Positions 1 through 64,000 of a stretch of DNA of 64,000 nt are shown here, piece by piece; within the stretch, counting starts at the first letter, position 1; each line of letters begins with the position of its first letter. The stretch comes from Bilabrum cf. latius (taxonomy: Eukaryota). The stretch is taken from NCBI GenBank assembly GCA_965178125.1, contig OZ237742.1, forward strand, positions 744,001-808,000, given 5' to 3'. The position numbers were made by a program, and so were the translations under genes. Under the pieces are notes generated by a model. The model ran no database searches. It was given only the letters and a program-made list of their open reading frames with translations, and was not told where the DNA came from.

Positions 1-3000
1 ATCATCCCTAGGGTATTTGGTGAAGTGTATCGGTATATGGACGAGCATCCGGAGCTCAGCTGCAAGGTGTTCATGAGCTACTTGGAAGTCTATTAGGAAG
101 GAGTGTACGATTTGCTCGATACCGCGCACTCATCAAGTGGCGGTGGTGCCACATCGAGCGCCGCCAGCAGCAGCGGCAGCACATCGGGCGGCAAGCGCTC
201 GATCGAGCAGTGGCAGAAGGTTGCCCTGCGGGAGGGCAGGGAGGGCCGGCTCGAGCTGCAGGGAGTGAAGGTGTACACCCCCGCCAACGAGCAGCAAGCC
301 CTCAACCTATTGTTCCTCGGGTGGATGAACCGATCCATGGCAGAAACGGCGATGAACCAGGCCTCGAGCAGGTCTCACTGCGTCCTCACCATCTCGCTCG
401 AGCAGAGGAGGGCAGACTCTGACGTGGTCAGATCTTCGAGGCTGCACCTTGTCGATCTGGCCGGGTCCGAAAGGGTGGGCAAATCCGCCAGCGACCGACC
501 CGGGTCTGCCATCACACGGCGGGAGGGCCGTCACATCAACCTTAGCCTCCACCACTTAGAGCAGGTCATAGTTGCCTTGCATGAGCGGGAGAGAGACAAA
601 CGCAGGCACGTGCCCTTCCGCAATTGCGTACTGACGTCACTCCTGCGAGACTCGCTCGGAGGCAACTGCCTGACTGCCTTCATCATGACCATCAACGCGG
701 AGAGGAGGCATTGCGACGAGACCATCTCAACGTGTAGGTTCGCGCAAAGGTGCAGCCAGTTGACGTTCGACGTGGATGTGAACGAGGAACGAGACCTTGG
801 CGTGGTTGTCGCGAGACTAGAGCGGGAAAAAGCGGCGCTCCTCGCGCAGATCGAAGCCATACGGGCAAGGAAGGGCGGGGCACGGCCAGGCGAGAGCGGC
901 AGCGGTGGTGCGGCTCCTGTTCACCCTTTCCTGACCCTTCGTCCCATAGGAGAAGAAGACAGGCGCAGATGCGAAGATCTAGTAGCAAGATATCTAAGAG
1001 ATGATCTGGCCATTGAGGACATGCACTGGACGCCTGGCCTCATGGCGCCGTTCGTTAGCAGCCGAGATAGGTCGAAAAGGGGCACAGGCACCATTGGCAC
1101 CACTGGAGCCATCGAGGCAGGCAGACCTGCCTCAGGCAGCTCCACGCCTCGGTCGAGCTCGGGCCGATCCATGGCGAGCAAAGGGTCAAGGAGGAGCTCG
1201 AGGGCCGGTGCTGCCGCGGGCAGGATGGGGACAGGGAATGGTGCGGACTCATTGGGGAGGTCAGCGGCAGCGGCAGGGATGCAAGACGACCTGGAGCACA
1301 GGATGGCTAGGCGGATCGGTGGGGAGCGAGTAAGGATCTCGCGGGGAACAGAGGGCGACTCACCTTCCCCGAGCAGAAGCAGAGGAACTTCTGCGAGGAA
1401 CTCGCCGAGCCGTAGGGTGCACAGGGGCAGGGGCATGCCTGTGGTGAGCGCCACGGTCTCTCTCGCCGACATGGTGGCAGGGACGGACGGTGCAGATGCG
1501 GATGGAGGTCGGTCGAAGGGTGGTCAAAGTAGCCGTGCCTCGTCTGGGTCTCCAGAAGAATACAGTCAAGAGCACCGCGGGTTGCATCGCGGCTCGAGAA
1601 AGAGCAGCCCCAGCAGCCCCAGCAGCGCGCCGTCGGGCCGCAGGTTTCGCTTCGACGATGGCGGGGTGCTTGGGCACGACGGGGACAACCTGCAGCAAGT
1701 CAGAGCAGACTTCCAGGACTTTGACCAGGATTTGGATGCGGCTGGAAGCAACGGGCAGCCTGCCTCGCGCGGTGTTCACAGCAGCTAGCCGGGCACTCCG
1801 CTGCGTCGGAGTATGGCTGCCAGTGTCGGCGAGAGGGATTCCCGAAGCTCGCGCCAGCGCGGTTCCACAGATACCGACGAGCGCTCGGGCAGGTCGAATG
1901 CCGACCCTATGCCTGGCTCGGTCATGCTGCGCGGGGCACGTCCAGCCATCGGAGTGCCGCCGAGCATGCTTGCATTCCGTGACTATACGCAGGCCCAGCT
2001 GTGCTGCGCGCTCCTTCGCGAAGCCGTGCGTAGCGCGATTTCGACGGCCGCAGATGCGAGTGCGGACGTCGTTGGTCTCAACTAGCGGCTGCAGGGGCTA
2101 GAGAGCGAGGCCCAGCGCCTTAGGGCCATCACACAGCGCGCCGTGGCCATGGCTAGTGCCAGGGCAACGGCAAGCAGCTCAGCTGCCGCTGCAGCCGGCG
2201 CCCAAGATCGTGGCTCGCCCAGTCCAACTAGATCTGAGCCCAGCTCGATCGATTATAGCGCACTGGGTGAGTCGATGGCAGCGTTCCGGGCATTGCGAGC
2301 TGCGGACGCAGCAGAAGCCCAGGCTGAAGGAGAGGCCGAGTCACCTGCCGACCCTGACGAGAGCGAGATCGGCTCCGTGCCTGGCGATGACACGCAGGGA
2401 GTGCCATTAGCGGCCGGAGAGATCCTCGGCGATGGGACTGAGCAGCATCCGATCGTGCTGCACTCTGGCATCGCAGGCACCGACGGTGCGTTTGCGAGCA
2501 ACTCTCCGAGTGGAAACGCGAGCAATCACTCGGAAGAAATTGAGAGCACGGAGCAAGCGGCCGTGTAGCACGAAACAAGGGGAACAAGCGGGGGCGGTGT
2601 ACCGAACAGTCCACGCTTGAGGGGCCCCGCTGGTGCACTGGCCGCTTTGAGACGAGCGCGGGGTCGAGACATGCATGAGCTGAGCGTGGCGGGATTGGCC
2701 GAAGAAGATTCACAGTACAGCGACACAATGGCGCATCCCGCCCGAAGCTCGCGAGGCGTGCCAACTCCGGAGCCGTACCCAGCCCATGGTACCACAGATC
2801 CTGCCGGAAACGGCGCGGACCAGGACCAGGATGAGACTGCCGTGCAGCAAGGCCCGCAGGTGTCGGGTGGCCCCCCGCAGCTAGCAAGCCCCCCGCAAGC
2901 CGTGCAGGGCTCGAGTGGGTCGAACGGCGCGGGCAACGCAGCCAGAGAGTCACGTAGAAGCGGGCCGGATACCTCCCCGCTGGTGCTTGCTTCACACCGA

Positions 3001-3798
3001 GCAGGTGCGGCAGGTGCAGTGCACGCAGGTGCGGCAGGTGCAGTGCACGCAGGTGCGGCAGGTGCAGTGCACGCTGTCGTGGGGTCTGGCGAAAGCACTT
3101 CACAAGCACACACGGGGCTGCGACTGCCTGCGTCAACACCGCCAGGTTCGCTTGCTGCGGCGGGGGACCCACCGGCGGGCGACTAGATCGGTGCAACTGG
3201 AGCTGGCCACGGGACCGCAAGCCTGCAGTCAGGTACCGGCGGCAGCGCTCGGGCGGCGGGAGCTGCGGCAGGTGCTGTTGTCCACGGCGGCCGTCCTAAG
3301 CTGTCCATCCAGGAGCACACACTCGTGAGCCTGCTCACGGCAGGAGGTATCTTCCTCAAGTCATCGGTGGCTGGGAGCGGGACCGGCAGCGGTGGGGGGG
3401 CTGCCAGGACCTCCATGAACATGAAGGCAGGCGAGCCCAGGTACGTGTGGTGCTCTGCCGATCTCAGGACTGTGTACTGGCGCGCAGTCGGAGAAGAGCA
3501 GATCATTGGTGGTATGGATGCCCGCACTATCTTGGAAGTGGTTCCTGTCGAGGGCAGCTAGGATGGGGCGGGCGCGGCGGGTCGCGATGCAGCCGTGAGA
3601 CTGATCGGGCGGAATCGCACGCTGCAGCTGCAGGTTTTCCTGGGGGCCGAGCCTGCGTCGCAGGAGCTTTCTGCGAAGCTTAGGAGGGCAAGGGATGTCT
3701 GGGTGGAGGCTCTGCGGTTCCTGGTGAGCTTCCACAGGAGAGATTCCAGGCTGACTGGGCTCGGAGAGACGTCGGAGGCGAAAGGAATAGTTGGCTGA
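1..3798 (+). CDS. Kinesin-9 (KIF6-like) motor with long low-complexity stalk and C-terminal PH-like domain; 5' truncated by window edge
   Basis: Frame 1 is continuous if TAG is sense (TAG at 94, 1786, 2083, 2566, 3184, 3559) and ends in TGA 3796-3798. Motifs SYLEVY*E, MNQASSRSH, LVDLAGSER, HVPFRN, LRDSLGGNC. Confidence 0.9.
3001..3072 (+). repeat. Coding tandem repeat, 24 bp x3 (AGAAGAVH)
   Basis: GCAGGTGCGGCAGGTGCAGTGCAC three times, exact. Confidence 0.95.
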
Positions 3799-3963
3799 CC
3801 CCAGAGCTGCCCGAATGCAACCATCGGAGGACTTTTTGCAGTTGTGATGCCGGAATCAACTAGGACTATTAATGTTGCAGAGTTCGTCTTTTTGCTGAGT
3901 TGCACTTCCGGTTCCGCTTCACTTCAGGGGACAGCTCTCCTTCAAACAGACATATCGTGCACC

Positions 3964-5391
3964 ATGCATCTTCTGTACATGTGCGCAATTGTTTTGACTG
4001 CGTGGGTTAAGGCATCATCAGTCGTCGTGCAGTGCCAGAATGAAGCGAATTGCACAGCCGATCTTTCGAAAGCAGTTCAGGGAGTCGCTACAACAATTGT
4101 GCTGCAGTCAGGAATTGTATATCGAACTCTTCCGCTTCATGTGAACCGGTCAGACTTTACTATTTTGCTCTGCGAGGGAACGCAGCTGGAGGCCCTGCGC
4201 GGCGGGTACCATGGGTTGCATGATATGCTCTTGACAATCCGTGATTCTAGCAGGGTACAAGTGGCCGCTGCGCGGCACCCATCTACAAACATCAAGATGA
4301 TCAAATCTGCGGACGCTATATGGCCATGGGAATATGCTTCTGACGTGCTGCCGCCGAGGGCTCAAGTTGAATCAAGGCTGTGTAAGCCCGCCACGAGCGG
4401 CCCAAGCATGCCGGTGCTGCGCATGTGGCAAGAGGACTACATCAACCGGACCATGTACAACGGCAGCTAGTGGCGGCATGCCCTAGCAATCTACAGCTCA
4501 TCCCAGGTCAGCGTTGTAGGGCCCATGCTCCTCACCCGGTCTGGCGGCGACGGGATCTATGTCGATGGAGCGAGCAACTCGACCCTGCAGGGCCTGTGGT
4601 CGGATTGGAATTGGAGGAATGCAATGTCCGTCATCAGCGCCAAGAACCTGACCGTGTCAAGCTGCGTGTTCAGCAACACGACGGGCACGGCCCCTCGCGC
4701 AGGCATCGATTTCGAGCCGAACGGCTGGACGGACGCTCTGTTCGGCATCCAACTGAGCAGGTGCCTGGCGGCTGGGAACGGCGGCAGCGGCTTTGGCATC
4801 TCCGTCAGTGCTCTGTCGAACGAGTCGCTTCCGATCGACGTGGACTTTGACCAGTCTGTCGCTCGGGATTCTTATGTCGGCAGCGGCGTAACTTCCATCA
4901 CCTTTCGCGACCACGCCGACACGCAGCCGCGAGGACGCTTCGCCTTTCGCAACGGAGCGGTGGTGCACACCAAGAACCCGGGAGTGAGCGTGACTACGCC
5001 GTGGGATCGGATCAAAGTCTCGCTGGAGAACACGAGCATCACCGACACGGCGTATGCGCACGAGTATTGGACCCCCATTGAGGTTGCCCAGTCCCGTGCC
5101 GGCCCGAATCGGACTTGGCAATCCGGAGGACTGTCGATGAGCAACGTCACGATCGGGGATCCAGGGGCGGCCCATGCTTCCCCTGGGTCACCCACTCGGC
5201 CGTATATCCATGTGTGTGACGAGTGCAAGTCCGTGTCCATGGGTGGCGGCAGCCTCGTGCAGGTACGGTGCGAGCAGGGGCAGGCTCCAAACTGCACTGC
5301 CCAGGTGGACGGGGTTGGCTCCTGGTCCTCGCGGGACATCCGTTTGGACTACCGATGCGGTTGCGTCGGCTCAGGCACTAGCTTTAGTTAA
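3964..5391 (+). CDS. Secreted right-handed beta-helix (pectin lyase-like fold) protein
   Basis: Hydrophobic N-terminus MHLLYMCAIVLTAWVKA; motifs S*WRHAL, SGGDGIYV, NWRNAMSVIS, GTAPRAGIDFEPN. One in-frame TAG at 4468; ends TAA followed by AT-rich sequence. Confidence 0.75.
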
Positions 5392-5552
5392 TGTTTCCTT
5401 GTTTTAATTGCCTAAAGAGAATAATGTGGGAGCAGTAATGATGCAGTTGCACCTAGCGAGCTTTTTCTAGAAGTAGCGTAATGTTAATGATTTTCCTGTT
5501 CACCGAAGGCCACGCGGCCTCACTCCAACCGGATTTCCTAGCGAATTTAAGC

Positions 5553-7711
5553 ATGCTCGGCCGCCGTAGTCTTCATGCTCTGTCTCGTTCGCTTCAGAGC
5601 TCCCGTCGCATCGGCACCCGTGGCATGGCCACCGGAAAGGACGTCCGATTCGGGGCAGAGGTGAGATCCGGGCGCGAAGCTTGCCCAGTATCTTCTGCGG
5701 CTTGACTCTCGCATCGGCAGGCCATGGTGCCGCACAGCAGCTATCATGAATTTCCTACTATACTTAATTGTCTCGCAGGCCCGAGCAGCCATGCTTGTGG
5801 GAGTTGACAAGCTTGCGGATGCCGTTCAGGTGAGAAGCCACGCGGCACACGTGTGTGCGCGCAAATTGCGCCAGGTTTCGCTGGCAGCGCCAGTCCTTGC
5901 AATATTGCGAAAATCATAGCAATGACTCATGGTCTTCGGGTAGCCATGGTGCTCGCTGATCAGGAGCTGCCATTTGCAGCGGCTGCAATCCATGCGGTTC
6001 GTCGCCACGTCGGCGGAAGATTTCTTGTGCCCACGCGGCAGTACTGTTTCACAACGTGCTAAAGGCGACCTTGTGTATTTAATTTTAGTAGAAGCTATGA
6101 TCATCTTGTGTAGTCATTGGACTGAACTTTTTGGCATCGCAGGTGACGCTCGGCCCCAAGGGCAGGAACGCCCTGCTGGACCAGCCCTTCGGTGCCCCCA
6201 AGATCACCAAGGACGGCGTGACCGTGGCCAAGCACATCGAGTTCAAGGATCGCCTGCGCAACATGGGCGCCCAGCTCGTGCGCCAGGTGGCCTCCAAGAC
6301 CAACGACCTGGCAGGCGACGGCACCACCACGAGCACCGTGCTCGCCCGCGCCATCTACGCAGAGGGCTGCCGCAGCGTGGCCGCGGGGATGAACCCCATG
6401 GAGCTGCGCAAGGGCATGAACCGCGCCGTGGACGCGATCGTGGCCTGGCTGGGCGAGAAGAGCGTGGAGGTGTCAAGCTCGGAGGAGGTGTCCCAGGTGG
6501 CCACCATCTCGGCCAACAACGACAAGGACATTGGCGCGCTGATCGGCACCGCCATCGAGAAGGTGGGCCGCGAGGGAGTGATCACCGTGCAGGACGGGCG
6601 CACGCTGGATGACGAGCTCGAGGTTGTGGAGGGCATGCGCTTCGACAGGGGCTACATCTCCCCCTATTTCCTGACGGACGCCAAGACCGGCAAGTGCGAG
6701 TTCGAGAAGCCCTACCTGCTGCTGGTGGAGAAGAGGGTGAGCTCCATCCAGAGCATCATGGGCATCCTCGAGGCCGTGTTCAGGGAACAGAGGCCACTCG
6801 TCATCATCGCCGAGGACGTGGAGAGCGACGCTCTCGCCACGCTCATCCTCAACAAGGTGCGCGCCAACGCCAAGGTGGCTGCCGTCAAGGCGCCCGGATT
6901 CGGCGACAACCGCAAGGCGAACCTGCAGGACATTGCTGAGCTGACCGGCGGCACCGTCATCAGCGAGGAGCTGAACCTGACCCTAGAGAAGGCCACGATG
7001 GACCAGCTGGGCCAGTGCAAGAAGATCACCATCAGCAAGGACGACACCCTCATCCTTGACGGAGAGGGCGAGAAGGCGGCCATCGAGGCCAGGTGCGAGG
7101 CAATCCGCGACCAGATGGACCGCACCACGAGCGAGTACGAGAAGGAGAAGCTGCAAGAGAGGCTGGCCAAGCTGTCGGGAGGCGTGGCCGTCATCCGAGT
7201 GGGTGGCGCGTCCGAGGTGGAGGTAGGCGAGAAGAAGGACAGGGTCACTGACGCGCTGAACGCCACGCGAGCGGCCGTGGAGGAGGGCATCGTGCCCGGC
7301 GGAGGCACCGCCCTGCTGTACGCGAGCAAGACGCTGGACAAGCTGATCGAGGAGGCCACGACCGAGGATGAGAAGGTCGGCATCAAGATCATCCAGTCCG
7401 CCGTCAGGAAGCCAGCTGAGACCATCGCGGCCAACGCGGGAGTGAGCGGCCAGGTGGTTGCCGGCAAGCTGCTGGAGAGCGAGGATTTCAAGTTTGGGTA
7501 CAACGCCGCCACCGGCGATTACGTCGACATGGTAAGCGCGGGAATCATCGACCCCACCAAGGTGGTGCGGACCGCCCTTCAGGATGCCGCCTCCGTGGCC
7601 GGTCTCATGACCACCACCGAGGCCGCCGTTGTGGAGCTGCCCGCGGACGACAAGGCTGGGGGGGAGCCAGCCGGCGGCATGGGCATGGGAAGCATGGGAC
7701 AGATGTTCTGA
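5553..7711 (+). CDS. HSP60: Mitochondrial chaperonin 60 (HSP60/GroEL); 3 exons: 5553-5660, 5779-5829, 6143-7711
   Basis: Arg/Ser-rich presequence, [26 protein letters not shown] tail; GT-AG introns restore the frame; ends TGA; no in-frame TAG. Confidence 0.97.
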
Positions 7712-7927
7712 GCAAAGCTCTTGCACGCTCAAGAAGTAGCCTTGTGTGACTTGTGCACAGATTTCACTCGGCTTGTTGGCTTTTGGGGGTAGGGGCCGAA
7801 TTGGCTGTGAAGAGGCCTAGGTACTGCCATCCATTGTCACCCTGGGTCCTTATCTCTGGGAATTCTACTAAGGCGCACTTCCTCTCAAGCCTCAATTGAA
7901 GCCATCAGGCCGCGCGTCCCTGTCGAA

Positions 7928-9845
7928 TCACCCCTGGTGATGCGCGTTTTGAACGTGCTCCTTGAGATGGCTAGCCTGCCCAAAGCGCTTCCCGCACACA
8001 GAGCACTCGTGCTTGCGTTCGTCCATGTGCACACCCCTCACGTGAGTCCTGAGAGTGCTTGCCTGCCCAAAGCGCTTCCCGCACACAGAGCACTCGTGCT
8101 TGCGCTCGTCCATGTGCACAGTGCTCACGTGCTGCTTGAGAGTGCTAGCCCGTCCAAAGCGCTTCCCGCACACAGAGCACTCGTGCTTGCGCTCGTCCAT
8201 GTGCACAGTGCTCACGTGCTGCTTGAGAGTGCTTGCCCGTCCAAAGAGCTTCCCGCACACAGAGCACTCGTGCTTGCGCTCGTCCATGTGCACAGTGCTC
8301 ACGTGAGTCCTGAGAGTGCTTGCCTGCCCAAAGAGCTTCCCGCACACAAAGCACTCGTGCTTGCGCTCGTCCATGTGCACAGTGCTCACGTGCTGCTTGA
8401 GGGTGCTTGCCCGTCCAAAGAGCTTCCCGCACACAGAGCACTCGTGCTTGCGCTCGTCCATGTGCACAGTGCTCACGTGAGTCCTGAGATGGCTAGCCTG
8501 CCCAAAGCGCTTCCCGCACACAGAGCACTCGTGCTTGCGCTCGTCCATGTGCACAGTGCTCACGTGCTGCTTGAGAGTGCTTGCCTGCCCAAAGCGCTTC
8601 CCGCACACAAAGCACTCGTGCTTGCGCTCGTCCATGTGCATAGTCGTCACGTGCTGCTTGAGATGGCTAGCCTGCCCAAAGAGCTTCCCGCACACAGAGC
8701 ACTCGTGCTTGCGCTCGTCCATGTGCACAGTGCTCACGTGCTGCTTGAGAGTGCTTGCCCGTCCAAAGAGCTTCCCGCACACAGAGCACTCGTGCTTGCG
8801 CTCGTCCATGTGCACAGTGCTCACGTGCTGCTTGAGATTGCTTGCCTCCCCAAAGCGCTTCCCGCACACAGAGCACTCGTGCTTGCGCTCGTCCATGTGC
8901 ACAGTGCTCACGTGAGTCCTGAGATGGCTAGCCTGCCCAAAGCGCTTCCCGCACACAGAGCACTTGTGCTTGCGCTCGTCCATGTGCACAGTGCTCACGT
9001 GCTGCTTGAGATTGCTTGCCCGTCCAAAGCGCTTCCCGCACACAAAGCACTTGTGCTTGCGCTCGTCCATGTGCACAGTGCTCACGTGAGTCCTGAGATG
9101 GCTAGCCTGCCCAAAGAGCTTCCCGCACACAGAGCACTCGTGCTTGCGCTCGTCCAGATGCACTGCAGATACATGCCTCCTCAAGCTTGTCATAGAGCTT
9201 AGAGTTCTCCCGCAAACCTCACAGACATGTTTAGCTATGCTTGCGCTTGCTTGTGTTCGCCGTTTCTTCGCTGTAACGCCGTGGGTGGCTGCAAGCTATT
9301 GACTATTATCGATATCTTGGGTCCTACCGCGTTTCTGGCCCACAACTGCAAATTCATGGCCACGCGCGCTGCTGGCAGCTGCGGACTCTGGCATGCTGAC
9401 AGATGCTGCGAATTCCATAGAACGGCGTCCGCTCGACGCCGCTTCCTTTATGTCGCTGTTAAGCTAACTCTTTGTACCACCAGCTTGTCGCCGGGTGCCT
9501 ACCAACGAATGATCCGGGCACTATTTGAACGATCTAGTCTATTCGTGCCAGTCTTCCTCACAGTCGCTTTGACTACTGCTGCTTGAATAACGCACAAGAT
9601 CGATAACACCGGGACCCGTTCCTGCCATCTCGGGAACCTACCGGCTGAGCGATCCTCGATACGAGAATGCTACTGGGCGAGATGTTTGGCTGGATAGACC
9701 CGAGCTCGCGTGTTCCGAACTAAGCTCGATGATAGCAAAGATGTTCTCAGTCTCCCAACTATGGTAAGCTTCACTCCAATTCGGAAGAATGTCAGCCTTC
9801 CAGCCAGGGTGTGTGTCGCTCCGAATTTGCAAAAATACCTTCTTG
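7928..9845 (-). CDS. C2H2 zinc-finger array protein (15 fingers) with N-terminal extension; true 5' end uncertain
   Basis: Cx2C-x12-Hx4H units. Frame continues upstream of 9193 (first finger KHVCEVCGR, KKRR NLS-like) through TAGs at 9296, 9464, 9521, 9539, 9638 to a possible acceptor near 9846. Ends TGA. Confidence 0.85.
7940..9155. repeat. 87-bp coding minisatellite, 14 near-identical units (zinc fingers)
   Basis: Period 87 bp (e.g. GCACACAGAGCACTCG at 8081 and 8168); few variable sites. Confidence 0.95.
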
Positions 9846-10177
9846 CTGCATGCGTGTTGTCTTCAAGTTAAGGAAGTTCACGCCTAGAACCTGTTGGTGT
9901 TCAATATAAACATTGATAGAAACTACCGAACTGCATACAGCTACACTGTTTCAATTTGGCACAAGCCAGTCTGAGCAAGTACTCGATATTGAAATACGGA
10001 ACCCATCAGGTTGTGAAAAGTTACAGACAGGGATTGGATTGCCACGCCGACCTGATGTTACAGTACGCCCTTATTTCATTGACTGTTGCACTCAGTTGGC
10101 AGTGTTTACCCGCATTATCTCTGGCGAAGTCGTTTGGAGGGCAACGCACCGCACCAAACACTCTGGCAATCCAGAGT

Positions 10178-13100
10178 ATGCTTCGAAGGGTGCGCTCCGA
10201 GCTGCTACTCGCAGCGAGTCTAGAAACAGTCTTAGCTCGGACAGACCGCCGGTTGTCGCTTGAACGTGCCATTCAGCAGAATGAGCGCCGCGAGAGGGCA
10301 CTGCAAGCAGCTTCCAGGTCGAGAGGTGATCCGCCCCCACCAGGTGGTTGGAAGAATTTCGGAACTTCTTACTAGAATACGATAATATCAAAGGACAAGC
10401 AGACCGGACTCTGGGTGCCAGATATCTCTTTCCCGTTCAGTGACAGCGGCTCTGCAACCATTGCTGCATCAAGCCGTCCAGCTGTCGCAAGGCAATTATC
10501 GAGCTCTCCCAGCTCATACGGTGTGCCTGAAGATAGCGTACTTGTTTAGCATTGTTTTGCAATGGCAAAAGCTTTGCACCAATTTGAGGCCGCCTCCGAT
10601 GGGCTCGGCTGGGTGCCCTGGGTCGACCTGCGCCAAGTCGGGCGAACTGCTGGCAGCAGCCCGGCGTTGGTTTCCAAGCAGCTTGTGCAGGAATCCATTG
10701 GCCTCATGGTTGCCATTGACACGATAAAGCCGGTTCGTGGGACACAAGCTGCACTGAACGAAGCGTTGTCTGCTTGCAGCACAACCCTAACCGGCCTAGC
10801 AAGCAGGCTCGACCGGCATGGCGGAAAGGCGCGTGGCAATCGTCTGGAGCGCTCCAGCCGAGACATGCTGGCAATCGCTGCTTTTATTGCCCGCTCATCC
10901 GTGGGCTACGACGCACAGTGCTCGCTCAACTGTTCCTCAGCCTGGTCGCGCGCACTCGGAGAGGACCGCGGTTCACAGGCCGTGACAAAGCTTCTTGCCG
11001 CGGGCAAACCGGCAGTGCAGGCCATCCGCAGCGCATCCGAGCTGCCGGGCGGTTTGAATGCTATTGGTATGAAATCATGGATCGATCGTTCGCTCAACCG
11101 CACAAAGTCGCATGCAACCAGAGGAGCAGCGACCGATGCACAGAGCGGAGCATCGCCTCAGTTGCAGTGCGCCAGCCCCAGGAGCGACGACTAGAAGGGC
11201 AGCAAGACCAGCCAGGGCGGGGTGTGCCTGGATTTCATCTCAACGACCCATGGAACGACGTTGACGGCATCCATTCGGCGGGAAGCTAGCACCGACAGCG
11301 CTGAGCTGCCGTAGCGCTCAGTTGCAGGCTCGGTTCGACTTGCCCACGATCCGATGCTGGGGTGCGCACACCTCGGCCTGGTGCATGGAACAGAAGACTC
11401 GCAGGACGAGGTCACAGAAACCATCGAGATAGGGCAGCTTGCTTCCAGTCGATTCGCTGGAGCTTCCTATCGTGACGGTCACGGCCCGAGGAGGCGTGCC
11501 CTCGGTGCAGGCACGACCGACATCAGGCTAGATCAGCGAGGCAGGAGCAGCCCTGTCCCTACGAGCTCATCCAAAGGGACTGCACGGCAAGGCAGAGCTC
11601 CAGGTGGGGCGCTAGTACCAACGCATGTCATCCACGGTCACAGGTACGGCGCAGCGTTGGCACCTAGTCTCGGATCCAGGCACGGTTCCTCCCTTCCCGG
11701 CATAGCTCACCACTCAGTGTCCAAGACCAGGAGAAAGCTTGCTTCCTACCTGAATGCCACTGTCGCTAGGCGCCAGGTCGACGCACTTCGAGCTCTTCAG
11801 CAGAGAGCAGGGGGCACTGGCGGAGCAGTAGCTGCCGGGCAGATCCCGGGCGATTTCCTAGCGCCCATCGCAGGGGACGGTCGCATCGAGAGAGAGGACG
11901 TGGACCGCGTGGCGGCGGCTGTGAGGGGGCTGCTCTCCTGCCCCGTTTCGGTTGGGGACAAATACTCCGCCCAGCTGGGCCCCTTTCTCGGGATCGGGGA
12001 GGCAGGTCGAAGCACAAACAGCAAAGTAGCCGAGGTGCTGCGCATCCCCGGGGCCCTCGAGAGCATGCACAGCTTGGAGTGCGGGGAGACGGGCTCAGGG
12101 GGCGGCTCTTCGATGTGGAGCAACTGGAACCTGGGTGGCGTGCAAAGGAGGGCTGGGCCCGAGCGGTGCGACGTTCACGACAGCTGGCATGCGGTATTCG
12201 AGCTGGCTGCCGAGTCCATCTCCCTGAGAGCGATGTCTGAAGCCGGGAATAGCTCCAGGCGCACTGTCGGTGGTCCCGACCGACAGAGAAGCGATATCAC
12301 CCTTAACTCCGAGCCTAGCGTTTGGGAAGCTGCAGTATTCATGATGAGACAGGCATGGTCCGCCCTTGCCACCTGGTTGAGCCTCGCTACAGGTGGAGAC
12401 TTGCAGGGTGCAGCATTACCCACGTCGACCCGATCGAAAGCGGATGCTAGCTAGTACAGTCTTCTGTCAACACCTACAATTCGCTTTGCGCCTGGCCACG
12501 CCTCAAAAGCTGCCGGGGCTGGCGTTATGGACCGCAGGCGTCGGACGAAAGGCGACTCTGGCGGTTCCCGCAGTAATTCGGTGGATACTGAGGCTCTAGA
12601 GCAGTGGCCTGAGGGGCTCCCCAAGCCGTACGAAGAGGAGCACGAGAGAGGCAGGCAGCGGTTGAAACGAGGCGGGTTTCTTGGTCCAGTGCTGAATCCC
12701 AAGCGGCCCATGGACCATTTCCTCGGCATCGACTGGGAGTGGGCGGGGTTCCGGGCTACGCAGGTCATCGGTTTCGTGACTGTTGTCCCCGTTCGACTTG
12801 CTGCCGATGCGGCGCTGGTCGGGCTGAATGCGGTGGTGCATGCCGCCGATGCGATCGGTTTTCTCGTCGTGGACGCGATTGGTCTTGCACCAGCCGAAAG
12901 GAGCTGCGCGCCTGCAGCCGGCCAAGCAGGCCTGGTACAGTTCCCCGCGTGCCTGACTCGCGGAGTCATCCACCCAACCGTCGAAGGGATAGGTGGTACC
13001 GGCAGCGTGGAGTGGATTGAGTCGCAAGTTGAGTGGCTGGACAGGCGATTGGTGCGTCTGTTCAGGCAGGCAGGCATGTACCGCTTCGTTTCAAGGCTTT

Positions 13101-14707
13101 GGTTCGTCTACGACGCGATGGTCGAGGCTGCATTCCCGCCCTCAGACACGAACTACCACCGGGCTGAGGTGCTTGCACTCCTGCAGACTGGTACTGCCCT
13201 CACGTCGATGGCTGCAGCGGCGCGAGACCGGGCGCACGTTGCGGCTACGGAGGCAGTTTCTCTCGTGCTTGGCAGCCGCCCGGTCGATCACGACACTGCA
13301 TCGCTGCTGCTACAGCAGAGCGGGCGAATGCAACTCATCGGACGGGAGGCGGCGCTTGATATTCATTGCACTGCAACGTGGAGCGGTGATGACCCAGCCT
13401 CCTCCTCGCTAGCTGCCTGCCTGGCTGCCCTCAGCAGCAGCGATTAGGACGGCCGCTCGAATGCTGGCTTTAGGCACCGCGCGTGGGAGGCGGAGCAGGT
13501 AACTGCAATCGTTGACGCCAGGGTCGGCATGACCTCAAATTCTGCGGCTGGTGCCGTGTATCTGAGGCTGCGACCGTCTGCTTGGTGGCAGCTCTACCCC
13601 CCCTTGTCTGTCACAGAGGTGTCATTTCCGCCATCTCACATGCAGATGCAGGGCCGGGCCACTTCGAGCCATGCTGCCGTTGGCCTTGTAGCTGCATCTC
13701 GCTGTGTTGGCGACTTGAAGTGGAGCGGAGAATGCCCTTGGAAGCACCTGCATGATGTGCAACCGAGGCAGCTGGGCCTCTAGCCCTCGAGGCTCGGTTT
13801 GATGGCAGAGCCAAGAGCAGGCGGCAGCAGCCTATGGCTGCTCGCACACGGAGAAGCACGCGATGCAGCCCCAGATGACCCCAGCACAGCTGACTCCATG
13901 CGAACGATGCACGCCCTTTTATTGCCTGATTCGAAACAGGTAAGCCGGTGCAAAGCCCAAGGCAGCGCGACCGCTATTCAAGGACCTGGCGGGAGCACGC
14001 CGTGCGTCGTGCAGTCTGATGAGCTGGCCAGGCTGCTCCAGAACGCCAAGGAGGCACTTGCACAATGGCTTGATCCAGCAATGGCAGGAACTGGTGGGAC
14101 GTCGACCTCTAGGAGAGAGGCGAGCGAGGCGAGCACGAGCGCGCAGGAGCGCGAGCAGTTGCTCCGGCGAGCGCAAGCAGAGCAGGCCCCGGTCACGGGC
14201 CAGAATAACTCACGGTCGCATCAAAGTGGTACAACAACGCAGTCAGCGAGGACGCGCTGGCAGCACGAGCATGCCGTGCCTGCTTGGCTTCGAGTTCTGC
14301 TCCTAGGCTCGGACGGCGTGCGCAGGAGCGAGCTCCCGCTGGACGTGGAGGCTGTGCTCGCTCTGCTCCCCGCCTCTCGCGGTGGTGACACGGGCGATGC
14401 TTCGATGAAGAATCAACGACCAAGCAGTGGCGGTGGGCGGTGGGTGCGAGCGGAAAATGGAATAGTGGTTGGCGGGGGGAGCCGCGGGAGGGGGTAGACC
14501 GGTGGTGCTTCGGACGGGACTGGAGCTGGTACTGGCACGATGCGCCTGCACATACTCGTGGGGGAGCTTTGCGACCGGATGGCCGGGGTGATGGGTGCTG
14601 TCTCATGGGAGGCGGCAGCTCCAGCAGTTTCTGATACTCGGGGTGGGTAGGGGGCACGTGTGGACACCTGGGTGATTGCCCTGGCGCAGGGGCCAGGGGC
14701 GTGCTGA
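10178..14707 (+). CDS. Large hypothetical protein (about 1500 aa)
   Basis: ORFs at 9956, 10562, 11354, 12527, 13529 and 13799 share one frame and are separated only by TAG (9 sites); first TGA at 14705. No family recognised; start codon tentative. Confidence 0.7.
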
Positions 14708-14929
14708 TCTGATCTTGTTCGATTCGATTCGAATGCCGGGTCGATGGATGAAGCAGATAGAGAGAACGAAATACATGAATCGTTATAACTCACGACAGTC
14801 CAACAGCGCCAGAGTCTCCCCAAAGTGGTGCCTGGCTGGCAGCCTCGGCAGAGCCTTCTCTGCCAGCAGCCCAGTTCGCCCAGCCAGAAGCTAGGATGGG
14901 AGGGGAGACAGGTCCAACAGCCAGTTAGT

Positions 14930-15496
14930 TCACTCCTCGTCGTCGTCATCGTCGTCATCCAGGTCGTCCAACGGGTTGTCACTCTTCTTCTTCATAACAC
15001 GGAAGAACTCGTCGGGGCTGATGAAGCCGTCCTTGTCCCTGTCTGCCTCCTCAATCATCTCGCGCATCTCGTCGTCGGTCAGGTTCTCGCCCAGCTCCGT
15101 GGCCACGCGCTTCAGGTTCTTGAAGCTGATCTTACCCGTGTTATCGTCGTCGAACAGGGCAAATACCTTCATGATTTCCTCGCGGCTGTCCCTCTCGCCC
15201 ATCTTGCCGGTCATCATCTCGACAAACTCGTTGAAATCGATGGTCCCGGAATCGTCGGCGTCAACCTGAGCAATCATCTCCTTCACCTCGCTCTTCTTCA
15301 CGGCAAAGCCAAGCGCGCGCATTGCCGCCTTCAGCTCCTTAGCATCAATGGTTCCGCTTCCATCGGTATCAAATAGGTTGAAAGCCTCTCGCAGCTCATC
15401 CAACTGCTCGGTATCCAGCTTCGGTGCGTCCGCGCGACGGGAGCTCCCACCCAGGCCGCCACCAAGGCGCCCCTTCGAAGCAGATGGGCTAAGCAT
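14930..15496 (-). CDS. CETN: Centrin (caltractin), 4 EF-hands
   Basis: [51 protein letters not shown]; ends TGA; acidic tail. Confidence 0.95.
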
Positions 15497-15979
15497 AGCT
15501 CTAGACTGCGTTGACCTCAACGATGCCTGCAAGAGTTGCAGCGGGAGCAAGAATTGAACAGAGTCAGAGCGTGGAATCAAACCACCAGCTGGTCCTGGGC
15601 GCCACGGCGAGTGCAAACGACCGCACCGGTAACTACCAAATGCAATCGACACGATGCCTAATCTTCATGGCCACTAGCAGCAAACGGTGCTGACTTTGAC
15701 GTGGGCAACCACTGCCAGAGCGATGCTGTATCTAGTTGCCGCCAACCAACCAGCACACGCGCCAACCCAGATCAAACCAACGATATGAAATCATAACAGT
15801 ATGCACACACTGATTGACACATCTTTCTTACCATATTGATATCCGCTGCTGACCAAGAGGCACTGCGAGAGGTTGCCGTTGGGCCCGCCAGGTCTTCAAA
15901 ATCGAGATCGAAACTATACGCTACAAATGAACCGATTGAACTTCGGAACTATCGTCAACAAATAGAACAGCGACAGTCT

Positions 15980-16918
15980 ATGGCTGGCGTATCCGCTGAG
16001 GAACCGGAAAAGAAACCTGTTCCCATCGAGAGGGAGGAAGATGAAAAGGAAGGAATCGAGCCTTCGGATTTGAAAGTGATATTGTTAGGTGACAGCGCTG
16101 TTGGGAAAAGCAAGCTAGTTGAGAGGTTCTTACTGGACAAGTACAACTCGAGGACAAGATCAACATATGCGCTGACACTATATAGGTAAGTTTATCTGGC
16201 CGGTGATTCGTGGGTGTCTTTTGCACATGGTGAAGCTGAGCAAACGTCACCTCCAACGGGTCTGAGCCTGTGGTGCCCTCTATGCAAGCGCAGGTATGAC
16301 TGCAAGATGACAGTTGATGATACAATAGGCGAAGAAGAGTTCAAGGTAGATATCTGGGACACGGCAGGCCAGGAAAAGTTCAACTCGATGCACGCCTCGT
16401 ACTACTACGGCGCCCACGCATGCATTATGGTCTTCGACGTGACTCGGAAAGCTACCTATCAGCATTTGCCAAATTGGTACAATGAATTAAGAACATACTG
16501 TCCGAAGATACCCTGCATTGTCCTGGCGAACAAGATCGATTTCAACAAGGAGGTCACAAAGAAGTCCTTCAAGTTTCCCATCAAGCACGGCCTGCCCATG
16601 CGTTTCGTGTCTGCCGCGGATGGCACGAACGTCGTGCAGATCTTCTAGGAAGCGATTCGGGACGCCATGGTGTACAAACGGACGAGCACGGACATCATGG
16701 CAGACGTGATGGACCTGCTCTAGGACGAGAGGCTGGGGGAGGGGCACGCAGGCAGGTTCTCCAAGGTGAGAGCAGAGGCGCGACGGGAAGACGGGGGTGA
16801 TAGCGGGGCTGATGGCTCTGCTGCTGGGAGTGGTCCTGGCGGGAGCAGTGCCGGGGGGGAGGAGGAGAAGGAAGGGGACAGTAGTGCTGAATCGGGGAGC
16901 GGAAGTGGGGGTACCTGA
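15980..16918 (+). CDS. RABL2: Rab-like GTPase RABL2; intron 16186-16293
   Basis: GDSAVGKSKLVERFL, STYALTLY, WDTAGQE, MHASYY, NKID, VSAADGTNVV. The conserved C-terminal helix continues through TAG 16646 and 16721; ends TGA. Confidence 0.92.
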
Positions 16919-17086
16919 GGCGAGGCGAGGCACGTAGAGCCCCTTCTCTTTTGGATTGAATCACTTAGCACGATTTATCATCAGTTGGCTCGAGCGATGC
17001 GTGATAAATTGTGTGGGTATCTTGGCATTGCTTGTCAACTCTGTGGGTTGGGGTTTAAGGCCCTAAGCGAACGACCATCAACACCA

Positions 17087-18809
17087 TCAGTACACGTCGG
17101 CTATCTGGTCCGCAATGGAGTCGCCCATGCGCACCCCCATGCCCACCTTGCCCTTGCCCTTGGACGTGATGCCCTTTTTCTTGTTCCTCTTCTTGAAGGC
17201 CTTGATCATGTCGTTGATCAGCTTGTCAACGGCCTTGCTGAGAGCTAGGCACGAGTCCGCGTCCAGACTCCCTTCCTTATTCTCGCAGCCCTGGGAGACG
17301 GCAGCCATGAGGAGGTCCCTGAGTGCATCGCGGAGGGGGGCGCGGCTGCCACCTTCCTTACGCAGCTGCACTGCCTTGCCGCACAGCAGCTCCATGGCCA
17401 CGCAAAAGTCCCCAGTCGTACCCAGGGGCATGGCCTCGGCCTTCTGGCGATCCGTGACTGCCTTGTCCTCGCCTGCGCCCTCCTCGTCGATATCTCCGGT
17501 CATCTTGGCGGCGGCCACATCGTCGGGATCCTCCTCGCCCTCGCCCTCGCCCTCGGCGCCATCATCGCTGTCGCTGTCGCTGTCAAGCCCCATGGCCGCG
17601 CTGGCGATGCGCTTCTCCTCGTACTTCTTCACGTTCGCCTGCCACTCCCTCAACGCCTTGGGGTCCTTGGGCTGCTCCCCAAACTTTTTGATGATGCGCT
17701 CCCTCCTCCTCCTGTCCTTCTCCGTCATCTAGGCGAGCTTGCTGTCCAGAGCGGCCTGCTCCTCGGCGGCTTTCCTAGCTTCCTCCTCCTCTTGCGCCTT
17801 TTTCTTCGCCTCCTCCTCGTCGGCGGCTTCGGCACCGGCACCGGCGCCGGACGAGGGTCCCTCGCCGTCCCCCTCCCCCTCGTCCTCGTCTGCAAACTCT
17901 CCGTCGTCGTCATCTGCGAAGCCGTCGTCCTCGCCATCGTCTGCAAACTCGTCGTCTTCGCCAGCGACCTCGTCCTCCCACTCCTCCCCTTCCCCGGCCG
18001 CTGCGCCCGCCCCTGCCGTGCCGTCTTCCAGCTCATCCTCCCACTCCTCGCCCTCGGGCTCCGCGGCGGCAGCCGATGCTGGCGCGGGCGCAGCAGCCGA
18101 TGACGCGCCACCCGCGGCGGCCCCACGGCCCGACTGCTTAGTCTTCTCTTTTCTTCGCTGCTTCTTCTTGCTTGCTGCCTCTTTCTTTGGCCTCTTTTTC
18201 AACAGGTTGAGCTTGGCCTGCACGTGCTTGCTCGCTTTGTTGGCCTCCTCGCGCTTCAAGCAGCCAGCCTGGCCGCTGCAGCCGGCTTCAAACCCCTTGA
18301 TGAGACTCTTCAACACAGCACCATCAGTGGCCTCATTCCCAATGGCCTCTGCGCCCATGGCACGGTCCACGATGACACTGGCTACTCCGCAGAAGTCGTC
18401 CATGGTGGCCAGCTCCATCTTGTCCAGGTTGGATGCAATGGTTTCCCTGCCGACAGCCTCGATCTTCTCTTCTTCCTCTTCAGCATCCTCACCATCAGAC
18501 CCTCCCATCAAGTCATCTGCGACTTCTTCCTCTCCACCTGATGCGAATTCCTCGTCGGACAGATCATCTGCGATACAAGCAAAGGCGGGCGCAAGCGCGG
18601 CGATGCAAGCTAGACGCACTGCTGTAGGTAACTATAGTGCGGATTGAATGCACTCCTTGTAGTAGTGTTTAGCGCGTCACTTGCTCACCGAAATCTGCGA
18701 TACGTGGAGAACGTAGGTTGCATTCGAATAAGAGCGGTTCCAAACGTAACCATTATAAAGATGCTGCAGCTTGCAGCTGACAGACACCATAATCAACAAG
18801 CTCACCCAT
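17087..18809 (-). CDS. eIF3j/Hcr1-like acidic protein; exons 18809-18806, 18694-18689, 18567-17087
   Basis: Acidic EEWED motifs, KYEEKRIASAAMG, MPLGTTGDF helical domain followed by a Lys-rich tail resemble eIF3j. One TAG at 17729; ends TGA. Family call is from remembered motif resemblance. Confidence 0.6.
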
Positions 18810-19118
18810 GACTGTTTCTTATTTCTTTGCTTTTTGTCGCGTTCTAGACCTGCTGGTTGCTCTTGGGCGACCTATTGGTTCCGCAACGACGCCGCGCAAA
18901 CTAAGTGCACGCAACCCCAATCTCGCGGTGTGGATTAATGGCGGTTGAGTCGAACAACTTTTGGCGGGCTGCAGCAACGAATCAATCGCCTAATTGTATC
19001 ACTTTGAAGTGTATTGGAAGTTGCATCTTGTGATCCATCGCCAGGGTATCACGGTCTGAGCGCTTCGTTCTTTTCAAGGCCAGTGCGGCAACAATCTCTC
19101 GCTAGCCAACCAGCCAAT

Positions 19119-22100
19119 ATGTCTGATCGCGCCGGTGACGACCTAGTATCGCGCATGCGCCGAATCGAAGGTACGTCTGGGGCTAGTGGATCGTATGGTG
19201 GGGGTGCTGGAGCGGCTGTGGGCAGCACAGGGGCTGGCGACGTGCAGCAGCAACTGTCTGCGCTATCTGCGCAAATGCAAGGCATTCGGGAAGACAACAA
19301 GAAGATTCAGGAAAGCCTGCAAGGATTGAGTCAGCTGAAACCGTTAGTTGAGCAGCTGTCGCAGCTCACTTAGGCAGTAATAACGATTAGCAGCGGGGCC
19401 GCGGGAGCACCACCGTCTGGCGCGCGGCAACATGGGGGCGCGCCCACCGTGGAGGAGTCGCCCGCTCGCCCAAGCCCTGGCATGCGCTCTGTCGCGTCAG
19501 CATCCCAGCCATAGATAGAGCTCCAGCGCTCGGGCATGTCGGCAGATCCCACTGCGCCGTCCAGCGGAGCCGCTGCTCCTGCCCCGCAGGAGAGCAAGGC
19601 ACCGGATGACGACGAGGCGGCACTGAGGGCGATCCGCAGGGACCTTCCGCCGCCACAGAGCGGGACAGGGGCCGATTTCTCGGCGTCTGGCAGCCTGAGG
19701 GCGGCCGCGGGCGCAGGTGCCGGCCCCAGTGTGGGCCCGGGTGCCGGGGCTGCCTTCCCCAACCCCGCCGCCCCGGAGCCCCCCGTTGACGAAGAGGACG
19801 CGCTGCGCGCGGCCCAGGCAGAAGACATCCCGCCGCACGGCCTCGTAGAGGACGGAAAGTGGACGGCTGCCCCCGTCCCGGTGGAGAGCGACATCCGGAT
19901 CTGGACGGGCACGTGGAACATGGGCGCCAAGGACCCTTTCCACAAGAAGGACATCACCAAGAGCATGGACCTCGTGACTAGGACCCTGGAAAAGTTCATC
20001 CCGCTGGACTATGACGTGTACGTGGTCGGCGTGCAGGAGGCCATGAGCGACTCGCTCTACCAGGCCATCGCTGCATACACGGGGTGCTTCCAGCTGCCGC
20101 TCTACTCGAAGCTTGAGCCGGCCAAGGAGTCAAAAGACAGCGGCACGCACTCTAGGCGCATGGGCAGGGCCATTTGCGTGCAGGAGTTCCTGGACGACTT
20201 TGCAGACGGTGAGCTTGGCCTTGAAGAATGCAGCATTGCTCCGCGCGCTGAATCTGCTGCGTTTGGCTTGCCCGGGCTCGCCCAACGTTTTCCACGGTCC
20301 TACGTTTTCCCGACCACTTTTCCAGCTGTCCTCCCAACCCGCCCGCAGGCAAGCCCCCGACACCGGTGACCACCGTGCTCAACATGATGGACCGCGTGTA
20401 CGGCAGGGGTGACGGCGCTCTCCTGCGGCCCAAGTTCACCGGGATCGCGGTCTTCGTGTCGGCGGCCGCCGCCCCGTACGTCCGCCTCCTCGGCGTGTAC
20501 AAGCACTCGTTTGGGGCCACTGAGGGCAGCAAGGGCGGCGTGGGTGTGGCTCTGGGAGTCTACGACCAGACCATGGCCTTCGTGAACTGCCACCTGGCCA
20601 GCAAGCGGATCGCTGCAAGGCAGCAGCAGTACAGCGATCTCGTGGAAAGGCTCGGCGCCAAGCTCGGGGGGCGCGGTTTCGGCCTCAACGAGGAGTTCCA
20701 TCACATCGTTTGGATGGGCGATCTTAACTACCACTGCACCGGCGTCACGGCCGAGGAAGTGGCCACCATGATCAAGCAGGGCAGGCTGGAGGACCTGCTG
20801 ATGCACCACGACGAGCTCATCCAGGAGAGGTTTAACAAGAGGGTCTTCTTCAACTACGACGAGCCGCTCATGCCCAGGGACTTCTTCCCGACGTACAAGA
20901 AGGTGCCCCACCGCGGCACCATCGACTACGACCGCGACCCGGACTGGGTCAAGCGGGTGTACGAGCTCTACTACAAGGAGCCTCTCATCAAGGGAGGCAG
21001 GACCGTGGAGCGCGTGCCGTCGTGGACGGACCGCATCCAGTACCACTCGCTCAGGTCCACCTACGGTAGGCTGCTTCCCGAGTCGACGGACCCCGATCAG
21101 GAGGGCGCCCCACAGAACTACCGCCCGGTAAATGACGGCATGGACATCAGCGACCACTCGCCTGTCTTTGCGACCTGGAGGCTCCGCATCAAGCTGGATG
21201 CGTGCGACGACGACGCCGTGGCTGAGGCTGCTGCGGCCAGGCAGCGCATACGCGGCTGCGCCATCGGTACAGGTACGCACGGCATCTCTGTGTGGCAGGT
21301 GCACCCCGTCCTGCGCCCCGTCCACTGCGTGGTCATCGTCAAGAACGTCCGGATCCTCTACAAGAAGGGCACGGGCGCGCCCAGGGCCCTGTCACTGCTG
21401 TTCCCTCTGCCCTTCGAGGATGGAGACGACCTCCCGGAGAGGTCAAAGGCAGTGCGCATGCCCTCTGCCGCCACGGCCTCGCACAGCTACAACCAGGCCG
21501 TGGACTCCGTGCCCTGCGTCGTGAACGCCGTGATCAGCCGCGCCGGCAAAATCCCCGACCTGCACCTCCTGCTCAAGGTGAGCCTGGACGACGGAACCAA
21601 GGCGCAGACGGTCGTGCAGATGCGCGACCTTGGCATCGACGTGCCGGTGGCACCCCCCGCGCTGCAGGGAGCCATCGAGAGGCGCAGGCACCTGCCGCTC
21701 ATCAGCCAGGGCAGGCCCGCCGAGTCGAGGGGGCACAAAGTAGCCGTTGAGTTCACGGTGGACTTCCGCGCCACGTACCTGGAGGACGACGAGGCGGCAG
21801 AGCACGGCCTGGCGCTGGGGCTGGACGGGTACACCAAGACGGCGCTGGCGCAGGGCGGGGCCAGCGCCGCCGGAGGCGGGGCCGGTGCTCTCGACGTGAG
21901 CGCCGCGGCGGACCGTCTTCGAGGCACCGGAGGCGGCATGGGCACTAGCGGCAGCGTGCTCGCCTCCCCGATGCGTGGGCCCATGTACCGCGACGACAGC
22001 GTGGACGGGTCCTTCGTTGGCAGCGGTGCTGCGGGGTCGGCGTACGGTGGAGACAGCGGCAAGGGCGCTGCTGGGGTGTACGAGGAAGTCGTGATCGACG

Positions 22101-22120
22101 TCGGATCTGACGACGACTGA
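19119..22120 (+). CDS. Inositol polyphosphate 5-phosphatase; intron 20209-20348
   Basis: GTWNMG, VVGVQE, SKGGVG, FVNCHLA, WMGDLNY, PTYK, PSWTDRI, SDHSPV; TAG at 19371 and 19512 in the N-terminal linker; ends TGA. Confidence 0.92.
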
Positions 22121-22344
22121 GCTGGCGCGCCCACTTCGGCCTCGGTGGGTTAGATCTAATGGAGACCACGGGGCTGGCTGCAAGGCTCAAAGAGGTTGTG
22201 GTGCCGTCGGTGTGGCAGTACGAGCGGATGTTGTGTTCCAGAAGATTAAAATATTGCAGTCGTGGTCCGTGTGCCAGTTCTGGCTCGTTCAAGGCCATCA
22301 ATTGTGGTCAACCGCTGCAGGCTTGCCAGCTCAAAGGGCGCGCA

Positions 22345-24555
22345 TTACCTGCGCCAGTTCCTTCCATTTCCAGAGTCCCTGCCACCCCCACCGCGATCGA
22401 ACTTCCTGCCTCCCCCATACCCGCCTCGCCCACGCCCACGCCCGCTCCGCCTGAAGTCATCGCCCCTGTCGTCACCGCCATCGCGACCGCCGCCGCCGTC
22501 GTACCTATCCCTAGGGCCTCCTCTATCGTCTCCCATATCGCCCTCAGGGCCCTAGTGATAGTCAACCGGACCTAGGCCACGACCCCCGGCGTCTGGCGCG
22601 ACCATGCCAGGCATGCCTCCTCCGGCCATCACGCCCGCCATGCCTGCAGCCGCAGCCGCTTGCTGGAGCACCTGAGGGAGCTAACCACCGTACATCTCCT
22701 CGGGGTAATACTTCCCATCCGAAGCAAGAACGTAACCGGGCTTGTGTGTGGGATCAAAGGGAGGAGGAGGAGGAGGCCGGAACGGGCCGCCAGGGGCTCC
22801 CATTCCAGGCGATGCACCAGCTCCTACCCCGGCACCCATGCCGCCCATGCCTCCCATCGCACCCATGCCACCCATCGCTCCCATGCCTGGCATGCCCATC
22901 GGTGGGCCTCCCCCGTACCCAGGCATCCCCGCCGGACCCCTGGGGGATCCATACCCGGCCCCCGAAGAACCTTCGGCCTCCCCTCGCCTATGCCTCTCGG
23001 GGGGCTGCACGCCCGGAGGCAAGCCGGGGTGGTGATGCCTGTCCTCCTCTCCCCTGCCTGCACCCCCATCATCGTCACCGTACGTGCCACCTGAACGCCT
23101 GAAATCCCCCCTGTCACCTCCACCCCTGCCATGCCTGTCCCAGGACCGGCCCTGCCCCGCGCCCCGCCTGCCTCCACCATCCCGGCCCTCCCAGTCCTCG
23201 CGACCCCTACGGTCCCCGCCGCCGTCTCGATCCCTGAAATCGCGCCGAAAGTCGACAGAGTCGTCGTCCTTGCGGCGTCCGTCGTCCCCCCCACGCCTGG
23301 GACGGTCATCATCGTCGCGCGCCCTGCGCCTAAAATCCCGGTCGCCCCCACCACCGGACCGTCCCTCGCCGCCCTTGGTCTCCTCGTCAAGCTCGCCGTA
23401 CAGCACGTCCGTAGGATCTCTAGACAGAGCACCATCGCCCCTGCGCTCTCCGTAGCCCTCGCGACCGACCCTGTCTTCGCCTGCAGAGCCACTGCCAGCG
23501 CCACCTCCTGATTTGTCGGGGTACACGATATCCACGGTCACGTTGGCGCCTTCAAGGCCGTTGCGCTCCAAATCTGCCTTGGCCGCCTCGGCAGCATCCT
23601 GGTGGACAAAATACACGTGAAAAAGGTCATCGTTGATGGTGCGGACGAACCGCACAGTCCCGAAATGCTTGAAAATGTCGCGAAGGGGCTAGAACGTATA
23701 GTGCTTGTTGTGTCCAGACACGATCAAATTGTACGTCATTGGCTTAGATCTGCGAGGACCAGGGGCTACTGTCGGGTGCTACTCAAATACATCGATACGG
23801 TTCTAGTTGCGGGTGGCTGAGCTGTTCACACAGCACGAATACCCGCGACTGGCTAAAAACGACTATGGAGCCACTGTGATGATTTAACCCACTTTTCCGT
23901 CTGCTTGCCATGGCTAACTTCAATTTTAAGCGGACGATCCATGAAGTCGGTACTGCGATTATACGAAATGCGATTTATCCGCGTGGACTGTGCGATCGAT
24001 CAGATGCAGCTGCTACGCGATCTGCTTTCGTCGATCTTGTACCCACTTGTTCAGCTCTGCCTTGGCCTTTGAAGCATCCGCAGGAGTCTCAAATATCACG
24101 AATGCGAACACCCCTTTAAACTTCTTCCTATGTATCAAAAGAAAAGGCAACAACGCAATCGAATAAGGATGCTGCCGAGCCGCATAACGCTTCGGTACCA
24201 CAAGGAGCCCGGACCAATGAGTCGGTTAACCTTCTACTGTTCGAAATATAATACGCACTGGTGTAGTCGCCAGCCTTGCAGTCTCAGATCGTTCTTCGCT
24301 CGGTTCACACTGATCTTCGAGCCAATCGCTCTGCCCGCCGATTCCTGGCAAATGTGGGGGTCCTACTGGGGCTTTGCATCCAATAAAGCAATTCCAATGA
24401 ACTGCCCTATTAGGACACCATTTCGCTCACTTAATCAACGTTGTTCGAATAGGCTTGAAAGGAGCGAACACATCAGCCAAATCCTGCTCAACAGCATTCG
24501 CAGGCATACCTGTTACGAAAAGCTTTGTGCCCTCCGGTTCGTTATATGCTGCCAT
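22345..24555 (-). CDS. Two-RRM RNA-binding protein (SR/Npl3-like) with RD/RGG-rich tail; exons 24555-24431, 24127-24047, 23952-23893, 23749-22345
   Basis: RNP2 LFVTGM, RNP1 VFAFVIF, second RRM with TF*PLRD (cf. SWQDLKD); TAG at 23689, 22681, 22552; apparent TAA stop at 22345-22347 (could instead be a GTAATG donor). Confidence 0.8.
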
Positions 24556-25085
24556 AACGAGAACAACTGATGGGTCGCACAAAGTTGCCCTGGTTGCTTG
24601 CCAAGGTGGGTTGAAAAATGCGTTGAGGAGCATCCGCGATTCAGGTATATTCCAAAATGCACGCCACAAAATCGACCACGGAACCTGCAAGAATCCTGAG
24701 TGTGTCATCGTCGCCTAGTATCTATGCAGTTGTGGCTCATCACACTCACCGAATTTGCGATCACCTGTGGGAGCATTGCCAGGTATCATGTCGAAGATCA
24801 TCCGTCAGCAAGCCACCACGTTGGCCCGCCAAGCCGGCCGGCAGCTTGCAGAGGGCAGCCACTGGCATACGCTGCTGTGCGCGACATCCCAGCTGCGCCC
24901 AGTATGCGCCCAGTATGAGTACTCAGGTGGTACTGAATGCCACCAAGCTACAGCAAGCCTGTAGGCTTATTTTCCCGTGCGTTCGTGAAGATCCCCGGAT
25001 CATCATACAGAAACCGGAACTGTGACCACAAAAAGGCGCAGCGCATCATCGGAGGTTGCAAGGCCACTTACACCGGTTACATTCA

Positions 25086-26338
25086 ATGGCGAGTTCAGCT
25101 GCAGGTGCCGATGCAAAAACAGTTGACTTGCCCGCGCGGGAGGCAACACCTCATGGGACTAGTGGCACTGATGGAGTAATGGATGCAGCTGTTGCAGCTT
25201 TCTCGATCCGAGGGCTTGCTTCGGCTACGTTCACCCCATTCAAAGCAGATGGTAGCGTAAGTCTGGAAGGGATCGAAGAAGATGCAGAGTTTCTGTCCAG
25301 CCATGGCGTCATGACGGTTTTCATCAACGGAACGAGTGGCGAGAGCATGTCTCTCTCCGCGAAAGAGCGGGTTCAGATTGCAGAGGCATGGGTATCTGCA
25401 GCAAAGAAGAGAGGTATGACCGTTATCAACCATGTGTCAACTCCATCTGTTACGGAGACTGCCGACCTTGCAGAGCACTCCCAGTCCATCGGCTGCGATG
25501 CTATCGCTCTCATGCCGCCGATCTTCTTCAAGCCCAAGGACGAAGCCCACCTCGTGTCGTGGATGAAGCAAGCCACCGAAAAAACTACTTGTCCTCTGTA
25601 CTATTATCACTTCCCTGTACTATCTGGCGTATCGCTGGACGTGGAGCGCTTGCTCACCCAAGTCGAGGAGCAGGGGCTGTCTACTTTCCGTGGTGAGCTA
25701 GCGAAGACCAGCCCAGATTGGATCAGCGCAGTGTGGTTCTGTCTGCCCCTCTTGCTTGAAACGGCTGACCTGTTTTTTCTTGACCACGTTGCCGCTCGCC
25801 ATTCTCGCCATGTTGGGGATGATCGCTTTAAGGTTCATCCGTGCTGTGCTGCCGCATCCATCACGTGTGCTATTACCCTTTGCTGCTGCACCCATCTCGT
25901 CTGGTTCTTCCCGCAGGCTTCAAGTGGACCTTCTTCGACACCCACTAGATGGAGCGCGCCCTGGCATTCGGAGGGGGCAGGTACCAGGTGTGCAACGGGA
26001 GGGATGAGGGGATGCTGGCAGGGCTGGCTCTGGGGTGCCAGGCCTCGGTGGGGAATGGGTTCAACTACATGGCGGGGGTGTACCAGCGGATGCGGTCGGC
26101 CTGGGCCAAGGGGGACATCAAGGCAGCTCGCCTGGAGCAGTCGCGCTCTTGCCAGACCGTGGCGCTGATGTAGAAGGCCAAGTACAAGGGCGTGCTCACC
26201 TGCTGCAAGGCGATCCACGAGATCAGAGGCGTGCCCGTGGGGGACACGAGAAAGCCGCTGCCTGTGCTCAGCAAGGAAGAGAAGGACGAGCTCAAGAAGG
26301 ACCTCGAATCCATCGGTTTCTTCGAGTGGTGTGACTGA
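25086..26338 (+). CDS. NPL: N-acetylneuraminate lyase / DHDPS-family aldolase; intron 25693-25916
   Basis: TFTPF, NGTSGE, YYHFP, Schiff-base Lys in GFKWT, NGRDE; TAG at 25946 and 26171; ends TGA. Confidence 0.88.
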
Positions 26339-26468
26339 GACAGCCTGAGACCATTTCGTTGTTCGTCGGGACGCGCAGGGGATCTCGGGTCGGTCGTTCG
26401 CCGGCTCCGAGCGCATGAAGACAACTGCAAAACCATAAGACATGAACATGTACTATATATTATTGCAT

Positions 26469-27116
26469 TCAAGAGCTGGGTTTCTATTCCTCATCGCTTC
26501 CACCGCTCGCTGCTACCACTGGTTGCGCACCGGCCGTGCCGTGTCCAAGCTCCTCCTTGCCTTTGACCAGCTGCTGTCCGAACGGGAGACCAGCAGGCAT
26601 CACTCGAACCGTGTACCAAATGCTTCCATGCAAACCTACGGGCACTGCGCGCGGCCCATCGATACCGTATTCTGGTAGAGGGCCTTCCGTCCCGCCGATG
26701 TAGGCATCGAAGAAGGCATTGCTATCCCAAACTTCAAACTTGACTGTCTTTACTGTATCATCCGCGAGATAAACAAATCCTTCATCAAATTTGGGGTTTA
26801 GATCATCTTCTACCTCTGACGTCTGGGACGTGCCACGACCGTCCACATTGCCTCCAATTGCAGAAAACTTTGATGCACCCTATAGCTTGACCTTAACGTA
26901 CGGATCGGATTCTCCAAGCCAAGACTGGTTGTCCAATCGTTCACAACTGTGTACGATCACTGCCACGAACTTTCTATGTCTTCCCTTCAATCTGGGTGGC
27001 TCAAGCACTACGGATCCAGAAGAGACTGCCTACGCATCTGCAGGCTCGCCTACCAGCGGCGCACTGGCACCCCTTGTCGCAGAAATCTTGGTTGATGATC
27101 CTGCCGCTGCTGCCAT
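26469..27116 (-). CDS. Small C2-domain protein
   Basis: ESDPYVKVKL*G, DLNPKFDEGF, VKFEVWDSN, DAYIG; TAG at 27030, 26880, 26484; ends TGA at 26469. Confidence 0.85.
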
Positions 27117-27260
27117 GGGACAAGAAGGCTAGTATGAGGAGAGAGAGGGCCGAGTCTGCAATCCATCCACTCGTCAATCGCGTTCGTCACATCGCAGGGA
27201 CGATCTTGAGGACCGTTCGAGGCTTTTTCAGCAGTGCTTGATATTCAGCCTGAAAGCATC

Positions 27261-29880
27261 ATGCTATCAAGTCTAGAAAAGTCCAAGCAAGTGATAGTGA
27301 ACGCGCATAAAGCCGGAAAGATTTCTCCAGAAGCCATGCGAAAGAAGCTTGGTGTTCTAGATGCTGCGATACGGCACAAAGCTGCGGAGGAATCCAAGCT
27401 TGTGGATGCAGTCTCAGGCTCCCTTGCCAAAGTATCAATATCTGGTCACGGAGGCAATCAGGCCAGCATGGCGAGCAAACATGGGGCAGCTTCATTCCCG
27501 CCCTTGCGCGACTACCAAAGCAAACTAGTTGCCGATTTACTCTCCAGGGCAGCAAGATAGCTGCAAGTTGAGGTTGCCAGCACTTGTGCTGCTCTAGTAT
27601 ATTTGCCCACAGGGGGCGGAAAGACACGAATTGCTGCTGAGGTTGCGTGTTGCATGTTGCGTCGTGGCTAGTCCACACTATTCGTGGTGAATCGGGTACA
27701 GCTACTGGGGCAAACACAACGCGCATTCGAGGCTGTTGGAATACCGTCTAGTTGCATTCGATTGATTGCTTCTAGTCACTCGTCTGCTCCTGTCTCGAGC
27801 ATGAAAGGCCCACATGTAACGATAGCGTCGCTTCAGACAATGGCCCGTCGGTTCGCGGGCGCCCTGTCGCAGTGGGTACCACCCGTAGTGTCGTCAATCA
27901 AGCCAGACACAATAAATACGAAACGAAAATGGACCGCCTTGCCTTTGTTTCTGCCCAAAGGGGGCACTACAGGACCCGTTCCGAGCGATGCACCGTAGCC
28001 AGACCAAAGCAAAGTGGAGTCTAGTAGCAGGAGGGCTGCCGCCACGTCTGGCGATGGAACCAAAGCGTCCAAGGAGCAGGGAACATGCAAAGATATGGGC
28101 AAGCGCCCACTGGTTTCCTCCGCCTGCTCCTCACCGACTCCACCTACTGAGCTGCCACCGCACCACTGCGTGATCGTCGACGAGGCCCACGGTGCCGTCG
28201 CGAAGACCGCCATGGCACTCACAGGGCTGTACAGAGCCGCTGGCTCCTTCGTGGTAGGGCTGACAGCGACCCCAACACGACTCAGAGAGGACGAGAACCT
28301 CGGCCTGGTGTTCGACGAGGTGCTTCAGGGGCCCAGTGTGTCCGAGCTGGTGGAGAGAGGTGTCCTGGTGCCGCCTGTCGTGTCGCAGCTGAGGCAGAGG
28401 AGCTTCAAGGAGCACGCGACAGGAGTTCTTGAGAAACACAAAATGTTGAAAACGTCAGAGGGGACAGGGGTGCGTGCTAAGCCTCTTCCTCAAAACAAGG
28501 GCAAGTCGGTGGCACGGGGCAGTCGAGCAGCTGCTGCTGCTGCTGCTGCTGCTGATCCGGAAAGGGATATAACCACGGACTCAGAACAAACCGATGACAG
28601 AGAATCTTCAAGTGGGCAGACGAGTGGGACAGAGCAGTCGAAGCACTCACCGGTTCGAAGCGCAGATTAGTCGATGCTGATGGAGCTGAGCCGGCTTCCG
28701 CCCGTGCAGGAGGCAGTGGCTGCCTGGCGCAGGCTCGCCTACGGAAGGAGAACCGTGGCCTTTGCTCAGAGCGTCAGGCACTCAAAAGCAATTGTGTCCG
28801 CATTTTTAACGGCTGGTATTAGCGCAGAGCATATCGACGGCAGCACTTCAAAGGCAGAGCGCGACCTGGTACTGGACAACCTCACTTAGGGAAGCACGCT
28901 CGTTGTCAGCAGCGTGGGCGTGCTGTCGGAGGGCTTCGACGAGCCCAAGGTCAGCTGCGTGATGCTGCTGCGATCCACGCAATCCAAGGCGCTTTACGTG
29001 CAACAGGTGGGGAGGGGGCTGAGGCAGGCACCGGGAAAGCTGGACTGCGTGGTGATCGACCAAGCAGGCAACACTTCGCGACACGGCCCAGTCACCAAGT
29101 CTCTGCTCAAGGCCGGAGACTTCAAAAAGTGGACCGTGCACCATTCATCTTCTAGGGCTGCCTAGAAGGTTGCAGCAGGTAGAAGCGGGGGTGGTGTGCA
29201 ACTGCAAGCGGCCGATTCTGCCAGCACTGCCGGCGAATTGCTGCCGGGCGGTAACACACCCTCCGTGACTGCTGCTGCTGCTGCTGCAAGCACGGCAGGT
29301 GGTCTTGGCGCCATGCTTGCGCCATCGTCCCTTGGAACGGCAGTTGATGGGCTCGAGATGCCTCGGTTGCAGCCAACAGTGCTACCGACGGCGAAGGCTC
29401 AAGTAGCAACATTAACACCAGCACCAGCACCAGCACCAGCACGAGTCGCCAAGAGCGACAGGACAGGGACTGCCCATACACGCACACGGCCAGATGGCCC
29501 GTCCGCTGACTAGACAGGGCACTCTGAAGAGGCCGCAGGGAAATCGCCATCCAGTGAGCCAGCCGAGTTAATGCTCAAATCACCCCCCGTGAAGATCAAG
29601 CGCAAGGCAAGACGGGCTCCTACTACAACAGCAGCACCAAATGTCACTATTGCATCATCTGTGGCATTGCAAAGCAGTGCTACTTGTTTGAGTGCAGCAA
29701 CTGGTACCGTGCCATCAACCGTGCCAGGGCGGCGCGCGTCCACAGCCAGCAACCGCGCTGGAGAATACGAAGAGGTCAGAGACAGCGAGCGCCGAGAAGG
29801 CCGTCGAAGCCGAGGTGCTGGCGGAGGCAGGGGTGGTGGTAGGGGGAAGCACAGTCGATCGAACCGTGGTAGCGGCAGGG

Positions 29881-29916
<36 letters not shown>

Positions 29917-30161
29917 AAGGGAGGCGGAGCGACTTGGCAGGATAGGGGTCAAGTAGCAGCAGGGGCAAGGGTGGTCGTAGCAGTGGACATGGCAGTGATG
30001 CAGCTGTAGCCGTGCATGCAGTGCGCACAGGCCCCGGCATGGCTTGTTCGGCAGGACGGGGCGGAAGCCGGAGGCACACCCAGAAATATGGCGATCGAGG
30101 AGGTGATGTGGTGCACCATTCTACTGCTGCTAGTGCTGCAGACCCAGGAGCAGGTATCTGA
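27261..30161 (+). CDS. SF2 DEAH helicase, RadD/Irc3 (ResIII)-like
   Basis: LRDYQ, PTGGGKT, DEAH, TATP, LSEGFD, QQVGRGLR all in one frame through 8 TAGs (27558, 27669, 27996, 28668, 28887, 29163, 29511, 29943); ends TGA. Confidence 0.9.
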
Positions 30162-31232
30162 TGGGCTAGTGATGGGCTAGTGTCAGCAGGGGAAGGCCAT
30201 GGGCCTGACTGTGCCGCTTGCGGTCCGCGCTGGCTTGTAACTGGCTTGAACAGATCAGATTCGTGGCGACTGCGCATGCTTGAAACGAGAAGAGAGTATT
30301 GAACACGCAGGCGCGTTACCCCATGCCCACGTCGCCCACCAGACCCACCGCCCCACACCGCTTCTTCGTGTTGAGGTTGCAACCGGTCGCGCGCGCGACA
30401 CGTTCATCGTAAAAGCACACTTTTTGCCGCTATGTCTGGTGTGCAGGCCAAAGATCATGAGCACAAAGTAGCAGTTATTGGTCCCAGGGCTAGTGGTGAG
30501 GATGCACCCTGCCCTTTGAGTTGAAAGAGTACAATTAATCGCCGTCTCTCACTGCACGAACCAACTCACCTGTTGCTGCTGCCATCGCAGGCAAGTCCAG
30601 TTTGTTGAGATTTCTAGCTGGCATGCCATTTGAGAAGGAGCATTCAGGTGAGATATGTCTTGCAAATGTCATTCTACAGCCTGCAGTTGCAACAGCCAAT
30701 CCTGCACGGCGGCGTGCTTGCATTTTTTTATTGTCGCAGCCACTACGTCAATTATGGCCCAATCTGTAGAATTGGAAGACCCTGATGCAGCTGACTCAGT
30801 TATTAAGCTATAGCTGTGGGAAGCTGGTAGTGCTGTGCCACAGCTTGAAGAGGCTCCCGAGGTCAAGTTTGTTACGCAACAGTCGATCGCAGCCATCGTT
30901 TGTTTTGACGTACGGTCTCTTCAACAGTTTGATCTTATTTAGCATCACGTGAGAATGGTCATTTATTGCCCAAGCACTCGCGGTAATGGGTTGCCCTACT
31001 CGCTCGCTCACTTGCACAGGGTAACCGCCTCTCGCAGTTTGCACCGCTGGTTCACAGCGACAACCAGGATCGATTTATGCTCCTTCTTGGCTGCAAATCA
31101 GATGCCGCTGGGGATGCGAATCGAATCGAATAGGAAGAAGCGCAAGCGCTTGCCCAGCGCCACGGCGGCGTGTACCTCGAGACGTCCGCCGTGGCTGGCA
31201 CCAACGTCTCTCTCGCCTTCACTGTCCTTAGG

Positions 31233-34200
31233 ATGAGAGTGCACAGGATCCTGCGTAGGATGGCAGAGAAGAGTAGGAAAGAGAGGGAAGATGCCGTCGA
31301 TTTCGGCATGGGCTCTAGCCCTGGAGCTAGTGCCAGAGCTGCAGCTGCAGCAGCTGCAGCTCAGCAGACACCCAAGTCTTCGCGCGGACCTGCATCGCAA
31401 GACGATGGTCGCGACAGAGACAGCGGCCGGTCAAATACCATGCAAAGTCATCTAGGTAGCGGTCATGCTGATGGTCTCCGTGGGAACGAAAGCACCGAGG
31501 ACGGCGGGACCGGGATGGAGGACATGAGCTCGATCGGGCAGATCCTCAGGCAGTCCATGCCGAGAGACACTAGGGGCTCGGGGCAACGCGGTGAGGGCGA
31601 GGGCGAGGAAGAGGGCCAATCCCAGGGTGGTCGAACCTACTCGAACGGAGAACATCGGCCCGGCAGTGACGGGTACAGTGGCTTGCCACCCGCAGATCAA
31701 GACAGACGCGATGCGCCCGTTTCTGACGAGTATCAGCAGTACAAGGCCATGCTAGAGCGATACTCCGGCGCAGCGCAGCCGGTACCCCCCGGTGAGATTG
31801 GGCAGGGCACAGTGCCCACACGGGACCCGTGGGGCCAGCCAGGGCTGGATAGTGCTGAGCAAGACGGCAGCGGTGGGTAGGAAGGACTCAGCGCCGAAGA
31901 CGCGCTGCAGCTCGATGATGGCGAGGATACAGGCGCGCATGATGGCGGTAGCATGAAAGGAGGATAGGACCACGGCGTGGCTGTTGGGCGCGACGCTGCC
32001 CCCTCCGCAGCCGCTGCCCCTGCCCCCGTTTCGATCGCCACCATCACATTGAAGGATCTCTTCAATGCAGCAGAGAAGACATAGAGCGATCAGACGAAGC
32101 AGGCGCACCCGGCGGGGCCAGGACCAGCACGATCGGACAGGCGCAGGCCGCCTGCAGACTCTCTTCATGTGCGGCACCGCCAACCGGATGCAGCCAAGCG
32201 GGTGCTCGGAGTTAGCGCGCACCTTCCACCTGAAGAGGCAGCGAATGCCGCACGCAGCCAGATGCGCGAGAGGCGAAGGCAGGCCGCCAAGCAATCTGTC
32301 CCCGTCGGCCTTCCAGTCCCAAGCGCTGCCACATCCACCGGTGGCCCCTCGGCCGTTGGCCCCCCGCCCTTGCCGAGCGAGTACGCCGAGGCCCAGGCGG
32401 GCTCGCAGGGTGCAGTGCGTGGGTCGCTACAAGCAGGCTCTCGCGGCCCGAATGCAACTCATGCGGCCCCCGTCGTGAGCATGCGGCTCATGTCTCCGGG
32501 CTAGCCGGCCTAGCACCATGCGCCCCGCGCAGTTGGACATCGCGCAGGTTCTGTGGTCACGTCAGGCACAGCGCGAGCACCAAGGCCCGGCGAGCACTCG
32601 TGGGCAGCAGCCCCTCCGCGGGCTGCAGCGATGCCCAACGTGGCATACTCAGTCGCAGACGAGGACAGCGTGGCAGGGGACGGGCTCGGTCGCACGGACT
32701 GGGAGGCGGGGCCCGGGTCCGTGGGAGCACCCACGGTGTCTGTGGCTCTGTCTGCTGGCGGGACGACGGGCCCTGCCGCCCGCGCCGCTGCCTCCCAGCG
32801 CAATCGGGAGGCGGAGCGAGCAGAGCAGGTCGCGATGGGCAGGGAGCAGCGTCGCCGACGGAAGAGGAAGAGGAAGGTTCTCATGTACATCGATGTAGGG
32901 ATAGGCGGCGGACAGGTGGGCCGCGTAGAGGTGCGCAGGGAGAGCAAGCCGTTCTCGCTGGCACACCAGTTCGTGCGCCTGCACCGTATGGACGTGAGCT
33001 ACACGGTCAAGCTGGCCAAGATGATCGAGGACAGGATGCGAGCCTTTCTCAAGGAGGAGGAGAGGAGGGACCAGGCGGAGAGGAGGAGGGCAAACAGGAA
33101 GGAGGTGGAGGAGTACAGGCGAAGGTTCACCAGGCCGAAGCCATTCCAGCTGCGGTCCGATGCCATTGCTGCCTCTCGGCAAAGCATGAATGCAGCTGCG
33201 ATGGGCAGGCATGCGGGTCCCGTTGCTGCCGAAGGTGCCGACTCCGGCATACCGATGGTGCCCGTGCGGCAGCCGCAACGACCCCTGGTGGGTCGGCTGC
33301 ACGTGCAGGTGGGCCAGGGCAAGACCGGAACTATCGTCATTCGGGAGGGTGATGACCCGCACGAGCTCGTCGAGAATTTCCGCAAGGCCTTTGGCCTGCG
33401 ACGCGGCGTGGCGCGGCACCTTGCCGACACCGTGCGGCAGCGCCTTGAGGAACACGCATAGTCAAGCGCGCACAAGCAAGCCGTGAGACAGGAGAGAACA
33501 CTGGCAGACGCCGCCTCCGTTCGGCCCTCTGGCGTTCACGGGGACGCAGGTGGGAGCGAGTTCGGCGGAGAATCGGGCTTGGGTCCTCGGGGCACAGATG
33601 GGACGACGCTGCCCCCCCATTGGCACCGAAGCGGCGCTCAAGGCGCTCCCGGCTCGGAAGCTGGCAGCGTGGGGGGACCAGCGGCGGGCAATGCTGACGA
33701 GTGGCTGCGTGGGCAGGGTGGGACTGGGCGTGCCGGCGACGCCTCGACTGGAGGGCCAGTGGACCCCGGGCCCAGGGAACAAGGAATGGCTCCGGATCGG
33801 TTCGGCCGACTCGAGACCCCCGTGCCAGCCGCGCGGTGGGACGGGGACCGCGGCGGTCTCGTGGCTGCTGGTCCCGGCAGTGTGATGAGTGCCGGCACGG
33901 GCCTGGGCCAAGCCGCGCAGGGCTCGGGTTACCACGCCGTGGTGGACTTGGACCCCTCCCGCCGACCCGTGTAGCACGACTACCCCGACCATGTGAGGCA
34001 GTCGGTGCTGGGCGTCGATGTGCAGTCCGCGCAGCAAAAGGCGGCGCGCAGGCGCAAGGCCGAGGAAGCGAGGCGAACGTTCGCTGCTCTAGCCTCTCCC
34101 ACCTCCACGCAGTCCGCCATGCAGCGCAACTTGGCTGGCGGTGGCATGCGGAACCGGCACGGTGGCGCCGCGCCGGGCGAGCCGGTGAGCGGGCTGGCCG

Positions 34201-36068
34201 CCTCGCCAGCAGCCAAAGCGGGCCTGCAGAGGCTCGCAGACCGGCGCCGCAGCATCGGTTACGCCAAGGACGAGGATTTGTACGATCATGAAGCGATGCT
34301 TCGGGTAGTGGCCGGCATGCCTCCTCGAGACCCGGCCAGGGTGCTGGTGGAGCAAGAGCACGAAGAGTACGTCGAGCAGATCTAGGACCGACAAGGCGAG
34401 CACCGAGCAACAGAGGCTGGAAAAGAATTGTACCCGACCCGACAGCCGTTCCGAGACGGTGACCATGACCCTATACAAAATCCTGCAGGTTCTCACCGCG
34501 AACAGGCCACAACCGCTGCCAGCGACAGCGACGAAGATGCCCTAGAGACCGAAGATCACCATGCGCCTAGCAGCGGCAGTGGTGAGCAAGCCGCGCGTGT
34601 TGGTGATGGCACCAGCCTGGAGCTCTCGGATCGTGGTAGCCGTCGGGTGCCAGCACAAGGCAGCACCAGCCAGTCCGACAACGAGGAGGACGACCTGTAC
34701 GGCGACGAGGACGACGACGAGGAAGATGATGTCGATGAGCGAGGGATTCCCAAGAAGCTCACATGGCAGCAGTACCAGCTGCTGCAGAAAACTCTGACGC
34801 CGGCACCGCACCGTGGTAGACCGTAGCATTTGGGAGAAGCTAGACAAGACCATGGACAGGAGCAGGAACAAGGGCAGGGACAGGAGCAGCCTTTGCCCGG
34901 TCGCCGCGGGTACTAGAACCCCCCAGCTGGTGGTAGCATGGGTGAAGGACAGGAGACACCAATGCTGGCGCCAGCACCAGCACCAGCACCAGCACCAGCA
35001 CCAGCACCAGCACCAGCACCAGCACCAGCACCAGCACCAGCACCAGCACCAGCACCAGCACCAGCACCAGCACCAGCGGCTCCTGTTGACTCCGCGTCAC
35101 CATCCCAGCAAAAGGCTCCAAGGGCTCCGCCGAAAGCGCCACCGAAGGCGATTCCGTCGCGCGACCATGGACAGCTACTACCGTCGCTCGCAGTTTCATC
35201 GGCGCAACCCTCCAAGAATGCAGAGGACCGTGCCCCTTCAGCTGCCCCCGCCGCTGCTGCCGAGCCAGTACCCGAAGCTTCATCAGCTGGAGGAGCACAG
35301 CAACTCGGTGCGATCCCGCCGCAGCCAGCTCCGGTCCCTGGTCCCCCTGGCCTGCCCCCGCCTCCCCGCACCCAGCCCTCGCCCAAAGACAGGGCGCCGC
35401 CTCCTCCAGGCTCGCCGAGGGGCAGGGAGGCTGCCGGCACACACCGGCCACAGCGGGCAGAGCCAGAGAGCCAGCCCGAGTCAGGAACTAGTTTGTCAGA
35501 GCCGACCAACCCGCCATCTACACCACCGCTGGCTCCCGCAAGTTAGCACGGGGCGCGTGTCGTGGAGTTTGACAGTCCAGACGTCGATGACTCCCGGAAA
35601 GTGGACGAGCCCGCTGCAGCGTCAGCACCAGCACCTGCGCCAGCACCAGCACCCGTAGTGGGGGAAGAAGGGGTGCAGGGCACTGTGGCACCTCACGAGG
35701 ACCAGGGCGCCGGGGAACAATCGCGCGCAGTCTCGAGTGGCTTGGAGGACGCATCATCGGAACCAACAGGATCGAATGAAGACCCAGCCGCTGCCAAGGC
35801 AAGCAGTGTGGGCAAGGGCAAGAGCCAGGGGAGCGTGCAGTTCGTGCTGGAGATCTAGCTGGAGAACGGCGTCGTGACCCCCGTCACCGTGCGGCAGGGG
35901 GACAGCGTGACCAAGCTTGCGCGCGCATACATGAACGAGCATGGGATCCCCGAAGAGGAGTTGCCGCAGGTGAAGGCGGTAATCAAGGACGGCGTGGCGA
36001 GGCACAACGCGATGCTGAGGGAGCGCAAGCGCAAGCACAAGCTGCAGCAGGCGGCGGGGGGCAAGTGA
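31233..36068 (+). CDS. Large low-complexity protein (about 1600 aa) with three copies of a small beta-beta-alpha domain
   Basis: One frame through about 12 TAGs, ends TGA; repeated motif near 32880, 33290, 35840; start uncertain (possible acceptor at 31231). Confidence 0.75.
34971..35077 (+). repeat. (CCAGCA)n coding microsatellite, about 18 units, read as Pro-Ala
   Basis: Perfect hexamer run. Confidence 0.95.
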
Positions 36069-36247
36069 GGTGGTTGTGCGGCTAGGCCAAGAGAACTTGT
36101 CTATTTGTTCTAGATTTCGCCGAGACAGCGGCCCAGCAGCTGTCTGTGCTGGGCCCCAACTGCTCAACGTCGCGATGCTCGTGAAGGTTCGTCGTGCCTG
36201 CCACGATGATGTGGCCACTTTCTTAGCCTTCCCTATCCCTGGACAAT

Positions 36248-38806
36248 ATGTAGCGAACCGTATAGCTTGCAGCAGCTGGTGTTGGACTTGGTGTGCTTGG
36301 ACTTGGTGCAACTAGGTACTGGTACTCGCGGCGACTGTCGAAAATGACCGTCTCGAAGAATCACACGAACGAGAGCGCGCTCTTGCATCTGCTTGCTTTC
36401 GATGGCATGGCGTTCATGGGAGGCCAGTATGCAAATAATCTTGAGATGGAGTGCAGAAACTTCAAGAAGACTCAAGATTCCCTGGCCCTAAGCCTGATGC
36501 GAGCTGCAGCACCGTCTGAGTACGGCAAGAAGTACAATCTTGCTGCCCTTAGCAATGTGGAGATGCTTCGGGACCAGCACCCAATCACAAACTCTAATGA
36601 TTACGAAGATATTGTTGCGAAAGTGGCGGCGGGGCAATCACGGGCGCTGTTCGGATCACAGACGACGATCAAGCAACTGGGCCGCACGTCTGGCACATCC
36701 GGTTCGCACCGCAATTTGGTGACAACTGACGACTAGTCCCGGGCCTTCTTTTTGTACGGTGTTATGGTCGCCTTCGATACGCTGTTCAGGTGGGTCCCAG
36801 ACGCCATGCAGCCGCAGAAGGACCTCAAGTTAATGTTCCAGCCCAAGTACGAGATCGCGGAGGGCTCCGGGCTGCGGATCGGGCCCAACGCCAGCACGCC
36901 AGAAGACGTTAAAACGACCGCATCTCTGTATTCCACCCCAGTTGAAGCATACGAATGCGAGAGCGAACGCGACACTCTGTACCTGCACCTGCTGTTTGCC
37001 CTGCGAGACGCCGACCTGGGCCTCATCGAGAGCAACTTCGCGAGCGGTGTGCTCGACGCTCTCACCATTCTAGAGGACCCTAAAATCAGGAAGGCACTGG
37101 TCGGAGACATTGCTCGTGGAACTATCTCCCAGGAGCACACTGAATCGCTGGCCCCACACGCGCGGGAAGCGCTGCTCACCAACTCGAGGGGTGACCGGGA
37201 GCGAGCGGCGCAAGTGCTCCGCTCCTTGCTCGCTCACGACGAGCGAGGCAAGCGGGTCCAGCAGCAGCCGCTGGGCGAGTCTGGTGTGACGAGTGCGGCC
37301 GGGGGCTGGCGATCCTCCGGCAGCCTGGTGCGGGACCTGTGGCCCAAGCTCAGGTGCGTGCTTGCGGTTACCACCGGGCAATTCAGCGTGTATAAGGATG
37401 TGCTTCGAAGGAAGTACCTCCCGCCCGCAACGGACCTGCCGATTTATTCGCCCTTTTACGCGGCCACCGAGGGGCTCATCGGTGTGAATGTGGCCCCGTT
37501 CGATGACGGGCTGCCTCCCCCCGACGGCAAGAGGGGCTTCTTCGTCGAGGCCCTCAGGGACGGATTGCGCGGCGCCGGTTCCGCCGCGGAGGCGCCCCCG
37601 CCCGGACCCCCGCCTCCTCGCCCTCCGCCATCGTACGAGTCAGAGTCCGCGGCGCCGCGCGCCGTGGTTCCGCAGGGGCAGGGTGAGGAAGAGAAGGCCG
37701 CGCTGGAGACCCTGACCGCGGAGGAGCGAGCCGTGGCAGAGCAAGTGCTGCCGCTTGGTGGGGGCACGCTGCCCGCCGAGAACGCCTATCTGCTCCACCC
37801 CCGCGCGATGGTTTTCGAGCTACTGCCTCTAGACAGAGACACGAAGTCAAAGATGCAAGGCACAGACGGTGCGGATGAACCCAAGACAGCTGCCGATGCC
37901 TCCACAACCGGGAGCACCAGCACCAGCACCAGCACCAGCACCAGCACCAGCACCAGCACCAGCACCAGCACCAGCACCAGCACCAGCACCAGCACCAGCA
38001 CCAGCACTAGCACCAGTGCCGTTCGCAAGCACTAGGAAGGCGGCGCGATTCTGCCCAGCGATGCAATTGTGGGGCAGTCATACGAGCTAGTAGCAACGAA
38101 TCTGAGCGGCCTGTGGCGGTGCCGGATCGGTGACGTGGTGCGTGTGATCGGCAAGCACCGCGGGCAGGTGCCTGTCGTGCTTTTCGAGAAGAGACAGGGG
38201 CAGGTGCTGAACGCCAAGGGGGAGAAAAGCAACGAGACGTGCCTGTTGCGGGCGATGGAAAGGCTCGATGAGCACCTGGCGAAAGAGAGAGGAGATGCGC
38301 CTCCTCCTCCTCCTCCCGCACCCACCACAGGCACAAGCACAGGCACAGGCACAGGTAGCACCACAGCAGGGGGCCCAACTGGGGCCGATTCCGGCTCGCA
38401 AGGCTCGGTAGCGAGACAGCAATGGCAGGTCCTGAGCGACTTCACGTTCGTAGAACCCGCCATAGCTGCAGAATCAGGCGTGTGCGAAGGTGGGCTGTCT
38501 CGGTACACCGCGTTCGTGGAGATCGCAGAGGAGGGCGGGGCGAGAGCGAGCGAGCATGGCGTCGATCTCGGCGCGCTCTCCAATGTCCTAGATGACGGTC
38601 TGCGGGACGGAAACTCGCTATATGCGGATTTTAGAAGTACGGGAAGGATGCAGGCGCCCTGCGTCATTGCAGTGAGGCCGGGGACTTTCACAAAGGTGCG
38701 GCAGCAGCTCGTTGAGGCCGGGGCTGGACCGTCCCAGGCCAAGGTGCCCCGAGTTACCCGAAATCTGGATGTCGTTTAGCTGTTGCAGGGTACCCGACGA
38801 GTATGA
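36248..38806 (+). CDS. GH3-family (GHDC-like) acyl-acid amido synthetase
   Basis: N-terminal anchor, RTSGTSG, YAATEGLIGVN, YELVATNLSGLWRCRIGDVV, KVPRV; TAG at 36251, 36263, 36734, 38033, 38777; ends TGA. Confidence 0.88.
37913..38016 (+). repeat. (AGCACC)n coding microsatellite, about 17 units, read as Ser-Thr
   Basis: Hexamer run inside the GH3 gene. Confidence 0.95.
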
Positions 38807-39907
38807 AGATGTGATGGACTTTCGCCCAAGGCTGTGCATGGGTGGCTGTGTGTGGCGCTCGGCCCGTTGCCGTCCTGGCGCAACTTGCCGCACAAAAGCC
38901 TTCTCGAGACACCATCGACATGACTAAGGAAGTAAAGTTTGTTCTTGTGGCATTTTATTGGAGGTCAGTTCCTGCGGACGGCAGAAAAGGCTCTGTTCAA
39001 GGAGATTACCACCTTCTCTGTGCGGCATCCCAATCGCGTGCAGCCAAAAAGGAAAACCCCGCTTTCTGTCTCGTCCGACAGGGTAATTAAGATTTGAATC
39101 AAAAAGTTGTACAACGGCCTGCATTCTGTTTCATGGCCGGCAGCGACCAAGAGCCACCACCACTGGCCCGGAATCGTTGGGAGCGACACCACCCTCAACA
39201 TGCGACAAGTAGTTTCAGTAGTTCTGGACCTGTAGCAGTGCTCAAGCAGTACTGCTCGTAATATTCAGAACATCTTGTTTATTTCCATCGTTCGCTGGAA
39301 TAATTTTGCCGAGAAAGGTATATATAGCGAGCAGTGGCTCAGCGACAGCTTTTGCTGCCGATCGACACGGTTGTCTGTAGAGAGACGCGACCGTGTGTCT
39401 AGCTCCGCTGGAGGTGCCAGTAATACTAAGTAAGAGCTGTATTGGAGTACTGCGTGGAGTATAGTCGCGTGTAGTCGCCGTGCAAGCGGTTGGGAACCAC
39501 ACTGACCGTGTGCCACTCGTGCCTTCGCGTATGGACCCTAGCGCTGATTTCGTCGTATTGTAAGGTTTTCTTGGGCTATATCCGGCCCCAAAACTGCAAT
39601 TATCATCTAAATATGTCGTGAATGACCCATTAATGCGCGACATACGTTCGTATGGTCGAGGATGGCACATGGCGGTCGGGGTGGTGTATTCGGGCAGCTG
39701 AATGTCCACGTGGGCTTGCCAAGGCAGAGATGGTCGGCCAGCACCGATTCCTGGCTGATGATGAAGTTAATTGTACTTTATTCATTCTAGTACTGCGCTG
39801 TAGCAATATCTGTCTGCTCTAGTGCAGCATCTTTGTCGTTCCGCAGGTCCGAGCGAGATTCGCATCACCGCAGCTCTTTATCCGGGTATTTCGACCTCTA
39901 GGTAGCA

Positions 39908-40825
39908 ATGAGCGACCCGAGTGAAGTGGAGCACCCAATCACCTTCGAAGAGTTCGGCATTGCTCGAGAGCAGGCATCATCGTCTGCAAGGACAGGCAAC
40001 GTTGAGAGAGTCCCAAGTCGAGGAACGTCAGCTGGCGTGAAGCGCTGCTCATTTCGGTTGCGCATCAGGCTGTACGGTAAAATGCATAGGCAGACACTCA
40101 ATGATCTTGCTGGTCAGCCATCGCAAGACGAAATCGAGGCGAGCAAGAGCAGGGCAGCGCTTGGGCTCATGCGCGCACGATTCGACGAGTACCGCAGAGA
40201 CTGCCATGAATGCAGCGGGAAGCCTAGCGAGCTCGTCCTAGCCGTTGAAAAGGCGGTTTTGAAGCTTCGCAGGGCCAGAGGTCGACCCTCGTCGCTCGGT
40301 TCTCGTGGCAGCCGTCCTCCGTCGTTGAGCGATTGCGCCGTCCACACAGTAGGCGTCCAAGGTCGCGCCGGGGTGTCCGCGGGGCGATAGGTTACAGCGT
40401 CAGCAACAGCTCGAGGTACTACGCAACACGAGCCTCGGCGGACGAGCCCGCTCAAAGGCGCCGCGTTTGACCATGCATGGAGAAATCGGTCGGGGTCAGT
40501 ATCGGGCGGCGGTGCCCTTGGGCCCCTCCCGGGAGTGCGAGCCTCGGCCAATGCTGGACAAGGGCTTCGATCCCAAGGAAAACTTTCTCTAGGGGTGAAT
40601 TTAGGTAGTGTGGTGCCTCCATCAGGTGTATTGCCACGGATGCCCCATCGTGTGAGAGCTGCCACCACCTTACACCTGCCGGCGCTCGGTCGCTTCTGCT
40701 TGGCACTTTCCTTGCCTCCCCACCGGCTCCAGACGGCTCTGATTGATTGTTTCATTCCATTGCAGGAATTGAGTGCTTTGCATTCCTCCAGGCAGGCCCC
40801 GATCGCCTGGCACCACGGTGAGTGA
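39908..40825 (+). CDS. Hypothetical protein
   Basis: ORFs 39908-40390 and 40535-40825 are in frame, joined by one TAG; ends at TGA or a GTGAGT donor. No homology recognised. Confidence 0.45.
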
Positions 40826-41187
40826 AAACCGGTTTTAATCTTCTTCAAGTGAAAACCGGTTGCAACCACGCTGTGACGGAACAATCAGGTGAACGTTTGG
40901 CGGGAGCACTTGGTGCGCTCTATTTCACCCAATCCATTTCTACTCGTATTTTGGCCAGCTGCGCAGGTCTTGGAGACCCAAAAGCAGAATATAATCTTGC
41001 ATAGTAGTGTGAGCACTAGTTTGCCCCTCAGCGCCGTGTTTACTTGGAAGGAACGACCCGCACCTTCGTGCACCACGTGCCAACTTGTGTGATGCCAGCA
41101 CCATCAATCGCAACCCTCGCAGTGCTAGGTCGTAAACGTAGCCTATCTGCTGTCATTTTCTATACTGGGTCGTCCAACAAGGCTGGT

Positions 41188-43623
41188 ATGGCGGCGCGGG
41201 ATGAAGGCTCAGCTGGATCACCGGCATCTGTGGTGCAGCAGACGCACCCACCACTCTCATTTGCGCAGATCGTATGCGCATGGCTTGGGAACCGCAAGTC
41301 AAACAACATTCCATCGGAGCAATTTTCACCGAAGTCATGCGTGAACAAAATTGATCAGAAGGGCCGAAAGGCGCCAACACTGCGGGTGAATGTCCTCAAG
41401 CACAGATCATTCGTCCGGCTACACATAGATGCAAGCATTGTAGGGGATGATGATTACAGTAGTGATGCTAACAGCGATAGTGGATAGTCGGAATCCCATC
41501 GGAGGACGTCAATGAGATCAACTGCCAGCAAGCGAGGGTCGAAGAGTGCGGGAGTCGCCGATGCTCGGCCAGCATCCAATTATGGCACAGCAGCGAGTCG
41601 TTAGATAGCCGCAGAGCTTCGAAAGGTTCTAGAGATGGTGTTTAGAGCCCAATTCGAAGCGAGCGACAGGGCGCAAGAGATTCGGGAGCTCGGCGCACAG
41701 CAGCTGGTGCGAGCGAACAGGCGATCAATTACCGAAGACAGCGTGCTCGCCCGCACCTGCCTGGAGCTGCTGCGCTCCGTAGACCCCGCACCATTCCCAG
41801 AAGTTCCCGACCAGAAACAATGCGCGAAGCACCAGGCAGTTATGGCGCAGTATTAGGTGCGAGCACCGGCCCAGGCCATGCAGCCATCTCCACCCACGGG
41901 CAGCAGCAGCAGTAGCAGCAGCGTCATCAGCCACGCGGCCAGGGGCAAAGGCAGAGGCAAGGCTGGCGGCAGCAACAGCATGAAAAATAGCTCAACCTAG
42001 CCTCCCGAAGCTCATGGAGACCAAGGGCTGGCGTTGAGCGAGGCAGATGCTGCGGCTGCCCTATGCGCGGTCGGGAGCATCTCAACCGACAACAGCCCAC
42101 GGTCAGGCGCAGCCAACGAAGCGGGCATAGGGGGAAGCCTCTCTCCTTGCAACATGCATGGGCAACAGCCCATCGGAAGCCTTCCCATGCACCATCCAGG
42201 AGCGACGGCCTTCGCGCATGGGAGCATCGACCACGCGACCCGGGGCGATCACGTCGACCAAGGAACGCTCTATGCGACCCAAGGAGCCTTCCAACAGGAC
42301 CAGAGAGGCATGCTACATCCTAGCTAGCTGAATTCGAGCGGTTATCCACCCGTAGACGTCGGTTCGTCTGGTCACCAGAGGCCAGGCATGCACCTTGGGA
42401 TGCAGCCGCAGGGTGCTGGTGCTGGTGCTGGTGACTCCCACGCAGCATCACGAATGGGAAGAGATAGCTCCATGTTTGCCCTGGCACGGGCAGCCGGTAC
42501 TGCCTCTAGCAGCGTGCATGCTACAGGAGGCAGCATGGGAGGCTCGATAGGTGGATTGGGCCGTGCCGGCTACACCACCACCGCCCGCTCCATCGATGGG
42601 AAGATGACCCTGTGGATGAGAGCCCACTCGCAGTGGAGCAACAGAATCCTCGATGCGATCGAGCACGCAAAGGTGCAGCCGGTCGCCGCCCCACGTGCGA
42701 CGATTGGAGGGCAGCATGAGACCTGTTTACTCCACATCCAGCTCAAGGTGCCCTTCTTCCGGCAAACCGCCTTCATCCCCAGCACCATTGTCTGCAAAGC
42801 CCCTCGGCCCGGTGCCTTCACAGTCAAGGTCACCGCATTGTACCCCGATGGTTTGTACAGACCAATACTGGTGGAGACAGATGCCTTGATAAGCGGCCTC
42901 ACCGCGGCAGCGAGAGGCGCCGCCGAGCGCACCATGCTCGACATGGAGCACGATGCGGTGTTCCAGCTCCAGCCCGGGAGCGAGCCCGTGTCCTACTTTG
43001 GCTTGCACATGGGTATTCTCGCGTGCGACCTGGAGGATTACCAGCAGCGTCTGTTCGAGCACTCGAGGCTGGCCTACCTCTAGCAGCGGCTGGAGGTTCA
43101 GCAGCAGAACCTAGCAGCGATGCAGGCGATGCAGGGCGTGCAGCGGGTGCCGCGCCCGTCGTTCGGTGCTCACAGAGCGCTCGCATTTCCGAACGGGCGC
43201 TTGAATCATGCTGCAGGCCTATCTAGTCACGGCCTTGGCCGAGGCTGGCCTCGAACGACGTCTGCGGTGATGAACGGGCTTCTTCAATCGCAGGCCAGCG
43301 GCATGCAGCAGCAGCAGCAGCAGCAGCAGCAGCACCACCACCACCAGCCTTCTGGGGTTCGCTTTCAGACTGGCGCGCTACCAACCAGCTCCAGCTCCAG
43401 CTCCAGCTCCGGCTACGCCCCCGTGCCCATACACTCGGCGGGAATGCATGCAGGGTCTATGGGTGCTACAGCCACTGCTTCCGGCTCCGTAATCGCCCCG
43501 TCGTCCTCATCCAGCGCACAGTCGGCGGGAATCCTGTCGTTGGCTGCTGCAAGCGAGATGATGTCCGTGTCACAGGCGCATGCCGCCGATGCACCGACGG
43601 CGGGTGGTTAGCATGATACCCAT

Positions 43624-43668
<45 letters not shown>

Positions 43669-44520
43669 CACGAGCGAGATGCCAGCAATGATTAGACGGT
43701 CCAATCGAGCCCCGCGGGCATCGCACCCGCTCGAGCAGCCGTGAACAGCGATCAGACGGCTGCTACCGCCGCCACAGTGCACCAGCCCCCACCCCCGCTG
43801 GTTTGCTTATCGTCTGCCGCGAGTGCGCATGCTTCAAACCAAGTCGACACGTATGCGACTCTGGCCGCTCACACCCCAGCAGCGACTATAGAGCAGTCGT
43901 CACAAGTTGTGGCTCATCCCTCGGTGCATTCCCTCGGTAGCTCGTCAGGGAACAACTCCGAGGCAGCTCTCAGCAGGCTTTCCCGGGCACACGAAGATAT
44001 GGACGGTGTTTTCAGCGGGAGTGCGGGCAGCACCCCCATGGCGCTCATGTCCGCAGGGCAGTCCGCCGCGGCAGGACCCGAGCATCCACGTAGGGTGTCT
44101 CCGTGGAGGGCACTCATGGGGAGCGAGCAAGAACAGCAGCAGCAGTAGCAGTCAAGTGGGGCTGGGCACGGCCTGCTGATGCGTGGCTATGGAGTGACGC
44201 GGCATCCCGACAGCACTGTGCCGGCACTCGGTGCCAAACGGGGCCGGACCGCCACCGGCATCCACAGTGCCGCGCAGCTACACGACGGACGTGCCAGGAG
44301 CAGGAGTGTGCTCATTCAGGGCGGAGTCAAGCAAGTGCTCGAGGAAGACATGGTGGGCGGTGGAGCGGCTGGAGCGGCTGCTGCATCCAGCACGCCGGCA
44401 TCAGGTCATGCTGGGCTTGTGAGCGGCGTGGACAAAGAGGTTGCCACAGAGGGTGGCATGCCTTCGGCGAAAAGAGCCAGGGTGACTGGCCAATCTGGGT
44501 CGTCTTCGGGGTCCACCTGA
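41188..44520 (+). CDS. Gln/Ser/Ala-rich hypothetical protein (about 1110 aa), possibly a nuclear regulator
   Basis: Single frame through 9 TAGs, poly-Q/H tracts, globular-looking segment 42600-43100, PSAKRAR NLS-like end; TGA stop. Confidence 0.75.
43624..43668 (+). repeat. (CAGGCA)n coding microsatellite, about 7 units (Gln-Ala)
   Basis: Direct reading. Confidence 0.9.
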
Positions 44521-44895
44521 GTACCCTGCGCGGCGGACAGAAACAGGAGCAGTCAATTGAAGGCTGCATGATTATTGTATTCCGCGAATAGCGGGTGTTT
44601 CGAGAGGTGCGTGCGGGCTGGTCGTCTGTCATGGCGCTACCGCAAGGGTTGCTTTGCTTGTATGCTTCCTGGTTGCGCGTTTTGATTGTCGTGCTGCTTA
44701 TCCAGCTGGGATCCGATCCGAGACCCGATCCGATCTGATCCGATCCTACTCGGTCCGGCGGCACGTGAACGCTGCAACATTTTGCTTGCTCGTAGACTTA
44801 TTTACATTTTGGTGACTTCGCTAATTTGTTTCAGTTAGTCATGCTAGGCGGCAGCCCCGACCTGCGAGTGGAGCTGCACCACTCAAATCCCGCGC

Positions 44896-45027
44896 TCGTT
44901 CACTCCTCCACTCGAGGCCTCTTCTGTCCCGCCCCTGCATCGGCTTGCTCCTTTGCCCCATCGTTCACTCCTCCACTCGAGGCCTCTTCTGACCCGCCCC
45001 TGCATCGGCTTGCTCCTTAGCCCCGTC
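44896..45027. repeat. 65-bp tandem duplication of the IMPase 3' end
   Basis: TCGTTCACTCCTCCACTCGAGG at 44896 and 44961; 3 mismatches. Confidence 0.93.
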
Positions 45028-46107
45028 AAGGATCTGCTTGACCGCGCTCCAGCGGTGCTTGACCAGCTCATCCACCACTGCAGGGGGCAGCACGCTAGAG
45101 CCCCCGACCCTGGCCAGAAGCCCGAGCAGCTCTGCATGCACTGTTCCCTGGCCGTTGCTGGCGAGAATGTCCCTCGTGGGTATGCCGTACTCGGCGCCCC
45201 TCGTGTCCGTGCATTTGCCGCCTGCTTCGGTCACTAGCAGCGTGCCTGCACTGAGGTCCCAGCTGTTGAGATCGAGCTCCACGAATGCAGTGCACCTCCC
45301 GCACGCGGTGTATGCCAGGTGCAGAGCGGCAGATCCAAGGTTGCGGATGGCCAGAGCCTCTTCGGCGAGACCACCACTGATGATGTGCATCGTCTCCCTT
45401 GCCTCTCGCTGCGTGTGGTGGCCGTACGTAACTAGCGAGCGAGAAAGGTTCGTCACGCCTGCGTCCACGCGGATCGGCGAGCTATTGAGCCGCGCGCCGC
45501 ACCCCCTGACGGCGCTGAACATCTCGTCTCTGTATGGATGATATATGACACCCACCACCACCTGGCCTTTGTGCGCGACACCAATGGAGACAACAGAGCA
45601 CTTGAGGTCGAACACAAACATCCTGCGATGGGCGTAGTGAATTGCGCTTGGAACAGCTGGTGGCGGGCTAAGCAACCGAGGGCATCCCGCACCAAGTCTA
45701 TGCGTGGAATATGACTGCTATTCTCACGTGGTGCCATCGATTGGATCAACAATCCACAGGTACGTATCACTGTGCTTGTCAAGTGCCTCCTTACAAGCTG
45801 CCTTAGAAGCAGCTGATCCCGCGGCTGTGGACTCTTCTCCGAGCATGCCATGGTCCGGAAATTCAGTATTTATGCCTGATTCAATGACATCCTAGCAAGC
45901 CTTGTCGATTTTGGTCACTAGATCCTTTGATGAGCTTTTTTCCTCGATGCCCAGACCATCAGAGCCTCCACCCCGATCGAGCATGACTTTGCCTGCGGCT
46001 CTTGCAAACTTTTCAGCTGCAGCCAAAATCTTGCCCAGCTCTGCTGGGACTGTGGACTGAAACCCATCGGCATTCGAGGACATTTTCGGTTCAGACACCC
46101 CCGCCAT
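44965..46107 (-). CDS. Inositol monophosphatase (SuhB/IMPA family); intron 45727-45623
   Basis: DLVTKIDKAC*, LGEES, WIVDPIDGTT, RNLGSAAL, WDLSAG; TAG at 45892; ends TGA. Confidence 0.92.
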
Positions 46108-46339
46108 TGTACTTATAGTTCTACAACTCGACGAACGAAGACAAGTAGTAAGTTATGCACGAACTGCACGATATGCACCAGCAGTGCAAGGTGCGTGATA
46201 TACTGGAATGCCCGCGAATTATCAACATGAAACCTGATGAACATTGGCAATGCAGTGCACTTCGGATTGTCGAGAAAATGAATGTGCTTCTCTGCCCGGA
46301 AAGCGAACAATCTGTACAATACACAAACACTTGATCGCA

Positions 46340-47224
46340 TTAAATACCCCCAGCACGAGCTAAATCACTTGGGGCACCGGCCACAGTGCTACTCAACGCC
46401 TATGCGGGCGCCTGGCCGGCCGATCGAGCACTTGCTTCGCCGGCTCCCTCGCCGTGGTCCCCGCTAGGTCTAGCCGGACCCGAGTCAGCCGCCGCGCTCA
46501 CATCCCCTGATACGGCCATATCCGGACCAAAGAACAACTTGCTCGGTTCTATAGATCTCGCCTCTCGAATTCGAACCGGCAGAGCGTCGAGAAGCGCGTC
46601 GCATAAGTGAGCATCGTGCACGGTCCGGCATTGGAACTGCCCAGTGGCCAGAGCTATGCTTGCGGCTAGACGATGCTTACACTGCGTCATGCAGAGAGAT
46701 CCATATCAGATGCCAGAAAAGAAATTGCGCATGTTTGCGCTCGTAGTGATAACATGTCGCGTGCGTGCGCTTGCTCACCATGACAGCGGGCTTGCCAGCC
46801 GCGAATCTGGGGTTGGACAGGAAAGCAGGGCATGTGCACATGTTCTCCCAAACGCAGTACGCCTTTCGATCATCTTTGATGCCGCCAGGCCCACTTTCAG
46901 ACCGGGAATGATTCCCCCTCGACCGTCGAACCACGATGACCTCTCGCCCGCTCGGCTCTGCCTCCAAAAGGACGACACACCCCTTGTCGACGAGCTCAAG
47001 ACTCTTTTCCAACAAACCATCAGGAATGACAGAAGAAAGATCTCCCATAGAGTGCATATCAACTGCGCAGGAAGAGCGGTGTTCTCGTGAGTTTTGTAGG
47101 AATTGCAAGTGCAGCTTCACTTGGACTGTGACAAAAATCGAGGCTTACTTGCTCCAACACTTGCAACATGCTCCAACACATCAATTGCTAAGTCTTCAAA
47201 CGCTAGCTTGTCCCATGGATCCAT
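46340..47224 (-). CDS. ZSWIM7: SWIM zinc-finger protein (ZSWIM7/SWS1-like); introns 47148-47063 and 46778-46682
   Basis: LEKSLELVD, CTCPAF...MCKH SWIM motif restored by splicing; TAG at 46400, then TAA at 46340. Confidence 0.75.
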
Positions 47225-47985
47225 AGTGGCCTGAAGCAATGCCTGCGAATCGATTTGGACCGTGTTTGAATTCGCTCCGGATCCTCGCAGCTGGGCGCCG
47301 ACCACCGACCAAACTGGCAAGGCTGTAATGGTTGCACCTATCAATGGAGGTGCTTGCAGCCGTATTAGATCAAGGATAGCGCGTACACACTAATATTGGC
47401 GTCTAAATTCCATCATCGGGGCCACACACTTAGCGCGCGACGTGTTTGTGCCACACAGCATCCGCGACGAGCGATGGCCTATCGCGGCACGGGCAAGGGG
47501 CTGAGGGCGTGGCACTGCAGCCCAGACCGAGGGTAGCATCCAATGGCAAGCCGAAACTCACACGATACTGACGAATTAATGCATACAAAAAGAAAGGGTA
47601 GGCTCAAATTCATACAAAATGGTGCAAAGTAGCATCATCTACTCCCACGGCACGTGCTCCCAGCCCAGTCGCGCGCCCGTCGCACCCTCACCGCCGGAAG
47701 CCTTTCAGCCACCCATGTAGCGCGCTGTTCGCCCCGCTGCTAGTTGTGGGACTGATAGTACACATCGCTTGATACAGGAAAAGTACCGGCAACCCAGGTC
47801 GCTGGGTTTGCCCCGGCGTCCTCGAATCCCTTCTTCGGCTTCACCTGGCAGTGGGCCTGTTCGCAGCATTCGGCTGTGCAGCAGTGTGTGAAGACGCAAA
47901 TCGCGACGATGATGATATGTACTGTGCTCTTGCTATCCACCACAACCGGCATATGCTGCCAGTGGCCGACCGGATTGTGCGCCCG

Positions 47986-48415
47986 TCATGCGTCTTCCCC
48001 TGATGCTGCGGCGTCCATCTTCTTTGCCAGCTTCTGGAGGGCCTCCTCCCGTTTCGTCTTCTTCAAAGCTATTCGCATTTTCTTTTCTTCCTGCAAAACA
48101 TGAGAAAACCTACTCAAACAGTGATAGTGTTGGTAGCTGTTTGATGCACCGAGCCCAAGTACCACAAAATGTCCATAACGTCCTCACGCGGAAGCATCGA
48201 TCCATAGTTGCCTTAGGCTCATTGCAAGCCCCCAAAAACTTCATCACGGGGTTCTCTTTATGGCATTTGCTCATGGCTTGGACGTACTGCGCAACAGTGA
48301 TGCAGTGACTTCAGATTCTTATCGCTGTCGAGAACAAGTCAAACACCGGAGCTCATCAGCCGAATCAACGCACCTTGGCACATAACGGATGGTTCTTAAA
48401 CAGAGATGGGTGCAT
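47986..48415 (-). CDS. CMC2: COX assembly mitochondrial protein (CMC2-like, twin Cx9C); exons 48415-48374, 48286-48188, 48090-47986
   Basis: Spliced product MHPSLFKNHPLCAKYVQAMSKCHKENPVMKFLGACNEPKATMDRCFREEK; ends TGA. Absent from the ORF track. Confidence 0.85.
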
Positions 48416-49326
48416 GACTCGTAATATTTCCCTAAGATTATGACCACGCGGTCTCGGCCTTGGTAATTCGAAGCGAAGGTTCGCGAAGATAGAGGGTTCT
48501 AAACGGAACTACGGCCGTTGATGCTCAGCTCAGTTGTGAGCAGAGCTATAGAGACGTACTTTGTTTCCCCACCCGCCCAATACACGGCTGCGGGGCTTCA
48601 CTTTGGTCTAGTTTACTGCGTGTATTGATTACCCATTGCCCACCCGGGGGACGGCCCCCCAGATCCCCAAGATCCAGGGAACCGCGCCCCGGAGTGGCCC
48701 GTTTTCACCACTCACTCTGGGTGATACATGCGATTAGCTTTATCACTCTATGCGCGCGTCTCTATCAACCAGGCCAGGCACCGTACAGAAACATTTTTCC
48801 TGCTGTTCCGGGTTTCATTTTGGCAAGTAGGCAGGCCGTTCGGGCCCTGTCCTGTCTAGTAGTCGCAACTCGCCTCCGTTAAAACCCGTGGATATGTTGT
48901 CTGCAATAGCTGTACCGCCTTGAGGGCTACTCTCCATGCATCTAGCAGCTGGGGCAAGCTTGTTGCAACGAGCGGTCGAAGCCGATGAGCTGCATCGATC
49001 TGCCGCCTCCCGCGTGGAAAGTGCACTTCCTGGTGAAGGCCTGCTGCCTAGCCGCACGAAAAATCTAAAATTTGCCATGTCTAGATAGTCCTTGGAGGGC
49101 GATGCATCGCTTGTGGACTGCAGCCCTTGTCCTCACCTCGAGAGAGTGCATCAGTGCCCACTGGCAGGAGCCCAGGAGCCACATCTTGGCAGAGCTCCTC
49201 TCTGTGACATGCATAACCATAGCCTGTGCATTATATATACCAATCGAATCCAGAAACCGCGAGACAGCCCAGCGGCATCCTCTTGTCATGCATGCTACTG
49301 CCGCGGTCACACGACCGGCAGTCTTC

Positions 49327-49740
49327 TCATGTTCTTGCGTTGTCTTCGCGGGCCTGCTCATCAACCAAATCATTGAATTGATGCTCAGACTTTCCCGTGT
49401 CGCTAGTAATGGCCACCCCATCGGGCTCCTCTTGATGTATTTTGCGCATCTCTGCCTCCCAGTCGATTCCGATGGCCTCTGCCACATGCTTCTTCAGACG
49501 ATCTTCATTGGCTGCAAAAGCTAGGTAGAGAGGGAGAGTTACCAAGGAGACTGCTCCTCCAATGATGACAGCTCGTCTGGTCTAGCCGGCAGCAAACCCG
49601 AACAAAGCAGCGGTGCCGGTGCCGGCCGTCAAATAATTGTATACCGGCATGTTCTTGTTGTAGTATGCCAATCCACGCTCAATCGTTGCAAAGCAGACCC
49701 CAAATGCAAGGTGTCTGCCGAGTCTTGCGACTGTTGTCAT
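49327..49740 (-). CDS. Tim17/Tim22/Tim23-like membrane protein (5' end uncertain)
   Basis: FATIERGL...NYLTAGTGTAALFGFAAG*TRRAVIIGGA; two in-frame ORFs joined by TAG 49582; ends TGA. Confidence 0.55.
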
Positions 49741-50005
49741 TCTCAGCACGCTTGTGGAAGCAAAACTACATCGTCTGCAACTACAGTTCAAAATACCACC
49801 TTACAATGATTGAAAAAATCAGCGTAGCTTTACGCGCACTTTTACTGTGGTAAACAGGGGAAATATGCAAGTAAACCCATCATCGACTAAATCTAGCAGT
49901 GTTTCATCCAGTGCTTCGGCTTCTCAACCTAGAGGATCAGTTTCTAGGCCAAAGTAGGCGAAGCCAAAGGCGCTCCGGATCATATCTTCAAAGTCCAAGC
50001 AAGAA

Positions 50006-52432
50006 ATGCAACGAAAGCGCCAGTCGAAGTAGCCAGCAAGCGGAGCTGGCACTAGTGGTGCGAAGCGTTCTGCTGGAGCTGGCCGAGGCAGAGGAGGCAC
50101 TCGGGCAGCCTCGCGTGGACGAGGTGGCCGCAGGGGCAGGCGCGAGGTGCAACCGTAGCCAACTACTACGAATCACTGGCCTCCGGGAGTAGACCCAGAA
50201 GTCATGAACGATAGTCATGCGTACGTATTGCGCGGAATATACGCGTCAGACCCTGTGATTCCACCAGTGCCAACATTCGCGACCAAGCAGGAAGCGGAGA
50301 AGTGGTACGCAGGCGCACGGTTCTGCACCAACCCCATGTACGACACGTGCCAGCACATATTTACCACGGCTTGCGACTGGTAGCAGGTCAAGCAGCTGCT
50401 GCTCCCAGCCCTGGCCCACGCTCGCTCGTAGCAGCCAGCGAGGGCGTTTGCAGGCCCGCGTGCTGGGAACCGGTTTTCCGGCGTGGATCAGGTGCGCGTC
50501 GCGCTTCGCAGCAGGCTGCGCTGCCCTATTCACGAGTGCACGACGGAAGAGTCTACCCTGAATTCCCTCAGGTATCTCTTCTTCCACATGCGGTGCGGCA
50601 TCCTCGTGTGCGTGCGTGGCGGCAAGGTGCAGCTCTTCGCCCCGTTCGTCAACAAAGACTATGAGAACACGTGGGGTGCTAAATTGGAGCTAGAAGGGGG
50701 TCTCACAGTGGACGAATACTACGCCAAGAAGCGCCGGTACGTCCGGGAAGACGTGATGCCCGATAAGAAAAAGTGGTGGGCGAACGGCAACATCATGTGC
50801 AACGTGCAGAGCCCGAACTTCTGGGGCGACAGCTACCTCACTCAGATGAGGCACATGCTTGACACCCTCTGCGCCTCTAGAGACGTCCCGGACTGCGAAT
50901 TCTTTATCAACAAGCGAGATTTCCCCCACCTCAAGAAGCGCGCCACGGAGGCGTACGACTTTTTGCAGGCCAGGGACGACGAGCCCCTCGCCAGGGAACA
51001 CTACGCATCGTACGCTCCCATGGGCTCTTTCTTCGTCTCGCATGAGTTCGCCGACCTGCCTCTGGTCACCACCGAGGACTGGGAGACGGCCACCGGGCTG
51101 GTGTTCCCCCCGGATGGGGCAGACCTCCGCTCCAAAGCCAACCGCGGCAAGCACCAGGTACCGTGGGAAGGGAGACAGCCCACTGCGGTGTTTCGAGGGA
51201 ACAGTACGGGGCCGGGCACCACGCCCGCCACCAACCAGCGCCTGCACCTCGCACTGGTGTCCCACAGGTGGGCGCAGGACCCCTCCAAGATGGATGGGAA
51301 GGCGAATGCAGTGGATGGCAAGCGGTACTTGGACGCTGGCGTGGTCAAGTGGAACGTGAGAGACCGGAAGTAGCAGGGCCAGCCCATGACGTACATCAAG
51401 CCGGACCGGCTGGGCTTCGGGCTGGTCCCCCGGATCCCCATGTACGAACAGGTAAGGTACAAGTACCACATCTACGTGGATGGCCACTGCGCCGCGAACC
51501 GGTACGCCTCCATGATGCCACTGGGCGCGGTGATTCTCAAGGTCGCCTCCATCACGAAGGCAGACCACATCTGGTACTTTCCGCTCCTTGTTCCCTACGA
51601 CATCAAGGCGGGGGGACCTTTCAACGCGGACCACGTCCCGGTGGCCGCCGACCTCAGCGACCTAGAGGAGGTGCTCACCTGGTGCAAGACCCATGATGAC
51701 GAGTGCCAGGCCATCGCCAAGAATGCGGGTGCCTTTTACGACCGGCTGGTCTCCAAGGAGGGCCTGCTGGACTACCTGGAGCTGCTCGCCCACGAGGTGG
51801 CGGGGAGGCACCAGGACCATGCTGCGGTTAGGGCGCGGCTGAGCGTCCCGCCGAGCACCGGAGCAGGTGCTCGAAGAATAGGAGCAGGTGCGAGCAGCGC
51901 CGCCAGCGGTAGCAGTGGGGCTGCGATGGACGACGAGGATGGCGAGGACGAGGACTCGTGGGGGGACGGTGGCGTGGGCAAGGAGCCCGTCCGGTCGACT
52001 GCGCTGGCCGGCTCTGTGCTAGGGGACGGGGGCTCTGACTGGGCGCCGAGCGATTCCTTCGATTGGTTTGGGGCGAGCAGCCCGACGTACGTTGACGCCA
52101 AGGTTGGCAGGTCGGCTGCGAAGCTTCCTCGGTTTGTGCGACCCGGGATCGGAGCAGGTACTCGGGCAAGAGCGAGCAACGCAGGGGGGGGGCGAGCGGG
52201 TGGCGCAGGAGCCTCTGCCAGTGGAAGTGCGCCATAGCCGGCTGTAAAGCGCGGTGGTAGCAGCTTGGTGCAGCAAGCGCAGGCAGCGAGGCAGAAGCAC
52301 TTGGAGCAGCTGCGGCAGCGGCTGCTCGCACGGAAAGCCAAGGGCGGAGCGCAGGGAGGCAGCAGCGGGACTCCAGTCATCAAGATGAAAATCAGCATGG
52401 CGGGTGTGAAGAGACCAAGACCGGGCCGATGA
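50006..52432 (+). CDS. Glycosyltransferase family 90 (CAP10/POGLUT-like)
   Basis: DCEFFINKRDFP, AVFRGNSTG, YKYHIYVDGH, DLSDLEE, AIAKNA; TAG at 50030, 50156, 50381, 50429, 51371, 52235; ends TGA. Confidence 0.88.
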
Positions 52433-53307
52433 TGCTTGATTTGCTTGGCACGATAAAATTCGTTTAAAGGTAGTGTCGTATCTAGTAGTTCACACGCACT
52501 TTGCAATATGCAGCCCGCAAAGCCCCGCGACGGTCGCCCCAGCACGATTCACAGTGATTTCCCACTGAATGTAGCTGATATGAAGGGGCGGGCGGATTGG
52601 CGAATCTCTGGTGTTGTAGTGGCAGCTTGGTGCATTGCCACCCGAATCACCCGTCCTCTCTTCCAGCGGGGCACACGCGGTTGGGATCGTCCTCATCCCA
52701 CGACAAGATCATATAAATAAAGGCTTCGCTGGACAATAATTCTTCTCGGAGGGCTCATGACCACCGTCAGGACGTCTCGAGCGCGCTGGCGCTCTGGCAG
52801 GCCTGCGCTGAGAAATCGCGGATCACCTCCAGTACTCTCTACCTGCATGCCTACATCTTCCCGCCCATCCATAAATCTCGGATAGCATCATCTTCAGAAC
52901 GAATCAATTGATTTGATTGTTTCTCTGCAAGTAGTCTATCATCCCTCCTTGCCGCAGAACTGCTGTTCTTCTCGACGACGCGTGCTTCCGATGGTGCCAC
53001 CAGCTAGGCTGAACAAGCCTGCACCATTGAGATCGGTATAGGCGGCTACGTTGAACTACAGCTTGGCTTAATTGGCTTGGTCAGGGCCCCCTAGCTGTTT
53101 CTCTTCGGTTAATTCCGTGTGGCTCGCCCAATTTTGACCCCTTGGCCTTGGGTGATACCGGCGTTGCAGGTCGCCGCGCAATTCAGGCCATGGTTCCGCA
53201 CTGGACAGCATCCAAGAGCCACCATGAGCATTTCCTTCGAGTAGTTCATGGTACGGCTAGTTAATTGAATTGAAAACGCCTTGTTTGTAGAGGCTACATC
53301 CAGTTAG

Positions 53308-56300
53308 ATGCGCAGGTACGCTTCAGCCATTCGACTTGCGGATCTGCAGGCCCTCTGGCATCCCAAACGCCCTGTGAATTTCCACGGTCGGTGGAAATCA
53401 GTATTGCTTCAGTGTAGTGATACAGGCAAGATTCGAAATGTCGGCGCGCCAGGCGATTTCGAGCTGCCGGAAAGGAAGCTGTGGTACTGCTGTGGTCCGA
53501 CCGTGTACGATCAATGCCATCTTGGCCATGCAAGAACGTACATTTCGATCGATATTCTGCGAAGAATTCTCAGGATTTGGGGAAAAACCCCAACCACCTT
53601 CGTGATGGGCGTCACCGATGTAGATGACAAAATCATCGCACAAGCAAAGCAAGCCGGTCGTGACAGCCAACCCCTAGCTCGCCGTGCCCTGCAGCACGCG
53701 AGGCGATGGGAAGCGCATTTTTTCCGATCGCTTGCGCAGCTAGGCTGCATACCACCGCACGGAGTGTCTAGAGTGTCTGAGCACATGCCCGAGATACAGA
53801 GCGTGATCGCCGGTGTGCTCGGCAATGGTGATGGGTACTGCGGCCGCAAGCACGGCGAGCAAGAAAGCAACTCCTCCGAGTCCGCAGGAAAGGGCCAAGA
53901 AGGGCGCACGGGTGCCCAGCAAGGCGCATGGTTCAGCGTTGGCGCGCTTGAGGGCAGGGGGGGGCGGTACCACGGCTGGGGCGGGGGGCTGGGCGGGGTG
54001 GCAGGAAGCAGGGGGGAGATTGGCACGGATGCTCAGCGGGACCCAAGCAACCAGGACGAACTATAGACATAGCGGTAGCATGACACGGGCACTGAGTGTG
54101 GGACCGATGCAGACTCGGAATCATCCAGAGATTTCGCCCTGTGGAAACGGAGGGACGCGCCGCCCAACGCGCCGCCCACCCCCACCCCCACCCCCACCCC
54201 CACCCCCACGCGTGCAGCGGACGGAGACGGCTCTCGGGCCGCCTCTGGCCCAGATGTATCCGTTGAGCCGTGGTGGCCCGCTCCGGAGCCGATGGGCCCG
54301 GGTCGCCCCGGCTGGCACACGGAATGCGTGGCGAACGTTAGGGTGGCGGCGGGCCAAGGAACACAGGCTCAGGGAACAAGAGACGCGCCTCGGTAGCAGC
54401 CTGTTCTCTGGATCCACAGCGGGGGATCCGACCTAGCTTTTCCGCACCACTGCAACGAGACGGCCCAGGCAGACTCGCTGGATTCGGGGGCTGGCGGGGT
54501 GCCGCCCGCAGCCCCCTGGGTGCATTGCTGGCACCACCCGGGCCCTCTGAGGGTGAGCGCGCGGGCGGGGGAATCCGGGGTGAAGATGAGCAAGAGCCTG
54601 GGGAACTGGGTGGGCGTGGGGGACCTTTTGGATTCCGAGTCCAGGCTGTGGGAGGGCGGCATGCCGGGCGAGGACGAGGGCGGCAAGGGGGCCTGGAGGT
54701 CAGCGAGGGGTGCGCTGATCGACATGGCGCAGCGCCGAGGCGGAGGCGGAGGTGGATATCTCGCCTCCTCTGACTCACCATCTTCGTCTTCGAACTTGCG
54801 CCCGAACGCCTCGCCACACGAGGTCTCTTCAAATGAACCCGGGAGAGACAGGCAAGGAATGGACGATCGGCGCCCGGGCCTGTTCGGTGCCTTGGCAGCC
54901 GACGCCTTCCGCTGCCTGGTGATGTCTGTTCCCTACGACAAGCCCATGCTGCTGTCGGGCAGGTCCATGGAAGGCGCGGCCAGCAGGATGCGCGGCTGGG
55001 ACAAGCAGCTGGGTATGTTCCGCAAATGCGCGGCGCTAGCGTGGACCGTGAGCTAGGCACCACCCCTGATGGGGGAGCTTTGGGACTCCGTAGGCGGTAG
55101 TGTGACGAGTGAGGAGCATGGCGGTGCGTGGCCTGTGCATCGGGCCTCCCAGTGGCTGCGATCTGCGTCGCCTTGTGTGACGAGCGATGCCGACGGGGCA
55201 CACGACGTGGAGGGCCGCAGGGCACAGGATACCAACTAGAAGGGTTAGGGCGAGCATGCCGACGGAAACGGCACCGATGCAGCTGCAGCTGCTGCTGGTG
55301 GTGAAGTCGAAGGGCCTGGAACGATGGAATTGGAGCAGGCAAGACGAGATGCCAGCGGCGGCTGCGACCGGGGCCTCGAGCACCTGCTCCGGCTGACCGA
55401 GCACGAGATTGATGCGGCGCTGAGGAATGGCGCGGACTGCCCCAGGTGCCTCCGTGCCATCGACGGCATCATAGGTGTGACGAGTGCATACCTTCGGGCG
55501 AGGGGCTCCGGTGGGGCGCCTGGAGAAGGGCGGGAATCCCGAGCGATGGCCGAGGTGCGAGCAGCTGCTCGAACGAGCAAGCACGGGTCCGGGGGTTTCG
55601 CTGGACCATCGGGAGCTGGTCAGCACGAATCTTCATCTTCATTTTCATCTTCGTCCATGCCGGAAGTATCGTGGTACGACGCGCCGCCAGTGGGCGCGCG
55701 GGGCCCCAACCCGCTGGTTCTGTGGCAGGTGATCGAGCTCCTGGAGCAGGTGCTCGGAGACCTCGGATTTCAGACGATCGGTCGCAAGGCAGCGGCGGGG
55801 TGGGGCGCTGCCTACGGTTGGGAAGAGTCCGAATTGGCCGGTGGGGGAGCGGGCCTCTGGACCGGGGACCATCCTTGGGGTGACGCTGCGGGACCAGGTG
55901 CCGGCGGGGATGCGGGCGCGATGGTGGCAAGTGGCTCGGTCTCGGTCTCAGGATCCTCTGGAGCTGCTGCAGGCGCGGTAGGTGGAGCCTCGTGGGCCTT
56001 TCGGGCCGCGGTGCGCGGCGCTGCCGTGAGGGGCGTGCGGGCTGCCGGCAAGGGCGCCAAGCAGGCGAACAAGGCCATCAAGGCTACGGGAGGAGGCGAA
56101 GGCGGAGGAGGAGGAGGAGGTGCTGGCAAGGACCAGGGGGGCCAGCGGGACACGGTTAGCCTTGCAAGTCTGCGCGATGCTGCCAGTGCACTCCGCGAAG
56201 CAAGTGCGTCGCTCGATGCCGTGCTCGCAGCATGCGATTCGGCAAGGGCTTGGGGCGCTCCGTCGGGCCCGGGCGCAAGTGGGGGCGAGCATTCCAATGC

Positions 56301-56523
56301 TCCGGGCGTGCTGCCGAGCGACCTCCGCGGCCTGGTGGGCGACGAGCCACTGAGTGGTGAGCACGAGACCGCGCGTCATGCTGCCGTTGCTGCCGCCCGC
56401 GCGGCAGCTTCCAAGCTCCGGACAGCGTCGATGGGTCTGAGCCCAGCAGCAGAGGCGGCTGCCGACGCAGCCGAGGCAAGCGCAGAGGCTCTCGAGCACG
56501 ACTTGGTCGGTTCAAGGCAGTGA
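53308..56523 (+). CDS. CARS2: Cysteinyl-tRNA synthetase (probably mitochondrial type) with large insertions
   Basis: [56 protein letters not shown] in one frame through 7 TAGs; ends TGA. Confidence 0.88.
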
Positions 56524-56567
56524 CAAGAATTCGATCGCTTTGATGTAAGGTGTGAGCTTCTGGTTCG

Positions 56568-58137
56568 ATGCCGCTGCTACATGAATTGAACAGGAAGCGG
56601 TCATTGGTTGCTGCCGCCTTCATCACTGTGTTTGCGCTCTGGATCCGGACACGTTTGCTTGGACCCTACCTGCAGCGAACGGCAGTGGCTGGAGGTTTCA
56701 ACCTGGTCGTGTTCACCGGGACTTCATGGGACGCCGCGCTTGCGTCCGCCCGATCGGAGCTGGACGGCATCGCGGGCAACGTGGCGCTCAACAGAGAGGT
56801 GCGCTGGTTCAAGTTCGGGGCGAGAGTGTGCCCGATCCTACCACCCAGTCCTGCAGTCCAACCAAGTGGTTAACCTTTGCGCCAAAATGTTCATCGACGC
56901 GAGCTACGAGGGCGACCTGGCGGCGGCCGCGGGCGCTGACCTGGCATTCGGCCGTGAGGGGCAGTCCGCTTTCGGGGAGGACATGGCGGGGATGCTGAGC
57001 GATCAGCTCGAGTCCACGTACGGCAACCCAAGCAACCAGTTCCACAAACCGATCAACGGTACCAGCCCGGACGGCAGCACGCTACCGCTGCTGTACGAGG
57101 GTCCGCTCTCCTCACCGGGCGACGCCGACAACCACACGATGGCCTACAACTATCGCATGTGCCTAGCGCGAAAATCGGCGGGCAAATCGATCCCCCTTCC
57201 ACTGCCGCCGGGTGGCTACGACCCGGCCCGTTGGGAGCTCCTGCGGCGATACATCGCCACGCTGGACCCGAGCGCCGCCGACCAGCTGTCATCCTACATC
57301 CGGGTGCAGTGGCTGGACCCCACGGCCCCTGACAAGTCTGACGTGAACAACAACGGGCCGATCACGACCGATTTTTCGCAGGGCAGCTGGGACTATCCCG
57401 CCTTCAACTGGACCCGCCGCCGGGAAATCATCCGTGCTCACATCGACTACACTGCGGGCCTGCTGCACTTTCTGTCCCAGGACCCAGCAGTGCCGGGGGC
57501 CGTGAAGGCGGCCATGGCGGGGCTAGGGCTGCCGATGGACGAGTTCCAGGACGACTCGGAGACGGGGATCAAGGGGTGGCCCTACCAGCTGTACGTGCGG
57601 GAGGCGAACCGCCTGCAGGGGCAGTACATTTTCGTGCAGATGGACAGGTCGGATCCCTCTCGGTTTAAGAAAAACTCGACCATCGGCTGCGTCTCCTACA
57701 ACATCGACGTGCACCACGGGGTCAGGTACATTCGCAAGGATAGCTAGGGCGTGCTAGGGAACACAGGCAATGACGGTGCGCCGCCCACCGTTTGGAACGA
57801 GGGCAACTTCGACCGCTGGCACGAGCTAGGCCCCGCGGACATCCCTTACGAGATCCTTGTTCCTCGAGACGACGGGGAGCAGCCGAGCAATCTTCTGGTG
57901 CCGGTCTCGCCAAGCTCCACCCACGTGGGCCTCGGGTGCCTACGGCTGGAGCCGCAGTACATGATCATGGGGCAGGCGTCTGGTACAGCGGCGGTGCTCG
58001 CTTTGGACGAGGCGGCCAGGCTGCAGAACTAGCAGCCTCGTGGCGGTGTCACCAGTGTCGTGGTGCCGGTGCAGAGGATCAACATCACGGAGCTGCAGGA
58101 GCGGCTGGTGTCGCACGGTCAGATTATTCACTTCTGA
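56568..58137 (+). CDS. FAD-dependent oxidoreductase family protein, apparently lacking its N-terminal part
   Basis: AKMFIDASYEGDL, GREG, MAYNYRMC, QLYVRE, IPYEILVP, LRLEPQYMIMGQASG; TAG at 57745 and 58030; TGA at 58135. The 5' structure (possible intron 56799-56856) is tentative. Confidence 0.7.
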
Positions 58138-58223
58138 TTGTTTGTGGGGCTCTGCCAGATCGCGCAATGTGACTGCATCTCGGATATATCATAACTTTTA
58201 TCGGTTCATCGTTTGGAGTTGCG

Positions 58224-58962
58224 TCAAGAGCCGGACTTCGGGCCGCTGCCTCCCGCGCTAGGGTCGCGCTGCGTTGGGGTGCGGCCCGTGGCAGCGACAA
58301 ACAACTCAGAGAATTTGACCTCGGCACACCTCTCCCGAATGGCTTTGAAAGCGGTGGAGTTCATTTCTGCTCCGCCTGACGCAAGAAAGCCCACCTCCTG
58401 AGCTGTAGTCATAGGCAGCTGCCTGCTCGCACTCGCGGCACGCTTGCGCTCCTCCTCGTCTTTAATCTCTTTCAAATGCCTCTGAGCTATCATTCTGGCT
58501 TCCTACGACAATGGATGGCCTATTTTCTAAGTTACGGCGTGATCTGTGTGTACAAGAGGTGGGGCTGAAGAGGTCATGCAGGTACACAACACAACTCATG
58601 GGATGATGGGTGGAGGTGGGAAACCACCGCCACTCTGTGTACTACTAGTAGTAAACATCAGACGACTAGAATGCAGGTACACCGGCAGTGGCCAAGTCTG
58701 TTGGCAACTCCAGAGAGGGGCAGAAGGTATTCGCTCACATCTGGATGGGTCCACGGCAAAGTCTTGGGGCACTTCTTTCGACATTGCGAGCATTTCCTTG
58801 TGAATCGTATCTCTCCACGTTTTGACTTTGGTCAGCTGCGGTGTGGGGCAATTCGGAAGCGTTGCACGTTGTGCTGGTAGGCTGCCATACCATATCCAGA
58901 TCGCTGTGCGGTATCCTTACTTCTGAAAGCTACTGCGCCTGGGCGGTCTTTTTGTCGGCCAT
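58224..58962 (-). CDS. FAM183/CFAP144-like small ciliary protein; exons 58962-58921, 58835-58739, 58543-58224
   Basis: Spliced MADKKTAQAQ*LSELTKVKTWRDTIHKE...VDPSRYHAVT*K...PMTTAQEVGF; TAG at 58930, 58527, 58503; ends TGA. Confidence 0.65.
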
Positions 58963-59126
58963 TTCTTGTGAGGGAGAAATAGAGCACGCTGGCGCGAGAT
59001 GCGAGCACAGCGGCGCCGCGCACGATACCGCCGGCGGAACACGGCTCTAGACTATATGTGCGATTCTATCCGCAACAACAAAGGCGAGCAATGAATAAGC
59101 ACAATCATGTACGATGCAACCAACAA

Positions 59127-60965
59127 TCATAATGCACCGGCAGTATCCGAGAGCTTACGGTGGCCACCTTGGTTGACCTGACCGGTGAGCAGACCCAGAG
59201 CCGCATCATTCTCCTCTGCCGCAACTCCGCCAATAGGCGCACTGTACTGGCCGGAACCGGAAGCCCCACCGCCGCCGCCCGAACTCGACCCTGGTCCCGT
59301 CAGCTGCATCTCAATATCCCCGGCACCCACCCCGCGCCCACCGCCGCCGCCGTGCACCTCCGCCACCCCGCCCCCCTGCCCGTGCGCCGCATCCAACAGC
59401 GCCCCCTCCTCCGTGTAACCCCAGCACATGAACGCACCCATGGCAGACTGCTCAGTGCTCACATACGGAGCAGCCGCCTGCTACCGAACACCGAGCATGT
59501 GCTGTTCCCCAAACCGGACGTCCATCGGGTGCACCATGGCACGCAGGGCAGCAACGCGGCGCCGATTGCCGCCCGGCGGCAGCGCCGACTCGGCGTCCGC
59601 TATCGTTCCAAGGCGTGTTCCCTGCACCGCACTCAGCCCAGTAGTCGTGGGATCGGGCCTGCCAGCGGCACGCACCGCAGCCGCCATCTGCTCCGTAACG
59701 GGGTGCCCCGGGTGCTCCACGCATGCCTTGTGCGCGTAGTACGCGTCCTCCCTGTCCACGAGCAGCAGGAACTGTTCCCTGAGCTGCCAGTAGGACACCA
59801 GCAGGATGACGATTGCAAACAGGAGAACCACCACGAAGGCCGTGACGGCCCTCCGGACCGCCTTGCCGCCCTCCTCCTGCTCCTCCTCGGTGAGGCCGTG
59901 CATGGCGAGCAGAGGGGCCAAGAAGGCGACGAAATCGAACGTTCCGTGGATGAGCACCGCGGGCCAGATGGCCTGCACCGCGACGCAGGACCGCTGCTCG
60001 CCCCCGCTGGCGGTCTCCAGGTCGAACAGCGACAGCCGGGTGGCCGTGAATGCGGTTGCAACCACGTGGAGCGGCGTCGACAGGAGCGCCCGCTGCAGGG
60101 CGACAAACAGCTTGACACCCATGCTGGGCAAGGGCGCAATCAGCACGTACCCGAAATTTTCAATCGTTGAGAATCCCACGGCGGACGCGAGCAGCAGGGC
60201 GAAGGTGGCCCTGGTGTGACGAGGACGAGGCTGTACGCAGCACGCGCTGCCGTCGGGAAGGCACTGCCAGCGCACGATGCAGGTCTTGAAGGCCTCCTCT
60301 ACCAGAGCTGCCGTAATAAACGCGGTGCAGAGCAGAAATACGATGCCACCGAACGACAGCGAACCTTCCTGGAGCGAATTCAGGCCGGTGGGGTCAGCGT
60401 CGGCATCGTCGGTTTCGGACGATGACTTGCCCTCCTCGGCCTCCTTGGCTTCTTCTTCCGCCTCATCGATGGCAGCTCGAAGCTCTTTTTGCATGAACAT
60501 GGCTATGAATATCAGGGTAAGCACGAGTTCCAGGATGATGGAACAGATCGCGGCGCTGCAAAACCCTCCACCGAGCATCCGAACCATGTGATCATCGAGA
60601 CCCTTGTCCGCGAGCAAAGGCGATCGGCGCAGGAACTGAATGTAGCAGCAATACATGATTCCAGCTGGCAACGCAAACAGCAACCCAGCGGCTAACAGGT
60701 TGTCCAGGGGATCCCAAAGAAAAGCAATCCCTGCGGTGATAGCTATCAACACCAGCAGAACGACCGAGCAGGTAGACACTCTGCACCCTAGCTTGAATAG
60801 GTTGCTATATGACAGGCCATGGATATCATGTGCAAGGGTCTGCTCGACTTGCGGCTCTACTTGATGTACTGGCGTGCCAACATGGACCGCGACCTGAATT
60901 TCCGGAGCACCTGTGGCATTCTCAGCCGGATTATCTGGGCGAATTTGAGCCGATTGCTGGGCCAT
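59127..60965 (-). CDS. PrsW-family (M82) intramembrane metalloprotease
   Basis: Multiple TM segments, ALVEEAFK, GFSTIENFGY, PLH, IHGTFD; TAG at 59481; ends TGA. Confidence 0.85.
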
Positions 60966-61159
60966 TTCAAACCGCAGCTTCACCAGTCGAGTCAGCCACG
61001 TGCGCCTTTGGATGGCGCCTTTCCGCGAACTTTCCTTGGATTCAAAATGACACGCTACCTGTAATGCATTGAACTGCAAAAAATCGTCATTTCGCCCGGG
61101 CTGGTGGTAGAGAAATTGCACCACTCAGACCGCAGGTAGGGCTATCCGGAGAGTTCGAG

Positions 61160-61885
61160 ATGAGTGCGTCCGGTTCCAGTGTTCCTACACCCGATGCTGA
61201 AGGCAAGATTGATGTCACGGCGCTGTCTATCGAGCAGTTGCAGCAGCTCTTGAAGGGATTTCAAGGTGTTAGTTTTCAAACCAGCTTAATTGGACCATAC
61301 CGTTGATCTGGTGCTTCATTTCGAAGCTATATCAATCCACGTTCGTATATGTCTCACTTTTGCTGTCTTTAGTCTCGCAGGACTACTCTAAGTTGTCGCA
61401 AAGCATGGAAGTATTGCAAGCCGCCCTCGAACGATACAGCGATTCCAGAAATGTAGTGTCCCATCTGACTCCGGAAGACGACGGTAAGAATACGCATTCT
61501 CCGAAATCTGCCGGCCGTGCTTGTTGTCTTGATTCTGTTTTGTTGCTTTTCGAGGAGGGGTTGCCAAGGTTGCATTCAACTTGTTTGCGCAGGAAAGGAA
61601 ATGCTTGTGCCCCTCACAAACACGCTGTATGTTCCTGGAAAATTGGTCAAGCCAGACGAATTGCTAGTGGACGTCGGGGCGGGATATTTTGTGCCAAAGT
61701 CCGTGACTGGGGCCACGGAGCTACTGCAGAAGAAGGTAGACATGGTCACGAAGCAGGGCAAGGCCATCCAGGACCAGCTCCGATAGAAGCAGGCGGACAT
61801 CGATGGATTGCAGTCAGTATTGCGGCAGAAGCTCAGGGAGCACGAAGCCGGGGAGGGTGCTGCAGCGGCAGGAGGCAGCTCTTGA
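61160..61885 (+). CDS. PFDN5: Prefoldin subunit 5 (alpha type); exons 61160-61267, 61381-61483, 61593-61885
   Basis: LSIEQLQQL, GKEMLVPLTNTLYVPGKL, LVDVGAGYFV; coiled coil continues through TAG 61784; ends TGA. Confidence 0.92.
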
Positions 61886-62013
61886 CGACGATCCCAGCAT
61901 GAAATCACACAGTGAATTCTGATTTTCATAAGCCGTTATCAACATCGAAAGCACGATTGTGTTCCAACGCGGCCCTGCAATCAGATCAAAAACGAAGCGT
62001 CCAAGCTACACAC

Positions 62014-64000
62014 TCACAGCTCCTCGTCCCTCCCGGCAGCCCCGCCATCCGCACCACCCTGCGATGCACCTCCACCGCCACTCTGTACCCCGTGCTGCCC
62101 CAACAGCTTGACCAGATCAAAGTCCCTGACTCGGAGCGCAAATTGCATGGCGCTCTCTCCGTCGCCGCACCGCACGTCCTCCCCTCCCCTGCCGCCCGCC
62201 TCGAGCAGAACCTGCGCGGCGCCCGTCTTCCGGTGGCGCACGGCAACCAGCAGTGCAGTGCATCCGTCGCTCCTCGGAGCCTCAAGAACAGCTAGTGCGG
62301 GGGGTACTGGCACCCCCTGCGCTGACGCGCCCTCATTCTCACCCCCACTCTCACCCTCACCCGATCCATTTGAGCTCCCCGATGCGCCGGCAGCAGCCGG
62401 GGCTGACTGCCTCGGGACGTGCTTCAGCATCGCCTCCAGCGCCTCCTTGTTCCCTGCCTCTGCAGCCACATGCAGGGGCGTCTCCCCCTTCAACCCTCGA
62501 TCTGACGTGGAATACCCCGCGCGAAGCAGGAGGGTCACCACCTCCGGGTCACCAACCTAGGCGGCGTGGTGCAACGGGCTCCGGCCAGTGCCACTCGCCC
62601 GCAGCCCCAGACCAGCCTCGCGACCCATGGCGCCCATCAGACGGTAGGCCACCGCCATAGCGCCCCTACCCCTGCCGTCGCACGCGAGGTGCAGTGGCGA
62701 AAGACCGTCCTTGCCCGCCTCGGCGAACGGCGAAGCGCCGGCCTGGAGCAGCTGCTCCACAGCCTGCATAGCGTGCGTGCCCGCCGCAAAGTGCAGAGCA
62801 GTGGCCCCGCTGGACTCAACGGTCCTGTTCACGTCCGCGCCCGCCCTCAGAAGCATCGAAATCACCCTCTACCCCCGCCTCCCCGCCCTCGCCGCGACGT
62901 GCAGCGCAGTCTGCCCGTCGGGCCCCGCCGCATCCACCTTGGTACGCTCGTCCGCCAGCAGCTCGGCGACCACCAGCCAGTGTCCCTGCTCGGCAGCGGC
63001 ATGGAGGGGCGTGCCGCCGTCCTTGGTCGCCTTGTTCGGGTCAGCCCCGCCCTTGCGCATGAGAAGTCGCACGGCGTTCGTCCTGCCCATCCCGCTGGCA
63101 TAGAAGAGCGGCGTGGCCCCCAGCTTGCTCGCCCTGTCCACCAGAGTGCGTTCCTGGGCAAGGATTGCGTCTACGACGCCGTCGTAGCCGTTGCCCGCCG
63201 CCTGGTACAGTGCAGTGGTGCCATCCCGAGGCAAGCGCGCGTTGAGAAGGACCTGCCCGTCTCGTTTCTCAAGAAGCATGGCGGCCGCTTCTGGCCTATT
63301 GTACATGGCTGCGATCATCAGAGGGGTGCTGCCCTCCATGCTGGCCGCCTGGCGCGCCCCGCCATCCAGGAGTGCCTTCACGCAAGCGGTGTGGCCGTTC
63401 TCCACCGCGGCGTGCAGGGCCGTGGCACCGTTTCCCGCCTCGAACCCAAAATTGGAGAGATGCTCGTACCCCGTCCCCTCCACGCTCTCGCTGCCTTCGA
63501 AGAAGCCGTAGTCCGGATCGCCGGGGTCCGGGGAGCCGAACTCCTCGCTCATGCTACGGTGCAGCGTCACGTCCATGCTCGGCGGGGTCACCGGCATCTC
63601 GAAATTCGGATCGGCTCCCGCCTGCAAGAGGGCGGTTACAACCGCCGTGTGCCCGTTCTGCGAAGCGAGGTACAGAGGAGTCGTGTCCCCCAGCAGCTTG
63701 CCATTGATGTCCCCGCCGCATTTTGCCAGGGCGACGACGGCGTCCGTCATGCTCAGATCGGCAGCGGCGTGCAGCGGCGTGCCACCGTGCACTTTTTCCG
63801 CCGAAGCATCTGCTCCGTGCTCGCACAGGACCTCGATTGCCTCCACCGCGCCCATCTCGGCGGCGAAGTGCAGCGGCGTGCTCCCCGCAAACTTGTGCTT
63901 CGCATCGATGTCTGCGTGTGCTTCTACCAGCAGTCGTATGATTTCCGTTTGGTTCATGGTGGCTGCCACGTGGAGAGGCGCCATGCCTGCGTTGGATGCC
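62014..64000 (-). CDS. Multi-ankyrin-repeat protein; 5' truncated by window edge
   Basis: Many TPLH/TALH repeats in one frame through TAG at 62869 and 62557; ends TGA at 62014. Confidence 0.92.

Follow-up and report, generated by a model that had tools for sequence, protein, structure and literature searches.

UAG in frame and UAA at gene ends: evidence for separate meanings of the two codons in a GC-rich flagellate genome segment

Results

Genes interrupted by TAG

The window, by which we mean the whole 64-kb stretch of DNA analysed, has a base composition of 60% GC and its genes are densely packed; the features discussed here are collected in Table 1. Codons TAG stand in frame within kinesin, helicase, GH3, CysRS, ankyrin and other Pfam domains, and two very long frames ending with TGA contain 10 and 13 of them. 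The frame at 9917 is covered by one contig of run X5, unbroken over 9127-14767 and with no differing letter, so its TAGs are retained in a transcript-like contig; the sole ground for calling runs X5-X7 transcript-like is that their contigs lack GT..AG introns which X1 contigs keep. In spliced, conserved genes, in-frame UAG is found but in-frame UAA is not.

Table 1. Position of the stop triplets and of the coding regions considered in the window
Feature	Position	Strand	Remark
Beta-helix protein CDS, one in-frame TAG at 4468-4470	3964..5388	+	Pfam Beta_helix
TAA stop, beta-helix gene	5389..5391	+	closes frame 3799-5391
TGA stop, mitochondrial-type Cpn60	7709..7711	+	protein ends ...GSMGQMF as in homologues
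Single-exon frame, 1597 codons, 10 in-frame TAG, TGA end	9917..14707	+	
In-frame TAA between two RABL2-like exons	16187..16189	+	part of 5' splice site GTAAGT
TAA, likely stop of two-RRM gene	22345..22347	-	ends spliced frame from three RNA-supported introns
RRM gene last exon, 3 in-frame TAG	22348..23749	-	transcript-like contigs
TAA bounding RRM frame on 5' side, intronic	23884..23886	-	intron 23750-23892 skipped in X5, X6, X7
TAA ending RRM exon frame, intronic	23959..23961	-	intron 23953-24046 skipped in X5, X6, X7
TAA bounding 1694-codon frame on 5' side, in predicted intron	30984..30986	+	intron 30949-31037
Frame of 1694 codons, 13 in-frame TAG, TGA end	30987..36068	+	
In-frame TAG, inositol monophosphatase (IMPase) gene	45892..45894	-	
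TAA, likely stop of predicted SWIM-like gene	46340..46342	-	closes predicted exon 2, 46343-46681

Distribution of the three stop triplets

A curated coding set of 27 segments, amounting to 15,593 in-frame codons and circular in part because its frames were themselves delimited by TAA or TGA, contained 90 TAG, no TAA and no TGA in frame; an uncurated count on 19 long ORFs gave 92, 0 and 0. The initial annotation, which had reported about 90 TAGs and not a single TAA inside recognisable genes, is thus borne out. The other two frames of the same curated segments contain all three triplets (TAA 33 and 37, TAG 119 and 122, TGA 259 and 239), so that TGA is found 0 times in frame versus 498 times out of frame, and the difference between TAA (0 in frame, 70 out of frame) and TAG (90 and 241) is highly significant in a Fisher test (p = 5e-9). 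TAA is also the rarest of the three stop triplets in the window, with 409 occurrences on both strands against 972 for TAG, and its density is 4.0 per kb within annotated coding sequence versus 15.2 outside.

GC bias, which had been put forward as something that could make a sense TAA rare, can be excluded as the cause of its absence, because in the curated genes 12-25% of the codons of each NNR pair end in A: a sense TAA used like other A-ending codons would be expected 12-30 times, and the probability of finding none is 9e-6 to 5e-12. At most 3.3% of in-frame UAR codons would be TAA (95% upper bound), and TAA may therefore still be used as sense at a rare level, below about 3% of UAR codons. 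The usage of UAG itself is that of a non-preferred codon, its frequency being about three times lower in genes of the highest GC3: 7 TAGs in 3,020 codons where GC3 is at least 0.77, and 83 in 12,573 in the remainder (p = 0.003). The gene for mitochondrial-type Cpn60 has no TAG in 523 codons.

Since the curated set is partly circular, two checks independent of it were carried out. With all three stops active, the window holds 27 ORFs of at least 300 amino acids, the longest of 623; reading TAA alone as sense gives 28, with the longest still at 623, and reading TAG alone as sense gives 54, the longest reaching 1694. The other check looked for coding-like sequence on both sides of open-flanked triplets and found it for 0 of 74 TAA, 0 of 328 TGA and 25 of 340 TAG; it is free of gene models, with codon weights trained on the same TAA- or TGA-bounded ORFs, which makes it partly circular as well.

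Gene ends

Terminators at 25 gene ends comprise 22 TGA and 3 TAA. The three frames that meet a TAA before any TGA are those of the beta-helix, two-RRM and SWIM-like genes, the same three that the initial annotation had listed as TAA-ended; each TAA does close an open frame, the SWIM-like gene being a predicted model only. UAA ends the protein in one of these genes and likely does so in the two others.

Of the three TAAs, that of the beta-helix gene has the strongest support and is the sole one with an orthologue-backed C-terminus: the nearest orthologue (P0121, 64% identical) ends 8 residues earlier. Past this TAA, GC content drops from 0.63 to 0.39 and the coding score from 2.4 to -22.4; codons 8, 11, 30 and 32 of the sequence beyond it are again in-frame TAAs and codon 33 is a TGA, which agrees with the AT-rich, TAA-containing sequence previously described there. 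The start codon of the next gene lies 162 bases downstream of the TAA, and nothing at this place matches the donor consensus GTRAG/GTGGG. The listed contig pieces extend over neither this TAA nor that of the RRM gene.

The last exon of the RRM gene is present with no differing letter in contigs of X5 (22452-23749) and X6 (22467-23110). Past its TAA the next in-frame stop comes 33 codons on, and the coding score shows a small fall, from 4.5 to -0.7. The context of this triplet, CAG|GTAATG, resembles a 5' splice site; its position +5 is a T, versus G in 9 of the 9 RNA-supported introns. For the SWIM-like gene, a predicted two-exon model, GC content goes from 0.63 to 0.44 past the TAA, and the ATG of the next gene is found about 237 bases away on the same strand. 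Neither exon has a Pfam or PDB match, and the gene has only a CxC...CxH motif and a weak Atlas lead. The Tim17-like exons of the window likewise gave no PDB match.

Contigs end 67 bases past the stop of cpn60 and 126-143 bases past that of INPP5, a weak hint of short 3' UTRs. The TGTAA poly(A) motif of green algae was absent from the seven 3' regions searched.

The remaining TAAs at the boundaries of the coding ORFs examined fall in three RNA-supported introns, in one predicted intron or upstream of a start codon. The one between the RABL2-like exons belongs to intron 16186-16293, which the X1 contig retains and the contigs of X5, X6 and X7 lack, and the spliced RABL2-like frame is continuous. 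The predicted intron at the 5' side of the 1694-codon frame (GTGAG...CGCAG) resembles the nine that are supported by RNA. A further TAA-ended frame, 29692-30240, overlaps the tail of the helicase gene; it was judged to be a repeat artefact, its product being rich in Glu and Asp where the helicase frame encodes an Arg/Gly box.

The amino acid at UAG

Alignments suggest that UAG is Glu or Gln, and not Ser or Leu. For the beta-helix protein, 66 homologues were found, and among the 64 aligned at the TAG column 60 have E and none has Q, S or L; the profile scores obtained with each residue in this place are 295.8 for E, 291.7 for Q, 291.2 for S (4.6 bits behind E) and 289.4 for L, which is among the lowest. 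The IMPase column over 28 homologues has 19 E, 7 Q and 2 gaps, and thus S and L in 0 of 26; the closest relative (P0193, 71% identical, with identical flanks) has Q. Summed over 11 Pfam domains, the scores are 1356.3 for Q, 1354.7 for E and 1349.9 for S, which leaves S behind Q by 6.4 bits and behind E by 4.8; for the Pfam sums in all, Q exceeds E by 0.6 bits. Leucine, scored in two families only (beta-helix and RRM), lowers the RRM_1 score from 16.5 to 14.1. A glutamate is also found at the TAG-aligned position in human PFDN5 and plant GH3. The initial annotation implied Gln. This is the meaning of UAG in NCBI table 15; the closest IMPase relative and the Pfam sums speak for it, and Glu is a better fit to the best-conserved column.

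In a per-gene Poisson fit, confounded by GC3 and acidic repeats, plain gene length did better than any amino acid, and Q was ahead of E by 7 log units. A classifier based on flanking residues was indecisive, placing V, L, R, S and A above Q, and E lower still. A representative search gave 150 homologues of the helicase, with all six TAG columns variable or gapped, and the TAG of CysRS is within an insertion. A Rab-like exon had no Pfam match under any reading of TAG.

Discussion

The triplet counts, together with the terminators seen at gene ends and the C-terminus of one orthologue, indicate that UAG has been reassigned and that UAA and UGA are still terminators. With the flank test, they also uphold the proposal of the initial annotation that UAG and UAA are decoupled. 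We therefore think it probable that the nuclear code of this organism reads UAG as Glu or Gln and uses UGA as main and UAA as minor terminator.

One could argue that this is the common UAR code, with UAA and UAG both sense, UGA the only stop and TAA rare through GC bias. Such a code would be in keeping with the 60% GC of the window, with TGA at 22 of the 25 gene ends and with TAA being the rarest triplet, but it is hard to reconcile with the total lack of the 12-30 in-frame TAAs that it predicts, and giving TAA a sense meaning leaves the ORFs no longer than before. Moreover, reading through the end of the beta-helix gene would bring in 5 TAAs within 33 codons, after none in 15,593. We regard this explanation as highly improbable. 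A different objection concerns the gene models: TAA could be avoided or have no assignment, UGA being the sole working terminator, and the three TAA ends would then be artefacts, due for instance to a missed last exon. TAA is indeed seen at only 3 of 25 ends, that of the RRM gene lies beyond the listed RNA cover and resembles a splice donor, and the SWIM-like gene is without RNA or family support. This does not agree with the beta-helix gene, whose orthologue ends within 8 residues of a TAA that has no donor consensus, nor with the drop in GC content and coding score past the beta-helix and SWIM TAAs, which is like that past most TGAs (the drop is small for RRM). The short distance to the next start codon, 162 bases for the former and about 237 for the latter, is also against it, and an artefact at all three ends seems to us improbable.

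Another possibility is a context-dependent code of the kind known from Blastocrithidia and Condylostoma, where UAA, and perhaps UAG, would act as a terminator close to the 3' end of the mRNA and would in rare cases be read as sense in other places. The seemingly short 3' UTRs, a weak hint from contig ends, are compatible with such a code, and so would be sense TAAs making up less than about 3% of UAR codons. Against it stand the absence of in-frame TAA from 15,593 codons and the lack of any excess of internal TAGs near gene ends: the last 10 codons contain a TAG in 2 of 25 genes, versus about 1.4 expected, and the one that lies 9 codons before the stop in GH3 aligns inside plant GH3 proteins. 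We would give this possibility a small chance, about as slight as that of artefactual ends. Compared with the ambiguous codes of these two organisms, the terminating codons TAA and TGA are here at 0 in 15,593 codons, a share below about 3% being possible.

UAA and UAG are almost always reassigned as a pair, since a tRNA for UAA also wobbles onto UAG and the two codons share the contacts by which eRF1 recognises them. Reassignment of UAG only is nevertheless a kind of code already known from a few eukaryotes: about eight nuclear cases are named in the literature consulted, half of them AT-rich ciliates in which nearly all genes are UAA-ended (PMC11687900). UAG = Gln with UAA and UGA as stops is given in the same paper for Iotanema spirale, Protocruzia tuzeti, Hartmannula sinica and Trochilia petrani. 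The code proposed here is like the Iotanema type, in that UAG alone is reassigned, UAA terminates and UAG is common in ordinary genes, but it is unlike that of the phyllopharyngean UAG = Gln ciliates, more than 90% of whose genes end in UAA (same source), since UGA is at 22 and UAA at 3 of the 25 ends in a window of 60% GC that is not ciliate-like. The green alga Scotinosphaera sp. resembles it in having a nuclear code where only TAG is reassigned, to Ser, and TAA and TGA are both stops (PMC8271138); however, Ser fits poorly at the TAGs of the window, judging from the Pfam sums, the beta-helix profile and the 0 of 64 and 0 of 26 counts in the aligned columns. The precedents listed in the initial annotation do not include Scotinosphaera (PMC8271138) and Protocruzia tuzeti (PMC11687900).

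UAG = Leu, reported in PMC11687900 for an uncultured rhizarian and three TARA phyllopharyngean genomes, is also a change of UAG alone with UAA kept as stop; Leu, though, lowers the RRM score here and is missing from the two best columns. In the oligohymenophorean ciliate PL0344, UAG is Glu and UAA is Lys (PMC10553269; cited in PMC11687900). The two codons differ in meaning in both systems, and UAG may be Glu in both, but UAA, which is sense in PL0344, is here absent from coding frames and closes genes. Codes with UAR = Gln and no stop other than TGA are known from Dasycladales, Cladophorales, Trentepohliales and many ciliates (PMC8271138, PMC11687900). The dominant TGA and a polar residue at TAG are features they share with the window; they differ in that TAA is also sense, versus 0 TAA and 90 TAG in frame in the window. 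In a literature search that was short on subscription journals and supplements, we found no GC-rich non-ciliate with a UAG-only code, nor the combination of UAG = Glu with UAA and UGA as stops.

By analogy with other codes, a tRNA with anticodon CUA would pair with UAG alone and so leave UAA untouched, and eRF1 would have lost recognition of UAG while keeping that of UAA and UGA. The 64-kb window contains no tRNA gene and no Rfam match, and eRF1 is not among the genes identified in it.

Every natural loss of UAG alone shows that eRF1 can be retuned to distinguish UAG from UAA, and such cases test stepwise models of code change. An organism that is GC-rich, not a ciliate and mainly UGA-ended, with UAA in a minor role as stop, would extend the range of settings in which the UAG/UAA split arises. 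That UAG means glutamate, with UAA and UGA both terminators, in a GC-rich non-ciliate flagellate lineage is a tentative reading that we consider rather unlikely; if it were true, the loss of stop codons might be at an early point, UGA being already the main stop and UAA next in line, and the organism would be a clean model in which to ask how eRF1 distinguishes UAG from UAA. There is also a practical side: annotation of this genome with the standard code would be wrong and would cut proteins short at about 90 TAGs in the window, and annotation with UAR = Gln would be wrong too and would extend three genes into their 3' untranslated regions.

The lineage is a flagellated, non-ciliate one without a close named relative. 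The nearest named Cpn60 is that of a glaucophyte, with 71% identity, and those of land plants have 65-68%. Two metagenome loci, L001 and L002, have Cpn60 identities of 77% and 73%; they have no synteny with the window and added no orthologues. In both, long ORFs are obtained with the standard code as it is, and the stop codons of their cpn60 genes are TGA and TAA.

Reading of TAG and TAA

TAG is a sense codon in this window. When all three standard stops are applied, 27 ORFs reach at least 300 codons (longest 623); reading TAG through raises this to 54 (longest 1694). In-frame TAGs number 92 in 19 long frames and 90 among the 15 593 codons of a curated set (27 coding segments), and they fall within Pfam domains. 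The transcript-like contigs keep these TAGs, with no other letter in their place, so neither RNA editing nor splicing removes them; a single contig of sequencing run X5, unbroken from 9127 to 14767, covers ten. TAG behaves as a non-preferred codon: it occurs 7 times in 3020 codons of segments with GC3 ≥0.77 versus 83 times in 12 573 (p = 0.003), and is absent from cpn60, centrin and exon 2 of the inositol polyphosphate phosphatase gene (INPP5), i.e. from 1294 codons with a GC3 of 0.78-0.91.

TAA, on the other hand, is not a sense codon. The 15 593 curated codons contain no in-frame TAA and no in-frame TGA, while 70 TAA and 498 TGA stand in the other two sense-strand frames of the same segments (Fisher p = 5×10−9 for TAA against TAG, in frame versus out of frame). 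The initial annotation had suggested that GC bias could make a sense TAA rare. This is ruled out, since A-ending codons still make up 12-25% of usage in the curated genes (Gln 23%, Glu 25%, Lys 20%, TTR-Leu 12%), from which 12-30 in-frame TAAs would be expected beside 90 TAGs; the probability of finding none is 9×10−6 to 5×10−12, and TAA makes up at most 3.3% of the in-frame UAR codons (95% upper bound). Because the curated set itself came from frames delimited by TAA or TGA, two further checks were made independently of it. Making TAA alone a sense codon changed nothing (28 ORFs, the longest again 623), and the longest frame, 1694 codons with TAG read through, grew to no more than 1712 when TGA was the only stop. 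In the other check, codon-usage log-odds were computed for each flank of every TAA, TAG and TGA having 40 stop-free codons on each side, on both strands; both flanks exceeded 6 for 0 of 74 TAA, 0 of 328 TGA and 25 of 340 TAG, in a test that is not fully independent, as its codon weights were trained on long frames. The proposed decoupling of UAA and UAG is well supported within these 64 kb.

TAA at gene ends

TAA terminates. Among 25 definable gene ends, 22 are TGA and three are TAA (see table). The earlier observation that TAA closes two genes and probably a third, and never lies inside a recognisable one, against about 90 TAGs, is confirmed, far beyond chance. The beta-helix TAA lies 8 residues beyond the point where P0121, the closest orthologue (64% identity in the alignment), ends. 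It is followed by four further in-frame TAAs within 32 codons and then a TGA. Past it the GC fraction is 0.39 (0.63 before) and the coding score -22.4 (2.4 before); the cpn60 start codon is 162 bases downstream. In the RRM gene another in-frame stop comes 33 codons after the TAA, and the coding score drops from 4.5 to -0.7. The context here, CAG/GTAATG, is donor-like, but position +5 is T versus G in 9/9 introns. Beyond the SWIM-like TAA, GC falls from 0.63 to 0.44, in a spacer of about 237 bases before the ATG of the next gene. The SWIM-like gene itself is a predicted model, neither exon of which has a match in Pfam or PDB. Its name is tentative, being taken from a CxC...CxH motif and from an Atlas lead (0.88) to a cluster with SWIM in 28% of its members.

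The TAAs bounding the other coding ORFs examined are non-coding.

All three TAA stops read TAATG. TG directly follows 29 of the 409 TAAs in the window and 3 of the 22 TGA stops; the chance of three stops sharing any one dinucleotide is about 0.004, a post-hoc figure for n = 3. The shared sequence might point to a context that UAA requires in order to terminate. Over the helicase tail, a second open frame with a good codon-usage score also ends in TAA; it encodes Glu/Asp repeats over the stretch that is an Arg/Gly box in the helicase frame. We kept the Arg/Gly frame, with its TGA at 30159; a frame change is possible and would add a fourth TAA end.

Positions of TAA codons, introns and other features in the window
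Feature	Position	Strand	Remark
TAA stop, beta-helix gene	5389-5391	+	orthologue end; GC and coding-score fall
TAA stop, RRM gene	22345-22347	-	end of frame built across three RNA-supported introns
TAA stop, SWIM-like gene (model)	46340-46342	-	closes predicted second exon
TAATG, beta-helix	5389-5393	+
TAATG, RRM	22343-22347	-
TAATG, SWIM-like	46338-46342	-
TAA	16187	+	belongs to GTAAGT donor site
TAA	23884	-	within RNA-supported intron
TAA	23959	-	within RNA-supported intron
TAA	30984	+	within predicted GTGAG...CGCAG intron
TAAs above SWIM-like and IMPase starts		-	upstream of ATG
Second frame over helicase tail	29692-30240	+	ends in TAA
Intron	5661-5778
Intron	5830-6142
Intron	15527-15831
Intron	16186-16293
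Intron	18569-18805
Intron	20209-20348
Intron	23750-23892
Intron	23953-24046
Intron	24128-24430
cpn60 segment	6140-7708		no TAG
centrin segment	14933-15475		no TAG
INPP5 exon 2	20348-22117	+	no TAG
C2H2 array	7928-9200	-	14 near-identical zinc fingers
INPP5/RRM convergent region	22118-22347	+/-	stop codons only 225 bases apart
GH3	36206-38803	+	low-complexity insertions
IMPase	45727-46104	-
CysRS	53281-56520	+	low-complexity insertions

Amino acid read at TAG

TAG would be read as Glu or Gln, and we lean slightly to Glu; the evidence disfavours Leu and also Ser, the reading in Scotinosphaera. For Glu speaks the beta-helix column, which in 64 aligned homologues holds E 60 times (Y 2, A 1, G 1, Q 0), the closest orthologue included; a profile of 66 homologues scores 295.8 with E, 291.7 with Q, 291.2 with S and 289.4 with L. 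The human prefoldin 5 has E at the TAG column, as do plant proteins at the C-terminal GH3 column (3/3 alignments shown). For Gln speaks the closest inositol monophosphatase (IMPase) relative, P0193 (71% identical), which has Q at the TAG column, with identical flanks of 14 residues before and 4 after; over 28 homologues this column holds E in 19, Q in 7 and a gap in 2. The remaining comparisons are neutral or tell little. Summed Pfam bit scores are 1356.3 for Q, 1354.7 for E and 1349.9 for S over 11 domains, and Q minus E is -1.0 over five more. KIF9-type kinesins have N at the TAG column; the helicase and CysRS columns are variable.

In P0209, the IMPase of a closer relative (80% identical over the shared part), the record starts at a Met 19 codons past the TAG. 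Gene prediction under the standard code would give such a short record if an in-frame TAG further upstream interrupted the gene, so the relative may share the code.

Comparison with known codes

The window is a further case of the known, rare UAG-only reassignment. UAA is kept as a stop while UAG is read as Gln in Iotanema spirale, Protocruzia tuzeti, Hartmannula sinica and Trochilia petrani, and as Leu in an uncultured rhizarian and three TARA phyllopharyngean genomes (PMC11687900); Scotinosphaera sp. reads TAG as Ser and stops at TAA and TGA (PMC8271138). With these codes the window shares three sequence-level features: a sense TAG, a stop-only TAA and a stop-only TGA. It differs from the Scotinosphaera and Leu cases in the amino acid, and from phyllopharyngean ciliates, where UAA stands at >90% of gene ends (PMC11687900), in having UGA at 88%. 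The ciliate PL0344 reads UAG as Glu and UAA as Lys (PMC10553269). If UAG is Glu here, this would be a new code variant; a literature search of incomplete coverage yielded no account of the code in this organism.

The 64 kb contain no tRNA gene, no Rfam match and no eRF1; by analogy with other codes, a tRNA with a CUA anticodon and an altered eRF1 would be required. The best named match of Cpn60 is from the glaucophyte Gloeochaete wittrockiana (71%), followed by land plants and Klebsormidium (65-68%), while metagenome or transcriptome proteins reach 72-77%. IMPase and beta-helix matches indicate no one group. The two longest related metagenome contigs look standard-coded and have no synteny with the window.

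Gene content and introns

The window is eukaryotic nuclear DNA of 60% GC (0.52-0.68 per 2 kb), with about 50.4 of 64 kb annotated as coding. Encoded proteins are a KIF9-like kinesin, a mitochondrial-type Cpn60, a 14-finger C2H2 protein, centrin, a RABL2-like GTPase, an inositol polyphosphate phosphatase, a two-RRM protein, a RadD-like helicase, GH3, an inositol monophosphatase, a GT90 glycosyltransferase, CysRS, prefoldin 5, a PrsW-like protease and an ankyrin protein. Nine short introns (94-313 bases) are absent from contigs of X5, X6 and X7, whose data type is an automated guess, and X1 contigs read through them. Their donor sites are GTGAG, GTAAG or GTGGG, and seven of the nine end in CGCAG, which is strikingly uniform. 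Splicing gives continuous frames in cpn60, the RABL2-like gene and the RRM gene.

INPP5 transcript-like contigs stop at 22244-22261; together with the closeness of the two stop codons, this implies that the 3′ untranslated regions of INPP5 and RRM are short or overlapping. The insertions of CysRS and GH3 are long (TP, TS, Pro and Gly runs), lie within the catalytic domains and hold several TAGs. For the C2H2 array, summed word depth in X1 contigs reaches 1768 over 9003-9669 versus about 82 elsewhere, which suggests many similar genomic copies or a collapsed repeat. Runs X1-X7 contain 3799-9900 at a share of 0.44-0.93 and are filed under three organism labels in three studies, all of 2025; either the organism has several names on file or it was carried along with other cultures.
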